Shown: positions 1-64,000 of the stretch, in pieces
Layout of the letters: every line of letters begins with the position of its first letter
Position numbering within the stretch: the first letter of the stretch is position 1
IMG/VR virus record: IMGVR_UViG_3300030294_000015
Coordinates: 30,153 to 94,152 of that record
Reading direction: 5' to 3' (one strand)
Origin: a virus
Length of the DNA stretch: 64,000 nucleotides
Notes under the pieces: model-generated
Databases searched by the model: none
The model's input: only the letters and a program-made list of their open reading frames with translations
Told to the model about the DNA's origin: nothing
Made by a program: the position numbers and the translations under genes

Positions 1-87
1 AATGGATTTAAACTAATCGATGAAAAATTTGATGAACATGAATTGAAAATTTCTGATGTTGAAACAATAGGTAAAGATACATATTAG
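1..87 (+). CDS. 3' end of a hypothetical protein (partial)
   Basis: Frame 1 is open to TAG at 85-87 and is followed by a hairpin terminator. Confidence 0.6.
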   Translation, partial: NGFKLIDEKFDEHELKISDVETIGKDTY

Positions 88-120
88 TGGAATGGGGGTA
101 ATTCCCCCATTCTATATTTT
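88..120 (+). terminator. Rho-independent terminator
   Basis: gaatggggg-taatt-cccccattc stem followed by a T-rich tail. Confidence 0.8.
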
Positions 121-167
121 ATACACTAATCCTATTTAGAGGATTTTTTGTAAAAATAAATTATTAT

Positions 168-187
168 AATTGTATATTATAATAATG
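168..187 (+). promoter_or_regulatory. Putative early (virion RNAP) promoter
   Basis: AATTGTATATTAT-N5-TG motif, one of about 12 intergenic copies. Confidence 0.75.
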
Positions 188-226
188 AATAAAATAAAAA
201 TATTATAAAGAAGGATGTGTATTAAA

Positions 227-909
227 ATGAAAATTAATGGAAGAAAAATCAGAAGCAAATCTATGAAAATGAGAAAGAGAATTAAGAAAGTAAAAGTAAA
301 TAAAATTATAGAACCAAATAAAACAGAAAATATAATATCAAAAGTTTCAAGTATTGCAGCGAACTGGTGGGGAGATAAGGTATGTAATCCTAAATTTGAT
401 AATGGAGACAATGGTTCTAATGGTGGAATGGTAATGATGTTAGCAATACTGAATACTAAATCAGTTGATGAAACTTCTAAAAAGAAATTTATAAAAATAT
501 TAGAAAAAGCTATTATTAATGAATTAGAATCTAGAAAAGAACAACATAGAACTCCAAAAATGACATTAAGTGTTGATTATAATCCCGATATGATACTAAG
601 TAATTGTGCAAAAGTATCAGGAATTTCTGATTCTAATTTTCCATGGAAAACAACTATGTGGATGATAATAATTCTGTATCAGTGAGATATGGATGTCAAT
701 CTCAAATGAAATATCTATATAGTAATAAAGAATGTTGGCGAAAAAATATTACTTCAATTGAAGAAGCTATAAAGGAATATGAAAGAGAAGATTCTTTGTC
801 ATATATAGATGATGAAAAAGAAAGGGATAAAAGAAGAAAAGAATTGATAAGTCAATATAAAGAAGAAATAATAGAAGCTGAAAAAGAGTTAGAAAAAGCC
901 GAAGAATAA
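227..909 (+). pseudogene. Phage hypothetical protein split by a frameshift near 660 (ORFs 215..685 and 643..909)
   Basis: ...FPWKTTMW continues naturally as DDNNSVSVRYG in the overlapping frame; second ORF lacks an RBS. Confidence 0.65.
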
Positions 910-940
910 AATAATTATAAAGGAAGGAGAATCATAAAAT

Positions 941-1591
941 ATGTTTGAACAAAATATATTTAGTAGTTGGGAATTTAACAAAGATGAAAATAAAAAGATA
1001 ATATTAGATAATTTAGATGAATTAGTGCAAATGATAAATTTGAAATTACATAAAGAAAAAATAGAATGGTTTGATAAATATGAAATATACAATGCGATAA
1101 AATTTGCATATGATTTTATAGAAGAATATAATATAGATATAAAATCAGTTAAAAAGATAGGACATTTATACGTCCTATCTTGGTCTATGAATAGAAAACA
1201 TCCTGATGTATTATTAAAAGAATATACAATGTATTATATACAAGAATTGATTATGAGTAAAATTTTTATAATCAATGACGAAATATTTTATTATAAAAAC
1301 TCAATTATTGAAAATAATAAAATAATATTAAAAAATAATATATTACAACAAATAAAAAAAGAAAATATACAAATTAATTATATTGCAGCTGAAAATGAAA
1401 TAGAATATATTCTTAGATTTCTTTTTAAAACTAATATAAATACAACTCAAATTATACAAAGATTAAAAAATAAATCTATAATAAATGAATATTTAAAAGA
1501 ACAAAGTGTAAATTATAAATATGATGATAAAAAGTTGGTAGAAATTATATTTAATTGCATAAAAGAATTATTAGAAAAAGCTGAAGAATAG
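941..1591 (+). CDS. Hypothetical protein
   Basis: 216-aa ORF with RBS aaggag. Confidence 0.8.
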   Translation: MFEQNIFSSWEFNKDENKKIILDNLDELVQMINLKLHKEKIEWFDKYEIYNAIKFAYDFIEEYNIDIKSVKKIGHLYVLSWSMNRKHPDVLLKEYTMYYIQELIMSKIFIINDEIFYYKNSIIENNKIILKNNILQQIKKENIQINYIAAENEIEYILRFLFKTNINTTQIIQRLKNKSIINEYLKEQSVNYKYDDKKLVEIIFNCIKELLEKAEE

Positions 1592-1620
1592 ATTACATAA
1601 AGAAGGATGTGTATTAAAAT

Positions 1621-1740
1621 ATGAGTTTACCAAGTTATTGTAAATGTAGGAATTGTCCAGATAAAGGAAATTGTGATGATTGTACTACTTGTGATATTTG
1701 TATGATCCAGACAGGTTGTAGTGAATCAGATAATAAATAA
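1621..1740 (+). CDS. Small Cys-rich peptide (39 aa, 8 Cys)
   Basis: MSLPSYCKCRNCPDKGNCDDCTTCDICMIQTGCSESDNK; preceded by the same RBS block as the gene at 227. Confidence 0.65.
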   Translation: MSLPSYCKCRNCPDKGNCDDCTTCDICMIQTGCSESDNK

Positions 1741-1758
1741 AATGAGGAGGAATAAATA

Positions 1759-2121
1759 ATGAATTATATTGGTAGAGATGAAGTTATTGATTATAGAAAT
1801 AATGAGAATATAATTAATGAAATTAAAGAAAAATTAAAAGAAAATAATTTAGATATTCCTGATATTAGTATTCCTAATTTAATAGAAGACTATGATTATT
1901 TATATACAGCAGATCATTTATATCCATATAGTATAGAAGAATTAGCAGAAGAATTTAATAAATCTATTATAAAGAATTGTGGTGTCAATATATCTAATAA
2001 TTGTAAAACTATTAGTGATATAATACATGTCTCTTTTCAAACTGAATTAAAAAGACAATTAGATGAAAATAAAAGAATACTAAAAGAAACTTTATATATA
2101 AATGTAAAAGGAGAATTATAA
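1759..2121 (+). CDS. Hypothetical protein
   Basis: 120-aa ORF, RBS gaggagg. Confidence 0.8.
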   Translation: MNYIGRDEVIDYRNNENIINEIKEKLKENNLDIPDISIPNLIEDYDYLYTADHLYPYSIEELAEEFNKSIIKNCGVNISNNCKTISDIIHVSFQTELKRQLDENKRILKETLYINVKGEL

Positions 2122-2122
2122 T

Positions 2123-3721
2123 ATGGATAACAAAGAAAAATATATAGAAAATGATATATTAGACATATTAAAACAAAAAGAAATAAAAATAGGTTCATAT
2201 GTTGATTTTGTTACTAAAAATAATGAATTTCATTTTAAATGTAGAATTGATAATATTACTAAAAAAGATGTATATTTCTTTGTATTAGATGGTAAAGAAA
2301 TTTTAGGTAAACCAATATCTTTTCCAATTAATGATATATTAACAATATCAGAAATAGACCAAAAGAGAAGACTACTATCTAAACAATATAAAGAATTTAG
2401 TATTGATAATGATGAAAATATAGATGAGACAGATGAAACTTATGATGTATTATCACCAATTGAAACATTAGAATTACCAAGTTGGTTCTATAATGAATAT
2501 TCAAAAAATAGAAATAATTTTATATCTACATTACTAAATCATAATAATCAATTAGAAAAGGAGAATGATAATATACCACTAAAATCATTTAAATTAAAGT
2601 CAAATAATCCTATACTAAAAGAATTATATACAATGAAAAAGAAACCATTAAATTCTGTACGTAATATACTTATTAAAGATTTTCATAATAATCAATTAGA
2701 AAAGGAGAATGATAATATGAATAATAAAATTATAGAATTATTAAAAGAAACTAGGAAAGAAATAAAGAAAGAAATGTTTAATTACTCTAAAGAATCTGAT
2801 GGATTTAGATATTATAATAATTTAGCAGATTCATTTAAAATTTTTATAAATAGTTATTATATAGCAGAACCAATGTTATCTGGTAAACTTAATGATTTTT
2901 ATAATAAGGTAAATTTGGCTGGAATAGATTTAGATGGAGATATTGTAAATATATCTTTAAAAGATGGTAGTTATTTTAATAGAGTAGTATGTAAAGATCA
3001 AGATGAAAAATACTTACATATATTATCATCTTATTCAGAAAATCCTTTAAAGATTTTAAAAGAAGACATTACAGTTATTTCCAGTTCACACGCTTTAATA
3101 AATCCACCAGAATACAAAAAACCATATGATAACTCTAAAATAGATAAATTTAGAAATTTCAAATCTGGTGATATAGTAGATATTATTACCAAAGAAAGAG
3201 CAATTAGTGCTGTTCAAATACTTGTAATAAATGATGATATTATTAATATTCAATATTTATCAGCTAGAGGGACTCAATATTTAAATATAAAAAAATCTGA
3301 TGTATTAAATATTGAATTTACTTATAATATAATAAAAAGAAATAATATTAAAGAAGGAGATATAGTCGATATTGAAACAGATCATAATATATTCACTGAA
3401 TATATTATACATGAAATTAAAGATAATGTATTATTAATTTACGATTCAAAGTATTTTGCGATAGAATATACTAGTGTAAATATGAATGAAATAAAAACTA
3501 TTACTAAAATAGATAAAGAAACAATAATAAAAAGACGAATTAAAGATATAAAAATTGGAGATGATGTGCATATTGAATTAAATGATAAGGTTGAATATGT
3601 AGGCACCATATCTAATATAACAGAAGAACAAATTCAAATGTATGATACAGAGTATACTCGATGTGATGATACAATATATACTGTTTTAATCAATGATATA
3701 GAATATATTGCTAAATTGTAA
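2123..3721 (+). CDS. Protein with about 5 tandem small beta-barrel (SH3/KOW/Sm-like) repeats
   Basis: Repeated IKxGDIVxI motifs (IKIGSYVDF, LDGDIVNI, FKSGDIVDI, IKEGDIVDI, IKIGDDVHI). Confidence 0.6.
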   Translation: MDNKEKYIENDILDILKQKEIKIGSYVDFVTKNNEFHFKCRIDNITKKDVYFFVLDGKEILGKPISFPINDILTISEIDQKRRLLSKQYKEFSIDNDENIDETDETYDVLSPIETLELPSWFYNEYSKNRNNFISTLLNHNNQLEKENDNIPLKSFKLKSNNPILKELYTMKKKPLNSVRNILIKDFHNNQLEKENDNMNNKIIELLKETRKEIKKEMFNYSKESDGFRYYNNLADSFKIFINSYYIAEPMLSGKLNDFYNKVNLAGIDLDGDIVNISLKDGSYFNRVVCKDQDEKYLHILSSYSENPLKILKEDITVISSSHALINPPEYKKPYDNSKIDKFRNFKSGDIVDIITKERAISAVQILVINDDIINIQYLSARGTQYLNIKKSDVLNIEFTYNIIKRNNIKEGDIVDIETDHNIFTEYIIHEIKDNVLLIYDSKYFAIEYTSVNMNEIKTITKIDKETIIKRRIKDIKIGDDVHIELNDKVEYVGTISNITEEQIQMYDTEYTRCDDTIYTVLINDIEYIAKL

Positions 3722-3802
3722 TACTATTTATATATTTTAAAAGGCTGTTAATCAGCCTTTTTATTTTTTATCAATTTACATTGTCTAAAACTTATAATTG
3801 AG

Positions 3803-5419
3803 GTGATATTATTGATAAAAATTATAGTAGACCATACAAAGATTATTATAAATGATTATGATTTAGGAGATTGTGAACCTTTAGAATATTTTTTTAGTAT
3901 ATATAATCCCATTACACATATAAGGTTTCCATTTGGTCTTCATTATATAGAAGAAAGGAGACAACTAATTATTCCTAGAGGTGTAGATATTTCTTATATA
4001 AGAAATTTATTTAAATCAGTTCCACAATTAAATAGAAAACATGACCCTATGGACAAAATAGAACCAATCGGACTAACCAATCCACCTAGAGATAATACGC
4101 AAAGAACAGCATTACGATTTATGTTAGGAAAAGATGAATTTTATTATACTTCTTCTAAATCTATGCTCAGTCTTAATTTATTACCAGGAAAAGGTAAGAC
4201 TTATTGTGCTATTGCAACCACAGCTTTTATTAGATATAGAAGTATCATGCTTACTTCTTCTTTAAAATGGATTAATCAATGGAAAGATGCTATATTAGAA
4301 CATAGTGATATAAAACCTAAAGAGATATTTATCATCTCTGGAACTCCATCTATTCATATGCTATTAAATAGAGGTGTTAATAATTACAAATTTATATTAG
4401 CTTCTATTGATACTATCATATCTTATGGTGAAAAATATGGATTTGATAAAGTATCAGAATTATTTATTAAATTAAGAGTAGGAATAAAATATGTAGATGA
4501 AGCTCATTTAGATTTTAAAGCTATAATGATGATAGATTTTTATACAAATACATATAAATCTTATTATATGACTGGTACTCCTATTAGATCAAATGAAGAT
4601 GAAGATAAGATATATAAAATGTATTTTAAGAATGTACCTTCTATAAATCTATTTGATGAAAATAAAGATCCACATACAGATTATTTAGCATTAAGATATA
4701 ATTCACATCCTAATCCACAAGATATATCTTATTGTAGAAATAAATATGGATTAGATAGAAATAAATATACTGGGAGTTATATTATAAGACGTCCTAATTT
4801 TTATAATATACTTAGAGTTATATTACATAAAACTCTTGCTAAAAAAGGAAAGATATTAATATATATTGGAGTTAATAAATCTATAGATAAAGTAAAAGAA
4901 TGGATTGAATTATACTATCCATTTTTAAAAGGTCATATAGGAGTTTATAATAGTGTAAATAAGGAAGATAAAAGTGAACAATTAAAAAAGAAATACATTT
5001 TATCTACTACTAAGTCATGTGGTGCTGCTATGGATATAAAAGGGTTAGCATGTTCAGTTATACTCGCTGAACCATTCAAATCGGAACCTCTAGCAATACA
5101 AACTTTAGGTAGAACAAGAGATGACAATACTATGTGTATAGAGGCTGTGGACGAAGGATTTAAAGCTATTATGAAATTCTATTACTATAAACAACCAATA
5201 ATGAAGAGGTATGCTAAATCAATAGATGAAGAAAGATATAATGATTATAGTCTAGAAAAACAAGTAGAAGAAATATTTGATATGTATTATGGTGATGGTG
5301 ATTTTCCAGAAATATATCTAGAGAATAATTTAAGATTATTTATGATGAGACAAGAATGTAGACCTTTAAACGAATATGATTCTAAAGGAAGAAAAATAAT
5401 TATGAGAAGGGATGGATAA
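3803..5419 (+). CDS. Superfamily 2 DNA helicase (UvsW/DExH-like)
   Basis: Walker A PGKGKT, motif II VDEAH, motif III TGTP, motif VI QTLGRTR. Confidence 0.9.
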   Translation: MILLIKIIVDHTKIIINDYDLGDCEPLEYFFSIYNPITHIRFPFGLHYIEERRQLIIPRGVDISYIRNLFKSVPQLNRKHDPMDKIEPIGLTNPPRDNTQRTALRFMLGKDEFYYTSSKSMLSLNLLPGKGKTYCAIATTAFIRYRSIMLTSSLKWINQWKDAILEHSDIKPKEIFIISGTPSIHMLLNRGVNNYKFILASIDTIISYGEKYGFDKVSELFIKLRVGIKYVDEAHLDFKAIMMIDFYTNTYKSYYMTGTPIRSNEDEDKIYKMYFKNVPSINLFDENKDPHTDYLALRYNSHPNPQDISYCRNKYGLDRNKYTGSYIIRRPNFYNILRVILHKTLAKKGKILIYIGVNKSIDKVKEWIELYYPFLKGHIGVYNSVNKEDKSEQLKKKYILSTTKSCGAAMDIKGLACSVILAEPFKSEPLAIQTLGRTRDDNTMCIEAVDEGFKAIMKFYYYKQPIMKRYAKSIDEERYNDYSLEKQVEEIFDMYYGDGDFPEIYLENNLRLFMMRQECRPLNEYDSKGRKIIMRRDG

Positions 5420-5422
5420 AAT

Positions 5423-5755
5423 ATGGTAGATAAAAAAGAAATAACAGATATTATGAATAATCCAGTGGCACGATATATAGTAGAAAATAGTGATAAAATA
5501 AAAAAGACACATAGTATTATAGATAATAAATTAAAAGAAGTTATTTCTAATAATATTATCAAAATAGGAAAATTAAAAAATTCACAAAAGTATCATGGAG
5601 ATTGGGAACCAATAACATTAAAAGGTATATCAGAGAATAGAGAAGTTGATATTATTAAAGAAGAAAATGATCCTATATATGGAAAAAGATATAAAATATT
5701 AGGATTTGATGAATGGATCGAAAATAATTGTTTTGAATATATAAAAGAAAAATAA
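5423..5755 (+). CDS. Hypothetical protein
   Basis: 110-aa ORF coupled to the helicase gene. Confidence 0.75.
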   Translation: MVDKKEITDIMNNPVARYIVENSDKIKKTHSIIDNKLKEVISNNIIKIGKLKNSQKYHGDWEPITLKGISENREVDIIKEENDPIYGKRYKILGFDEWIENNCFEYIKEK

Positions 5756-5775
5756 TTATGAGGAGGGATAAATAA

Positions 5776-5892
5776 ATGCTAGGTCATATATTAGATTATT
5801 CAATTGGAATTTTATGTATTATATTTGCAATTGCAATAATTATAACACCATTGTCAAAAGAAAAAGAAGAAGAGATTGAAAATGACGAATAA
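5776..5892 (+). CDS. Small single-pass membrane peptide (38 aa)
   Basis: RBS aggagg; MLGHILDYSIGILCIIFAIAIIITPLSKEKEEEIENDE. Confidence 0.65.
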   Translation: MLGHILDYSIGILCIIFAIAIIITPLSKEKEEEIENDE

Positions 5893-5943
5893 ATAGAAGG
5901 AGAATATTCTCCTTCTATATTTTACGTAAAAGTCTATAATTAT

Positions 5944-5963
5944 AATTGTATATTATAGAAGTG
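5944..5963 (+). promoter_or_regulatory. Putative early promoter
   Basis: AATTGTATATTAT-agaag-TG immediately after a terminator hairpin (5894-5919). Confidence 0.75.
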
Positions 5964-6004
5964 AATAATATAATAAAATATTTAATTTAAAGGAGTGTAT
6001 TAAA

Positions 6005-7405
6005 ATGGATATATTAATGAATGAAAAGGAATTAGTAAATATCAAAGAACAATTCTCATTTGACAAAATGGAAAGAGGTGTAAAGGGTTTATATGGTGCT
6101 GAGTACTATAATAAAGAAATGAAAGAATTTGAAAGTTTATTAAATTTTAAATTACTTGAATTAAATGAATTCAAAAAGATATCTATCAATGTAGAAGCAA
6201 TCAAAGAAGGATTCAAAATTATTATGAAATCTAAATATCATAATAGAATGAATATCGGATATCAAATTATACTTGCAAATAATATGGAAAGATTATTTGT
6301 AGATTACTTAAAATGGTTAGAGGGTTTAAAGAAATCAGATAAATTCTATGATACTTATATTTCAGACTTAAATAAATTTATGAATTCTAGACCAGAGGAT
6401 AAAAAGAAAGTTGAAGAATATTTAGATTTGTCTAAATCTGAAAAGAAAGAAGAATCTAAAGTAATTCAATTACCTGCGTCTAAAGAGAAAGAAGTAGAAA
6501 TTGTAAAAGGTAAAAAAGAAGCCAAAATGGAAAACAATGTTATAGATATTTCTCAATCAGAAGTAAAACCAGTAGAGCAAGAAGTTAGTAAAGACAATAA
6601 AGAAAACAATTTAAATAAAGAACAAGTTGTAAATGTCTTTAAGGATATCAAATCAGATTTTGAAGATGTAATGAGTTCTGTACAAGAAAAATTCAATAAG
6701 CTAAAACTAAAACAATGGCAATTAGTTGCCATTACTGGAAATGTATATAAAGCTATCGCAAATACAAATTCGTCAATATATAAATATGTATCACAATTAT
6801 TAGATTTAACATTTGTAGGTATAGAAGATAAAAAGGATTTAATTTATGATTCTTTATTAGCATTAGTAAATGAAGATTTATTACTTGCAGATTTTATTAC
6901 AGGCATTGAAACTCAATTATCTAAGAAAGAATACTTAGTAATATCTGGAAATATTATAAGGAATTTTGGAAAGTTGAAAACTGTAATATCAAATATGATT
7001 CCAGATATATTAGTAGATGCATTAGATGGTGTTGTTGAAAATGATCAAAAAATTAATATTATGGAAATGATACAAGAATTATCAGGTTTAAATTTACTTG
7101 ATATAAATAAATTCTGTGATATTGTAAAAACAGAAATACAAAAATCATCTGATACTCCAGAAGAAGATTTAAAAGAACTTCAAATAATAGTTGAAGGTGA
7201 TAAAAAAGAAGCTGCTATGTCTATGAATCCAGTACAACAACCACAAGAATTAAATGTTAATAGAAATATGGTTTCACAACAAATGACTTTTCCAGTAATT
7301 GGGGAACCTAGTGATTTACATGATTATGAAGGTAATGAAGGTGGGTTTGTTGTTGGAGGACGATTACCAAAAGTAATAGAACTATCAGAAGAAAAAGACA
7401 AATAG
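6005..7405 (+). CDS. Hypothetical early protein
   Basis: 466-aa ORF with its own promoter, RBS and terminator. Confidence 0.85.
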   Translation: MDILMNEKELVNIKEQFSFDKMERGVKGLYGAEYYNKEMKEFESLLNFKLLELNEFKKISINVEAIKEGFKIIMKSKYHNRMNIGYQIILANNMERLFVDYLKWLEGLKKSDKFYDTYISDLNKFMNSRPEDKKKVEEYLDLSKSEKKEESKVIQLPASKEKEVEIVKGKKEAKMENNVIDISQSEVKPVEQEVSKDNKENNLNKEQVVNVFKDIKSDFEDVMSSVQEKFNKLKLKQWQLVAITGNVYKAIANTNSSIYKYVSQLLDLTFVGIEDKKDLIYDSLLALVNEDLLLADFITGIETQLSKKEYLVISGNIIRNFGKLKTVISNMIPDILVDALDGVVENDQKINIMEMIQELSGLNLLDINKFCDIVKTEIQKSSDTPEEDLKELQIIVEGDKKEAAMSMNPVQQPQELNVNRNMVSQQMTFPVIGEPSDLHDYEGNEGGFVVGGRLPKVIELSEEKDK

Positions 7406-7498
7406 TAATTATAAAATAAGGGAGGAGCTTAAAGTTCTCCTTTATTTTTTATTTTTTACTCTCTAATCAACCTAAATGTAAGAGAGGGGATAGTTTAG

Positions 7499-8239
7499 AT
7501 GGAGTATATGGATTATGAAAAATTATCTGACGTAATTATGAATATTAGTTATAATACAGTTTTAAAAATGAATGTAGTATTGGGGAGAAAAGATAAGAAT
7601 AGTAGAAGAATTCATTTTTATAAAGAATTTTCATATAATAGTAGTAAGTATGTAAATGCTAATGAATTATATAATATAAATAGAAATTTTGATTATTATC
7701 TTTCAATAGAGAAATTTGAAAATGGTAAAGATTTCTTAATGATAAGAAATGAAAATATAATGGAATTACGATTATTTTTAAATAAAGTTGTAATAAATTG
7801 GTTAATAGATGATAATATATTTGATTATAGAAATGATAAGTTAGTTCTATTACAAGGAGGATATAAACCTGTAGAATATACATTATATGCTGATAAAAAG
7901 ATAATATTTTTACCTACAGTAATACATAATATAGATGGTACATATGGTAAAGGAATAAGAATATTATTAAATTCTGATTATAGTTTTGTAGATATGAATG
8001 CTTCTAAATTTTATGGTTTCTTATATAATATGAATTCAATTAATTTATTTCAATGTGCTCAAAATATGTTAAACTTTTTACAAAGACCAGAATTTGGAAC
8101 TAATCATACTGCATTTAATTATAAAAGTGAGTTTGATTCTGTCGTTGATGATATATCTGGTGGAGGGGATTCTATTAAAGGTGGAAGTTCAGTTGTAATG
8201 AAAAGAAAAAATGTATTTGATGAAATAGATAATATTTAA
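7499..8239 (+). CDS. Hypothetical protein
   Basis: 246-aa ORF; late promoter motif AACC-taaatg-TA at 7469-7480. Confidence 0.85.
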   Translation: MEYMDYEKLSDVIMNISYNTVLKMNVVLGRKDKNSRRIHFYKEFSYNSSKYVNANELYNINRNFDYYLSIEKFENGKDFLMIRNENIMELRLFLNKVVINWLIDDNIFDYRNDKLVLLQGGYKPVEYTLYADKKIIFLPTVIHNIDGTYGKGIRILLNSDYSFVDMNASKFYGFLYNMNSINLFQCAQNMLNFLQRPEFGTNHTAFNYKSEFDSVVDDISGGGDSIKGGSSVVMKRKNVFDEIDNI

Positions 8240-8295
8240 TTTATAAATGAACTTATATGTAAATAATTACCAATAATGAAGGGAGAGTAAATATT

Positions 8296-8631
8296 ATGAA
8301 AAAAGAAACAATAACTACACCAAAGTTCACAAAGAAAAATTGTGAACTCTTTCTATCTGGGTTAAAAATGGAAAAATTTGCTATTAGTTTAATAGTAGAA
8401 GCAATGGAGATATGTATTAAACATAAAACAAATCATGTAGATTTGGTTATGAAAAAAGTATATTCTGAATTAACTGAAAAACATCATACATTAAAAAGAG
8501 AATTAGAATGGGATTTGTATAAAACAATTAAATCTATTGATAAAGATTTAGTGAAAGAAAAATTAGGATATAATGATCATATTACAAATAAAAAATTCTT
8601 TATATTACTTTTAGAAAGATACGGATATTAA
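8296..8631 (+). CDS. Stand-alone Spo0A C-terminal (DNA-binding) domain-like protein
   Basis: LIVEAMEI...MKKVYSELTEKHHTLKRELEWDL...KLGY...TNKKFFILL aligns by eye with Spo0A YLREAI...[23 protein letters not shown]...FGY...TNSEFIA. Confidence 0.6.
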   Translation: MKKETITTPKFTKKNCELFLSGLKMEKFAISLIVEAMEICIKHKTNHVDLVMKKVYSELTEKHHTLKRELEWDLYKTIKSIDKDLVKEKLGYNDHITNKKFFILLLERYGY

Positions 8632-8673
8632 AAATAGATACAAGGTGTATATACACCTTGTATATTTTATGTT

Positions 8674-9468
8674 CTAATTCAATGTATACATGATGGGCTG
8701 ATTATAATTATCAGCCCCAACAAATGAATCATTGAATAATTGTATTATTTCCTCTCTTTTTTGGGCTTTAGTTTGAAGATCATCTAATCTTAAATTTGTA
8801 TTAGTAAATATAGTTTCTAATTGATCATAATACTTCAAATTTTCATATAAGAAAGTTGCTATATCTGCTTGAGCGAATTGTTCAAAATTTTCCATTTTAG
8901 TTGGTTCTATAGTTCCTAAATTATCGCTATGTTTAATTAACAAATTTACTTTAAAGTATTTTATATTAGTTTTACTCAAAAATTCTCCAGTAACACTTGT
9001 TAATTTTAATTTATTAGGAGTTTTAAAATCTATATAAATTCCATTACTAAATAATGATTGTCTATCTGCTGCTCCTTGAATTGCTGCAACTTGATCGAAA
9101 GAATAATTCATATTCATATTAAAAAATCCAAATGGAGATGTAGCAACATCATACCATCCTGGATTATCCATTCCAAATGCAGTTGGATCATCCCATGGGA
9201 TATCTTGTACACCTAATACTTCTATATTACCAGGAATAGTTTTCTCATCTATAATATAATATCCTTGACTATCAGTACTCATCTTAGAAGTATCAAATGT
9301 ATAAGGTATTATATTTGGAAAGTAAATAGAGAAAGTTTTCAATGTATAAGTAGATATCCATTCACCCCATTTATCTTTACAAATATCAGTTGGTAAATTT
9401 AAAGGTTTAGTACCTAATCTTAATTCTATAAGATTAACAAGTTTACTCATACTATTAGATAATGCCAT
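8674..9468 (-). CDS. Probable virion structural (neck/head completion-like) protein
   Basis: 264-aa ORF co-transcribed with the prohead protease; function inferred from context. Confidence 0.45.
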   Translation of the reverse strand: MALSNSMSKLVNLIELRLGTKPLNLPTDICKDKWGEWISTYTLKTFSIYFPNIIPYTFDTSKMSTDSQGYYIIDEKTIPGNIEVLGVQDIPWDDPTAFGMDNPGWYDVATSPFGFFNMNMNYSFDQVAAIQGAADRQSLFSNGIYIDFKTPNKLKLTSVTGEFLSKTNIKYFKVNLLIKHSDNLGTIEPTKMENFEQFAQADIATFLYENLKYYDQLETIFTNTNLRLDDLQTKAQKREEIIQLFNDSFVGADNYNQPIMYTLN

Positions 9469-9489
9469 ATTAATACACTCCTTTATTTT

Positions 9490-10350
9490 TTATGAATTTA
9501 GATATTGTTTTTCACAATAATCCATTATATCATTTTGAATATGATCTTCTAAATTTACAATAAATGTATCTCCATCTTTACTACAAATTTGTACTTGTCT
9601 ACCATTTTCTTTCAATTGAATAGTATTATGCATTAAATCAAATGATTCTTTAAAGAAATATAGATTAGAAGATTCTTGTTTAATATAATCTATTAGATCG
9701 TTATTTGTAATTGGTATTAATAATCCAGCATCATTTTCTTGTACTATAAATTGATTACCTACATTTTCTTTACCATGTGCTATAGTAGCATTTTCTGTTA
9801 CTCCTATGACCTTTTGTACATATGCTCTTTTATGTGAAGGGTAAATAACTCTATCCCAAGTTATAATAGTAATATTCTCAACTTCTGCTCCTTTTGAAGT
9901 TTGGTTAACTGTACCTAATGCTCTCAATGAGAATGAAGGCTTATCACCATCTCTCAAATCTAAATCAAATGCTTCTCCATAAGCAGTATTAGATCCTCTT
10001 ACTTGTGCTTTTATATCATTTCCTTCTGTATAGAACTTTACGATTTTTTGACAACGTAATGATGGTTCTATAATTTGTTGTCTTGTAATTTCTTTTGATA
10101 GAGGATGTCCTTCTTCACCAAATAAATTACCTGTACTACATAACTCAATTAATCTATCTGCCTTTAAAGCAGGATTCATTTCTTTAGAAGCATAAAATCT
10201 TTTATTTCTATTTAAAACATTCATATCTTGTAAAATAACTTCTGCTGTAACTCTTCTTCCGTTATCAGATATAATTTTTGTATCAGCTTCATGTTGTACT
10301 GTAGCTGTTTCTATTATAACATATCCGATTCTTTTATCATAATTTGTCAT
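9490..10350 (-). CDS. Prohead core protease (T4 gp21-like)
   Basis: NRNKRFY, FGEEGHP, SFSLRALG and WDRVIYPS match gp21-type motifs NRNGRxY, GELxHP, SSRGxG, DxVxxPS. Confidence 0.9.
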   Translation of the reverse strand: MTNYDKRIGYVIIETATVQHEADTKIISDNGRRVTAEVILQDMNVLNRNKRFYASKEMNPALKADRLIELCSTGNLFGEEGHPLSKEITRQQIIEPSLRCQKIVKFYTEGNDIKAQVRGSNTAYGEAFDLDLRDGDKPSFSLRALGTVNQTSKGAEVENITIITWDRVIYPSHKRAYVQKVIGVTENATIAHGKENVGNQFIVQENDAGLLIPITNNDLIDYIKQESSNLYFFKESFDLMHNTIQLKENGRQVQICSKDGDTFIVNLEDHIQNDIMDYCEKQYLNS

Positions 10351-10376
10351 ATATTGTTCCTCCTTAATATATTAAT

Positions 10377-10432
10377 TAATTTAAAGTTCATTCTATAAAT
10401 CCATTAGGAATGATAGGGTTAACTTTAAATTA
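10377..10432. promoter_or_regulatory. Divergent pair of late promoters
   Basis: AACTTTAAATTA on the - strand (10377-10388) and on the + strand (10421-10432). Confidence 0.7.
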
Positions 10433-10450
10433 ATTGAAAATTGAAAGGAG

Positions 10451-12472
10451 ATGTGTCTGAATATGGCTAAATTTGATGATATAGAATCAAGATTATATAA
10501 TCTAAAACTTGGTAATCCTGTTCAAGAATCTATAGATATTGAGTATATATACTCGGGAATTAATAGAGATAATATCGTTAATATTATGTCTAAAATAACA
10601 CCTAATCAAATAAATACAAGTAATTTATTAGAGAATTGTTGTACTAAAATTTTAAAATATGATTTTACTAATAAAGAAAAGAAAATTGTATCTGAATCTT
10701 TATATAGAATACTACCTTATGTACCTAAGATTAAAAAGTATAAAGATTTAATAACAGAAGTATCTAATAGAATTGAAAATAATTTGATAGATAAAAATAT
10801 TAAAACATTTATAGAATGCGATCGTATAATAAATAATCAAGAAAAATTAGAAGAATATTCTAATTTTAGTTCTATTTTTGAAAGTTATTATGCTCATAAT
10901 GATATAGAAAGAGTTGTTATTGAATCTTGTGATATTATTAATTCTTATAAAATGATTCCTGAATTAAAATTAAATGTAGCTCTAGAGAATACTATATATA
11001 ATATGGATAAGACTAAACAGAAATATAATAAGAAAGAATTAGTAAATCTTATATATGAATATTTTTGTATAAATGCAAATCCAGAAATATGTAAAAATAT
11101 TATTAAAGAATCTTCTATAGAATTAAGTGATATTGATATTAAATCAATAATAGAAGGAAATACTGGTAATAATATAGATCAGAAATTTAAAGAATTAATA
11201 AGAAGTGGTAAAGCTAACAAGAGTACAACAGAATCATTAATAAAGAAAATATATATAGAAAATGATAAAAATATTGTAGAAGATTTACCTACTTTATTAA
11301 GATGGTTAAGAATAGGTGCTATTCTTGGGATAGCTGCTTATAATCTACCAGTAGGATTTATTTTATTATTAGCAGATCATATAATATCTATTAGAGTAAA
11401 TAGATCACAGATTGAAAAAAGTATCAAAATATATAAAAAAGAAAAAGGAAAGATAGAAGATAAAAAATATTCTGTATCTAATCCTAATACTATCAAAAAA
11501 TATAATGAATTAGATAAAGAATATGAAAAGTCTATAGAAAAATTAGAAACTTATAGAGATTCATTATATAGTGATAAAGAAAATGATGATAGATTGATGA
11601 ATGAGTATTGTGATGATATTATTAAAGCAAAGTCCTATATTCTTACTTTATCAAAAACCATTACAAATTATTGTAAAAATAATGACATAAAGAATCTTAT
11701 AACAGAATATATATCAGATATATCTGATATAGAGGAAAGTACTATTCTATTTGAATCTTTAGATAATTCAAAATTAATTGCAAAAAATATTATTAATATA
11801 AAAGATATATCTCAATATTTAGATAAACCTAAAATAGCAGGTTCTTTAACTTCAGACATTAGTAAATTTAATAAAGGTACAGATGCTAATGCAAATGAAC
11901 TAGAATTTGATGATTCTGTAGAAGAGATGGTTTATTTTAATGGTATTTATAATGCTTTATCTGAGAATACATTTACAGCTAAAGCTAAATTATTAGCTAT
12001 AAATGCTAAGAAGAAAGTAGAAGGGTTATCAGATAAAGAAAAAATGATTTCAAAAGAAATAGATGATACTTTTAATAGAGTAAAAGATAAATTAGATGAG
12101 CAAACAACAAATAAAAATAGAGAGGCTGTCGTTAGAGGTACAATATTACCTTCTATGTCATCATTAATTAAACTTGTTTTAGGTTCTTATGTAGTAGGAA
12201 CTATTGTAACTCCATTATTAGGTGTAATAGGATTTGTAGGAATGATAGCTTTATCTAAAAGATCTACTGATGAAGAACGTAGATATATATTAGATGAAAT
12301 TGATGTACAACTAGACGTAGTGGATAAGAAAATATCAATGGCAGAGAATAAAAACGATATGAAATCTTATGAGCAATTATTAAGAATACAAAAGAAACTA
12401 AAACAAGAAAAACAAAGAATAATATATAAAAAAGGTGCTAGAAATATATATCATAGTCCAACAAAAGATTGA
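10451..12472 (+). CDS. Virion head-associated protein with many putative xxE|S/G processing sites and two hydrophobic segments
   Basis: Head operon position; VQES, VSES, IFES, VIES, IKES, LFES sites. Start may be ATG 10463. Confidence 0.6.
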   Translation: MCLNMAKFDDIESRLYNLKLGNPVQESIDIEYIYSGINRDNIVNIMSKITPNQINTSNLLENCCTKILKYDFTNKEKKIVSESLYRILPYVPKIKKYKDLITEVSNRIENNLIDKNIKTFIECDRIINNQEKLEEYSNFSSIFESYYAHNDIERVVIESCDIINSYKMIPELKLNVALENTIYNMDKTKQKYNKKELVNLIYEYFCINANPEICKNIIKESSIELSDIDIKSIIEGNTGNNIDQKFKELIRSGKANKSTTESLIKKIYIENDKNIVEDLPTLLRWLRIGAILGIAAYNLPVGFILLLADHIISIRVNRSQIEKSIKIYKKEKGKIEDKKYSVSNPNTIKKYNELDKEYEKSIEKLETYRDSLYSDKENDDRLMNEYCDDIIKAKSYILTLSKTITNYCKNNDIKNLITEYISDISDIEESTILFESLDNSKLIAKNIINIKDISQYLDKPKIAGSLTSDISKFNKGTDANANELEFDDSVEEMVYFNGIYNALSENTFTAKAKLLAINAKKKVEGLSDKEKMISKEIDDTFNRVKDKLDEQTTNKNREAVVRGTILPSMSSLIKLVLGSYVVGTIVTPLLGVIGFVGMIALSKRSTDEERRYILDEIDVQLDVVDKKISMAENKNDMKSYEQLLRIQKKLKQEKQRIIYKKGARNIYHSPTKD

Positions 12473-12491
12473 TATAAGGAGGTAATAATAT

Positions 12492-13490
12492 ATGGGTTTT
12501 TATAGAAGTCTACTACATGAAGTTAAACGTAGTAATCCTAATGGTAAAGAAGAAGATTTAGATGATGTAAATGAAAATGATGATACCAATTATGATCTAG
12601 GAACTGAAACTGATAAATCTAATGATGATGAACATGATATTCAAGATGGTGCTAATGATTATGATTTAGATAATGAAATGAATCAAGATGATGACACACC
12701 AGATACAACCGAAAATCAAGACACATCTAATAATCAAGATGATGATATACCAGAAAATGACACTGATCCAGAACATGATGTAAATGATAGTAGTACTAAT
12801 TATGATTTAGGATCTGAAATGGATTCAGATGGTGGTTCTAATCCTGAAAATAATAATGATTCGGAAGATAACAATAATGATGATATGGAAATGAATGATA
12901 ATAACGCTCCAACTGATATACCAGAAAATGATACTGATCCAGAACATGATGTAAATGATGATACTAACGATTATGATTTAGGATCTGAAATGGATTCAGA
13001 TGGTGGTTCTAATCCTGATGCTGGAAATGACACTAATAATGATAGTGAAAATTTTGGTGACAATAATGTAGATTCATCTGGAATGTCAGATACTTCCACT
13101 GATGATCAAAATACTGATCCAGATGCTAAAATAAAAGAAATAGAGAATATTATTGGAACATTGAACCCAGAACAATTAAAACTTCAAAATGTAAATTTGA
13201 AGAAGCAATATATTGAACTATATAATAATTGTGGTAATATAATACAACGTTTAAATGATGTAAATAAAAATAGCGAGACTGAGGGTGAAATTACTTTTGC
13301 TATTCAAAGCATACAGGATTTAAAAAAGATTATATTTGATTATCTAATTAATACATATGATACAAAGACATATGTACAAAATTCAGTTAATTACACAGAA
13401 TATTTAGTCACTCTTAATTCAGTACATAATCTTTTAAAAGAGATTAATGGTAAGAATGATAAACAAAATAAAAATAATGTTAATAAGTAA
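12492..13490 (+). CDS. Highly acidic protein with C-terminal helical domain; candidate scaffold/core protein
   Basis: D/N/E-rich low-complexity region directly upstream of the capsid gene. Confidence 0.5.
   Translation: MGFYRSLLHEVKRSNPNGKEEDLDDVNENDDTNYDLGTETDKSNDDEHDIQDGANDYDLDNEMNQDDDTPDTTENQDTSNNQDDDIPENDTDPEHDVNDSSTNYDLGSEMDSDGGSNPENNNDSEDNNNDDMEMNDNNAPTDIPENDTDPEHDVNDDTNDYDLGSEMDSDGGSNPDAGNDTNNDSENFGDNNVDSSGMSDTSTDDQNTDPDAKIKEIENIIGTLNPEQLKLQNVNLKKQYIELYNNCGNIIQRLNDVNKNSETEGEITFAIQSIQDLKKIIFDYLINTYDTKTYVQNSVNYTEYLVTLNSVHNLLKEINGKNDKQNKNNVNK
12744..13019 (+). repeat. About 105-bp intragenic direct repeat (approx. 12744-12847 and 12915-13018)
   Basis: DIPENDTDPEHDVND..NYDLGSEMDSDGGSNP encoded twice, near-identical DNA. 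Confidence 0.9.
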
Positions 13491-13563
13491 TTTATTTTTT
13501 AATTTTATTACTGAATTGTTGAACTATAAAATAATATTATAATATTTAAAGGAGGTCATAATT

Positions 13564-15498
13564 ATGGCTACAGGAGGAACTAGAAAAAAGGATAACTACG
13601 CAGATGGGTACGAAAATAGCTCGTATGCTGGGTTATGTGAAGAATATAGTACATTAGCTAAAGATATAAGGGCACACGAAGGTTGTGATTTATTTGGACA
13701 ACCAGCTTTAGCGTTAAATAATCCAAACGTTGTTGCATCATTAGAAAATTTTTGGTTGAAGGACTCTTATGATCCAGTGTTATATGATGGAACTCATGGA
13801 AAAACATACAACCAAAGAGCTTTACAAGAACATATTTCAGATATGAAAGAATTATTTAAAAACGACGTAGAGGCTATCACAGAGTATACAGCAATGAACT
13901 CTGTAAATCCAATTGTTACTACTGGTCTTCCAATGCATAAATTAATTATGCTTAAAAATATTTTTAAACAAGGTATTATTCAAACTAATGTTGCTGTTGA
14001 ACCAAGATTTACAATTAAGATGCAACATAGATATTTGGTAAAGCCTGATGGAACTGCTCTTGATTTAGTATTAGATCAAGATAAGATTACAGATGCATTT
14101 AATTCAATAAATCCAGTTAGAACCATTACATTAGATTTTACTGGAAACATTTGTAATACAGCTTCATTAGCATCTGGTTCAAGATTGGTTGAACAATGTG
14201 GTGGTATATTAGGTAGAGACAATTTAAATACAGATTTAGCTATTACAGCTATTTATGTTGAAATGCCTACAACAGTTGCTACCACTTTAGCAGAAACTGC
14301 AACTGTTAATGTATCTCAAGGTGCTGGTAGTACATATCCAGATAAAGGAAGTGATACTGCTGTAACTGATGGTTCTACTTCTGGTGAATGGGGGCAAGGT
14401 AGTTATAATGTAGGTGCTACTTCTGGTGGATATACTGGTGTTAAACCTGCTGCTCCAGCTCCTACTACAACAGAAACAACTATTGTTAAATTAAAAAAGA
14501 ACATTATGTTTACACCTCAATATGGTCCAAACAATGTTCAAGGATTTACTCAAATTGTAGATCTTTCTGCATACTTACCAGGAGTAAATGAAATGATTTC
14601 TGGTACATTAGTAAATAACGAAATTATGCTTACAAGTGGAACAGGATATATTAAGAAAGTAGATATTAGGGTTCAATTAGATCCTTCTAATGCTATGCTT
14701 TCAACATGTAAAGCTAAATGGGGACATGATGAAACTTATGTTGTAATCCCAAATAGAAATCCAATGAATATTCCTATCTCTCCTGAAGAAGTAAAGGATA
14801 TTCAAGCTATGTATGGTGTAAGTCAATTATCTATGTATATGAGTATTATAAATGATGTACTTGGAAATGTTAAAGATGATACTATAAGAAGAGAATTATA
14901 TGCTTCTTATGATAGTATGCCATCATCTGAAAGAAGATATAGTTGGTTTGACTTTGAACCAAGAGAAGGATATAACAGAGATCATGTAAGTTGGAGATAT
15001 GCTTCATTTATGGATCTATTTGATACATTTGTAACTTCATTACTTTATATATTAAATGATGAAGATGTTACTGTATCTGTATTTGGTAGACCTGATATAA
15101 TCAGAAAGATTACTCCTACTGATTATAGTTATCAAGCTCCTTCTTCAGTAGGACCTGTTGATCTTGAATTTACAAGAACTATAGCTACTTCTGATAACAG
15201 AGTATATAACTTTATTAGTTCTCAAAAATTAGGAAATAGTAATGATTTAACAGTTATACTAAATCCGAATAATAGTGAAAGAATAATCTATAGAGTGTAT
15301 GATTATCAATTCTATATTTCTAATGAAATTAGAAATGCAGAGAACTATACATTACCTGGAATTCATGCGTTTGAAAGATTCAAATTTATGGAATACCAAC
15401 CAGTACAAGGTAAATTTAGAATATTCAATCCATCAGGTAGAAATGATCAAAATAGTAAATACACTGATCAAATTAAAGATTTAGCTGGAATAGAATAA
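13564..15498 (+). CDS. Major capsid protein precursor
   Basis: 644 aa, own late promoter (13522-13533), strong RBS, terminator at 15506-15533, near the protease and an acidic scaffold candidate; general resemblance to AR9-type capsid proteins. Confidence 0.75.
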   Translation: MATGGTRKKDNYADGYENSSYAGLCEEYSTLAKDIRAHEGCDLFGQPALALNNPNVVASLENFWLKDSYDPVLYDGTHGKTYNQRALQEHISDMKELFKNDVEAITEYTAMNSVNPIVTTGLPMHKLIMLKNIFKQGIIQTNVAVEPRFTIKMQHRYLVKPDGTALDLVLDQDKITDAFNSINPVRTITLDFTGNICNTASLASGSRLVEQCGGILGRDNLNTDLAITAIYVEMPTTVATTLAETATVNVSQGAGSTYPDKGSDTAVTDGSTSGEWGQGSYNVGATSGGYTGVKPAAPAPTTTETTIVKLKKNIMFTPQYGPNNVQGFTQIVDLSAYLPGVNEMISGTLVNNEIMLTSGTGYIKKVDIRVQLDPSNAMLSTCKAKWGHDETYVVIPNRNPMNIPISPEEVKDIQAMYGVSQLSMYMSIINDVLGNVKDDTIRRELYASYDSMPSSERRYSWFDFEPREGYNRDHVSWRYASFMDLFDTFVTSLLYILNDEDVTVSVFGRPDIIRKITPTDYSYQAPSSVGPVDLEFTRTIATSDNRVYNFISSQKLGNSNDLTVILNPNNSERIIYRVYDYQFYISNEIRNAENYTLPGIHAFERFKFMEYQPVQGKFRIFNPSGRNDQNSKYTDQIKDLAGIE

Positions 15499-15561
15499 TA
15501 TATTTCTACAGCAACTTAATTGTTGCTGTAGATTTTAATGTTATATAAGGAGGATATATGT

Positions 15562-16722
15562 ATGATAACAAAACAAAAATACTTTACTTATGATTTTAGT
15601 AAACTTGACACTCTTATGTCTAAACTAAAAGATGATCATTCTACACATATTTTAAATGATATTAAAGATGAATTAAACAGATTCTTTAATGATGCTAAAT
15701 GTATTAATGTATTATTCAATATCAATACAGACAAATTGTTTTTTGGAATGTGTGTTATGCCTGTATTAAGAGATGATGATATAGATAATATAATTAAAGG
15801 AACTGATATAAAGGTAAGAATAGCTAGTTATTATGTAGAGATAGATTCTAAATTACTAGAACTAAATCTTTCATCAAGAGAACTAACTGCTTGCTTATTA
15901 CATGAAGTAGGTCATGTAATAAATGATACATCTGGTACAGAAAAAATTAAAAATGCAGTATCTGTATATTTGGCTCAGAAAGATAAAAATCTTAGAGAAA
16001 ATATGGATAAAGATAGAGAGATATATAGAATGGGTATAGAGACAGGTATATCTAAATTAAATAGTATTTTCGGAATAGATGATGAAGAAATTATTGCAGA
16101 TTCATTTGTTGTAGCATGTGGCTATGGCGATGAATTAAGTAATGCATATAAGAAGATATTAAGTTCTACTGGAAAATTAAACAAGGGAGTAAAGAATAAA
16201 TTAATCACTTTACAATGGACTTTATCATTAATATTACATATGAAAGCAAGTAGACTACCTGCATTACATTCTTTAAAAATGTCTGAGAAAGTAGAACCAT
16301 CTATTCTAATAAAAAATTCTATATCTCATACAGTAGCTGAAATTTCAAAATATGGTCTTCAAAGTAATAATGAAGGTGCATTAATAGATAAGATTAGTGG
16401 ATTCTTTGATGATGTTTCATATAGAGATATACGTCAATTAGAAGATGAATTGTATGAGTATAATATTAGAGTAAAGAATTGTGAACAAGAGGATGATGCA
16501 TTAATTCTTACTAGAGAATTAAATAGTAGAATTTCTATATTAGATGATTTAATGCTTAGTAAGAAATTAAATGATGGTAATTTTAAAAAATGCTCTGATT
16601 TGAAAAATAGATATATATATGTAAGGAAACAACTTACTGATAAGAAATTATATTCAGGGAAATACCTTGGAATCTTTCAATGGGAGAATACTACTAAAGG
16701 ACAACAAAATCCTTATTTATAA
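15562..16722 (+). CDS. Zinc metallopeptidase-like (HExxH) virion protein
   Basis: ELTACLLHEVGHV plus downstream EEIIADSF..ACGYG; RBS favours ATG 15562. Confidence 0.75.
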   Translation: MITKQKYFTYDFSKLDTLMSKLKDDHSTHILNDIKDELNRFFNDAKCINVLFNINTDKLFFGMCVMPVLRDDDIDNIIKGTDIKVRIASYYVEIDSKLLELNLSSRELTACLLHEVGHVINDTSGTEKIKNAVSVYLAQKDKNLRENMDKDREIYRMGIETGISKLNSIFGIDDEEIIADSFVVACGYGDELSNAYKKILSSTGKLNKGVKNKLITLQWTLSLILHMKASRLPALHSLKMSEKVEPSILIKNSISHTVAEISKYGLQSNNEGALIDKISGFFDDVSYRDIRQLEDELYEYNIRVKNCEQEDDALILTRELNSRISILDDLMLSKKLNDGNFKKCSDLKNRYIYVRKQLTDKKLYSGKYLGIFQWENTTKGQQNPYL

Positions 16723-16789
16723 ATTAATAGATAATGTATATTATAAATATGATAGATAACAGAATTTCTGTTATCTATATTTTAAAATT

Positions 16790-17718
16790 ATGGAGGTATA
16801 TAATATGAAAAACTTTATGACAAGAGGTGAAATTGTAGATCAGAATTATTTAAGAGAGTTACAAGAAAAAATAGATTTTGAATCTACCTTGCCAGAAAAG
16901 AAAATATTTATGACGAGAAGCCAGATTCCAGAAAAAACACATCCATTAATTGGATTTAACACAATTACAAATTTTGGTACATATATGGAGGTGATTAAGT
17001 ATAATAATTGTTTTGATATGGATGTTATCATGATAAATTTATTAAGTAATGGAGATATAAAATATACAACAAAAAATATAAGAACTTCATATATTAAAAA
17101 AGGAAATATAATGTCTCTATATGATAAATCATGTTATAATACTGGGTATATCGGAGAAGGTCATTATTCTTTTAAAAGTAATGAAAATATGCATAAAAGT
17201 TGGGTTCATATAATGGAAAGAGGATATGACTCTAAATTAAAAGAAAAATACAATACATATAAAAATGTAACTGTAGATCCTTATTTTCATAATTTACAAA
17301 ATTTTGGAAAATGGTATGATGAAAATTATTATGAATTTGAGGGAGAAACTATGTGTTTAGACAAAGATATATTAATTAAAGGTAATAAAATATACAGTCC
17401 TAATACATGTTGTTTTGTTCCACAATACATAAATGTATTGTTTACTAAATGTGATAAAACACGTGGTGATTTACCATTGGGAGTTACACAAAAATATAAA
17501 AAATATTATTCACATATTAGTATAAAAAATGAGAATCAAAAAATAGGTGGTTTTGATATACCAGAAGAAGCTTTTTATGCTTATAAAGAAGCTAAAGAAA
17601 CTGAAATTAAAAGAATAGCTGATTATTATCTTTATGAAAAGGAGGAATCTATATACCACAATATAGAGATATAGTTTATCCTGCGATGCTTAGATATAAA
17701 GTAGAAATAACAGATTAG
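16790..17718 (+). CDS. Free-standing HNH-family homing endonuclease; frameshift near 17640 alters the C-terminus (ORF track 16790..17674)
   Basis: LDKDILIKGNKIYSPNTCCFVPQYIN motif and AP2-like GGFDIPEEAFYAY; family-typical end YKVEITD lies in another frame ending 17718. Confidence 0.8.
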
Positions 17719-17784
17719 AAAATAATAGAAAATTAATTTTCTATAAACTATAAAGTATATAATATAATTTGAGGAGGAATATAT

Positions 17785-18570
17785 ATGTCATTAAACGACG
17801 CTGGAAATTATAATAATAATAAAGATAGGGATTATAGAGTGACTGTCTATAGTTCAAATACATTTAGTAATGTTGATAGTACAATAGAAAAATCAAAATT
17901 AACTTATACATTTTGGAAGGGTTTATTAAAAATATCTATAGCACCAATGATTCCAAGTAATGATGATTCAGTAAATTTTGATTATAAAAAAGAAAGTTCT
18001 ATTTATCTTTCACCAATGCTTGCTTCTATGGGTTATAAAAAATTTAAAGAATTTATGGAAAATCCAGATAAATTTGAATCTAGAAGTATTCCAACTAGAA
18101 GTGGTGCATTAATTAAATTATGTAAAGGAGAACAATATGGTATTAAAGGACATGTATTGGTTATTGAGAAAATAGGAGAAGATGGATCTATTATAGGAGG
18201 TCATTTATACGAATTTAATACAGATAAGTATTATGGTATAGATAATATAAATGAAGATGATTTTAGTTTTGATAAATCATATTATAAAGATCTTGAGATA
18301 GATTTCTTATTACTAACATTAAAATCATTTTATGAATATTCTGTTGGATCGTCTGCTTACTTTAATATGGATTATAATAGATTTGAACAATCTAGATTAA
18401 CAGGTAAATTGAATAAAATAGGAATTGCTCTCAATATAGAAGATAAGTCTGGGTATAATAAAGGATATGGTGGAAGTAAAAATAGTCCTTTTGAATCTAA
18501 TAAGAATAATAACTCTTCATCAAATAATGATGAATATTCTTATAATGATATAGAAGAACAACTTGAATAA
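17785..18570 (+). CDS. Hypothetical protein, candidate ssDNA-binding protein
   Basis: Beta-rich core, N/S/G-rich linker and acidic C-terminal tip (YNDIEEQLE). Confidence 0.4.
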   Translation: MSLNDAGNYNNNKDRDYRVTVYSSNTFSNVDSTIEKSKLTYTFWKGLLKISIAPMIPSNDDSVNFDYKKESSIYLSPMLASMGYKKFKEFMENPDKFESRSIPTRSGALIKLCKGEQYGIKGHVLVIEKIGEDGSIIGGHLYEFNTDKYYGIDNINEDDFSFDKSYYKDLEIDFLLLTLKSFYEYSVGSSAYFNMDYNRFEQSRLTGKLNKIGIALNIEDKSGYNKGYGGSKNSPFESNKNNNSSSNNDEYSYNDIEEQLE

Positions 18571-18618
18571 ATTAATTTAAAAGGGAATTTATACTTCCCT
18601 TTTATTTTTTCTTGTGAG

Positions 18619-19215
18619 GTGAAAATTTTGCAAAAAGTGTTATTTTCATTTAGTCTAATATTTGATATTGAATATGGTTTATATAAACATATTATGAATG
18701 AATATGATGAGAATTACTTTAAATTTAAATTTAAAGATGATATTTATTTAAAGAATATAATTATGTTTAGAGACAAACCAAATCCTTTATCAAAGATATG
18801 TACAAAATTGACTAAAGATAATATAGATGATATATATGAAGATATAATGAAAAATGAATATGATAAAGTATTAGAAAATGTTATAAGCACAGATTTGATA
18901 GATTACATATCAATTCTAAAAGGTACTAATAGATATGAACCTAATATATTATGTAAAAATAAACAAGAAGAACAAATATGTAAACAGAATGATCTTATAC
19001 CAATCTATAATATCGATAATGAATGGGAAATTTTTTCCAAAGAATTTTATTCATTATATTTTAGATATTTTGATGAAATCGATATAACAGAGATAGATGG
19101 AATGAATATATACTTTTCAAATACATTATATAATATAATAAACAAAAAACAGTTAATATCTATAAATAATATAATAAGATTTATAGATTTATATACAATT
19201 AAAAAACCAATTTAG
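18619..19215 (+). CDS. Hypothetical protein, possibly degenerate HAD fold
   Basis: ORF is clear; VLFSFSLIFDIEYGL resembles HAD motif I without the catalytic Asp. Confidence 0.5.
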   Translation: MKILQKVLFSFSLIFDIEYGLYKHIMNEYDENYFKFKFKDDIYLKNIIMFRDKPNPLSKICTKLTKDNIDDIYEDIMKNEYDKVLENVISTDLIDYISILKGTNRYEPNILCKNKQEEQICKQNDLIPIYNIDNEWEIFSKEFYSLYFRYFDEIDITEIDGMNIYFSNTLYNIINKKQLISINNIIRFIDLYTIKKPI

Positions 19216-19228
19216 GAGGAATAATAAA

Positions 19229-21130
19229 ATGAAAATTGTAAAGAATAATGTTATTAATAAGGAAGCAACTAGATTATTTCAATCTGAAACTTTAAAAGGA
19301 TTAGCTGAGTCTATCTTAACATCTGCTGGACCTATGGGTTCATTGTCCAAGATAATACTTCACATGGCTCAAGATCCAAATAGCCCAAATAGAAATAGAC
19401 CTATAGTAAAGTATACAAAGGATGGACATAGTATACTAAGTTATATAACTCATTGTGATAATGGTTTATTATGTAATTCAGTAGCAAATGATACATATGA
19501 TGTAACCGCTTATGTAAAAAAGAAAACAGGTGATGGATCTACAGGAGCAGTTAATATGGCTTCTTTAATATTTGATAATCTTATAGAAATTGAAACAGAA
19601 ACAAAACTACCTCCTAGAGAAATTATGAAACAATTTGGACAAGCTGTAGACTTAATTTCAGAAAAGATTAAATCTTATGCTATACCTTTTACATCTGATG
19701 AAGCTTATAATATAGCTTATATATCTTCAAATGGTGATGAAGAAATAGCTTTAAATATTAAACAAATTTATGAAGAATTTGGTAATGATGTATTTATTGA
19801 TGTAGATATATCAACAGATGAAATTAGTAGAATGAAAATATTAGATGGTATGAGTATTAATACTGGATTTAATAGTCCTGCTTATATAAACAATCAACAA
19901 AAAGGAACTGCTAATATTCAAAAGCCTAGAATTTACTATTTTAGAAATACAATTGATACACCAGAACAAATTGAATTGTTAGCTTCTATTATAATGAATA
20001 ATATTCTAACACCATATCATACAAGACAACTACAAAATGTAAAGCCTACTGTTATTTTAGCACCACATTTAGCTAATGATACTTTGGTTGAATTAAATGA
20101 AGTAATTAAATTAATGAATATGTATAATAGTCCTGAATTAATTGCTAATAAACCACCATTACTTGTAGTTACAAATATCAATGCAGATGAAGCTACAGAT
20201 GATATTGCTCAATTATGTGGATGTCCTATAATAAGAAAGTATCAATCTACAGAACAAAGAGATAAAGATAGATCAGAAGGAAAAGCTCCTACATCAACAA
20301 CTATAACTGAAGAATGGTATGGAACTGCTGATGTAGTCGAATCTGATGCTGTATCAACTAAGTTTATAAATCCTAAATTAAAATTCTCTACAAAAGGAAA
20401 AGAAAGAAAAAGAATTTGTGAACAAAATAGAGAAAAATTTGTTTCAGAAGAAGATGATGATGAATCTGTGGATAGTTCAGAATTCAAAGCACTAGTATCT
20501 TCATTAGAAGCAATGTTAAAAAAAGAAAAGAATGAAAATGCTACAATAGATATAATTGGTAGATTAGAAAGAAGAATAAAGTCACTAAAATCTAAAGTTG
20601 TTATATACCAAGTTGGTGGTATAAGCGTAACTAAAAGAGATTCAGTACAAGATTTAGTTTGGGATTCTGTTAAGAATTGTAGATCTGCTGTTAAATCTGG
20701 TGTTGGTTATGGATGTAATATGGAAGGATATTTTGCATGTAGAGAACTTCTAGAAAGACCAACAGAATTAGATTTATCAGAAACAAATGTGAAGTTTATA
20801 GAAATGGTATTTGATTCTTATAGATCATATATTACTAAATTATATATGTTCTCATTTGGTATCGAACAAGAAGATGCAGAACAATTATTAGATACTAATT
20901 CTAGAGATAGTATTATAGACATAGCTAAAGGATATAATGAAGGGGATGTTGAGTACAGTGATTCTATTAAATCATCTATAGATACTGATGTAGTTGTATT
21001 AGAAGCTATTTCTAAAATAGTATCATTAATGATGACATCTGCACAAACTATAATTCCAGATCCAATGTTAGACTCATATACTTCAACTGCTGAAACAATA
21101 CTTAAAAATAGATTAGTTCAAAATGTATAA
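19229..21130 (+). CDS. groEL: Phage-encoded GroEL-like chaperonin
   Basis: SAGPMG, TKDGHSIL, TGDGSTGA, VGYGCN, SIDTDVVVLEA correspond to Cpn60 motifs TLGPKG, TKDGVTV, AGDGTTT, VxGGG. Confidence 0.9.
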   Translation: MKIVKNNVINKEATRLFQSETLKGLAESILTSAGPMGSLSKIILHMAQDPNSPNRNRPIVKYTKDGHSILSYITHCDNGLLCNSVANDTYDVTAYVKKKTGDGSTGAVNMASLIFDNLIEIETETKLPPREIMKQFGQAVDLISEKIKSYAIPFTSDEAYNIAYISSNGDEEIALNIKQIYEEFGNDVFIDVDISTDEISRMKILDGMSINTGFNSPAYINNQQKGTANIQKPRIYYFRNTIDTPEQIELLASIIMNNILTPYHTRQLQNVKPTVILAPHLANDTLVELNEVIKLMNMYNSPELIANKPPLLVVTNINADEATDDIAQLCGCPIIRKYQSTEQRDKDRSEGKAPTSTTITEEWYGTADVVESDAVSTKFINPKLKFSTKGKERKRICEQNREKFVSEEDDDESVDSSEFKALVSSLEAMLKKEKNENATIDIIGRLERRIKSLKSKVVIYQVGGISVTKRDSVQDLVWDSVKNCRSAVKSGVGYGCNMEGYFACRELLERPTELDLSETNVKFIEMVFDSYRSYITKLYMFSFGIEQEDAEQLLDTNSRDSIIDIAKGYNEGDVEYSDSIKSSIDTDVVVLEAISKIVSLMMTSAQTIIPDPMLDSYTSTAETILKNRLVQNV

Positions 21131-21194
21131 TAACAAATAAAATAATACCGATGGATTTAATTTCCATCGGTAATTTTTATAAGGAGTTGATATA

Positions 21195-21983
21195 ATGGAA
21201 ATGTCTTTTCCAGAATATATTGAAAATCCATCTGGTAATAAAAATGGTGTTTGGACACATAGAGCTATGTATAAAGATATGTATGGTCAAAAACTTACTA
21301 AGATAATAGTAAGAGAAACTGGTAAAGTAAACTACACTTTATATTATACTAAAGATACATATACAATACATTTTAAAATACCATCTGAAGTTGTGCCTAA
21401 ATTTTATTATGACACAGTAATTATGTTTTATATCAATGATCAATTTATTTCTAATAATAATAATATTAGAAAGTATAATGTAAAATTCTATTCTAATGAT
21501 CCAGCATTTGTATTTACATTTGCTTATTCCTTTTTAAAGAATGATATGTTTATAAAAGATTTAATTCCAAAAATGAGTAAAGAAGCAGTTAAGAAAGCTG
21601 CGGTAGAAACAAATCCTAAAAATGAAATTGGATATGTAAAATCTATTTACTTTGCTTATCTATTAATGGATAAATATAATCTATGGAGTAAGTCTACATT
21701 TACTATGTATGGTGAAAAATATGATAAATCTAAATTATTATCAAAGATAGAAAATGCTGATAAGAAAATAGATGATAGACAAAAACAAGCAGAAGATATT
21801 AGGAAACAAAATAAGATAGAAAAAGAGAAATCTAAAAATAAAAGGAAATCAAATCCTAATGATGTGAAAATTACTAACAATGTAAATACTTCGAGTAAGA
21901 TAATGTCTAGTATTAAAACTAAAACTGTGGGTACAATAAAGAATATAAGTAATAATAAAAACCCCAATTTTAAAAAGTTTTAG
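21195..21983 (+). CDS. Hypothetical protein with basic C-terminal tail
   Basis: 262-aa ORF with RBS, between chaperonin and sigma-like gene. Confidence 0.8.
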   Translation: MEMSFPEYIENPSGNKNGVWTHRAMYKDMYGQKLTKIIVRETGKVNYTLYYTKDTYTIHFKIPSEVVPKFYYDTVIMFYINDQFISNNNNIRKYNVKFYSNDPAFVFTFAYSFLKNDMFIKDLIPKMSKEAVKKAAVETNPKNEIGYVKSIYFAYLLMDKYNLWSKSTFTMYGEKYDKSKLLSKIENADKKIDDRQKQAEDIRKQNKIEKEKSKNKRKSNPNDVKITNNVNTSSKIMSSIKTKTVGTIKNISNNKNPNFKKF

Positions 21984-22003
21984 AATTATATATTATATAC
22001 TTG
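21984..22003 (+). promoter_or_regulatory. Putative early promoter
   Basis: AATTATATATTAT-atact-TG upstream of the sigma-like/primase operon. Confidence 0.7.
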
Positions 22004-22020
22004 AAGGAGGAGATTAAATT

Positions 22021-25000
22021 ATGAAAAAATTTATGACAAGGGACGAAAACAAAAAAATCATCAGTGTTTCAGATTGGCAGGCAGAACCACAAGATTTATT
22101 AATTATGCAAATAAATGATTATATAATCGCACCTGTTTCAAAATATTTCAATGCGGATCAAAGTATGGATTATTTTTCAGTAAGATCTAAAAAAGCATAT
22201 AATAGACCTGAACTTAGAGCACTAATAGTACATAAATTGAATTACTTTGAAAAGTTCTATGATACTGATAAAGAGTTGTTAGCTGTATATGCTAATATAA
22301 AGTATCTTATAGATTGTGAGCCTAACTATACTAAAGAATCATTATTCTATGATCTAAAGAAGTACATAATTCATGGACCATCCTTATCATTAAAAATGGA
22401 CTATATGAATAAGGATAATTATAGACCAGCAAAAATTAAATTTAATGGAAGCGATAGGTTATTATACTATGATAATAGTCATATATATATAATGATGAGA
22501 ATATCATTAACTATGACAGCTATTATTCCATTACTAACTCATTTTGCCAATAAGAAAAAAGTACAATTGATAGAACCCTTTCTATTAGAAATTTATTCTT
22601 ACATTATTAGATCATATAGTGATTTTGTAGATTTATATTCTAAATATACAGGAACTTGTGCTACTATTATATCTAAGAATAAAAGATATAATAGTATATG
22701 GAATAATCAGGATATAAGATCTATAAATGAAACTACTCAAACAATAGCATCTGTAAATAATATCATAGTAAACATTATGCCAAAATATATATATAATGAC
22801 TCCGCAGTCACTTTGAACTTCGCATCTGTAGGTAATGTTATTAAGTATAAAATAACTGATGCTGGGTATGATTTTGCTTATTCTTCTCTCAGTTCATCAG
22901 ATAGGGATTTTGAAGAGATAAGCTCATTTGATAAGTATGAGGCATTGCTAAGTAAGTGTGATCGGTTTGGTCACTTCTCTATAGTAATATAGAGTCGAAT
23001 AACTCTCTATAAATTGCTGGGAAGCTCACAAAAGTTCATAAACCATAATAGAAATAAAAATGGTAACGAAAGCAGAAACAATATATGAACCTGACATATG
23101 CTGAAATAAAAGCCTATTATATAGGTGCTAAGTGTTATTGACAAGGAGTAATCAGCAGCAAATTAATATTATCATCTTAAAAAATACGAATAAGAAGGGA
23201 AAGATATTTATACAATTAAAATCATTTATGACACGAGATATACCTAATCCTAATCATACATTTCTAAAGAAAAACGGTTTACAACAATTCATGATAAGAG
23301 AACCATTTTTATTTGAAGAATGGGTACAAATATGTACATTCTTACCAGAAGTGAAAGAATATTATTGGATAAGTAATCATGGTAAAGTATTAAATAATAA
23401 ATCCATACCATTTGTACATATGAATATTAACTTGGATAACCGTGGATATGAACAAATTTCATTGTCTACAAATAATGGAGGTAAAACTTTTAAAGTACAT
23501 AGATTAGTAGGAATAGCATTTAATTATATAGATAATTATGAAGAATTGACAGTGAATCATTTAGATGCAAACAAACGTGATAACTATTCATATAATTTAC
23601 AATGGGCTACTAATTATGAAAATATGAGACATGCATGTGAACATGGTTTGTTTCCTGTTGGTGAAGATTCCTTTTTAAGTATATTATCTAATAATGATGT
23701 AGAAAATATATGTAAATATCTTCAAGAAGGATTACCATTTGAAACTATTATAGAAAATGTTCCAAACATGAATAATCTTAGATACCCAATATCTTCAATA
23801 TGGTCTATTTATAGTAGATGGGCATGGAAACATATTTCTAAAAAATATGAGTTTAGTATCTATAAAGGTAATAGATTTAAATTTAATAATAATGAAATTA
23901 TTAAAATATGTGAATATTTGGAACAAAATCTAGATTATAAAGAAATAATAAAAGGATTAGGATATGATATAACTAATATGTCTAAAGAAACTTTAAAGGA
24001 ATATAATCATTCTATTAGTACTATAAGATTAAAACAAACCTATACTGAAATATCTAAAGATTACAATTTTCATACTGAAAGAAGTTATCAAAAATTTAAT
24101 ACAGATGAAATACATGAAATTTGTTTTTATTTACAAAGCGGTTTAGATTATGAAAAAATACTAAAAAGAATGAATGTTGTTCCTAATAATGAAACAGAAC
24201 TGTATAATTATAAATGTGTAATATCAAGAATAAAAAGCAGAAGATGTTTTCAAAATATATCAAACAATTATGAATTTTAAGATGATAATTAATTTGTTCA
24301 ACGACTATCGAAAGCTATATACTAAGACGATATTCTTAGTTGAAAATAAGGTATTAGAGATAATACACGAAGCAAGTAGAGTAGAGCCAAGTGGTAAGGT
24401 TTCTCGTAATAAGAGATATAATACCTTTTAAATCGAAACAAGAGAGCTGCCTATATATTCGTTATAGGTAGATGATATAGTCTACTATCTTACTTAACAG
24501 TAAGGAAGTTTATAATAAAACTGTACTATCTAACGAATAGTATGAATACTAGGGAAGCCTTAGTTCTCCAGAATAATGTAAATGGAGAACAAGCAATGCA
24601 ATTAATAAGAATGTCATTTGGACCTTTTGATAATAATGAAATAGAATTTTATAGAAGAAGATTAAATGTTGATAACTCTGGAGTTATTCATACATTCCAG
24701 AAAGACTTAATATTTAATATCTTTTATAAGTATTTCGGTGATACTATGTCTGTTAATACTATAAATGAAACAGATTATATTATTTTATTATTAGCTGCAA
24801 AGAAAATATCAGAACAATCTAAATGTAGATATCTTCCATATGTATTTAGTGGCAGAATTACTCGATATGTAAGGAAAACAAAATTAAATAAAAAAGAAAA
24901 AGATAAAATGATTACTTCTCCTGATTATAGATTGATTCAACAAATGTATAGAACATCAAAAGTTTTAGACCAAATGGAATCTTATGCCGCTACTATTTTA

Positions 25001-25117
25001 TATAGTGATTTTGAAATGATTGATTATAAGAATCCTCAAAATGATGGTGTAATGTTACCAAAGTTTCCTGAATTAGTTGTACATGAAATACAGAAGTATG
25101 TGTTATGGATTTCCTAA
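22021..25117 (+). CDS. Spliced gene join(22021..22962,24554..25117), 501 aa; probable promoter-specificity (sigma-like) subunit of the non-virion RNAP (AR9 gp226/phiKZ gp68-like)
   Basis: Exons join in frame (..LLSKCD|EALVLQNN..); size, early promoter and position two genes from the chaperonin match AR9 gp228/gp226 as I recall them. Function inferred. Confidence 0.6.
22963..24553 (+). ncRNA. Group I intron (1591 nt) with HNH ORF in the P6 loop
   Basis: P1 gtgaT/Gtcac with U.G pair; P ttgctgggaa, Q aatcagcag, R gttcaacgactat, S gatatagtct; terminal G at 24553; inverted repeat 23161-23182/24275-24295 encloses the ORF. Confidence 0.9.
23204..24280 (+). CDS. Intron-encoded NUMOD4/HNH homing endonuclease with repeated C-terminal helical DNA-binding units (start uncertain)
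   Basis: YWISNHGKV, KVHRLVG, VNHLDANKRDNYSYNLQW; three repeats of xxxEIxxICxYLxxxLxY. Confidence 0.85.
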   Translation: MFIQLKSFMTRDIPNPNHTFLKKNGLQQFMIREPFLFEEWVQICTFLPEVKEYYWISNHGKVLNNKSIPFVHMNINLDNRGYEQISLSTNNGGKTFKVHRLVGIAFNYIDNYEELTVNHLDANKRDNYSYNLQWATNYENMRHACEHGLFPVGEDSFLSILSNNDVENICKYLQEGLPFETIIENVPNMNNLRYPISSIWSIYSRWAWKHISKKYEFSIYKGNRFKFNNNEIIKICEYLEQNLDYKEIIKGLGYDITNMSKETLKEYNHSISTIRLKQTYTEISKDYNFHTERSYQKFNTDEIHEICFYLQSGLDYEKILKRMNVVPNNETELYNYKCVISRIKSRRCFQNISNNYEF

Positions 25118-25118
25118 T

Positions 25119-26162
25119 ATGAATAATGAAACTATTAATAGAATAAATAATAGATTATTAGAAATCCCAGGTGCTAAGTTGGTACAAGGAAATCGATGGA
25201 TTATTATTAGATGTATGTATTGTGGTGATTCATTAAATAGTACTCATGCACATTTCGGTATTCATTTACCAGTGAATGAAGATGATTTATATTACTTTAA
25301 TTGCTTTAAATGTCATACTACTGGAAGATTGACAACAGATACATTAATGACATTCGGTATTTTTGATGTGGATATTATAAGTGGATTATCTAATTGGAAT
25401 AAAAGAGTATTATCTAGACCTGAAAATAGAATATTTAAAGATCAAATATATATGGTGAAAAATTCACATATAAATCAATCTAAATTAACTGATGCTAAAT
25501 TGAATTATATAAATAATAGATTAGGAATTAATATGACTTATAAAGATATACTAGATAAAAAGATAATTCTTAATATAAATGATTTATTAGATGAAAATCA
25601 TATTACTAAACTTACTAGAGACCCTAATGTAGTAAAACAACTAGATGGTGGGTTTCTAGGTTTCTTATCTCAAGATAATGCTTTTATTAATATGAGAAGA
25701 TTAGTTAATGAAGAAAAAGTAATGGAACCTCTAAGAAAGAGATATGTAAATTATAATCTATTTGGTAAATTTGATAATACTCAAAAATATTATACTATTC
25801 CTACTACAATTAGATTAGATAATCCTAAAAAGATAAAATTAAAAATAGCAGAAGGACCTTTTGATATTTTATCTATATTTTATAATTTATCTAACCAAGA
25901 TACTGATAATTGTATTTACTCATCTATAACTGGTTCTGGATATATTAACATATTAGAATTCTTTCTTATTAAGAAAAGATTAATAAATATGGAAGTAGAT
26001 ATCTACATGGATAGTGATATAAAAGAAAGAGTATTATATGCTATAAAGCAATTATTAGACTACTTTGGTGTACCTTTACGGCTTCATCGTAATATTTATC
26101 CAGGAGAAAAAGACTTCGGTGTCAAACATTCAAAAATACAGGATCAGATATTGAATATCTAG
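25119..26162 (+). CDS. DNA primase (Zn-binding and TOPRIM domains); ATG 25119 more likely than 25077
   Basis: RCMYCGDS...FNCFKC zinc finger; IAEGPFDIL and YMDSD TOPRIM motifs; KDFG. Confidence 0.85.
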   Translation: MNNETINRINNRLLEIPGAKLVQGNRWIIIRCMYCGDSLNSTHAHFGIHLPVNEDDLYYFNCFKCHTTGRLTTDTLMTFGIFDVDIISGLSNWNKRVLSRPENRIFKDQIYMVKNSHINQSKLTDAKLNYINNRLGINMTYKDILDKKIILNINDLLDENHITKLTRDPNVVKQLDGGFLGFLSQDNAFINMRRLVNEEKVMEPLRKRYVNYNLFGKFDNTQKYYTIPTTIRLDNPKKIKLKIAEGPFDILSIFYNLSNQDTDNCIYSSITGSGYINILEFFLIKKRLINMEVDIYMDSDIKERVLYAIKQLLDYFGVPLRLHRNIYPGEKDFGVKHSKIQDQILNI

Positions 26163-26212
26163 AAGGATAGGTCAAATCCTATCCTTTATTTTATAGAAAG
26201 AAGGAATTTAAT

Positions 26213-26557
26213 ATGATATACATAATAAATGATGAAGAACAAGAAAAAGTTAAGAAAGCTTTAGCTGATAATTCTATTGAATTTAAAAACTTTGATACTC
26301 CGTTAGATGCTTTTGTATATGAAGAATCTATATATAGAACAAATGAATATGAAAAAGAAAATAATGTTAAATTTACTGAAGAATGTAGAGATACAATGGA
26401 AGGAACAATAGAAGGATTTTTGTCTACAAATAATTTTTTAGATAATGATCACTTATGTGATTTAGTTGAAGAAGCTATTGATAATGCAATGGATTATTGT
26501 AAAAAAGAAAATCTAAAAGTATTTATGACTAGAGAAGAAGAAACAAAGGAGGATTAA
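26213..26557 (+). CDS. Small acidic protein with C-terminal FMTR motif
   Basis: 114-aa ORF with RBS; ends LKVFMTREEETKED. Confidence 0.8.
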   Translation: MIYIINDEEQEKVKKALADNSIEFKNFDTPLDAFVYEESIYRTNEYEKENNVKFTEECRDTMEGTIEGFLSTNNFLDNDHLCDLVEEAIDNAMDYCKKENLKVFMTREEETKED

Positions 26558-26559
26558 TA

Positions 26560-27066
26560 ATGCTGAATAATGAAACTATAGACTGTTTTGGACACTGGTG
26601 TTTTGAAGATATGGTTTGTATGACATGTAATGAAGAAAGTAAGTGTCAAACTACAAAACGAAATAAAGAAATAGAATATAAAAAATCTATTAAAGATGAA
26701 AGATGTCATAAATGTATGGATTTAGTAAAATGTCACCAACAAATAAAAAATTGTTTCGGTAATCTTAAACAAGATTGTATTACATATAAATGTAAATGTA
26801 GATACGAGTGTGATAAAAATTCATATAAAGAACTAAAGGTAAAATGTGTAAAATCAATTACTATGAGAGTAGAAACAATTGATAGATTTGAATTTGAAAA
26901 AGATAAAGAATATACATTGTATTGTACAGACAGCGGATTATTATCAACAGAAAAATCTTCTTATGGTGTTGTATTAGGTAGAAAAGATCACTATAGACTA
27001 GGAGATATATTTGATAGATATTTTATTATTATTCCGATTTATAAGGATTTAAAGTTAGTAGAATAA
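26560..27066 (+). CDS. Cys-rich hypothetical protein
   Basis: CFG...CxxC...C unit occurs twice. Confidence 0.75.
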   Translation: MLNNETIDCFGHWCFEDMVCMTCNEESKCQTTKRNKEIEYKKSIKDERCHKCMDLVKCHQQIKNCFGNLKQDCITYKCKCRYECDKNSYKELKVKCVKSITMRVETIDRFEFEKDKEYTLYCTDSGLLSTEKSSYGVVLGRKDHYRLGDIFDRYFIIIPIYKDLKLVE

Positions 27067-27185
27067 TTATAAGAGGGATTATCCCTCTTATAATTTATCA
27101 GTAAATATTTGATTGTATAATTGTGTATTATAATAAGAATATAGTATTATGTCATCAAATAAAATAAATAGAGAGGAAATAAATT

Positions 27186-27446
27186 ATGGACATTAAAAAA
27201 GAAAACCAACTACAAAAAGATATAAAATTAAAAAGACAAAATATAGAAGAAAAATATAAGTATGATAAAGATAAACTAATAATTATATTAGAACAAATTG
27301 CTGGTATATGTAGAAGAAATAGAACTTTAGTTGGGGAAGGAGTGTTTACAGAATTTTGTAAATACTTATATGAAAATGGATATGATGGTTATCATATAGG
27401 TGTTTATTTAAAAGATTGGAGAAGTGAAGTACTAGAAAATATATAA
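27186..27446 (+). CDS. Hypothetical early protein
   Basis: Early-like promoter at 27119-27131 and RBS. Confidence 0.75.
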   Translation: MDIKKENQLQKDIKLKRQNIEEKYKYDKDKLIIILEQIAGICRRNRTLVGEGVFTEFCKYLYENGYDGYHIGVYLKDWRSEVLENI

Positions 27447-27453
27447 GGAGTAT

Positions 27454-27735
27454 GTGTGTAAAATAAAATTGAAACAAAAAGTATCAGATTCGATACAAAT
27501 GAACAAGATATTTATAGAATCACAGTATTCTATATCATCTTTAAAACTAATGATAAAATTTTATCATAATATGTGTAAATATAAAAATGATAATTCAGAT
27601 TTTAAGTTTAATGATTATGTATCGATATTTATACAATCATTATCACATGAAAGTAATATGTCTTATAAAGATATTAGTAGTATCTTATATAATTGGTATT
27701 ATGAAATAGAAAATTTATCTATAAAAAATAAATAA
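27454..27735 (+). CDS. Hypothetical protein
   Basis: 93-aa ORF with RBS aaggag. Confidence 0.65.
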   Translation: MCKIKLKQKVSDSIQMNKIFIESQYSISSLKLMIKFYHNMCKYKNDNSDFKFNDYVSIFIQSLSHESNMSYKDISSILYNWYYEIENLSIKNK

Positions 27736-27812
27736 GGAGTTTAATACACTCCTTTATTTTTTACGAAATATGAAAGTTAAACATTTTATTAATTGAAAGG
27801 AGGTATCTTCTA

Positions 27813-29012
27813 ATGACTAAATTTACAAATAAAAAGTATACTAATACTATATCTAATCTTATAGATGGTATGAATAATAGATTAAAAAATCCATTCTATA
27901 TTCATAATGATAAACAACCACCAACACCTGTTGATTATTATAATCAATCATCTACCCAAACATCAATAGATGAAAATCTATTGCAAGAATATAAAGATTT
28001 AGGTGAAGATTCACCTATAAAATTTAATAAAATAGAAGACTTTATTCTATATGGGATTCAACAAATAGAAGTAAATTATAATATAACTGATAACGGTTTA
28101 GAATCAGATACTTTACAAGGAGAAGCGTATGTATTACCAAATACGTTTATACCAAAGAAAGGTGATTTCTTTAGAATAAAATATCTTAAACAACCATTAT
28201 TATTTAAAATTGTTAGTTGTACTATAGACACTATAGATAATCTAAGCAACTTTTATAAAATTCAATGGGTATATGATAGACCAGACACAAGCGATATAGA
28301 CAAACAAGTTGTAGAGAATCTAGTAGCTATTGTAGAAAATATAGGAACAGAGTTTAAAACAGTTATTAAAAAATCTGAATATAAATTTATAGAACTAATA
28401 GATCAAACTCTATCTAAATTAAAAGAATATTATAAAGTATTATTTTATTCTGATAGAGTAGAGACATTTATTTTTTCTAATATGACTAATTTTTTCTATG
28501 ATCCTTACGCAGTTGAATTCATTAAAAAACATGATTTAATAAGTACTCTAGATGATTACTTATATATAACACAACAAATAGAATTACATAATACATTTAT
28601 ATTAGAATATGATAAATCATTATTTAGAGCAATAGAAAAACAAGATAAGAAAATAGGAAAGTATATAGGATCTTCACAAGCAGAATTTATACAAGATGTA
28701 TTTGGAGTGTTCTCTTATAGATCTGAGCCTTATTATAAGATAATATATAAGGATTATAAATTTCCTAATCTAGAAATAATAGATTTTATAGATGAAGATT
28801 TGGTAAATAGAATAGGGACTGATAATCTATACTATGAAGACGAATTAAAATATAGAAATATTATAATTAAGTATTTAAATAATGATACTGTAGACCTTTC
28901 AGATATTAATGCTATAGATGGTATTCAATATACAGCAAATAAATATTTATTTTACGAATTATTATTTATTATATATATACTTGAAAAGAACGTAAAGATT
29001 TTATTAGGTTAA
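27813..29012 (+). CDS. Probable virion structural protein (head-tail/neck-like)
   Basis: Late promoter AACA-ttttat-TA at 27780; LPNTFIPKKGDFF motif typical of neck-type beta-barrels. Confidence 0.5.
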   Translation: MTKFTNKKYTNTISNLIDGMNNRLKNPFYIHNDKQPPTPVDYYNQSSTQTSIDENLLQEYKDLGEDSPIKFNKIEDFILYGIQQIEVNYNITDNGLESDTLQGEAYVLPNTFIPKKGDFFRIKYLKQPLLFKIVSCTIDTIDNLSNFYKIQWVYDRPDTSDIDKQVVENLVAIVENIGTEFKTVIKKSEYKFIELIDQTLSKLKEYYKVLFYSDRVETFIFSNMTNFFYDPYAVEFIKKHDLISTLDDYLYITQQIELHNTFILEYDKSLFRAIEKQDKKIGKYIGSSQAEFIQDVFGVFSYRSEPYYKIIYKDYKFPNLEIIDFIDEDLVNRIGTDNLYYEDELKYRNIIIKYLNNDTVDLSDINAIDGIQYTANKYLFYELLFIIYILEKNVKILLG

Positions 29013-29047
29013 CATTTGAATAAATATCTATAAGGAGGACTTTAAAT

Positions 29048-29158
29048 ATGGATTTGGATTTGAATTTAGAAACCGTATTATTTTTAGAATTAGATACTGA
29101 TGAAGCTGCTGAGACTATAGAAGAAGATTTCAGCTTTATTGATTTTTGGATAGATTAA
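29048..29158 (+). CDS. Very acidic 36-aa peptide
   Basis: Late promoter 29011-29022, RBS aaggagg; MDLDLNLETVLFLELDTDEAAETIEEDFSFIDFWID. Confidence 0.7.
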   Translation: MDLDLNLETVLFLELDTDEAAETIEEDFSFIDFWID

Positions 29159-29172
29159 AGGAGGAATAAATA

Positions 29173-29733
29173 ATGTCTAATGTAACAACAAAAAATGTAA
29201 ATGTATATCCATCACCAGGAAGATTAGTATATGAAATAACACCACCGTTAAGAGGAGCTGTATATAGTATAGAATTAACTACATTGGTAATATTAAAAAT
29301 GATTAAATCAGGACATAAAGTAGAAGAGAATATTTCTGATACAAAAAAAGTATTTTTAAATGTAGAAAATTATGATAGAGATAATACTCAAGATACAGTT
29401 ATTACCAATACGACAGCTGTAACAAATAGTGAATTACTTTCTAAGTATAGTGTATTAAATACAGATTATACAAATTTAAAGACATCTTATGACGAATTGG
29501 AAGCTAAGTATACTGCGTTACAATCCGAGAATACAACATTAAATGCTAAGGTAGATAGTTGTACATCTCAAATAAGTGATTTAGAACAAAAAAATAAAGA
29601 TCAAAGTACTGAAATTGAAAAATTGGAAGAGGATTTAACTTCTAGTACAAATACAACAAGTAATAATACTTCTACAACTGATAATACATCAACAAATAAT
29701 ACAACAACTTCAACAGATACAACAACAAAATAA
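29173..29733 (+). CDS. Late protein with coiled coil and Thr/Ser-rich tail
   Basis: Heptad repeats at residues 90-155; T/S/N low-complexity end. Confidence 0.8.
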   Translation: MSNVTTKNVNVYPSPGRLVYEITPPLRGAVYSIELTTLVILKMIKSGHKVEENISDTKKVFLNVENYDRDNTQDTVITNTTAVTNSELLSKYSVLNTDYTNLKTSYDELEAKYTALQSENTTLNAKVDSCTSQISDLEQKNKDQSTEIEKLEEDLTSSTNTTSNNTSTTDNTSTNNTTTSTDTTTK

Positions 29734-29741
29734 AAAAATAA

Positions 29742-29769
29742 TAGAGCACAATTTCGTGCTCTATTTTTT
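29742..29769. terminator. Bidirectional terminator
   Basis: aatagagcac-aatttc-gtgctctatt flanked by A and T tracts. Confidence 0.8.
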
Positions 29770-29932
29770 AATATAGTATTATAAATGTGTGTTATCGTCG
29801 TACATTTACTTCACCCCCTTCGCTGTCGAGAATAAAGTATTTATATATTTAGCATAAACATCCCTTCTTTCTTGAATTATGTATTTAGTGTTAAATTAAA
29901 GATGCACAATTCTTATAATTATTTTATCTTTA

Positions 29933-29952
29933 CACTATAATAATATACAATT
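29933..29952 (-). promoter_or_regulatory. Putative early promoter driving a short transcript of about 190 nt
   Basis: Reverse complement reads AATTGTATATTAT-tatag-TG. Confidence 0.7.
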
Positions 29953-30007
29953 ATAATATTAAAGTTTTACAAAATAAAGATAGTAGGGATTAACCTACTA
30001 TCATATT

Positions 30008-32080
30008 TTAATAGAATTCTATTGGTTCTAATTTTCTTTGTGTCTCTGGTAATATTAATGTAAAATTATATAAAGCTTGTATAACTTCATTAGTAGGCTT
30101 CCTTACATTTTTACCACCTAGATCCACATAAAATCTTTTTGATTTTAGATATTCATCTAATTCTTTATTTGCTTCTAAAGTATAAGCAATTTTTACACTA
30201 TATTGATCTCCATCCTTCAGATTTCTTAAATCGTAATCTGATAATTTATAAATTAAGACGATTTAAAAAATGTTAGTGTAACCTGTAGACGCAACTCTAC
30301 CAGAAGACTTTCATCTTCCTAGACTATATTATCTTGAATCTCTTCAAGCTACCTCTTTCGGAATTATCATAAGCTTATAATCCCTACTCTACTCGCTTCG
30401 TGTATATTTATTATACCTTATTTTTAACTAGACATATCTCTATGTAAACTAGTATATAGCTTTCGATAGTCGTTGAACGTTCCCTATTTATATTAAATAA
30501 GGCTTCGATGCTGATTACCCAATTATTAATTATTCTCAAGCATTCACACTTAAAGTTTCCAATTATGTTGTAGCTAATTAACTTTCTAAGGCTTTCCAGC
30601 AGTTAAGGTAGTTTTTGTTTCGGCTTTTGCCAAGAAGACTACAATGGAGAGGTTTATAGTCTCCTTCAGTAGATGATAACGCTAAAGAACATATGTTTAG
30701 TGTATCTTTAAAACTGGAACTTGTATTGGTTCCTATATCTTCTTCTCTTATCTTTGGATAATAAGGATAGAATTCATTATTTATATATACAGGTTCTGTT
30801 TCTACTGTAGATGATATCCTAATTTTGTTAGGAAATTGTCCAAAATAAGTATTCATAGGATATCTAGTAATTAAAGCATGTTTATCTTTACACATTTCTA
30901 CAGCAGCCATATAGAATAAATCACACCATGTTAATCGTCTATTGTAAATAGATGTAACCTCATCCATATCTTCTTTCTTTTCTGTATTAGGTGTATTATT
31001 ACCTTTAAAATACATATATCTAATTTCACCTGTTGTTAATTCTACTTCTATAGGAATAAATCTATTAGAATATCCATGAATAAATCTCTTCATATATTTC
31101 TTTATTACATCATCAGAGAATTGTACAAAAGGTTCTTTTACTTGTACTAATTTGGCTTCACCTTTTTCATCATATAATATTTTTTGATTAGTACCACCAA
31201 ATTCATTTTCAAAGAATCTTCTACAATAGAATAATATATAAGGAAATAAATTTGCTATTGCAGATGCTAAAGGTAATGCACAATGCCTATTATCTACCAT
31301 TAAATCATCTACAGACTCTACATTCAAATTAGTTTCAGAGACGACTAATCTAGAAGAATAGTCAGATGTTTTGGACATTACAGATCTTTTTATAATACCA
31401 TATTTCTTTCCTAGATTTGGTTCTTTTGTAAACCAATCATAAATTTGTACTAATAATTCTTGTACTCTTCCTATAGTTGCAGATGTCATAGAGAAACCAA
31501 AGTCATCTGTTTCCTTCAAAGCATTTACTGCTATTATAATAGAATTATACATTTTATTAATTTCACCAACACCTAATGATTTATTCCCTGTATTTACATC
31601 TCTATAATATGCTGGGATAATAATATACTTATCTATGAATAGTGTACCGTTCTTTTTATTATTTGATATAAAGTCTATATTAATATCTCTCTTTAATGAA
31701 TCTGTGGATTTAAATTTCATTTTATCTATATTACTTTTAAGAAACTCAATTCCATTATCCCCATTTTCATCTTCTTCTAATAATCCTTGAGAATTTATTT
31801 TAAACTTCTTTACACCATGTACACATTCTTTAACTTTTCTATCCATTCTACACCATATTTTATAAGATAGTGGATCTATAAAAGATTTATATAAATCAAC
31901 ATAAGCAAATATATTTGCTCTTTGATCTTTAGATATTCCGAATACATCATTAGATAATAAACCATCTGACGTTGGAATACCACTACTAACAAAATATATT
32001 GGATTTGTGATTTGTTTAAGATTATTCTCTTTAATTAATCTTGCTGGGTTGAGTGTTTCGATTTTGACATGTCTTTCCAT
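30008..32080 (-). CDS. Multisubunit RNA polymerase beta'-N subunit, spliced complement(join(30008..30214,30656..32080)), 543 aa; probably the virion RNAP
   Basis: DGLLSNDVFG, IIPAYYRD, KTSDYSSRLV, ITRYP; splicing restores catalytic GDY|DGDQ; late promoter at 32101-32112. Confidence 0.9.
30215..30655 (-). ncRNA. ORF-less group I intron (441 nt)
   Basis: P1 gactaT/Gtagtc with U.G pair; P10 tctccat pairs with exon 2 atggaga; core motifs ctgctggaa, aatcagca, gttcaacgactat, aatatagtct; terminal G at 30215. Confidence 0.92.
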
Positions 32081-32132
32081 TTTATATCATACTCCTTTCT
32101 TAGTTTTGAGTTAAAAAAGAAAAGGCTCAGGA

Positions 32133-32438
32133 TTAACCTGAAACCTTTTTCATTGTAATACCTATTGTATTATTATTTATATTATAATTTACGTTATATT
32201 TATCATATATTGATGATGAATTAATTATAGGTATTGGTTTTTTAGGATTGTTTAATTCAAAGTATATTGTATCATTATTTATAAATAAATTGTTTATAAA
32301 GAAGTTTTTAAATAATGCACATATTGTATACACAGTCATGATAGCATCATGATTATTAGAAAAATAAGAATATTCTAATATATTATTTTGTTTTACAAAT
32401 TCCATCCTATCTAGTTCTATAACTTTCAATTTCATCAT
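32133..32438 (-). CDS. Hypothetical protein
   Basis: 101-aa ORF overlapping the upstream stop codon. Confidence 0.7.
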   Translation of the reverse strand: MMKLKVIELDRMEFVKQNNILEYSYFSNNHDAIMTVYTICALFKNFFINNLFINNDTIYFELNNPKKPIPIINSSSIYDKYNVNYNINNNTIGITMKKVSG

Positions 32439-32689
32439 CTCCTTCTTTTAGGCTGTTTAGTTGGTTTCTTAGAAGGAGGTTGTTTCTGATTATTTTGTTT
32501 TGTATTAGACATACCAGAACCCATAGCTGCAAGTAACGCTGCTGTACCTCCCATAGCTTCACCTTCTAATTGTCTTTGACCTTCATCAGTCAACATTTTA
32601 GCAGTAATATCCATATACAGTTTATGGAATAACTTATTTCTCATATTCTCTAATTCTGTAAAAGGGATTTTCTTATAATGATTTATCAT
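32435..32689 (-). CDS. Probable -1 frameshift extension of the upstream gp26-like/tail assembly chaperone gene
   Basis: No RBS; frame is open upstream through the CCTTTTT site in the preceding gene. Confidence 0.55.
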   Translation of the reverse strand: MINHYKKIPFTELENMRNKLFHKLYMDITAKMLTDEGQRQLEGEAMGGTAALLAAMGSGMSNTKQNNQKQPPSKKPTKQPKRRR

Positions 32690-32700
32690 TATAAGTTTAT

Positions 32701-34512
32701 CTAAATACTTGCTAGTTGAGCCAGCTGATGACGAGTAAAAAGGAGATCTTCAGCAGTCATATTATATTCTTTATCTACATGATTACATTTAGGACAAGTT
32801 CTCTCAGGTAATATATAACTCAATCTATTATCATTAGTTTTAATCTCTTTATAAATACAATTCCACATTTTTTGGAATTCATTAGACGATAGTTCTTTAG
32901 TTATAATTGTACCATACTTTTTAATTTTATTTTTTAATACTTTTCTTAATCTATTAGGTTCATTATTCTTAAATTCAGAAGTAAAGTCAATTGGTCTATA
33001 TTCACCTTTTTCTCTATCTATATAGTATATAGTATCTACATAAGTAAGAATATTTATTATACTTCCATATTTAGCTCTAAATTCTGGTTCTAATAATAGT
33101 GGTTCCATTCTAGTTTTCCAGACTGATGGTGATTTAATCTTTAATATATAATCATCTGAAATTTGATAACCTTTACCATTTATAACATAAGGAGAATCAT
33201 CAGGATTATTTAATAAATCAGAATACTCTTGTTTTACTTTATCAGTTTCAAATTTCATCATATTCATTATAGGAATATCTGCACTTATATAAGGGAATTG
33301 ACATTTTTCACATTGAGAAGCTAAAATATTAGAATATTTGAATGATCCTATATAAGCTCCTCCATATACATGATCTAAATCATCATCTCTTAATGACTTT
33401 AGCCATGTAGTTGCATCTGATGGTTTTTTACTTCTTATATGGTCATATAATATAGTGAATTTCCTTAAAGTTTGTGTGTATTCACTAACATCTTTTTCTA
33501 ATGGTGCTGCTAATTCATTAACTTCAAAACCTTCTAATTCTTCAAAAGAAAATGTTCTTTTAGAATTCCATAATACATGTTCTATAACATCTTTATGTCT
33601 TGTAGATTTAGCATTATTGACATTTATTGGTGATCCTACTTTAAATGTAGACATATCAATTACATTTTTAATAGGATGTAATAATTTAGAAAGATTACCT
33701 TTCATATCATCGAATGCTTTATCTAATTCTTCTTGGGATAATATTAAATCTTTTTCTTCTTTATTATCTTCTTCTATACGAGACTCTTCATCTGGAATAT
33801 CTATATAATCTTTATTATCAGAATCTTCTGATGATTTAGTTATCTCTTTAAAATCATTATCGTCAAAAATAGTATCTCTTCTATTATCTTTCTCTGATAA
33901 TAATGCTCCTGATTTCATAATAGTATGGTCATTTTTTCTATCTATAATTTTTACTTTAGATTCTTCTTTATTTTCTTCTAATACAGAATGTTGATCTGTA
34001 ATATCTTCTATAGTTTTTTCATCATCATAAACTATTTCTAAAGTAGAATTTTCTTCTTGTTTTTCTTCTTCTAAGTCAATAGAAGATTTTGGAAATTCAC
34101 TATTTAAATCAACTTTTGTTGTTTTTTCTTTAGGTTCTTCCGTATATAAAACAAGTTCTTCATCTTTATTATCCATTATATCATCTCCTACTATTTCTAA
34201 ATCTTCATTATTCTTATAATCATCTGGAATATCTAAATCATCATATTCAGAATCAGATGGTATATTTTCTAATTCTTTTTCTTTAACTTTCATTGCTTCT
34301 TGTTTTGCGTTATTGAATTCTTCATTTTCTTTTGCTAGTTCTTCTATTCTTTTATCTACTAATCCTAGAACTTCATCTTGTTCTTTCTTAGTTTTTTCAT
34401 TAGAGATTTTTAATTTTTCTTCTCTCTTTGCTTGTTCTGTAAGCTTAATAGCTTCTTCAGAACTTATTGTTTTCTTCTTTTTCATATCAGATAAAGATAA
34501 TTGATCTTCCAT
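32701..34512 (-). CDS. Baseplate hub assembly/tail chaperone-like protein (T4 gp26/gp51-like C-terminal domain, long acidic N-terminus)
   Basis: CEKC and CPKC pairs, LKIKSPSV motif, directly downstream of a gp25-like gene. Confidence 0.55.
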   Translation of the reverse strand: MEDQLSLSDMKKKKTISSEEAIKLTEQAKREEKLKISNEKTKKEQDEVLGLVDKRIEELAKENEEFNNAKQEAMKVKEKELENIPSDSEYDDLDIPDDYKNNEDLEIVGDDIMDNKDEELVLYTEEPKEKTTKVDLNSEFPKSSIDLEEEKQEENSTLEIVYDDEKTIEDITDQHSVLEENKEESKVKIIDRKNDHTIMKSGALLSEKDNRRDTIFDDNDFKEITKSSEDSDNKDYIDIPDEESRIEEDNKEEKDLILSQEELDKAFDDMKGNLSKLLHPIKNVIDMSTFKVGSPINVNNAKSTRHKDVIEHVLWNSKRTFSFEELEGFEVNELAAPLEKDVSEYTQTLRKFTILYDHIRSKKPSDATTWLKSLRDDDLDHVYGGAYIGSFKYSNILASQCEKCQFPYISADIPIMNMMKFETDKVKQEYSDLLNNPDDSPYVINGKGYQISDDYILKIKSPSVWKTRMEPLLLEPEFRAKYGSIINILTYVDTIYYIDREKGEYRPIDFTSEFKNNEPNRLRKVLKNKIKKYGTIITKELSSNEFQKMWNCIYKEIKTNDNRLSYILPERTCPKCNHVDKEYNMTAEDLLFTRHQLAQLASI

Positions 34513-34531
34513 AACTTATATTCCTCCTCTA

Positions 34532-34909
34532 TTATAAATCACTTAATGATATTGTATTATTTTCACTATTAGTTATTAATTTATATATAGTGTTTTCTAC
34601 TTGTATTTCTATAGTCAAAACACCTTTGGATGTGGTTGATTGTTTTATATCTATACTCACATTAGATAAATTTGGTAGGTATGTCGCTATTTGTTTTTCA
34701 ACTTCTAACGTTAGAGATGATATGTCTTCCATAAACATATTTCTCCAATTTTTATGTATTCCTATACCCATATCAGGATGAGTTTCTATTTCTCCTGGGT
34801 TTAATAAGAATAGTCTTATTAATAATATGGCTACAGCATCATCACCTTCATATACTTTAGGTTTATTATAATTATCTTTAGATAATACATATTCTCTTAT
34901 AGCTGCCAC
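34532..34909 (-). CDS. Baseplate wedge protein, T4 gp25-like
   Basis: LIRLFLLNPGEIETHPDMGIGI...IATYLP pattern, 125 aa; late promoter 34943-34954. Confidence 0.7.
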   Translation of the reverse strand: MAAIREYVLSKDNYNKPKVYEGDDAVAILLIRLFLLNPGEIETHPDMGIGIHKNWRNMFMEDISSLTLEVEKQIATYLPNLSNVSIDIKQSTTSKGVLTIEIQVENTIYKLITNSENNTISLSDL

Positions 34910-35045
34910 ATAAAATCACCTCACGATCTATATAATTAAATTTAATTAATAGTTTAACTTTTAAAAAATAACTGTTAAGGTTTTAATTTATAATTGTATA
35001 TTATAATAGTGAATAATATAAATAAAATTAAGGAGTGTTGTAAAA

Positions 35046-35822
35046 ATGAAATTGAAAGATATGAATTTAGGTATTAAATTTGTAGTAACAGGAGATTGGA
35101 TATCATATATACAGTATAATACAGATGAAAAAATAACAGATGTAAGAACTCAAAGAGAATTTAAAAGTTTTGAATATATTGAATTAAAAAATATGATAAG
35201 AATATTGGTTAAAAATGATTATGCTAGAATTGCTGTTATACCAAGTACATATAGTGAATTCAATTGTATGTATTACAGCTTTTTACTATTTAATAAGCCA
35301 TCTATTACAGATAAGGTTTTATCTTCTAATAAGATCGTGCAATATATTATAGAACAAAACAATTTAGAAGATATGGATGTATCTCTCATGAAAATTAATA
35401 ATAGTAATTCAAGAAAATATTTAGATGATTTTGATGGAGATACTTTAAATATTATGTATGAAAAGATACCAGCAAATAATTATGAGGAATATCATTATAA
35501 AAATGATAGAATAATAAAAGATATTATAGACTTCTATGAAATAAAGAATGATAAAGATTATTCTAAATTAGGAAAATACATAGATAGTATTTTCCCTAGA
35601 TGTATAGAAGAAAAAGTATATTTATCACAATTAATAATAGCATTATTAACTAATTTCCATGATATTGATAAAATGAATCAAACATCAGTATCACGTGTTT
35701 CATATGGTGATATAATTAAAGGTAATTATGATTTTGGAGATATTCAAAATATATTTATAGAATATCCATTAGAATATAAAATGTTACAAGATATATACCA
35801 AGCGTTACCTACTGTAGAGTAA
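35046..35822 (+). CDS. Hypothetical early protein containing a DFDGDTLNI segment
   Basis: Early promoter 34992-35011, RBS aaggag. Confidence 0.8.
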   Translation: MKLKDMNLGIKFVVTGDWISYIQYNTDEKITDVRTQREFKSFEYIELKNMIRILVKNDYARIAVIPSTYSEFNCMYYSFLLFNKPSITDKVLSSNKIVQYIIEQNNLEDMDVSLMKINNSNSRKYLDDFDGDTLNIMYEKIPANNYEEYHYKNDRIIKDIIDFYEIKNDKDYSKLGKYIDSIFPRCIEEKVYLSQLIIALLTNFHDIDKMNQTSVSRVSYGDIIKGNYDFGDIQNIFIEYPLEYKMLQDIYQALPTVE

Positions 35823-35890
35823 ACATGAAAATGATTTAAAGAGGATATAAAAATCCTCTTTATAATAAATAAAATTATGGGGTGATTAAA

Positions 35891-36331
35891 ATGAGTATCG
35901 GGAATAAAATTAAATTATTAAGAGAACAAAATTGTTTATCACAAAGAGATTTAGCTTTTAAATGTAATGTATCTCAAACTACTATAGCTATGTATGAGAA
36001 TGACAAAGTATTATACATGAATAAAGAATTGATAAAATTTATTGCTAAACTATTTAATGCTGATTATAATTACATATTAGAAAAAGATTATGATACAGAG
36101 AATGAAAATTACATAATAGGTACGATGTTGGCTTACCTTAGAAAACAACATAAAATGACTCAAACATATTTATCTGATTTAGTTGATTCATCTAGATCAA
36201 CTATAAGTAGAATAGAAATTGGAGCTGTAGATATTAGGAAATCTGTACATAAAGAACTTAAAGAAAACATAATAATAATATTTCCAGAATTAGAGAATTA
36301 CATAAATGATTTATCAAAAGAAATTGCTTAA
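35891..36331 (+). CDS. XRE-family regulator with two HTH domains
   Basis: IKLLREQNCLSQRDLA...VSQTTIAMYEN and LRKQHKMTQTYLS...SRSTISRIEIG. Confidence 0.9.
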   Translation: MSIGNKIKLLREQNCLSQRDLAFKCNVSQTTIAMYENDKVLYMNKELIKFIAKLFNADYNYILEKDYDTENENYIIGTMLAYLRKQHKMTQTYLSDLVDSSRSTISRIEIGAVDIRKSVHKELKENIIIIFPELENYINDLSKEIA

Positions 36332-36404
36332 AATTTAATAATCATAATAAAGAGGATTTTGTTCCTCTTTATTTTTTTAAACTTTATACTAAGAGGTGAT
36401 TAAA

Positions 36405-39400
36405 ATGGGAAGATTTAGTGTTAGTATAAATGAATCTGGTAATACAATTCAACATCTATATTTTCTTTCTAAAGATAATATGGATAATAAAACTTTATAT
36501 CCCAGAATACCAGATAATTATTTTACTAAGAATGACTATGAAGATAGTACAACAAAAAGAGTGTGTTTTGCTCATTCTATAAATAAAGCTTTAATGGGAA
36601 TTTCTATGAGAATGAAAGGTATGGAATTGTATGTACATATTCCTAAAGATTCAAATATCAAAACTCATAAACCTAATTCTAAAGAAGTTCCTGACGTTAA
36701 AATTACAGGAGAAACTTGGGTTACAGAACCTGTTAAAATAAAATGTATTGGTAAAATAAGAGTTATAGATGATGCTGGAAAAGATGGACATCCATTTAAA
36801 TATGGTAATAATACAGCAGAATTATATGATTGGAATTGGGAATGGATTGAAAAATATAAAGAAGGTATAAATGAAGGTATGGTTATTTCAGAAAAAGATT
36901 TTTCTAATAATCTAGAGAAATGGGAGAATGATAAATATCCCGTATTATTAATTACTGGTTTATCTGGTGGAGGAAAATCTACTTTAGCATCTCAATTAGC
37001 TACTCAACATAAAGCAGATATAGTTGAACTGGATGGATTAGAATGGAATTTTGATAATTCAAGAAATCATTTTTTAACAAAATTTATAAATGAAAATCCT
37101 CAATATAAAAAATCTATTCAAGACCATTGGAAAGATGAAAAAGGTAAAATTCCTGCTAAAAAATTTATCTACTTTTGTATTTCACATGCTTTAAAAAATA
37201 ATATTAAAATCATAATAGAAGGTGTACAAATTTATTATGTAATGATAGGGTCTAAAGAAGATTTGATTTATATGACAGATAAACCTATAATAATTAAAGG
37301 TACATCTCCTATAATATCAAAATTAAGACAATTTAAAAGAATAATAAATGGCGGGGAAGAAGGACAACCTTTATCAACACTTATTAAAGATAATAATTAT
37401 TTAACTGATTTTAGAAATAAAATAAAGTCTACTATTAAAGAAAATGAGGAGAGTGATAATATGGGTATACTATTTCCTTTTGCAGAAAATGTATTGAATC
37501 TTAAAAAGATTGATATAAACTACTCAGATAAATTTTCAGATGTTACTGATATTGTAAATTCATTGTCTAAAGATGAAAAATATGAGTTAGCTCCAAGCGA
37601 TTTTTCAAAACCGAATGGTCATTTTACAAATTCTCGAAATTGTGTATATAGAAAAGTATATAAAAATGGGAAAGAAAATATGGGATTTATTGAATTATAT
37701 ATTTTTGATGATAAAACTAAAGCATATACTGCTGTAGCTATAAAACCTAAATATAGAGGTAAAAGTTTAACTAAATTAATGGTGGATGAAGCTATAGATT
37801 CGATATCTAATAAAAAAGGTTTAAAAAAGATAATGTGGGGTGCTATAAAAAAAAATATACCATCTAATAAATTAGCAAAAGATATGAATTTTAATTTATG
37901 TGATTCAGATGATGTAGATAACATATATGAGTTGAAATTAAATAAAAAAGATAAATCAATAGAAGAAGCTTATCTAATAGAATCATCTATATATAAGAAG
38001 AAATACTCATGTCCTTATTGTGATAATAAATTAGATAGACAAAAACTAGTAAAGCATGTAGATGAAAATCATGAGGATTTTATTCCTGAGAATTATACTG
38101 CTACTAGAATTATATTTAATTTAGTAAATAAGAAAGAAAAAGGAACTTGTGTTATATGTGGTAAAGAAACACAATGGGATGAGAATAAAGCTAAGTATGA
38201 TAGATTCTGTTGTGAAAAATGTGTTCAAGAATATATAAAACAACGTAATGAAAGTATGATGAGAACACATGGTAAATTATATGTAACAGATGATCCAGAA
38301 TTTCAAAAGAAAATGCTTTCTAACAGAAGTATATCTGGAGATTATTTATGGTCAGATGGAGTTAAACGTTCTTATACTGGTTCTTATGAAAAGAAATTAT
38401 TAGAATTCTTAGATAAAGTAATGGGATTTAAATCATGTGATGTTATCACTCCAGGTACTACAGTATACTATATAGATGATGATGGTAAACAACGTGCTTG
38501 GATATTAGATGATGAAATAACACCATATAATTTACAAATAGATGTAAAAGATGGTGGAGATAATCCTAATAATAAAGAGATGCCTGAATATAGAGCTAAA
38601 CAAATAGCAAAAGAAAAATCTATTTATGATCAAAAGAAATATAATTATCTAAGACTTACTAACAATAACTTTGGACAATTAATTAATACATTAGCTCAGA
38701 TAAAACAAAATCTATTAGAAAATAATGAAGATAAGATTTGGAATATTAATGAATATATGGCTATGGGAAGTTGTAATCCAATAGTTTCTGGTTCAGCTGA
38801 AGGTAATAATGTTATTCAACAAAGACCTATAAAATATATTGTACCTGCTATGGTACAAAATACATTTGTAGAACCATTATATTCTAGAGATGAATTCTTG
38901 GAGAAACTATATAGAATACAAGATGGTAAACTTGTATTAACAAATAAAAAAGATATCTCTAAAGAATTTGATATATCTAATAAGTTATTAAAATCTAGTC
39001 AAGCAGAAGATATGCAAGAAGATCTAGAACAACTTCTTACAAAAGAATCTTATGTAGATCATAATATAATGTATGAATTAATGACTGGACATAAATTATT
39101 AGATAAGAACCAATATTTCTTTGATGAGAATTTAGAAATAGAATTAGAAGGTTTCTATAAATCTAAATTAAGAAAAGAAATAATAGAATCAACTTTCTCT
39201 AATCTTCTAAATAAATATAAAATAATTATATCAGAAAATATGCATAAAATTAGTTATAAGAATCTATCTATAGAAAGAGATAAGAATGGATATTATGCTT
39301 ATAATGAATTTACAAGAAAAAGAACCAAGAGTTATCAATTGATAAATGAAATATCTGATGATATTTTAGAAATTCTAAATAATGATGACTTTCTAAACAA

Positions 39401-39431
39401 TACAAATGAAGATGATTCCTTAATGAATTAA
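36405..39431 (+). CDS. Multidomain late polyprotein: ART-like domain, P-loop kinase, GNAT acetyltransferase, Zn fingers and PD-(D/E)xK-like domain
   Basis: RVCFAHSI..VPD..TGETW; ITGLSGGGKST; AVAIKPKYRGKSL; CPYC..H...H, CVIC..CCEKC; LDDEITPYNLQIDVKDG; late promoter 36380-36391. Confidence 0.7.
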   Translation: MGRFSVSINESGNTIQHLYFLSKDNMDNKTLYPRIPDNYFTKNDYEDSTTKRVCFAHSINKALMGISMRMKGMELYVHIPKDSNIKTHKPNSKEVPDVKITGETWVTEPVKIKCIGKIRVIDDAGKDGHPFKYGNNTAELYDWNWEWIEKYKEGINEGMVISEKDFSNNLEKWENDKYPVLLITGLSGGGKSTLASQLATQHKADIVELDGLEWNFDNSRNHFLTKFINENPQYKKSIQDHWKDEKGKIPAKKFIYFCISHALKNNIKIIIEGVQIYYVMIGSKEDLIYMTDKPIIIKGTSPIISKLRQFKRIINGGEEGQPLSTLIKDNNYLTDFRNKIKSTIKENEESDNMGILFPFAENVLNLKKIDINYSDKFSDVTDIVNSLSKDEKYELAPSDFSKPNGHFTNSRNCVYRKVYKNGKENMGFIELYIFDDKTKAYTAVAIKPKYRGKSLTKLMVDEAIDSISNKKGLKKIMWGAIKKNIPSNKLAKDMNFNLCDSDDVDNIYELKLNKKDKSIEEAYLIESSIYKKKYSCPYCDNKLDRQKLVKHVDENHEDFIPENYTATRIIFNLVNKKEKGTCVICGKETQWDENKAKYDRFCCEKCVQEYIKQRNESMMRTHGKLYVTDDPEFQKKMLSNRSISGDYLWSDGVKRSYTGSYEKKLLEFLDKVMGFKSCDVITPGTTVYYIDDDGKQRAWILDDEITPYNLQIDVKDGGDNPNNKEMPEYRAKQIAKEKSIYDQKKYNYLRLTNNNFGQLINTLAQIKQNLLENNEDKIWNINEYMAMGSCNPIVSGSAEGNNVIQQRPIKYIVPAMVQNTFVEPLYSRDEFLEKLYRIQDGKLVLTNKKDISKEFDISNKLLKSSQAEDMQEDLEQLLTKESYVDHNIMYELMTGHKLLDKNQYFFDENLEIELEGFYKSKLRKEIIESTFSNLLNKYKIIISENMHKISYKNLSIERDKNGYYAYNEFTRKRTKSYQLINEISDDILEILNNDDFLNNTNEDDSLMN

Positions 39432-39480
39432 TTAAGAAATATGATTGTATATTATATCCTTGAGGGAGATGAGATAATAT

Positions 39481-39642
39481 ATGATAATGAATAGACGTGA
39501 ATTAATTAAATCTGTAAATCCAGCTTATAATATTTATAATACATTACACAATACCAAACAAGAAAATAAAGATAGTCATAAAAAAGAAGATTACATAATA
39601 AAATTTCAAGATGTTTTAAACAAAGCTAAGGGGGAATTATAA
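39481..39642 (+). CDS. Small hypothetical early protein (53 aa)
   Basis: Early promoter 39443-39462, RBS gaggga, open frame to TAA 39640-39642. Confidence 0.6.
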   Translation: MIMNRRELIKSVNPAYNIYNTLHNTKQENKDSHKKEDYIIKFQDVLNKAKGEL

Positions 39643-40758
39643 ATGAAAAGTCCTGATAATATTAATAACAATGATGGTTACTTTGATTTTTCTATAAAAT
39701 TAAATAACTTTAAAGGTAAGCCTATGAAAATTGCTAATTTTCTAAATAAATTATTTAATGATAAAAATATAAATGCAGTAATATCTATGAAGAATACTAC
39801 AGAATATAAAGGTTGTAAAATAACACTTAAAAATATGGAAAGAGAATTTATGATAGACAAAGTAAGTATTCTTAATACAAAAACAATAAATTGGTATATG
39901 GTTTCTAAGTATGCTCAAATGACTGAGGGTTTTATGAGATTTGCTGAAGATAAACTAAAATGGGAATGGATTTGTTATAGAGTACTTAAAGGAGAATTAA
40001 AAGTATCTAAAAAATTTATGGATGATTATAAAGATACTTTTGATGACTTACAAGAAACTATAGATATTGATTATGAATCTCCAGAATTATATGAAGATGA
40101 AGATATGGATATCTGTGGTGACATGCATAATATGTCTATTAAGAATAAAAACAAAGATGATATACTACCTTATATGAATAATAATATACCTCCATTTTAT
40201 CCATTTTCAATACCAGGAGCATCTAGGTATCAAGATCAAAATATTACATATTCACTTCCACCTGATATACCAAGTACGGATAAAGAACAATTAGATTCAT
40301 TTTTAGAAAGTATATCAGAACAATATGGTATTCCTAAAGATGAAATAAAAGTTGATATGTACAATCTTACCACTGGACAATATTTTAATAATATAGATTT
40401 AAATAATATAAATAAAGAAGAAAAGAAAAAAGAATTGACTGACACTTATATTACATTGGATAACTATAAAGAACATTTAATAGATATTGATAATTATGAT
40501 TCTAATATGTGGAGTTGGGTGTCTAGAAAATGTTGGTTATCTCCAGAATTTGTACATAAGTTTAAAGAGAAAATATACTTAGCTGGATTAATGAATGATA
40601 ATCCGCATTTCGTAGAATTAATGAATTGTGATTGGTTCTTTGATAAATATATATCTGTATTTGAAGAAGTTAAAAGGATAAAGGATGTTATGAATAAAGG
40701 ATTAAAAGTGCCTAAAGTAACAAGTGATAATAGATTAATACCAGAAAATGAATTGTAA
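39643..40758 (+). CDS. Protein with tryptophan-repeat-like units
   Basis: INWYMVSKYAQMTEGFMRFAEDKLKW and WSWVSRKCWLSPEFVHKFKEKI. Confidence 0.6.
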   Translation: MKSPDNINNNDGYFDFSIKLNNFKGKPMKIANFLNKLFNDKNINAVISMKNTTEYKGCKITLKNMEREFMIDKVSILNTKTINWYMVSKYAQMTEGFMRFAEDKLKWEWICYRVLKGELKVSKKFMDDYKDTFDDLQETIDIDYESPELYEDEDMDICGDMHNMSIKNKNKDDILPYMNNNIPPFYPFSIPGASRYQDQNITYSLPPDIPSTDKEQLDSFLESISEQYGIPKDEIKVDMYNLTTGQYFNNIDLNNINKEEKKKELTDTYITLDNYKEHLIDIDNYDSNMWSWVSRKCWLSPEFVHKFKEKIYLAGLMNDNPHFVELMNCDWFFDKYISVFEEVKRIKDVMNKGLKVPKVTSDNRLIPENEL

Positions 40759-40831
40759 AATAAAAGAGGGTAATTCCTCTTTTATTTTTTATGTAAAACA
40801 TTTGAATAATATAAAAGGAGGAGATTTTATT

Positions 40832-42400
40832 ATGATAACAGGGAAATTAACTCTAGAGATTTTAGAAGAATCTAAAAATGATATTAATAGAGATAATGAT
40901 ACAACTTCAAAAGATGATGGTGTAAGTATATTCTCATATATAGAAGATATTCCATATTATGATGCTGGAAAATTAATTGATATGGGGGTTTATAATGCTT
41001 TAATTACCAGCAATTTCTTTGATGTCTTGCCAGATAATTTAGTTATAGGAGAAAATATTAATACAAATAAATGGTTTAAGGAATATAAATTATTATGTAA
41101 TGGCATAGTCACTCAGGAGTATTTAGATATGTCTAAAGAAAGATTAAGAAAATTACAAGAATTATATTCAGATTATAAACAAATAAAAGAATCTGGAGAT
41201 ATAAAATTAATTAATTCTAGAAAACAATCTATATTAGAATTAGGACATAATCCAGAAATACCATTTAATTTGAAAACAAGATTAAAAATAAATCAAATGA
41301 GAAGATTTGAATTGGAATCTAAACTGTTTAATTATGAATTAATTAATATGGAGAATGAAAATGTATCTATAACAGAATCTAGTGTCAAAGATGATATTAA
41401 GGAAGCTGTATACATTGTATTATCATATACTGGGACAGGCTTTGGTAAGATAATAACTAAATTAACAGAATCTAAGTATTCTCATGTAGGTATATCATTT
41501 AAAAGTGATTTATCAACTATTTATTCTTTTCAAGCTACCGTAAATGGATTTATAACAGAGTCTATTGATAAATTTTTAAAAGAGAATGATAAATCAGTGA
41601 TAGGGGTTTATGGTATAGTATTACCTAAGTTTAAAGTAGATAAAATGAAGTCAAAAGTAGAAGAAATAAAATCTAAAGATTATAGTTATGGATTCTTTAA
41701 TGCTATAACAGCTTTTTTAAATAGACCTATAAAACCAAATAATGCTATGATTTGTTCTCAATTCGTAGATACAATATTAAAGTCATCTAAGACTACAATA
41801 TTAAGAAAAGATAGTTCTACTGTTATACCAAAAGACTTTGATAAATCTAAGAGTAAAAGATTGATTAAATTATATGAGGGGTTGATTAAAGATTTTAACC
41901 CTAGTAATATAATTAAATTAATGAGCCAATATTTAGATAAAAATCCTATTAAAGAATCTGTAATGTTAGAAGTAAAAGAATTTCCTGCTGGGTTTGATGA
42001 TGATGGTAATTTATTAATACAGAATATGAAAAAAATAAACTATGATCTAGAATATTCTAAATGCCATAAGTTATTAAAGAACTATGAAAAGACAGATAAC
42101 TATTATCCTATGGCTTATGAATTATGTAAACTTTGGTATATGAATAGTTTATTGGAGGAGAAGATTTATAATCCTAAAATAGATCTTGAAGAAAAGAAAC
42201 AATTATTTACTATAAGATCTAAGATACTTAATGACTTTAATAGATATTTACCTATATTATGTGAACATGAAAAAGGATTTAATTTTACTAAGTATTATAA
42301 CGATACACCTTTTTCAGATGCTGTATATAAAATAAATCATAGTACAATAAAATATAGTATTGATTTATTAAAAAATATTAGATTATTAATGATTCCATAA
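40832..42400 (+). CDS. Virion protein with inserted permuted papain-like (YiiX/YebB, NlpC/P60) domain
   Basis: YSHVGIS (His) precedes MICSQFV (Cys); domain bounded by ITES and IKES/MLE sites; late promoter 40797-40808; RBS favours ATG 40832. Confidence 0.75.
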   Translation: MITGKLTLEILEESKNDINRDNDTTSKDDGVSIFSYIEDIPYYDAGKLIDMGVYNALITSNFFDVLPDNLVIGENINTNKWFKEYKLLCNGIVTQEYLDMSKERLRKLQELYSDYKQIKESGDIKLINSRKQSILELGHNPEIPFNLKTRLKINQMRRFELESKLFNYELINMENENVSITESSVKDDIKEAVYIVLSYTGTGFGKIITKLTESKYSHVGISFKSDLSTIYSFQATVNGFITESIDKFLKENDKSVIGVYGIVLPKFKVDKMKSKVEEIKSKDYSYGFFNAITAFLNRPIKPNNAMICSQFVDTILKSSKTTILRKDSSTVIPKDFDKSKSKRLIKLYEGLIKDFNPSNIIKLMSQYLDKNPIKESVMLEVKEFPAGFDDDGNLLIQNMKKINYDLEYSKCHKLLKNYEKTDNYYPMAYELCKLWYMNSLLEEKIYNPKIDLEEKKQLFTIRSKILNDFNRYLPILCEHEKGFNFTKYYNDTPFSDAVYKINHSTIKYSIDLLKNIRLLMIP

Positions 42401-42559
42401 CATATTAATGACATTTTTTGCTACCTCATTTTAATATACCTAATTAATGTAATGTAGGTTGGAATTAACCAACCTACATTTTATGTAAAAATAGAATATT
42501 ATAATTGTATATTATAATTATGAATAAATACAATAATATTATTAGAGGGGTGTATTAAA

Positions 42560-43099
42560 ATGAATAAATTAGGTTTAATAAAAAGAGAAAGATTAGGAGC
42601 AATAAGAGAGTATGATAATTCAGATGGTATTAAGAGATTGAGTAGAGAAAATCAATATAAAATATTAGATATTATATTTACTAAATTTACAAGTACATGT
42701 GATATTGAAGATGGTAGAATTGCTAATTTCGAGTTTACAGATGATAATTTTATAGCAGATATTAGTTATGATACTAGTTTGGTTAATGATAATAATATAT
42801 CTTTTATTAAGACATTGATTACTCTAAATAATAACATACTCAAAATACCAATATTAGATAAATTATATAATGAAAATAAAATTAAAGATTACATAATAAA
42901 TACACAAGGACAGTCGTTGTATATTATGTTTAATACAAAAGAAACATTAGTGGCAGAATGTAAATTATATGATGAATATATAACTTACATTATATACAAT
43001 GAGAATGAACCTATACTAGATATAAGTCTAAATAGAAATATAAATCAAAACATGGTAAATTATATAAAAGATATATTATTGAAAATAATTGAATTGTAA
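42560..43099 (+). CDS. Hypothetical early protein
   Basis: Early promoter 42503-42522, RBS. Confidence 0.8.
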   Translation: MNKLGLIKRERLGAIREYDNSDGIKRLSRENQYKILDIIFTKFTSTCDIEDGRIANFEFTDDNFIADISYDTSLVNDNNISFIKTLITLNNNILKIPILDKLYNENKIKDYIINTQGQSLYIMFNTKETLVAECKLYDEYITYIIYNENEPILDISLNRNINQNMVNYIKDILLKIIEL

Positions 43100-43144
43100 T
43101 AAATTGGGTTAATTCAATTTAATTTTTAAAAGGAGTTGTTATTT

Positions 43145-43801
43145 ATGGGTTTTATAGATATTGTATGTGTTAAATTTAGTGATGGAAAAATAATGTTTGC
43201 TGGAATGTATTATAATGAATATGAGTTTTTATCATCATTGTATGATAATATTAGAGATTATAATGAATATGTTAATAATTCTATATCAGATAGATTTCAT
43301 TCAAAAAGAAAAGGAAAAATAAATTTTGAAGTAGCTGAAATGTATTCTGATAGGTTAGGATACCGTAAAATAAAAGCTTGTAGAAATACGAATACAATTA
43401 AACAAGAATTTTCTAAAGTTATCAAAAAGGATGGAATGTTAATTGTTCAACATCCAGAACCTAGATTTATTGAATATTTAGAAGGGATACCAGAATGGTA
43501 TGTTAAAATAGAAAAGAAAATAGATTCAGTAATAAACGAAGAATTCTATACAGATCAAAGATATTGGGAAATAAAACGTAATGAATTTCAAAAAGAACAA
43601 GAAATAAATATGAAGCAAATAAAAATATCATCAATAAATAAAGAAGAAAAAGAAAAGAAAAAAATAAAAGATAAAAAAGACTACGAAAAATATTTAAAAC
43701 ACAAAGAGTATATAGATAGAAATATTAAAATAGAAGATGATTATGATGTATCATCAGAAGCATATGCGGAATTAAGATTTTTGTGTGAGTGGTTTAGATA
43801 A
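43145..43801 (+). CDS. Hypothetical protein
   Basis: ORF with RBS aaggag. Confidence 0.75.
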   Translation: MGFIDIVCVKFSDGKIMFAGMYYNEYEFLSSLYDNIRDYNEYVNNSISDRFHSKRKGKINFEVAEMYSDRLGYRKIKACRNTNTIKQEFSKVIKKDGMLIVQHPEPRFIEYLEGIPEWYVKIEKKIDSVINEEFYTDQRYWEIKRNEFQKEQEINMKQIKISSINKEEKEKKKIKDKKDYEKYLKHKEYIDRNIKIEDDYDVSSEAYAELRFLCEWFR

Positions 43802-43843
43802 ACTTTTATTATTGTTAAAAACAAATAATTAAATAAATAGGAG

Positions 43844-44308
43844 ATGATTAAAATGATGATGGTAAAAACAATTGAAGTTAATATAGGGTTAATCAATTAT
43901 GCTAATGATTGGAATTTTCAAAATCTCTATAATAATATGATAAAAATATCACCAAAAGATTTTAATAATATTAGAGCACATTTTATTATAAATAAATACA
44001 ATAATATTAAAGAAATTGTAAAGAAAGAAGCTATGTATATACTACGCATCTTTTCTAATATACATAATTTAAGAAAAATAAATAACGAGGAATTCTTTAA
44101 AACTCTAATCATTAGTGACGATACATTAATATTCACAACAGAGAATACTATATTTACATATATATATAAAGAAACTAATATGGAAATATTAGTTTTGGAT
44201 AAAAATGAAGATCTTGTGTTTAATATATATTTCCATACCAATGATATGAATACAAATGAATATGATATTGTGTATGAAACTACTAAAGAAATATTACATC
44301 AACTATAA
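43844..44308 (+). CDS. Hypothetical protein
   Basis: 154-aa ORF followed by a terminator. Confidence 0.75.
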   Translation: MIKMMMVKTIEVNIGLINYANDWNFQNLYNNMIKISPKDFNNIRAHFIINKYNNIKEIVKKEAMYILRIFSNIHNLRKINNEEFFKTLIISDDTLIFTTENTIFTYIYKETNMEILVLDKNEDLVFNIYFHTNDMNTNEYDIVYETTKEILHQL

Positions 44309-44408
44309 TAAAAGGGTTTAAAACACCCCTTTTATTCTTTATAAATTTTAATATAATTATATATTATATTAATGTAAACAGAATAATAGAAATGAGGAGG
44401 AAATTAAA

Positions 44409-44645
44409 ATGAATAATTGTGGAGAAATAAATAAAGGTAGATGTCAATGTTGTGGAAAAGAAAATGTTAATTTAACACGTAAATATTTTCACTATAAATT
44501 ACCTAATGATTTAAAGTGTGAATGTTGTGGGACATCTGATAATACTCATTTTGTAATAGTAGAACATTGTAAAGATTGTGTACCTAAAGAACCAGAAGAA
44601 GTCAAAGTTGTATTATCAACTAAATTTTTAGAAATGACTAGATAA
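44409..44645 (+). CDS. Small Zn-ribbon-like protein
   Basis: CQCC, CECC, HCKDC; early promoter 44355-44374. Confidence 0.75.
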   Translation: MNNCGEINKGRCQCCGKENVNLTRKYFHYKLPNDLKCECCGTSDNTHFVIVEHCKDCVPKEPEEVKVVLSTKFLEMTR

Positions 44646-44679
44646 AAATAAATTGTATATAAATGAGGAGGAAATTAAA

Positions 44680-45444
44680 ATGAGCATTTTGTCAGATAAA
44701 GAAATAATTAATGCTGTGAAAAGAGGGGATATTTATATTGATAACTTTAATCCAGAAAGGATTTATAAAGATAATAGTTATACTGGAAAATTAGGTCCGA
44801 ATAGTTATGATTTAACTTTAAATGAAAAGTTATTAGTTTATACAGAACTTCCATTAGATATGAAAAATAATAATCCTACTAAAGAAATTATAATACCACC
44901 AGAAGGGCTAGTACTTCAACCAGGAGTTTTATATTTAGGAAAGACAAACGAATATACGAAAACTAATAAATATGTACCTTTCTTAGAAGGGCGTTCATCT
45001 ACTGGTAGATTAGGTATGTATGTGTTCGTTACAGCTGGTGCGGGTGATGTAGGCTACCATGGAAATTGGACATTAGAAATAGTGGTAACTCAACCATTAA
45101 GAATTTATGCTAATACATCTGTATGTCAAATTATATATCATACAGTAGAAGGCGAAGTTAAGAATACATATAAAGGTAAATATTTTGGTGCCACTGATAT
45201 ATTACCTACCATGATGTATAAAGATGAAATATTTAATAAAGAAGAAAAGAAAGAGGGATTGTTTGATTGCTTATATACTCAAGGTGCTAAATATTTAAAA
45301 GATATTGAAGAAGAAAGAACTAAAGAAAAAATAAAAGATGAAGGTTCTTTATATAAAAATGATACACAAGGTAGTATATATTTAAAAGATATTAGGGATT
45401 ATGTTCAAGATGCTTCTTTATTTTATATAAAGATGAAGTTATAA
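44680..45444 (+). CDS. dcd: dCTP deaminase with C-terminal repeat extension
   Basis: MSILSDKEI, PNSYDLTL, LEGRSSTGRLG, AGAGDVGYHGNWTLEI, CQIIY. Confidence 0.92.
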   Translation: MSILSDKEIINAVKRGDIYIDNFNPERIYKDNSYTGKLGPNSYDLTLNEKLLVYTELPLDMKNNNPTKEIIIPPEGLVLQPGVLYLGKTNEYTKTNKYVPFLEGRSSTGRLGMYVFVTAGAGDVGYHGNWTLEIVVTQPLRIYANTSVCQIIYHTVEGEVKNTYKGKYFGATDILPTMMYKDEIFNKEEKKEGLFDCLYTQGAKYLKDIEEERTKEKIKDEGSLYKNDTQGSIYLKDIRDYVQDASLFYIKMKL

Positions 45445-45545
45445 AAGAATGGGGGTTATTTAAATACCCACATAATTTTAGACGATTAAAGGATGTTCAA
45501 GAATCTACTAATAAGGAAAAACAAAGATATTGTAGAAAAGAACCT

Positions 45546-46304
45546 ATGAGTTCATTTCATCCTATATCTAATGAAGAATTACAAAAAATAAGGGGTATAG
45601 ATTCATCTATTATATCTATTATAAATAATGAAAAATTGAATCATCTATTATTTCCTATAAGTAAAGATAATTTAAAAGATGCTCAAGAATCTTGTTTAAA
45701 GGAAATGAAAGAAAAATTAGCTAAATCTCTTACACCATTTAAACCTTATGTACATAAATTTGAGAATAATTCTAAGGTAGACTATGATGAGAGTGAGGAG
45801 TCTGAGATTAATAATCATTTATATCATATAGAAAATACTTGTAATTATATACAAGAAAAGAAAGAAAAACTTACAAAGGCAAAATATTTCATAACTTTTA
45901 AATTGAAATCTGTAATAGAAGAATATTCTAAATATTATGATGAAAATTATGATTGTTTATTAAAATGTATGAATAATATAAATATCAAATTAATAGATAA
46001 CAATGTATATTTTTCATATTGTGGTAAGTTATACGAGTGTTTTAAATTGTATGATGATATTATAAATGATATAAAAGAAAAAATATCAAAACAATTATTA
46101 TCTAAATTTAAACCAATAATAATTCATTTTACACCACGAATTCCTTATGTAGAAGATATATTTGGGGAAATACAAACTTTATCTGAAGATGATTTTGAAA
46201 TCTTGGAGGTATTGATAAATAGAAGTAATAAATTTATTGTAAAATTTAATGGTGATAAATTTATACCTTTAGAAAATATTAAAGAAATAAAAAGAGGTGA
46301 ATAA
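45546..46304 (+). CDS. Hypothetical protein; frame is open from 45396 and is probably the frameshifted continuation of dcd
   Basis: No RBS at ATG 45546; upstream in-frame YKDEVIKEWGLF echoes dcd tail YKDEIF..EGLF. Confidence 0.6.
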   Translation: MSSFHPISNEELQKIRGIDSSIISIINNEKLNHLLFPISKDNLKDAQESCLKEMKEKLAKSLTPFKPYVHKFENNSKVDYDESEESEINNHLYHIENTCNYIQEKKEKLTKAKYFITFKLKSVIEEYSKYYDENYDCLLKCMNNINIKLIDNNVYFSYCGKLYECFKLYDDIINDIKEKISKQLLSKFKPIIIHFTPRIPYVEDIFGEIQTLSEDDFEILEVLINRSNKFIVKFNGDKFIPLENIKEIKRGE

Positions 46305-46809
46305 TATGGATAAAATAAATGCAGAATCTATATCATCTAATTGTATAAAATTAGGTACTAAATTATATCATATTGTAAAAGATAATGTGATAGAAGTTAC
46401 AGTAAAAAGAATAGACTCGAATGAATATGGTATATATGTATATGCTGAAAATGATAAAGGTATACAATATAGATTTATTCTAATTAATTTTAGTATTGGA
46501 TAAACTCATTTTGGTAAAGAGGTATTTCTTAGTTTAAAAGATTATGAAGATTGGAAAGAAAATAGAATAAATCCAGAAGAATTAAGAGAACAATTAGCTA
46601 ATTATGCTCATGTAACTTGGAGTGATTGGATGAGATATGTGTTTTCAAAATCAGAAAGAAATATATATGGTACAATTACAATACCAAAGTCAGATGTGAA
46701 TAGATGGGAAAGACAAATGAATACTAACTATGATGATTTATTAGATGAAAAAAAAGAATCAGATAGAAAAGAAGCTGATGATATAATAGAAATTATAAAT
46801 GAAATGTAA
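46297..46809 (+). pseudogene. Gene with in-frame TAA at 46501; C-terminal RyR-repeat-like domain
   Basis: Frame stays open for 101 codons after the stop: LREQLANYAHVTWSDWM...RWERQMNTNYDDLLDEKKESDR. Confidence 0.7.
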
Positions 46810-46857
46810 TATATAAGTAGGATTAATTTCCTACTTTAATTTTAAGGAGGAATTATT

Positions 46858-47592
46858 ATGTTTAAAAATTTACCAGAGATATACAAAGGAAAAGTAATAC
46901 CAAGGAATTTTGGACATATTGGACATTTAACAGGAAGTAAAATGATTGATAATCACGATATATTATTAAGTGAGAAAAATCAATATCAATTTACCACTTC
47001 TTTACGTAATAAAAATGATATAGTTATAATTACTGAAAAAATAGATGGAATGAATGCTGGAGTAGTTAAGAAAAATGGATTAATTTATCCTATAAATAGA
47101 AAAGGATATGATGTTCGTCAGTCTATGTTAATCAATGAAGAATTATATTTATTGATGTCAGAATGGGCTAAATATGTAGATGACAATTATATGTTATTTG
47201 ATTCTATTTTAGAAGAATGTGAACATATGGCATTTGAAAATGCCATAATCCAACATACTTTAAGATATAAATTTAAAACTAAGCCTGTATTTTTATTAGC
47301 TAAATTTGATTCTAAAAATAAAAAAATTAATTATAATTCATTATCAGAATTATCAAATAAATATGGATTCGTAATGCCTCCATTACTAAATATAGGTATA
47401 GCAGTACCACCAGATTTAATATTAAAACAATATCCAGTAGGTAAAGCAGGTATAGATGATAAGATTATGGAAGGTATTGTATATAGTTATGAACACGAAG
47501 GTGAACATGAATCCTGTGCTAAATTTGTTGCTAATCCTATAATGGGAACTATTAATACAAGTTTAAAGTATTATAATAAATGTATTTGGTAA
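46858..47592 (+). CDS. ATP-dependent RNA ligase-family nucleotidyltransferase
   Basis: Motif I TEKIDGMN, motif IV EGIVY, motif V AKFV. Confidence 0.85.
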   Translation: MFKNLPEIYKGKVIPRNFGHIGHLTGSKMIDNHDILLSEKNQYQFTTSLRNKNDIVIITEKIDGMNAGVVKKNGLIYPINRKGYDVRQSMLINEELYLLMSEWAKYVDDNYMLFDSILEECEHMAFENAIIQHTLRYKFKTKPVFLLAKFDSKNKKINYNSLSELSNKYGFVMPPLLNIGIAVPPDLILKQYPVGKAGIDDKIMEGIVYSYEHEGEHESCAKFVANPIMGTINTSLKYYNKCIW

Positions 47593-47647
47593 TGGTTTTT
47601 TACTATATCATAAACATAGTATTGTATAAATTTAAAGGGGTGATTAA

Positions 47648-47833
47648 ATGAATGTATTTAACGTTAAACAAAAAGAAAGTAACGATAATATACAATTAGA
47701 AATAATTCATAATAATATTTCTAATTATATTGATTTTGAATTTGATATAAATCAAATAATAATAGATGAATTTTCAAATCTAAATCATTACAAAGAAATA
47801 TATAATTTTCCATTTAAAGATATTATTTCATAG
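47648..47833 (+). CDS. Small hypothetical protein
   Basis: RBS aagggg, 61 aa. Confidence 0.55.
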   Translation: MNVFNVKQKESNDNIQLEIIHNNISNYIDFEFDINQIIIDEFSNLNHYKEIYNFPFKDIIS

Positions 47834-47879
47834 AAGTTCATAAACATGAGATAATAGAAAAGTCAGGGGGATTTAAATA

Positions 47880-48845
47880 ATGAATATGGAAATTTATAAC
47901 GGTGATAGATTCTATTATAAACATTCTTTGAATAATAATTTGAATCTAAGAGTTGTAAGAATTAAGAATGAGAATACTTTTAATTGTAAAAGAAATGATG
48001 GACAACTTATAAAAATATCTAAACAAGAATTATTAGATAATTATATAAGAATAACTCCTCATGGAAGTCTTTTTATATCCATTGTAGATATGGGAGACAA
48101 ACTACAAGATGTTGTGTTATCTATATTTAGAATGTCTGATGTTAAAGAAAAAACTACAGCTGAACCTTGGTGTGTGTGTAGACAACATATATCAGATATC
48201 TTTAGTGAGACAATGAATCAAAATCCGTATTTGAAATTTTCTGGGGTTTCAATATCTCAAAATACAATCATGAAAGGTCATGATTTTAAAGAAGTATTGG
48301 CTTGTAATGGAATTGTAGAAAATAAAAAATATAGTATTTATCTAGATGATAGTATAGAAGATTTATTATTTCTAATAGATAAGAAATATCTATCTAGAAT
48401 GGATAATGTGTTAGAAAATTTAGATAATAAAATGAATGACGATTTTCATGAAGGTTATGTAAAATCATTAAAAGAACTATTAGAAAAGAATGATTTCATG
48501 TATGATTTTTTAGAAGGATTTGGAATACAAAGAGTTTCATTTCCTATTATGGAACCAGAGGGAACAGAACTTCAACCATTACATAGATATGAAATAGAAA
48601 AAATAACTTCATGTGAAATGCTTAAAACATATGTTATACCATTTAATTATTCTATAAATATGAATGAAGTAAAAAGATCATATCAATTAGTATGTGATAT
48701 TAACAATAATATATTTATTATTGCATATGACAAAGGTAAATATATGACAGAGTCATTAAAAGAGTCAATTAAGAGAAATAATGATGTATATATGAATCTA
48801 AAAGATATTGTAGCTAATAATAAAATATTACAAAGTAAACAATAA
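47880..48845 (+). CDS. Hypothetical protein
   Basis: 321-aa ORF with RBS. Confidence 0.85.
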   Translation: MNMEIYNGDRFYYKHSLNNNLNLRVVRIKNENTFNCKRNDGQLIKISKQELLDNYIRITPHGSLFISIVDMGDKLQDVVLSIFRMSDVKEKTTAEPWCVCRQHISDIFSETMNQNPYLKFSGVSISQNTIMKGHDFKEVLACNGIVENKKYSIYLDDSIEDLLFLIDKKYLSRMDNVLENLDNKMNDDFHEGYVKSLKELLEKNDFMYDFLEGFGIQRVSFPIMEPEGTELQPLHRYEIEKITSCEMLKTYVIPFNYSINMNEVKRSYQLVCDINNNIFIIAYDKGKYMTESLKESIKRNNDVYMNLKDIVANNKILQSKQ

Positions 48846-48941
48846 TATAATTATATATTATATAATTGAATAAAATAAATATATTATGATTAAATCATAT
48901 TAGTTTATAATATGATTTAAGACTAAGAGGAGGATTTTAAA

Positions 48942-49805
48942 ATGGAAAATTTTAATCAACTAGAACAAATGGACAGTGCAAAAAGTAGAATCGAGGCTTA
49001 TCAAAATCAAAAGATGGGTTTTGTAAAACCAGATGGACAAGCAGAAACAACAGATGAAAAGGACAATATCATTATCACTTTTGAAAAAGAAGAATTTGTA
49101 GGAGCACATCAAACTAGTGTAACAACAGCTAATCTATTAGCTAAGAACATTGCTAACAAAATGTCAAAAGTATTTAGTGACCTTGCAGGGGCAATTATAG
49201 TTCCAGGAATTCACGGACAACCAGAGTTAGTATTTTATTTTAGAGATGTACCTGCTAGAGAGGGTATTCCAAAAGCATTAGTACAAATAAAAGACAAGTT
49301 AAGAAATAACAATAATAGCAACTATTCTGAATCTGCTCAAGCATTACAATCAATGACTTCTATTTACAAAACTAATAAAGTATATGATTTGAATGACGAT
49401 GCTAAGAAAGCTTTATCAAGATTTATGCTTAAAGATGCTAATAGAAATATCAATTGGGGACAAAGAATTACAGAACAAGGATCTAATGGATATAATGGTG
49501 GAGGAGAAATATTAGTAAAAGTTTCTGGATTAAACTTAATAGAATTCATCAAAGCTATTTATGGATATAAATATAAAACAACTGTAAATGGTAGTGAAGT
49601 AGTAAACTATTATGATTATACTATTAATCTTATATCTCCAGTAAATGCTGCTTATAATATCTATAATAATAGAACTAATACTCCATTGGTAGATTATGCT
49701 ATTACTATAAGTGCTATAGATAGAACAGAATTACAAAAGGTTGCACAAATATTTGGTCAACCTACTGCTATTGGTGCAGTTGCAATGTGTATACCAGAAA
49801 TGTAG
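48942..49805 (+). CDS. Hypothetical early protein
   Basis: Early promoter 48849-48868, strong RBS, own terminator. Confidence 0.85.
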   Translation: MENFNQLEQMDSAKSRIEAYQNQKMGFVKPDGQAETTDEKDNIIITFEKEEFVGAHQTSVTTANLLAKNIANKMSKVFSDLAGAIIVPGIHGQPELVFYFRDVPAREGIPKALVQIKDKLRNNNNSNYSESAQALQSMTSIYKTNKVYDLNDDAKKALSRFMLKDANRNINWGQRITEQGSNGYNGGGEILVKVSGLNLIEFIKAIYGYKYKTTVNGSEVVNYYDYTINLISPVNAAYNIYNNRTNTPLVDYAITISAIDRTELQKVAQIFGQPTAIGAVAMCIPEM

Positions 49806-49874
49806 TTATTAAATAAATAAGAGGGGTTTGATTCTCCTCTTATTTTTTACATCAAAATATAAGGAGGAAAATAA

Positions 49875-50042
49875 ATGGAAATGGATTTGAGAATGTTTAT
49901 AGAAGCGATATTACAAAAAGGTAGAGAATATATTACACTAAGTGGAGTTGGTGTTGTAGATGAAAAGGGTAATAGTATAACAGGTATACAATTTGATATT
50001 GATAAAAATAATAGAATAATATTAAAAACAGGAGGAAAATAA
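49875..50042 (+). CDS. Small hypothetical protein (55 aa)
   Basis: RBS aaggagg; MEMDLRMFIEAILQKGREYITLSGVG... Confidence 0.65.
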   Translation: MEMDLRMFIEAILQKGREYITLSGVGVVDEKGNSITGIQFDIDKNNRIILKTGGK

Positions 50043-50043
50043 T

Positions 50044-50451
50044 ATGTCAGAATTTAGTTTTAAACTTGGAGAATTAAATGAAATAGTAGAGGAGAAAGGT
50101 AATACATTTAAAGCATTAAGAAGAATATCATTTAATGAAAGACCAGAACAATTAGATATCAGAGGATGGTATATGAATGGTGATGGAAAAGAAATAATGG
50201 GCAAAGGTGTTCAATTATCAGATGAAGGTGCTAATAATCTTACTGTATTTATGGTAAGAGAAAAGTATGGGGATACAAAAGAAATAATAACAGAGTTAAA
50301 GAAAAGAGAAGATTTCTTTCCGTCATTAACTAGTGCTTTATCTAATGAAGAATTAGAACAAGTTGGTGTTGATATATCTAAAGTAGATTCATCAGAGTTC
50401 TATGATCCTATAAGTGATTTCGATTTAAATAATGAGGAGGAAGCTATATAA
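50044..50451 (+). CDS. PC4/YdbC-like ssDNA-binding protein
   Basis: LRRISFNERPEQLDIRGW...MGKGVQLSDE signature, acidic tail. Confidence 0.8.
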   Translation: MSEFSFKLGELNEIVEEKGNTFKALRRISFNERPEQLDIRGWYMNGDGKEIMGKGVQLSDEGANNLTVFMVREKYGDTKEIITELKKREDFFPSLTSALSNEELEQVGVDISKVDSSEFYDPISDFDLNNEEEAI

Positions 50452-51291
50452 ATGGATAATAAATTATATAAGAAAATTTACCCAACAGGATTCACAGGAT
50501 TAGACTTTATAGAAAATGATAAAGATTTATTTCCTGTAATAACAGATAATCCTTTAGTATTAATTATAGGTAAAAAAGACTGTGATAAAAGAACATTAGC
50601 TATTCAGATTGCAAATAATATTGTTAAGGGTTATGATAAGGGGACCATCATACATGATGATTTAGATGATGAATGTGAGTGTAATTTAATTGATAAAAAA
50701 GAAAATTACTTACATAGATTTACATATGAAATTGATATAAATGATTTATATTGTAAATTTAAAATGATATCCAAAACAAAAACAGAATTATATGATATAG
50801 TTACTCCTACTGTTTACATTTTAAATAATAAATGTATTAAACGTAGTAATAGTAATGATATAAATGAAAAAATATGTGATTGTAAAAATATAAATAATGT
50901 TTTAAAACGAATTATTGAATTATGTAGATCTGTAAATATTATATTAATTATGACTGTTACTTTGATAGAAGAATCTAATTTTCCACTCACAAAACCATTT
51001 AAACCTGCGACAATACCATTAAATATTCCTTCTATTTCTACAATATTATTATCTAATACAATTTTAAGATTAAATAATAAAGATAATGGCTTATATGAAA
51101 TAGAAATGATTAAAAATATAGATGGAAAACCAAATTTAAAATGCCAATTAGATTATAAAGATAGAAAATTCTATGATATAGAAAATAAAAATGGAGGGCA
51201 TAATAAATTCTTAGGTAATGATGGAAATTGGCATAATAAATTTTTAGGTAATGATGGACAGTTACATGATATAGAAAATGGTGATGAATGA
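50452..51291 (+). CDS. Degenerate RecA/UvsX-like protein
   Basis: YPTGFTGLDF, IIGKKDCDKRTLAIQIA (broken Walker A), PTVYILNN (broken Walker B). Confidence 0.65.
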   Translation: MDNKLYKKIYPTGFTGLDFIENDKDLFPVITDNPLVLIIGKKDCDKRTLAIQIANNIVKGYDKGTIIHDDLDDECECNLIDKKENYLHRFTYEIDINDLYCKFKMISKTKTELYDIVTPTVYILNNKCIKRSNSNDINEKICDCKNINNVLKRIIELCRSVNIILIMTVTLIEESNFPLTKPFKPATIPLNIPSISTILLSNTILRLNNKDNGLYEIEMIKNIDGKPNLKCQLDYKDRKFYDIENKNGGHNKFLGNDGNWHNKFLGNDGQLHDIENGDE

Positions 51292-52349
51292 TGGCTAAAA
51301 TTTTAATGGAACAAATAATCAATTCTTATTTAATAAGATATGATAGAATGTCAGAATTAGTTAAGAATAGTTTCAAAGCATATAAGAATGCTAGTGAAAT
51401 GAATATATACATAGATGTATATTCTATAGTGAAATCATTATACAGTAATAATTATGAGATGAAAGAGTATTCTACTTTATCTTCTTGTATTGTGAATATA
51501 TGTGCTCATTATAGAGAGTTCTTCAGATATATAGGAGTTAAAACTAATTTCTATATAATATACTCTAAGAATTGTCCATACATAAATAATCAATTCTATA
51601 AAAATTATAATTTTAAATCACAATCTAATTTTAACGCAGATAAGTCTATAGATGATATGATACAATTCAATATAGATTTATTAGACTTATTATGTAAATA
51701 TCTTCCTGATATTTACTTTATAAAAGGTACATTTGAAACAGGTGTAATAATATATGATTTAATATTAAGGAATGAAAAGAAAGGACATTCAATTCCACAT
51801 TTAATATTAACAAAAGATATTTATAATTATCAACTAGTTGCAACTAATGACAATATATTTATCTTCCGACCTAAGAAAACAGGAAAAGGAGATGAATCAT
51901 ATTTCATAGACAGTTACAATCTTATGAATAGATATTTAGTCGATAGAGACACAAAAAAACAAACATTAACCTTAATGAATGGTTTAATGTCATTATTTAT
52001 GACATTGACTTCAGTAAAGGAAAGAAATATAAAAATGTTATGTAATGTGACTACGGCTATGTCTATCTTACAGAGAGCTATTGATAATTATAAAATCCTG
52101 AATGGATATAATAGTGATATGAATATTGTTTGGAATGGAATTGAAAATGATAAATTAAAAATATCATCAATCGAATTTGAAAACAGATTTAAAGCTATTG
52201 ATATTTCATATCAGCAACAAATATATTATACTACACCTGAATGTAAAAATGTAGAACAAAGTTTAGTAAACTTATCCGATCCTAAAACAATGAAAGCAAT
52301 TAATGCTGAATACTTTATACATAATCAATTAGACTTTGATAGATTATAA
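51288..52349 (+). CDS. Hypothetical protein, possible PIN/5'-3' exonuclease-like fold
   Basis: NIYIDVYS..., LILTKD..YQL pattern; acidic active-site residues incomplete. Confidence 0.4.
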   Translation: MMAKILMEQIINSYLIRYDRMSELVKNSFKAYKNASEMNIYIDVYSIVKSLYSNNYEMKEYSTLSSCIVNICAHYREFFRYIGVKTNFYIIYSKNCPYINNQFYKNYNFKSQSNFNADKSIDDMIQFNIDLLDLLCKYLPDIYFIKGTFETGVIIYDLILRNEKKGHSIPHLILTKDIYNYQLVATNDNIFIFRPKKTGKGDESYFIDSYNLMNRYLVDRDTKKQTLTLMNGLMSLFMTLTSVKERNIKMLCNVTTAMSILQRAIDNYKILNGYNSDMNIVWNGIENDKLKISSIEFENRFKAIDISYQQQIYYTTPECKNVEQSLVNLSDPKTMKAINAEYFIHNQLDFDRL

Positions 52350-52369
52350 AAAAGAAAGAGTGAAATAAT

Positions 52370-52633
52370 ATGAAAATAATTAATGATTATAATGAACTAC
52401 AATTGATATTACTTGAACAAGACGCTTTACATGAATTATCCTTTGATGAAGTAATTAAAAAGAAATTAGAATGTGAATCAAGAAATGTTTCATATACAAT
52501 ATTATCTGTATTAGATGAAAATAATGGGGGTAAACCTTATATAAGACAAGGTATTAGATATGTGAATAATATTGGATGTTATTTCTTGGAAGGAAAATTT
52601 GTATTTAAAGATGATTTTATAGAAATGAAATAA
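52370..52633 (+). CDS. Hypothetical protein
   Basis: 87-aa ORF. Confidence 0.7.
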   Translation: MKIINDYNELQLILLEQDALHELSFDEVIKKKLECESRNVSYTILSVLDENNGGKPYIRQGIRYVNNIGCYFLEGKFVFKDDFIEMK

Positions 52634-52643
52634 TTTGATTATT

Positions 52644-52951
52644 AAGGTAAGGATAATTCCTTACCTTATTTTAAGGAGAATATTATGGCTGTTGGAAAGG
52701 ATAAAGAGAGAATTATAATTACACTTAATAAAAATATAAATGAAGTAGTTATATCATTATCTAAAGAAGATACTAGAGGTAGATCAAATTATATAAATAG
52801 ATTAATAGAACTTGATTTAAAAAGAAGAGGAATGAATGTACATAAAATAAAGAAAGATAATGATTATAAAGAAGAAATCTTAAATAAAGTATTTGAAGGA
52901 AAATTTGATGAATAAAACATAAAGGTAAGGGTAATTCCTTACCTTATTTTA
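52644..52951 (+). repeat. 30-bp direct repeats of a hairpin flanking the RHH gene (52644-52673, 52922-52951)
   Basis: aaggtaaggRtaattccttaccttatttta, one mismatch. Confidence 0.9.
52685..52915 (+). CDS. Ribbon-helix-helix DNA-binding protein
   Basis: KERIIITL strand followed by helix, then RGRSNYINRLIE helix. Confidence 0.75.
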   Translation: MAVGKDKERIIITLNKNINEVVISLSKEDTRGRSNYINRLIELDLKRRGMNVHKIKKDNDYKEEILNKVFEGKFDE

Positions 52952-52974
52952 TTTTTTCTAAAGGAGGTAATATT

Positions 52975-54153
52975 ATGGCTATTACTACAGATAAATATAG
53001 ACATAAAATTAAGATAATGTATGAACAAGATGGTACTTTAAAAGAATTTGGTAAAGAATCTATTACTAATTTAATAGTAAATTATGATTACGACAAATAT
53101 AATATGCCACTTATGTTTTTAAAGATATCATTAGAGAAAACTTTAATAGATGATATGATTAAAAATAAAAGTAAAAAGTTTATTACTCTATATATAGACA
53201 AATTTGTATATGGACAATCAATACAAATTTATTCTTCTTATGTAAAAGATCAATTTATATATTTTATGGATGAAAATTTAAATGATAATAATTCTTTAGA
53301 TTATAATTCAGCTAATTCTGATTCTACTAATCAACGGTTAATTACTATAGGATTAATGAAATTAGCTAATATAAACGATAATAAGTGTACTATCAGTGGA
53401 ATATATAATAATGTGGGTTTGCTAGAATTATTACTTTCTAATCTTACCCATATGAAGCTCTTAATGGAACCTCTACCAAAAAATCAAGAGGTTACTAACT
53501 TTTCAATTCCTATATTAAATAGTGTTATAAAATTTATAGATTATGTGAGTAATCAATATTCTGTTTACAATACTAATTATAGATTTTTTATAGATTTTGA
53601 TAAAACTTATCTTTTAAGTTCAGTTGGTAAGTCTGTTCCATCATCGGATGAAAAATATAATAAAGTAATATTTCAGGTAGCAGATATAGCATCTACGAAT
53701 TCTAGAATAGAAGGTATGACAATAGATGATAATGCTCAGTGTTATATAATACATCTTACTAATACAGATTTAAATATGTTTCAAAATAAAGCAGTTACTA
53801 TGAATAATAATACTTTAGTAGGAGTTGATTCTCAAGGCAATACAACTACAGTAGCATTAAATAATGATAGTACAATAGATACTAAATCTAAAGTAGAAGT
53901 AATTAAAACAACTAATTTAGACAATATTAGTAATATTAAAAATAGTATAGATACGAATAATACTATAATAAATATTATAAAATCTGAAATAGATAGTACC
54001 ATACTTACAATAAATAAAGAATACATAATACAAGGACATTCAGATACAAGAATAAATGGTAATTATCTATTGGCTTCTAAGAAAGAAATATATACTAGAA
54101 AAGATGATGATTTCTCTATAAATTGTATATTTACATTACGTAAAATTTCCTAG
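52975..54153 (+). CDS. Probable baseplate hub/tail protein
   Basis: Beta-rich 392 aa; YRFFIDFDKTYLL and GNYLLASKKEIY patterns typical of hub proteins; late promoter 52916-52927. Confidence 0.5.
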   Translation: MAITTDKYRHKIKIMYEQDGTLKEFGKESITNLIVNYDYDKYNMPLMFLKISLEKTLIDDMIKNKSKKFITLYIDKFVYGQSIQIYSSYVKDQFIYFMDENLNDNNSLDYNSANSDSTNQRLITIGLMKLANINDNKCTISGIYNNVGLLELLLSNLTHMKLLMEPLPKNQEVTNFSIPILNSVIKFIDYVSNQYSVYNTNYRFFIDFDKTYLLSSVGKSVPSSDEKYNKVIFQVADIASTNSRIEGMTIDDNAQCYIIHLTNTDLNMFQNKAVTMNNNTLVGVDSQGNTTTVALNNDSTIDTKSKVEVIKTTNLDNISNIKNSIDTNNTIINIIKSEIDSTILTINKEYIIQGHSDTRINGNYLLASKKEIYTRKDDDFSINCIFTLRKIS

Positions 54154-54178
54154 TGCTATAATTGCACTAGGAACTATT

Positions 54179-55444
54179 TTAACCTGGTAATCCTGAAGTA
54201 TTTACTTTTTCTGAAGTGTTGTCTTTACCTTGTACAGTCGCTTTATCTTCTGGTTTATCAGTAGTTTTATCTTTTGATCCTACATGATCTTTAACATGTG
54301 CTCTAATAATCTGCATATAATTTTTATACATTTCTTCTAACACTTGACATTTAGCAGTCATCAATTCTCCAACTATTTTTATATACAATTCAATCTTTTT
54401 AACAGCTGAATCAGAACCACCTGATTTATCTACATCTGATTGGTTTACATCTGCATTATTTTGACCATTTTGATTAATGGTTGCATTACTAGGATTGGTT
54501 GTATTTTTTGTTCCTGGAGTATTAGAAGCTCCTCCTGGCTTTTGTCCTTGAGCAGATATTTCTACTTCATTAAATATTGTAGTATTGTATAAAAATGATT
54601 TATATGAATCTACACTAAAGAAATCAAATGATTCTTTTTGTGGTGTGGTAGTTGGTCCATTAGTTCCTCCTACTGCACCATTATTAGTAGGAGTAGAAGT
54701 TGGAGTTGAAATAGGTGTATTAGCATTTCCATTATTAGTGGGTGTTGATTGTTCTCCAGTATCTTTTTCTTCTCTAGCCATTTGTTCAATCTTTTGTTGT
54801 ACTTGTTCAGCAGCAGCTTTAATATTCTTAGAATCTGTTTCAACCTTTTTTGTAATTTCTTGATAATTAACACAGAAATTATAAGCATCAGTTAAATTAA
54901 ATTCTGATGCAGATATAGATTCTTCAGCAGCTGATCCTCTAAAGTATATCTTTACAGCTTCAGCAAAGTTTATATCTGTATTTTGTTTTTGTATTTGTTC
55001 TATCTTATTAAAATAAGCACCTACAAATGTTTCTTCATCTACCAATTTAGGTTCTAGTGAACTGAAATTAAATGCTGGAGCATAAGTTCCTAATAAATTA
55101 GGTTGTCCCTTTTGATATTGATACATGGTGAATGTGTAATTTTGAAGAAACTTCTTTTTAAGAATTATATCTTTATATTGTATAAGATAATTCTTATCTC
55201 TCTTTATCAAAGCATTCATAGACTCTATAAACCTTCCCCATATACGTGTTAAAGCAGCAATAATTTTATTAATAGCAGCTTTAATCTTTTCTGATACACC
55301 TTCTGTCAATATAGTCATATTTTTCATTGTATTCTCATTTTGAGCTGTTAAAATAGATTCTCTTACAGCAGCTTTGAAATATGATCTATTTATTGTAGAT
55401 TCAGCTAAGTAAATAGCATAACTAAATTCGTCTGTGTATTCCAT
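54179..55444 (-). CDS. Internal head protein paralog
   Basis: LTE|GVSEKIKAAINKIIAALTRIWGRF leader and amphipathic helix shared across the array. Confidence 0.65.
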   Translation of the reverse strand: MEYTDEFSYAIYLAESTINRSYFKAAVRESILTAQNENTMKNMTILTEGVSEKIKAAINKIIAALTRIWGRFIESMNALIKRDKNYLIQYKDIILKKKFLQNYTFTMYQYQKGQPNLLGTYAPAFNFSSLEPKLVDEETFVGAYFNKIEQIQKQNTDINFAEAVKIYFRGSAAEESISASEFNLTDAYNFCVNYQEITKKVETDSKNIKAAAEQVQQKIEQMAREEKDTGEQSTPTNNGNANTPISTPTSTPTNNGAVGGTNGPTTTPQKESFDFFSVDSYKSFLYNTTIFNEVEISAQGQKPGGASNTPGTKNTTNPSNATINQNGQNNADVNQSDVDKSGGSDSAVKKIELYIKIVGELMTAKCQVLEEMYKNYMQIIRAHVKDHVGSKDKTTDKPEDKATVQGKDNTSEKVNTSGLPG

Positions 55445-55460
55445 TTATAATCACCTCTCT

Positions 55461-56612
55461 TTATATAAAATTAAGAACACTAGGTTCATGTAATATTCTA
55501 TTTGTTTCTTCTATCATAGCAGCTTCTGTTAATTTTAATTTTTGTACAGCAGCAATTGCTTGATAACAAACTGTCTTAGAAGATTTATAACAAGCTTTAA
55601 AAGCTTCTAATTTAGCAGTAAATGCTTGAGAATGAATTGTACTATATTGTTGTACTTGTTCTGTTTTTCCTTTTATAAATAAATTTAGATACTTTAAAGT
55701 TTCTGGATTTACAGTGTATTCAGTTGATGATTTTCCATGTACGTCATCATCAAAATCAATACTAACTTTATTAGAATCTCCATCCTTATTTGTTTTTAAT
55801 AAACTCTGCATATAATTCTTAATATCAGAATATTGATTTTCTATTTCTTTTTTAGTATCTTCTACAGATTTTAAAGCTATTTTATATTCTTTTACAAATT
55901 GATATGCAGCTGATACATTACTAGCTTTAATAGTAATAATATCTTTTTCATCTGTATCATTTCTAAATACTTTAAATAATTCTTTACCATATTCAGATGC
56001 ATTAATTTTTCCACCAGTTTTACCTATTACTGTTGCTCTTACAGACTCATAGAATTCAGTGTCTACTTTTTTCTTAAATTCTTCATACTTAGTTTTAGCA
56101 AATTCTAATTTCTCTGAATCTGATTTTGAGTTATCTAAAGTATTAATATCCATATCTACTAAATCATTTTGGAAATTAGCTTTTATATCTATTATAGGAA
56201 TTGTCTTTCCTTCTTGTCCAATAGTATATATATAATCTTCATAAGTAAATTCACAATCTTCATTAAACTTATCTAACCAATCTTTATGTTTAATTATATA
56301 TGAATCTGATCTTACTATACCATTTAAAGCTCTTACAAATCTATCCCATAAATTCCTAATAAATTTTAAGAATTTATCTATTATACCAACTATCTTTGAT
56401 GTAAAATCAGCAAATCCTTCATTAACTGCAACTACATCAGAATTAGATTCTAATAATGATCTATATAATTTTTTATTTACTTCCATCATATTTACTTGTG
56501 ATTCTAAAGAGAATTTTAAAGCACTATTAAAATAGTTTTCTTCAAATCCAGATATAGTAGACAATTGATTATTATTAGTTTCTTTTAAACTTAAACAATT
56601 TATATCAAACAT
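55461..56612 (-). CDS. Internal head protein paralog
   Basis: VNE|GFADFTSKIVGIIDKFLKFIRNLWDRF. Confidence 0.65.
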   Translation of the reverse strand: MFDINCLSLKETNNNQLSTISGFEENYFNSALKFSLESQVNMMEVNKKLYRSLLESNSDVVAVNEGFADFTSKIVGIIDKFLKFIRNLWDRFVRALNGIVRSDSYIIKHKDWLDKFNEDCEFTYEDYIYTIGQEGKTIPIIDIKANFQNDLVDMDINTLDNSKSDSEKLEFAKTKYEEFKKKVDTEFYESVRATVIGKTGGKINASEYGKELFKVFRNDTDEKDIITIKASNVSAAYQFVKEYKIALKSVEDTKKEIENQYSDIKNYMQSLLKTNKDGDSNKVSIDFDDDVHGKSSTEYTVNPETLKYLNLFIKGKTEQVQQYSTIHSQAFTAKLEAFKACYKSSKTVCYQAIAAVQKLKLTEAAMIEETNRILHEPSVLNFI

Positions 56613-56682
56613 TTCTATATTTCCTCCTTAATAAAAATATTAAAATAATGGAAAGGTAATTAAATACCCTTCCATATATTTA

Positions 56683-57729
56683 TTAAATAAATGAAAAATT
56701 ACTATCGTCAAATTCAAAACTTTCGTTCTTAGAATCTTTTTTACCAGATCCAGTGATTAATTTAACAGCAATAGATTTGTTTTGTCTATTTCTAGCTTTG
56801 ATTGCTGATAAATATCCACCATTATAAGTTTGAAGAACTGATATTTGTGATTTATAAGCATCAATCCATCTAGTATCTTTTCTTTGGTGTTCACCATTCG
56901 CTTCACTACCTGTTTGTTTTTGAAGTTTTGATTTTTCACCCTCTATAACTCTAATAGTAGCTTCAAGTTTTGTTTTTATAGCTTTATAGGCTTTAAGTGC
57001 ATCTTCTTTATCTTTCTTGGCAGATTTAACTTGTTCACATATATCAGATGTACTTACTTTTACATCTACTTTACTATCTTCTCCACCTCTAAATATTTTA
57101 AATAATTCTTTAGAAAATTCAGATGCAGATAATTCTCCAGATTGTCCTAATGCTTTTGCTCTTATTTCCGAAGTTATATTTTCTGATGATTTATCTTCGG
57201 ATTTAGAATTAATAGAATCACTTAAACCACCTATTCTACCAGCAGCTGCATCAACACCATTACTTCCTTCAAGAGTAAAGTTATATCCTTTGAATTCAAA
57301 CCCAGAAGTACTTGCACTCTTAATTTTACTTTCATATTTCTTAATAAAATCTTTATCACTCATAATAAATCTATTAAGCATAACCATAAATTTATCAAAT
57401 AACGATTTGATCTTTTGTCCTATTTTTTTAAAGAATTGAACAGCCTTGTCAATAAATCCACCATCACCAAATGCTTCGTTTACTGGCATTTCTACTCTGT
57501 TTCTTTCAAAATAAGATAATTCTAAAAATCCTTGTTCTTGGCATATATCAAGATATTCTTCTTCCATATAAGCATTAATAGCTTCTGCACCTTCCATAGT
57601 AGGTTCATATGGAAATTCTAAACCATGTACGTCAGCAAATTCTTTTTGTATACCTTCTTCTGAAATATCTATACTTCCACCAAATGCACCTTCATTAAAT
57701 ACACCAGATGTTCCTGAATATCTTCCCAT
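56683..57729 (-). CDS. Internal head protein paralog
   Basis: VNE|AFGDGGFIDKAVQFFKKIGQKIKSLF; own late promoter 57761-57772. Confidence 0.65.
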   Translation of the reverse strand: MGRYSGTSGVFNEGAFGGSIDISEEGIQKEFADVHGLEFPYEPTMEGAEAINAYMEEEYLDICQEQGFLELSYFERNRVEMPVNEAFGDGGFIDKAVQFFKKIGQKIKSLFDKFMVMLNRFIMSDKDFIKKYESKIKSASTSGFEFKGYNFTLEGSNGVDAAAGRIGGLSDSINSKSEDKSSENITSEIRAKALGQSGELSASEFSKELFKIFRGGEDSKVDVKVSTSDICEQVKSAKKDKEDALKAYKAIKTKLEATIRVIEGEKSKLQKQTGSEANGEHQRKDTRWIDAYKSQISVLQTYNGGYLSAIKARNRQNKSIAVKLITGSGKKDSKNESFEFDDSNFSFI

Positions 57730-57813
57730 TGAAAATTCCTCCTTCTATCTTTTATAATATTATTTTAAAGTTAAACCCTTCAAAATAAAGAGTTTAACTT
57801 TTCTTTTTATTGT

Positions 57814-58956
57814 TTATATCATTTCTAATGAATCTAAAGTGTCCAAAGTGTCATCATAAGTAGATTCTGCTAATGCATCAAGATATACTTGTTCATGTAT
57901 TTTAGAATTAGCTACTACTTTAGTAAATAATGCTTTACATTGTGCAATATGCATCTTTAATGAAGTAATATACACACCATTGATCATATTATTAGCAGTT
58001 TGAGATACTTGTACTGATCTACTAAATGCATTTAATATTTTAGTATCATTAGTATTACTGGATGCTGAACTTGTTCCTTTAAAATTAGCTGATTTTATTT
58101 CTATCTTTGAATTCTTTTCACTATTTAGTTTTCCACTAGCAGAATTTATTTCTGATAATAATTTCTTAAAGAAAGTTTCATTTTCTTTTTGAGATTTATT
58201 TAATTTAGTGATTATATCTTTAGTACCTAAGACATTAGTAATTTGTTTTTTCATAGTATCAGTTAATTGTTCATACGAATCTTTATCATCAAATAAAGAA
58301 TCCATATATTCTTTCTTGAAATTACCTCTACTTGCACCAGAAACAAATTCAGATAATAAAGATTCTAAATAATCACCATTACCAATTTCTTCTTCTCTCT
58401 TCTTTAATTGTTCTTCACTCATACCATTCACATCAGTTAATAAACCATTAGCTTTATTACTGAATTTAGAATAAGGTAATTTAGATAAATCTAAATCTAC
58501 TTTAGGTACTCTAAATTTAAATTTACCTTTATATTTAGATGCATTGTTTTCAAAAGCATTTTGATGTTTCTTGTAGAAAGCATTATAATCTCTACTTAAA
58601 AAAGAAGCTATTTTTACTTTTAAAGCTTCATAAAGAGATTTAATTTTTTGCCATGCTTTCATAACCATAGCTTTGATCTTAGCCCATATTCCATCAATAC
58701 CTTCACTAACAACTTCTATAGCAGCAGCTTCTTCTATAGCACCTGATTTTTCTAAATCATCTTTCTTAAATATACATGCTAATTCATTGAATTCTTTTTG
58801 CATTGAATCGTCAAATGATATTCCTTCATTAATTGTAGCTTCACCTATAAGTCTTAAATAAGCACCTGCATCGTAATTATAGTTTTCAATTACAGGTATA
58901 TCTGTATTAATTACGCTATTCTCAGCGAAAATAGCAGAAGTTCCAAATCTTCCCAT
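57814..58956 (-). CDS. Internal head protein paralog
   Basis: VSE|GIDGIWAKIKAMVMKAWQKIKSLY; late promoter 58987-58998. Confidence 0.65.
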   Translation of the reverse strand: MGRFGTSAIFAENSVINTDIPVIENYNYDAGAYLRLIGEATINEGISFDDSMQKEFNELACIFKKDDLEKSGAIEEAAAIEVVSEGIDGIWAKIKAMVMKAWQKIKSLYEALKVKIASFLSRDYNAFYKKHQNAFENNASKYKGKFKFRVPKVDLDLSKLPYSKFSNKANGLLTDVNGMSEEQLKKREEEIGNGDYLESLLSEFVSGASRGNFKKEYMDSLFDDKDSYEQLTDTMKKQITNVLGTKDIITKLNKSQKENETFFKKLLSEINSASGKLNSEKNSKIEIKSANFKGTSSASSNTNDTKILNAFSRSVQVSQTANNMINGVYITSLKMHIAQCKALFTKVVANSKIHEQVYLDALAESTYDDTLDTLDSLEMI

Positions 58957-59016
58957 GATATATTTCCTCCTTTTTATTTCTTAATTTATTATAAAGTTAA
59001 TTACATAAGTATTATT

Positions 59017-60138
59017 TTAATCATTTAGATATTCTAAAGACTCATTTAAAGTAATATCAGCAATAGCATCAAGTAATGTTTCCTCTGTAAATTTACTTCT
59101 AGAAACAACTTTAGTAAATACTGATTTACATTGAGAAATATGTTTTTTAACTAAGCTTATATAAGCTCCATTAACAACATTATTTACTGATTGAGCAACT
59201 GTAATCTTTCTACCTAAAACATTTACTCTCTCCATATTAACAGCATTATTACCTTCATATGTAGAGTAAGTCTTCTCACCCATTTTTAGATCTTTCATAT
59301 CATCTTCTTTTTTATATTTAGAAGTAATATTTTTACAATTGTCTATATCAGATATTAGTTTCTTAAAGAAATCATTGTTTATTTTTTGTGCTTTATCTAG
59401 AGCAGAAATCATATTTTTAGTTCCAAGTACTTTATTTATCTCACTTATTATTTCAGCGGATAATACTTCATGACTATCTTTATCGTCTAGATAGTGTTCT
59501 ACAAAATCTTTACTAAAAGATGATCTTGAAGTTCCTGGAATTACTTCTGTGATTAATTCTTCATACAAATCACCATTATCAATTTTTTCTTTATCTTTAT
59601 CTAATTCATCTTTAGTTTCTCCCATTGTATCAGATACAATCTTCAATGCTTTAGATGTTTTAAAAGGCAAATCTGATTCAATATTTTTCTTAGGATTTCT
59701 GAAAGTATATTTACCTTTAGTATTCTTAGCATAGTTATTAAAAGTATTTTCATGTTTCTTATAGAATTTATTATAATCTCTAGTTAAGAATGACATTACT
59801 TTAACCTTTACTGCTTCATATAAAGATTTAATCCTTTGCCAACCTTTCATAACCATAGATTTAAGTTTACCCCATACATCAGCAATACTTTCAGTAACAA
59901 CTTGTATAGCAGCAGCTTCTGTTACCAATCCTTGTTCTTCTAATTCTTGTTTTCTAATTTCACATGCTAATTCATTCATTTCAAATTGCATAGATTCATC
60001 AAACATATCTAATTCATTTTTCATAGATTCAGAGATTATTCTAAAACAAGCTCCTTCTCCACCATACCCTTCTAATACAGGAATTTCTTCATCATTATAT
60101 CTTCCGATAGAAGTAGTATTTCCTCTACAAATACCCAT
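59017..60138 (-). CDS. Internal head protein paralog (close duplicate of 57814..58956)
   Basis: VTE|SIADVWGKLKSMVMKGWQRIKSLY; collinear similarity with its neighbour. Confidence 0.65.
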   Translation of the reverse strand: MGICRGNTTSIGRYNDEEIPVLEGYGGEGACFRIISESMKNELDMFDESMQFEMNELACEIRKQELEEQGLVTEAAAIQVVTESIADVWGKLKSMVMKGWQRIKSLYEAVKVKVMSFLTRDYNKFYKKHENTFNNYAKNTKGKYTFRNPKKNIESDLPFKTSKALKIVSDTMGETKDELDKDKEKIDNGDLYEELITEVIPGTSRSSFSKDFVEHYLDDKDSHEVLSAEIISEINKVLGTKNMISALDKAQKINNDFFKKLISDIDNCKNITSKYKKEDDMKDLKMGEKTYSTYEGNNAVNMERVNVLGRKITVAQSVNNVVNGAYISLVKKHISQCKSVFTKVVSRSKFTEETLLDAIADITLNESLEYLND

Positions 60139-60153
60139 TTAATTTACCTCCTT

Positions 60154-61188
60154 TTAAAATAATGATGAGCCATCATTATCATCTATAGAATTAACTGGAG
60201 CTGAATCTATTATATCATCAGCTTCAAACTTTTTAGAAGCTTCTTTTTTTGCTTCAGAAGTTGCTTTATTATCAGCAGATTTCATCTTAATAGCAACTAC
60301 ATCAGCAACCTTTGCAAATTTTTCTGCAATATCATGTTGTTTCTTTGCTATCATCTTTTTCTTATCAGGATCTAATGATGATGAACTTTCTACTCTATAA
60401 GCATTAGCCTGTAATAATTCAGCTTGTAAGTCAAAATAATCTGAAATCTTTGTTCTTATATAGAAGAAGAAGAATATTAATTCTCTAGTCATAGGAATTA
60501 TATTCATTACTATAGCAATCAAAGCACCTCCAGATAATGCTCCTATTGCTAATGAAGATCCTAATAACCCTTTTTCTTTACTATATCCAGATAATACATA
60601 TGCTAAAGACTTTTGGAAATCACCTTTACTACATGATTTATTAAATCTATCTAGATTTCTAAATAATAAATGATCTCTAGATTTATTTAAGGATATCTTA
60701 TCTAATTCTAAATCAAAATTATCAGCATTAGGAGATTTAATAAATTCTACACATGTTGATATTAATAAAGAAGTAGCAGATACAACTGATAACACGTATG
60801 TATTATAAAGTACCATAGGCATCTCCACATTTAGCATAAATCCTTTTACAAAAGCATTCTTATTTTCTTCAATATTTTGAATAGCTTTATAAATAGTATT
60901 TACAGAATCTTGATTTCCTTTAAATTCAGTAATCAATCCTGATATAATATCTAATGAATCTAATGTAGATTTATATCCACTATAAGTAGTAATATCACCT
61001 TTGGATTTTTCAATATCACCAAAATCTATATCATCAAATTTTTCTCCAATTAACTTCTGATATAATCTATCACATAATACAGTTATAGAGTTTTTCTGTT
61101 CAACTTCATTCATAGCTGTTATAACTCTTAATGTATCCATATTAAATATATTAAAATGCTCTTGTATAACTTGATCATATATACTCAT
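60154..61188 (-). CDS. Virion structural protein with a hydrophobic segment
   Basis: Late operon; GLLGSSLAIGALSGGALIAIVMNII segment. Confidence 0.55.
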   Translation of the reverse strand: MSIYDQVIQEHFNIFNMDTLRVITAMNEVEQKNSITVLCDRLYQKLIGEKFDDIDFGDIEKSKGDITTYSGYKSTLDSLDIISGLITEFKGNQDSVNTIYKAIQNIEENKNAFVKGFMLNVEMPMVLYNTYVLSVVSATSLLISTCVEFIKSPNADNFDLELDKISLNKSRDHLLFRNLDRFNKSCSKGDFQKSLAYVLSGYSKEKGLLGSSLAIGALSGGALIAIVMNIIPMTRELIFFFFYIRTKISDYFDLQAELLQANAYRVESSSSLDPDKKKMIAKKQHDIAEKFAKVADVVAIKMKSADNKATSEAKKEASKKFEADDIIDSAPVNSIDDNDGSSLF

Positions 61189-61207
61189 TTATATTTCCTC
61201 CTTTCTA

Positions 61208-63352
61208 TTATCTCATTTTAGACATAAGATTAACAATCTTTCTATAATCATTACCTTTATCTTCTCTTTCTAATGATCTGAAAGATAATTCTTCGTAAAG
61301 ATCATCACCAGTATCAAAAATAAATTTTCCAACTTCATTTATTTCATCAAATATAGAAAAACACATTAAATTATATGCTTCCATAATAGGTCTTATAACC
61401 TTTGGATCTTCTACATCTATGTCTTGCGATTTCTTTAAGTATTCTACTTCTTCTTGAGTAATAGCTAAAGAAGTTATAGCAGAAGCATCATTAATAGAAC
61501 CTATTGTTCTTTTAATTCTACTCTTTATACCTCTTCTTATTAGTACTTTCCAAAGTTTAGAAGAAGAACCTTTTCTAGATTGTGATAATGCATCTAACTT
61601 AGCTTGGTCTACAGCAAATAAGAAATCTCTAAAGAAAGATATTTCTCTAGTACTAGCTTTGATAAGTCCTATTAACCAATTTTTATCTATATGTTTAATA
61701 GCAATTCTTTTCATTATATCATCTGAATTAACAGGATATAATTTTGCTTTAACACCAATAACAGATTGAGCTTGAATTGGTCTACCACCATTTTCACCTT
61801 TAGATACATAGTTTACTATCATAGTAGTTGGTACTAATTCATTAGGTTTTTTAACATCATTATCTAATAATTGATTCTTTAAATAATCAATATTATTACG
61901 TACTTTATCTGAATTAAATCTATCTCTATCTAAAGTCATTTTATCTGTAAACTTATCATCTTCTCTTTCATCTCTTTTTTCTCTATACTCTTGATTAGCG
62001 TCATATCTATCATCATCTATTTTATCTCTTTTTTCTCTATGGGTGTAATCTTTATTTTTAAATTCTAAATCATTATTAGCTTTAGACTTTTGAAATGTTA
62101 AATTATCAGCATTATGTTGATTAGTTGTATCATTTTGTTTAACAGTTTGATTATATGATCTATCAGATTGAGAATTCTTTATATAATCTTGATGTGATTT
62201 GTATGTGTTGTCAGCTGCATTAAGTCCTCTTTGATATAAATCTTTACTAGCACTCATATTATTATTTATACCATTTTGTCTTGCTTGAAGATCAGCTTTA
62301 TCTACATTTAATGCATAAGTTGGATTTTCCATATATTCATCTTCATCAAAATAAATACCATTTGCTGTTGTACCTTCTTTAACAGCTTGTTTTTTCATAG
62401 CAAACATAGCATCTCTATCTTTTCTATCTATATCTATAGAATAAATAGGATCTTTACCATATCTTCTATCATCATAAGGAATTCCATGCAAAGTGTATCT
62501 AGTATTACCAGTTCCATTTAAATTAGTATATTCTTCTTTAACAGCTTGTTTTTTCATAGTAAACATAGCTTGTCTATCTAATTTATCTATCATCAAAGAA
62601 TATTGTGGATCTCTACTATATTTAATATCATCATATGGTATACCATGAGATGTTACTCTTTTCATACCAACAATATTTAAAGGATTATAAAATTCTTTAA
62701 CAGTTTCTTTTTTCTTTTTTTTATTAGAGTCTTCTGTATCTATAATACTATCGAGATAATCAATTTCATCATCATATAAACCAAAGTCATCCTTCTTTTC
62801 ATTTAAAACATATGATTCTTCTAATGAATATGGTGGTTTATATATAGTATAATCTGATAATGAATGACTCTCTTGTATACTTGATGGAAGATAGTTAGAT
62901 AGATTAGCTCTATCTATTAAATACATTTTATATAATTCTTCATTCTCTACTTTGACAGCACCTTCTAATACAAGATTATCCATCATATTCATAAACTTAT
63001 CAATTGACATTGAACCATCTAATTTTAAATTTGTATGGAAATTCTTTAGATATGATATACCATCTTCTGCATTAGTAATAGACAATGCAGAGAATAACAT
63101 TTGTAACATACTTACTGCTTTTCTCTCTATAGCTTTAGAATACATTGAAGATGTTTCTATAGACATTCCTCTAGATACTATACATGGAAACACTAATGTC
63201 AAATTTTGTGTAGCAGATGCAATAGATCTAAAACTCTTATTTTGTTTTCTATTATTTATAGCATCTACAATATCAGCATTTTTTAAATCATCTAGCATAT
63301 CAAGAACATCTCTAATTACTGTTTCATGTATCATTGTACAATAATTTATCAT
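61208..63352 (-). CDS. Virion structural protein with a central repeat/low-complexity insertion
   Basis: Late promoter 63379-63390; HGIPYDD...AMFxMKKQAVKE repeats. Confidence 0.6.
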   Translation of the reverse strand: MINYCTMIHETVIRDVLDMLDDLKNADIVDAINNRKQNKSFRSIASATQNLTLVFPCIVSRGMSIETSSMYSKAIERKAVSMLQMLFSALSITNAEDGISYLKNFHTNLKLDGSMSIDKFMNMMDNLVLEGAVKVENEELYKMYLIDRANLSNYLPSSIQESHSLSDYTIYKPPYSLEESYVLNEKKDDFGLYDDEIDYLDSIIDTEDSNKKKKKETVKEFYNPLNIVGMKRVTSHGIPYDDIKYSRDPQYSLMIDKLDRQAMFTMKKQAVKEEYTNLNGTGNTRYTLHGIPYDDRRYGKDPIYSIDIDRKDRDAMFAMKKQAVKEGTTANGIYFDEDEYMENPTYALNVDKADLQARQNGINNNMSASKDLYQRGLNAADNTYKSHQDYIKNSQSDRSYNQTVKQNDTTNQHNADNLTFQKSKANNDLEFKNKDYTHREKRDKIDDDRYDANQEYREKRDEREDDKFTDKMTLDRDRFNSDKVRNNIDYLKNQLLDNDVKKPNELVPTTMIVNYVSKGENGGRPIQAQSVIGVKAKLYPVNSDDIMKRIAIKHIDKNWLIGLIKASTREISFFRDFLFAVDQAKLDALSQSRKGSSSKLWKVLIRRGIKSRIKRTIGSINDASAITSLAITQEEVEYLKKSQDIDVEDPKVIRPIMEAYNLMCFSIFDEINEVGKFIFDTGDDLYEELSFRSLEREDKGNDYRKIVNLMSKMR

Positions 63353-63526
63353 TCTTATTCCTCCTAACTTGATTAAATTAATAATATGTTAAACTCCTTA
63401 AAATGTAGAAAAAATAAAGGTTAAGGGATATTATTAATATATTTATCAATATTATGTTTTAGATTAATACTTTAATATAAAAAATAAAAGAGGGAAGTTT
63501 ATCCCTCTTCTAATATGTATGTAATA

Positions 63527-63658
63527 TTAATAAATTCTCCACATCCAGATCTTTAAATATGTAATTTTACTTCTAATTCTTTTTAATTCTTCCATTATAC
63601 TTATTCTTTCATATGTAAGATTGTCGCCTATTATCATTTCCATTTCTACTGGGTTCAT
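63527..63658 (-). CDS. Small early protein (43 aa)
   Basis: RBS aaggag; MNPVEMEMIIGDNLTYERISIMEELKRIRSKITYLKIWMWRIY; early promoter 63719-63738; terminator 63488-63509. Confidence 0.6.
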   Translation of the reverse strand: MNPVEMEMIIGDNLTYERISIMEELKRIRSKITYLKIWMWRIY

Positions 63659-63791
63659 ATTTATCATCTCTCCTTAATTATGTAATAGTATTATGTCATA
63701 TTAATTGTTTCCTCCTTACATTATTATAATATATAATTCAAATATTTTTTGTATTGAAAACATTCCAATAATGTAAAAGGAGGTGTTTAAA

Positions 63792-64000
63792 ATGGCTTTT
63801 TCAATTTCATCAAGTGAAATTAAACAAATTAGATTAGCCTGTGGTTTATACGAAAGAGCTGATCTAGAATGGTATGATAAATTCTTTAGATATGGATGTT
63901 TAAATCCAGAAGATCAATTGACTACATCTAGAGAATATTTATTTTGGACTAAACCTGATTTAAATATATGTAATAGCGATGGTACTTTAAATAGTTCTAT
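63792..64000 (+). CDS. 5' part of a virion structural (tail tube/baseplate-like) protein (partial)
   Basis: Late promoter 63759-63770, RBS aaggagg; REYLFWTKPDLNI motif. Confidence 0.55.
   Translation, partial: MAFSISSSEIKQIRLACGLYERADLEWYDKFFRYGCLNPEDQLTTSREYLFWTKPDLNICNSDGTLNSS

Follow-up and report, generated by a model that had tools for sequence, protein, structure and literature searches.

Tag carriers at the locus

The window analysed here comprises 64,000 nucleotides (positions 30,153 to 94,152 of IMG/VR record IMGVR_UViG_3300030294_000015) from an uncultured AR9-like jumbo phage in which the polymerase, helicases, late RNA polymerase (RNAP) subunits and homing endonucleases bear a short peptide, K-x-F-M-x-R, at their loose ends. 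In its full form the tag of this phage reads [M/L]-K-x-F-M-x-R-[D/E], and it lies in flexible N- or C-terminal extensions, with one case in an internal loop. The features concerned are listed below, with positions counted from the first nucleotide of the window; G001 is a complete 263-kb relative.

3803..5419, + strand: SF2 (ResIII-type) DNA helicase, tag carrier (phrog_16 DNA helicase, E 5.5e-21; weak Pfam ResIII match)
5339..5350, + strand: tag copy FMMR (LRLFMMRQE) in the helicase C-tail; KKIFMLRQE in the G001 orthologue
5399..5410, + strand: variant tag copy IMRR (RKIIMRRDG) at the helicase C-end; RKVFMKRDKF in the G001 orthologue
16790..17674, + strand: free-standing HNH endonuclease (phrog_953 HNH, E 2e-49)
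16814..16825, + strand: tag copy FMTR (MKNFMTRGE) at the N-end of the free HNH protein, in-frame ORF
16907..16918, + strand: second tag copy FMTR (KKIFMTRSQ) in the N-tail of the free HNH protein, in-frame ORF
22021..22992, + strand: sigma-like gene, first part (tblastn with the G001 orthologue)
22030..22041, + strand: tag copy FMTR (MKKFMTRDE) at the sigma-like N-end, in-frame ORF
23132..24280, + strand: NUMOD4/HNH_3 endonuclease ORF in the insert (weak, sub-threshold Pfam HNH_3 and NUMOD4 matches)
23225..23236, + strand: tag copy FMTR (LKSFMTRDI) in the insert endonuclease, in-frame ORF
23288..23299, + strand: tag copy FMIR (LQQFMIREP) in the insert endonuclease, in-frame ORF
26213..26557, + strand: acidic 114-aa protein, tag carrier (ORF)
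26522..26533, + strand: tag copy FMTR (LKVFMTREEETKED-stop) in the C-tail of the acidic protein, in-frame ORF

Every FMTR copy reported in a preliminary description of this DNA was recovered in frame in a real ORF, and the IMRR at 5399, which had been called degenerate there, corresponds to a true FMKR in G001. The carriers further include both halves of the split B-family DNA polymerase (with three tandem copies in the Pol-N tail), a DnaB-like helicase in addition to the SF2 enzyme, three non-virion RNAP pieces alongside the sigma-like subunit, an SbcD-like nuclease, small Zn-ribbon proteins and homing endonucleases. The tagged RNAP pieces correspond to g089, g105 and g154 of the AR9 non-virion RNAP, and the SF2 helicase is the orthologue of AR9 g156. 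The acidic protein matches no Pfam or PHROG family and has no orthologue in nine genomes. That the tag marks mostly DNA-acting proteins and spares structural ones was borne out: the carriers annotatable with PHROGs all belong to DNA, RNA and nucleotide metabolism, none is annotated as structural, and the major head protein (13564-15498) is free of FM.R. Untagged proteins include the primase (window 25077-26162), a PC4-like protein and a clamp-fold protein described below.

Two look-alikes were rejected. FLEMTR, at the end of a Zn-ribbon protein (44625..44642, + strand) and formerly taken for a weak copy, misfits F-M-x-R and lacks comparative support, the sole orthologue found (in G002) being a longer fusion without it. 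FMVR in the PC4-like ssDNA-binding protein (50248..50259, + strand; Pfam PC4, E 2.2e-6) is part of the fold: in orthologues using other tags its aligned counterparts are VFIEE, VLVEQ and LLEE, within a conserved PC4-like helix.

The sigma-like gene, whose product matches no Pfam or PHROG family, resumes at 24554-25114, beyond a 1.59-kb insert. With the G001 orthologue (510 aa, uninterrupted) as tblastn query, residues 4-321 correspond to 22012-22965 and residues 321-510 to 24554-25114. As well as the endonuclease ORF, the insert contains a sub-threshold Intron_gpI match (24383-24505, E 0.0011). The ATG within the FMTR motif at 23225 could itself be the start of the insert endonuclease; the free HNH protein likely starts at its second ATG (16805), with GGAGG 8 nt upstream, which would give MKNFMTRGE. 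Its paralogues at genome positions 18558-19421 and 20065-20901 (both − strand) have LKKFMTRD.PNKNNHP, and five of five endonucleases in this phage carry the tag. Tagging of endonucleases is clear only within the FM.R clade, and it may, as the preliminary description supposed, give homing endonucleases access to phage DNA.

Enrichment, position and replacement between lineages

In the proteome of the whole 94-kb contig, FMTR occurs seven times against 0.064 expected (Poisson 8e-13), a count matched in 0 of 2000 shuffles, and is the most over-represented 4-mer, ahead by six orders of magnitude. The looser FM.R is present 16 times (shuffle mean 1.1), with 13 of the 16 copies within 45 residues of the N-terminus or 75 of the C-terminus (P 6e-4). 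G001 has 41 FM.R copies in 32 proteins compared with 3.1 in shuffles (maximum 9 in 500), 35 of them terminal (P 7e-9) and 23 no more than 15 residues from an end (P 5e-12). Enrichment over shuffles and at termini was thus as the preliminary description had supposed, and so was conservation at the level of the peptide: when the DNA pattern was sought on both strands, 16 of 21 occurrences lay in the coding frame, and the codons for R (AGA/AGG/CGA/CGG) and F (TTT/TTC) differ between copies.

Four of the seven exact FMTR copies belong to one family, the three paralogous endonucleases, which share the longer N-terminal stretch FMTR(D/S)..P.....HP, and this could be taken as a sign of chance, paralogy or a DNA-level repeat with no shared function. 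Collapsing the paralogues, however, still leaves about eight independent carrier families, well over 1.1, and these, like the 32 proteins of G001, compare with 1-3 expected; moreover, the motif is frame-specific with varying codons, and neither chance nor paralogy can yield lineage-specific replacement at orthologous ends. Shuffles and cross-lineage comparison together refute this explanation, to which we give practically no weight.

FM.R enrichment is absent in seven more distant relatives, in each of which the corresponding ends of the orthologues bear a different motif, private to that relative: LFHK, EM[CV]KIV, KAFS, GM[VI]Y, LF.[YF], [DE]VI.[FY] and V[IV].F. An unbiased ranking of 4-mers in the protein ends of G000-G005 placed FMTR first in G000 and G001, GMVY/GMIY first in G005 and EMVK first in G003; LFHK came second in G002, and in G004 KAFS (9 proteins) was close behind 4-mers of an unrelated repeat family. 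LF.[YF] in G006 and [DE]VI.[FY] in G009 come from inspection of orthologue ends by eye and are unranked. The lineage tag occupies the same end in orthologues of Pol-N, where three copies follow one another at intervals of about 12 residues, and of RNAP beta-N, beta-C and beta'-C, the SF2 helicase, DnaB, the SbcD-like and sigma-like proteins and a 100-aa Zn-ribbon protein, and lies in one loop in those of Pol-C. The helicase C-tail ends PIKLFHKIE in G002 and has three GM[VI]Y copies in G005, whilst the sigma-like protein starts MKKFMTREP in G001, MIEMCKIVD in G003 and MIRGMYYGD in G005. Tandem arrays contain three to six copies at 10-12-residue spacing, Pol-N identity between phages with differing tags is 43-63%, and the tags share a template of a basic residue, two hydrophobic residues, any residue, R/K/Y/F and an acidic residue. 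In AR9, the only tag-free comparison, the orthologues lack 32-135 residues at the end that is tagged elsewhere, and no terminal motif of this kind was found on them. The preliminary description had asked whether homologues lack the tail or carry a tag of their own; both situations thus occur.

Because each lineage has its own version at the same places, the motif has the look of a docking tag that a single common phage partner would recognise. The two things that this reading predicts, enrichment and lineage replacement, were both observed, and the interpretation overall is partly supported; that some shared phage-encoded partner reads the tag we consider very probable. Some terminal degrons have a short, hydrophobic-basic composition, and the tag, being terminal, resembles them, so that it might instead be a degron or protease-recognition site that times when early and middle proteins are removed, or else a signal for capsid targeting or for the prohead protease. 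Turnover of the motif between lineages argues against a conserved host protease, though, the arrays of three to six copies and the copy in the internal loop of Pol-C would go unexplained, and the motif is found on non-virion enzymes but missing from the major head protein and other structural genes. This alternative is very unlikely.

A clamp-fold protein beside Pol-N

Further clues come from the gene that follows Pol-N by 5 nt (genome 2790-3410, outside the window) and encodes a protein of 206 aa. Each of the 29 distinct sequences recovered for Pol-N loci has a conserved, syntenic ORF here, and the position is kept in most relatives, the homologue having been relocated in G009. The fold was predicted from a 22-row alignment (pLDDT 85, pTM 0.82). 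In a Foldseek search of the PDB, the best 49 matches were all sliding clamps, the first being T4 gp45 with a ligase peptide (E 4.6e-4), and VIA-align superposed about 180 of the 206 residues on PCNA and gp45 (Z 9.9-10.6). A search of BFVD returned uncharacterised gut phage proteins first (TM 0.70-0.76), followed by clamps and chimallivirus RNase H-clamp proteins. The protein is therefore confidently predicted to adopt a PCNA/gp45-type clamp fold, its sequence resembling neither gp45 nor any of the Pfam clamp families. If the reading offered here is true, it would be a previously unrecognised sliding-clamp protein.

Among the hubs proposed in the preliminary description, the clamp gains support because this hidden clamp-fold protein adjoins Pol-N. 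We infer that the motif is a short linear docking tag on replication, late-transcription and DNA-cutting proteins, all copies of which would be read by one phage-encoded receptor, most likely the candidate clamp-fold protein. Tags and receptor would drift together, giving each lineage its private version. With an oligomeric state suited to such a role, the clamp might act as a PCNA/gp45-style 'tool belt' that concentrates tagged enzymes on phage DNA and, in the fashion of T4 gp45, couples late transcription to replicated DNA; resident homing endonucleases would have co-opted the docking. As a whole, this reading, with the clamp-fold protein as receptor, stands for us at about even odds. Tandem copies about 12 residues apart seem, by our own estimate, too close for two pockets of one ring.

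A docking tag with a different receptor, be it a scaffold for a replication-transcription factory, the ssDNA-binding protein or another clade-specific protein, with the clamp-fold protein only a polymerase processivity subunit like phiKZ Rhc, is a possibility that we consider less likely. All nine tag-bearing genomes that were checked encode a homologue of the clamp-fold protein, and none was detected in AR9; this co-occurrence is not specific, however, since AR9 is the only tag-free case and the pattern is fitted equally well by 36 or more further proteins that are conserved in the clade and have no AR9 match. No clamp loader was found (PF13177 gave no match), the only classical AAA+ proteins in G001 being three in tandem; phiKZ Rhc is a monomeric, polymerase-bound clamp derivative; and the tandem arrays would suit a multivalent scaffold. 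Against this, no specific alternative candidate came up, the clamp is the only one of the conserved proteins with a fold known to read terminal peptides of such clients, and its gene adjoins that of a triple-tagged polymerase subunit.

The tag might also be an address label rather than a clamp ligand, acting as an import signal or as homotypic beta-strand 'stickers' for a DNA-containing compartment or condensate. Phage-nucleus reviews place DNA polymerase, helicases, non-virion RNAP and nucleases inside the chimallivirus nucleus, the very kinds of protein that carry the tag; split polymerase and multisubunit RNAPs are common to both groups of phages, and multivalent tandem copies are typical of condensate stickers. 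Against this, no protein was found for the shell whose import factor the preliminary description lists among its hubs: a single-sequence search of G000-G003 with phiKZ chimallin, a weak negative, gave no match. The primase, PC4-like and clamp-fold proteins, for which an import signal would be expected unless they piggy-back, are untagged. Chimalliviruses, moreover, recognise cargo via folded surfaces and do not use terminal signals (PMC12908238). We regard an address label as improbable.

Relation to known systems

The proposed docking tag with its candidate clamp-fold receptor finds its closest parallels in clamp systems. In the same wider phage group, phiKZ encodes an RNase H-clamp, Rhc, that works with a split polymerase, DNAP-N/DNAP-C, and is fused to RNase H, monomeric and bound to the polymerase thumb by a large surface (PMC13648687). 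Listed here alongside herpesvirus UL42, Rhc shares with the present system a polymerase in N and C subunits and a clamp-derived accessory protein, whereas the clamp-fold protein here is free-standing and a shared peptide tag is unreported for Rhc. It counts against a clamp receptor that this nearest studied relative is a monomeric polymerase accessory and no ring hub, and that known clamp motifs are long-conserved whilst the tag turns over among related phages.

Nor do the tags fit the PIP box or the QL[SD]LF motif of bacteria. PIP box and APIM systems use one pocket under the interdomain loop, common to many unrelated clients. APIM, the PCNA-interacting motif [KR]-[FYW]-[LIVA]-[LIVA]-[KR] (PMC7261172), has a similar five-residue basic-aromatic-hydrophobic-x-basic format, and K-F-M-T-R occurs in 4 of 13 terminal copies here; the Lys, however, is usually two residues before Phe, not one, Met and Thr lie outside the consensus, and GM[VI]Y and EMCKIV of other lineages misfit. 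The bacterial beta-clamp motif likewise consists of short terminal peptides on polymerases and repair enzymes and is used also by transposases (PMC4549789), mobile-element enzymes that parallel the tagged homing endonucleases. It has another consensus, serves a host clamp rather than a candidate phage clamp and is conserved across bacteria, whereas the tag is lineage-private.

T4/RB69 gp45 is likewise a phage-encoded two-domain clamp-fold protein, with structures among our best structural matches (6drt_A, 1b77_A, 3u61_F), and it binds short hydrophobic peptides on flexible ends of polymerase and late-transcription factors. The proteins tagged here parallel the clients recorded for T4 gp45, namely polymerase, ligase, gp33 and gp55 (PMC6212786, PMC7892883), and the closest known counterparts of the tags include the tails by which gp43 polymerase, DNA ligase, gp33 and gp55 bind the clamp. 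In contrast to T4/RB69, no gp44/62-type loader was found here and there is no sequence similarity to gp45; the tag differs in sequence, sits at both N- and C-ends and forms tandem arrays, marks a much larger set of proteins (32 in G001), RNA polymerase subunits and homing endonucleases among them, and turns over between lineages.

The FM.R tag and its carriers

The window (contig 30153–94152) belongs to a viral contig of 94 kb with 25% G+C, estimated by CheckV to be 39% complete. A Pol-N scan for relatives (Pol-N being the N-terminal half of a split B-family DNA polymerase) returned 42 loci, and seven relatives and phage AR9 were compared as whole genomes. The relatives are uncultured jumbo phages of 210–263 kb, the closest complete one (263 kb, G001) sharing 75% Pol-N identity; among cultured phages the AR9/PBS1 group is closest, with ~28% polymerase identity. 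PHROG and Pfam searches identified the split polymerase, pieces of a multisubunit RNA polymerase (RNAP), an SF2 helicase and several HNH endonucleases. The window gave no Rfam match at the gathering threshold, and a tRNA scan was also empty.

The preliminary description had proposed that an FMTR peptide recurs near the ends of mostly DNA-acting proteins and is conserved at the peptide level. In a six-frame scan every copy that it had listed was found in place, each within a real ORF. Among the 102 contig ORFs used for counting there are 7 copies of FMTR where 0.064 would be expected (Poisson 8e-13), a number reached by 0 of 2000 within-protein shuffles. The peptide is the top over-represented 4-mer on the contig by six orders of magnitude, although this exact count is inflated because it is common to three endonuclease paralogues. 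The broader form FM.R has 16 copies, compared with 1.1 in shuffles, and, after allowing for paralogy, marks ~8 independent carrier families on the contig. Of these 16 copies, 13 fall in the 45 residues at the N-terminus or the 75 at the C-terminus (P 6e-4). When the corresponding DNA pattern was sought on both strands, 16 of 21 occurrences were in the coding frame, with varied codons for F and R, in agreement with conservation of the peptide and not of the DNA. Since the record holds only ~39% of a genome whose complete relative is 263 kb, contig counts understate the tag's reach: G001 has 41 FM.R copies in 32 proteins (3.1 in shuffles), 35 of them terminal and 23 no more than 15 residues from an end (P 5e-12).

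Elsewhere on the contig, the Pol-N tail carries two FM.R copies and a related VFMRK, ~12 residues apart, with one further internal copy. Other carriers outside the window are an RNAP piece ending TIFMKRE, the C-terminal polymerase half (Pol-C) and three more endonucleases.

Polymerase loci (contig coordinates)
740–2785: Pol-N, N half of the B-family DNA polymerase (PHROG and Pfam)
20915–24840, minus strand: interrupted Pol-C (outside the window; locus L002)
24397–24840, minus strand: Pol-C exon ending in motif-B NSLYG
22846–24102: HNH ORF between the Pol-C exons
20915–22363, minus strand: Pol-C exon with the DTDS motif

The Pol-C order is thus NSLYG exon, HNH ORF, DTDS exon, and Pol-N lies 20 kb away on the opposite strand. 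The sigma-like gene of the window is also split, by a 1.59-kb insert (window 22966–24553) that bears a NUMOD4/HNH ORF and a sub-threshold Rfam group I intron match (window 24383–24505, 24.7 bits, E 0.0011); in G001 the orthologue is uninterrupted (510 aa) and aligns to window 22012–22965 and 24554–25114. A 1011-aa ORF (window 36396–39431) matches 'endonuclease fused to N-terminal Zn finger' proteins of AR9, PBS1 and Staphylococcus S6-like jumbo phages over residues ~527–781 (33–37% identity), its remainder having no match in the phage collection.

Every carrier that PHROGs can name belongs to DNA, RNA and nucleotide metabolism, and for the three tagged RNAP pieces the AR9 orthologues are the non-virion RNAP subunits g089, g105 and g154. 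This agrees with the earlier view that the carriers mostly act on DNA and that FMTR is absent from structural proteins, the major head protein being among the untagged products, as are the PC4-like protein and the product of the ORF that follows Pol-N.

Untagged proteins of the window
13564–15498: major head protein (phrog_20655)
19229–21130: GroEL-like chaperonin (phrog_5725, E 4e-48)
25077–26162: DNA primase (phrog_19847)

The tag is borne by all five endonucleases of the contig and by most of the G001 ones, on N-terminal extensions without a counterpart in the AR9 homologue; homing endonucleases appear to have acquired the resident tag. In the more distant relatives G002, G005 and G006 the homing endonucleases do not clearly bear their own lineage's tag, so this link is shown for the FM.R clade only.

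Two further candidate copies fell away. FLEMTR, taken as a weak copy at the end of a Zn-ribbon protein (window ~44625), is unsupported, and FMVR (window 50248) in the PC4-like protein was rejected as it sits in a conserved helix. The PC4-like ssDNA-binding protein (window 50044–50451) has an acidic tail of its own with a [FY]YDP..[LI] core which, unlike the tag, is kept across lineages G000 (the contig) to G004, and which is reminiscent of the C-terminal tips through which SSB proteins bind their partners.

Replacement of the tag between lineages

FM.R persists in the closest clade (75% Pol-N identity), where the Pol-N tail has it three times at a spacing of 12 residues. In more distant clades (43–50% Pol-N identity) FM.R is not enriched; another short motif is repeated three times in tandem on their Pol-N tails and recurs on the ends of neighbouring proteins. 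For each genome, 4-mers were ranked by the number of distinct proteins bearing them within terminal windows, a restriction adopted because repeats inside large proteins dominated the ranking of whole proteomes. On this count the lineage motif comes top in four genomes; in two others it takes second or fifth place.

Lineage motifs in the ranking of terminal 4-mers
G000 (the contig): FMTR, first
G001: FMTR, first (9 proteins; FMKR in 6, FMVR in 5)
G002: LFHK, second
G003: EMVK and MCVI, EMVK first
G004: KAFS (9 proteins), outranked by 4-mers from an unrelated repeat family
G005: GMVY and GMIY, first

In two other relatives, G006 and G009, no 4-mer stood out and the motif is more degenerate, being read by eye from orthologue ends as LF.[YF] and [KR][DE]VI.[FYH], respectively. 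The C-tail of the 748-aa RNAP beta-C orthologue in G006 (L118–L129) bears six tandem LF tags at a spacing of 10–12 residues.

In an orthologue table, the motif particular to each lineage occurs at the corresponding end of Pol-N, of the RNAP pieces of 579, 706 and 722 aa, of the SF2 and DnaB-like helicases, of an SbcD-like nuclease and of a 100-aa Zn-ribbon protein, and in one internal loop of Pol-C. Sigma-like proteins of different lineages begin MKKFMTRDE, MIEMCKIVD and MIRGMYYGD. The AR9 orthologues are shorter by 32–135 residues, and a scan of terminal k-mers in AR9 found nothing resembling a tag. Homologues elsewhere thus have either another lineage-specific tag or no tail, the two outcomes for which the preliminary description had suggested looking. 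All variants share a template (a basic residue, two hydrophobic residues, any residue, R/K/Y/F, then an acidic residue) and differ between phages with 43–63% Pol-N identity.

Concerted replacement that conserves position is expected if many ligands co-evolve with one reader, and it excludes chance, paralogy or DNA-level repeats as the origin of the tag. A degron, or a capsid-targeting or prohead-protease signal, would likewise be a terminal peptide but fits poorly with this turnover, with the tandem arrays and with non-virion carriers (DNA polymerase, helicases, non-virion RNAP pieces, HNH enzymes) alongside an untagged major head protein. We conclude with high confidence that the peptide is a docking tag.

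A predicted clamp-fold protein next to Pol-N

The preliminary description had envisaged docking at a shared phage hub such as a clamp. The docking part of that proposal is very probable; for the clamp as the hub our confidence is moderate, with a predicted clamp-fold protein as candidate reader and the tag as its candidate ligand.

Candidate reader
contig 2790–3410: 206-aa ORF starting 5 nt after Pol-N, syntenic and conserved in most relatives

Modelled with a 22-row family alignment as input, its product reaches pLDDT 85 and pTM 0.82 (the single-sequence fold, pLDDT 32 only). The top 49 Foldseek PDB matches of the model are all sliding clamps, T4 gp45 first, and VIA-align against PCNA and gp45 gives Z 9.9–10.6 with ~180 of 206 residues aligned at an rmsd of ~4.1–4.2. 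Matches in BFVD are uncharacterised gut-phage proteins (TM 0.70–0.76), followed by clamps and chimallivirus RNase H of the Rhc type (the phiKZ RNase H-clamp protein). The protein is thus predicted to have a two-domain clamp fold across its whole chain. By sequence, none of the 22 family members matched a Pfam clamp family (E up to 1), the ORF had no PHROG match, and the alignment profile gave one match only among PDB sequences, at chance level. The clamp family is new at sequence level, in a phage group (phiKZ/AR9-type jumbo phages) reported to have no classical sliding clamp (PMC7824862); the clamp-derived polymerase subunit of phiKZ was itself recognised only recently (PMC13648687).

Each of the nine tag-bearing genomes examined has a homologue, relocated in G009. 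The profile detected no clamp in AR9, where the syntenic gene is g131, annotated as a DnaQ-like exonuclease. This phyletic profile does not single out the clamp, because at least 36 other clade-conserved proteins have no AR9 match. Co-variation between clamp columns and tag type would be dominated by phylogeny at ~10 lineages and ~20% clamp identity.

The clamp-loader family PF13177, which matches 13 of 14 control genomes, had no match in G000–G003. A PF00004 search of G001 found the following genes, without clamp-loader-specific domains.

AAA+ genes of G001
34721–38252 (L050:14721–18252): three tandem paralogues of 323, 340 and 390 aa, classical AAA (PF00004)

Candidate readers of the tag and known systems

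The clamp-fold protein would act as a tool belt like T4 gp45, gathering the tagged enzymes. The predicted fold, the synteny and the distribution of its homologues fit such a reading, short of proof because of the other proteins that share its phyletic profile, because a clamp loader was searched for and not found, and because Rhc of phiKZ is a monomer that serves as an accessory to the polymerase (PMC13648687). A docking tag read by some receptor other than the clamp-fold protein is quite possible.

A separate rival, an address code for a compartment or condensate, is weakened by the lack of the tag on the primase, the PC4-like protein and the clamp, and by chimallivirus import, which reportedly uses no terminal signal (PMC12908238). 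In addition phiKZ gp54 (chimallin), used as a query, found itself but nothing in G000–G003, a weak negative from a single-sequence search. In its fullest form, which we consider improbable, a phage-private code read by a non-clamp receptor would bring the whole replication and late-transcription machinery together with selfish endonucleases in a single compartment or condensate associated with DNA, fast recoding serving to exclude competitors' enzymes. If this is true, bacteriophages would have a system that relies on a terminal signal sequence, in contrast to chimalliviruses, which import by way of surface patches.

An uncultured clade of 210–260-kb phages combines a predicted stand-alone clamp-fold protein, undetectable by sequence, with a proteome-wide peptide tag on dozens of DNA and RNA enzymes that is recoded in step in every lineage. 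Were the two connected, a T4-like tool belt would extend to phage multisubunit RNAP subunits and homing endonucleases. More than 30 tag copies changing quickly and in step with a single receptor would be an unusual and tractable case of co-evolution between a linear motif and its reader, and cognate and non-cognate pairs would provide a natural set of orthogonal peptide–receptor modules. The tag also offers a sequence-only means of listing the replication/transcription 'interactome' of uncultured phages, many small proteins of unknown function included.

Literature on clamps, jumbo phages, chimallin and APIM, searched by these subjects and not by the motif itself, yielded no description of such a tag. 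Chimallivirus import cargo is recognised through folded-surface residues, whereas what the carriers have in common here is a linear peptide at their ends. Capsid-targeting and prohead-protease propeptides differ in that their carriers are virion or packaged proteins. The tag, in its full form [ML]-K-x-F-M-x-R-[DE], fits neither the PIP box Qxx[LIM]xx[FY][FY] nor QL[SD]LF, which transposases use as well, and resembles APIM (consensus from PMC7261172) in format only. It does share the logic of these clamp-binding peptides and of the T4 gp45 tails, being, as they are, a short motif on the flexible ends of polymerases and other DNA enzymes that is common to unrelated clients.
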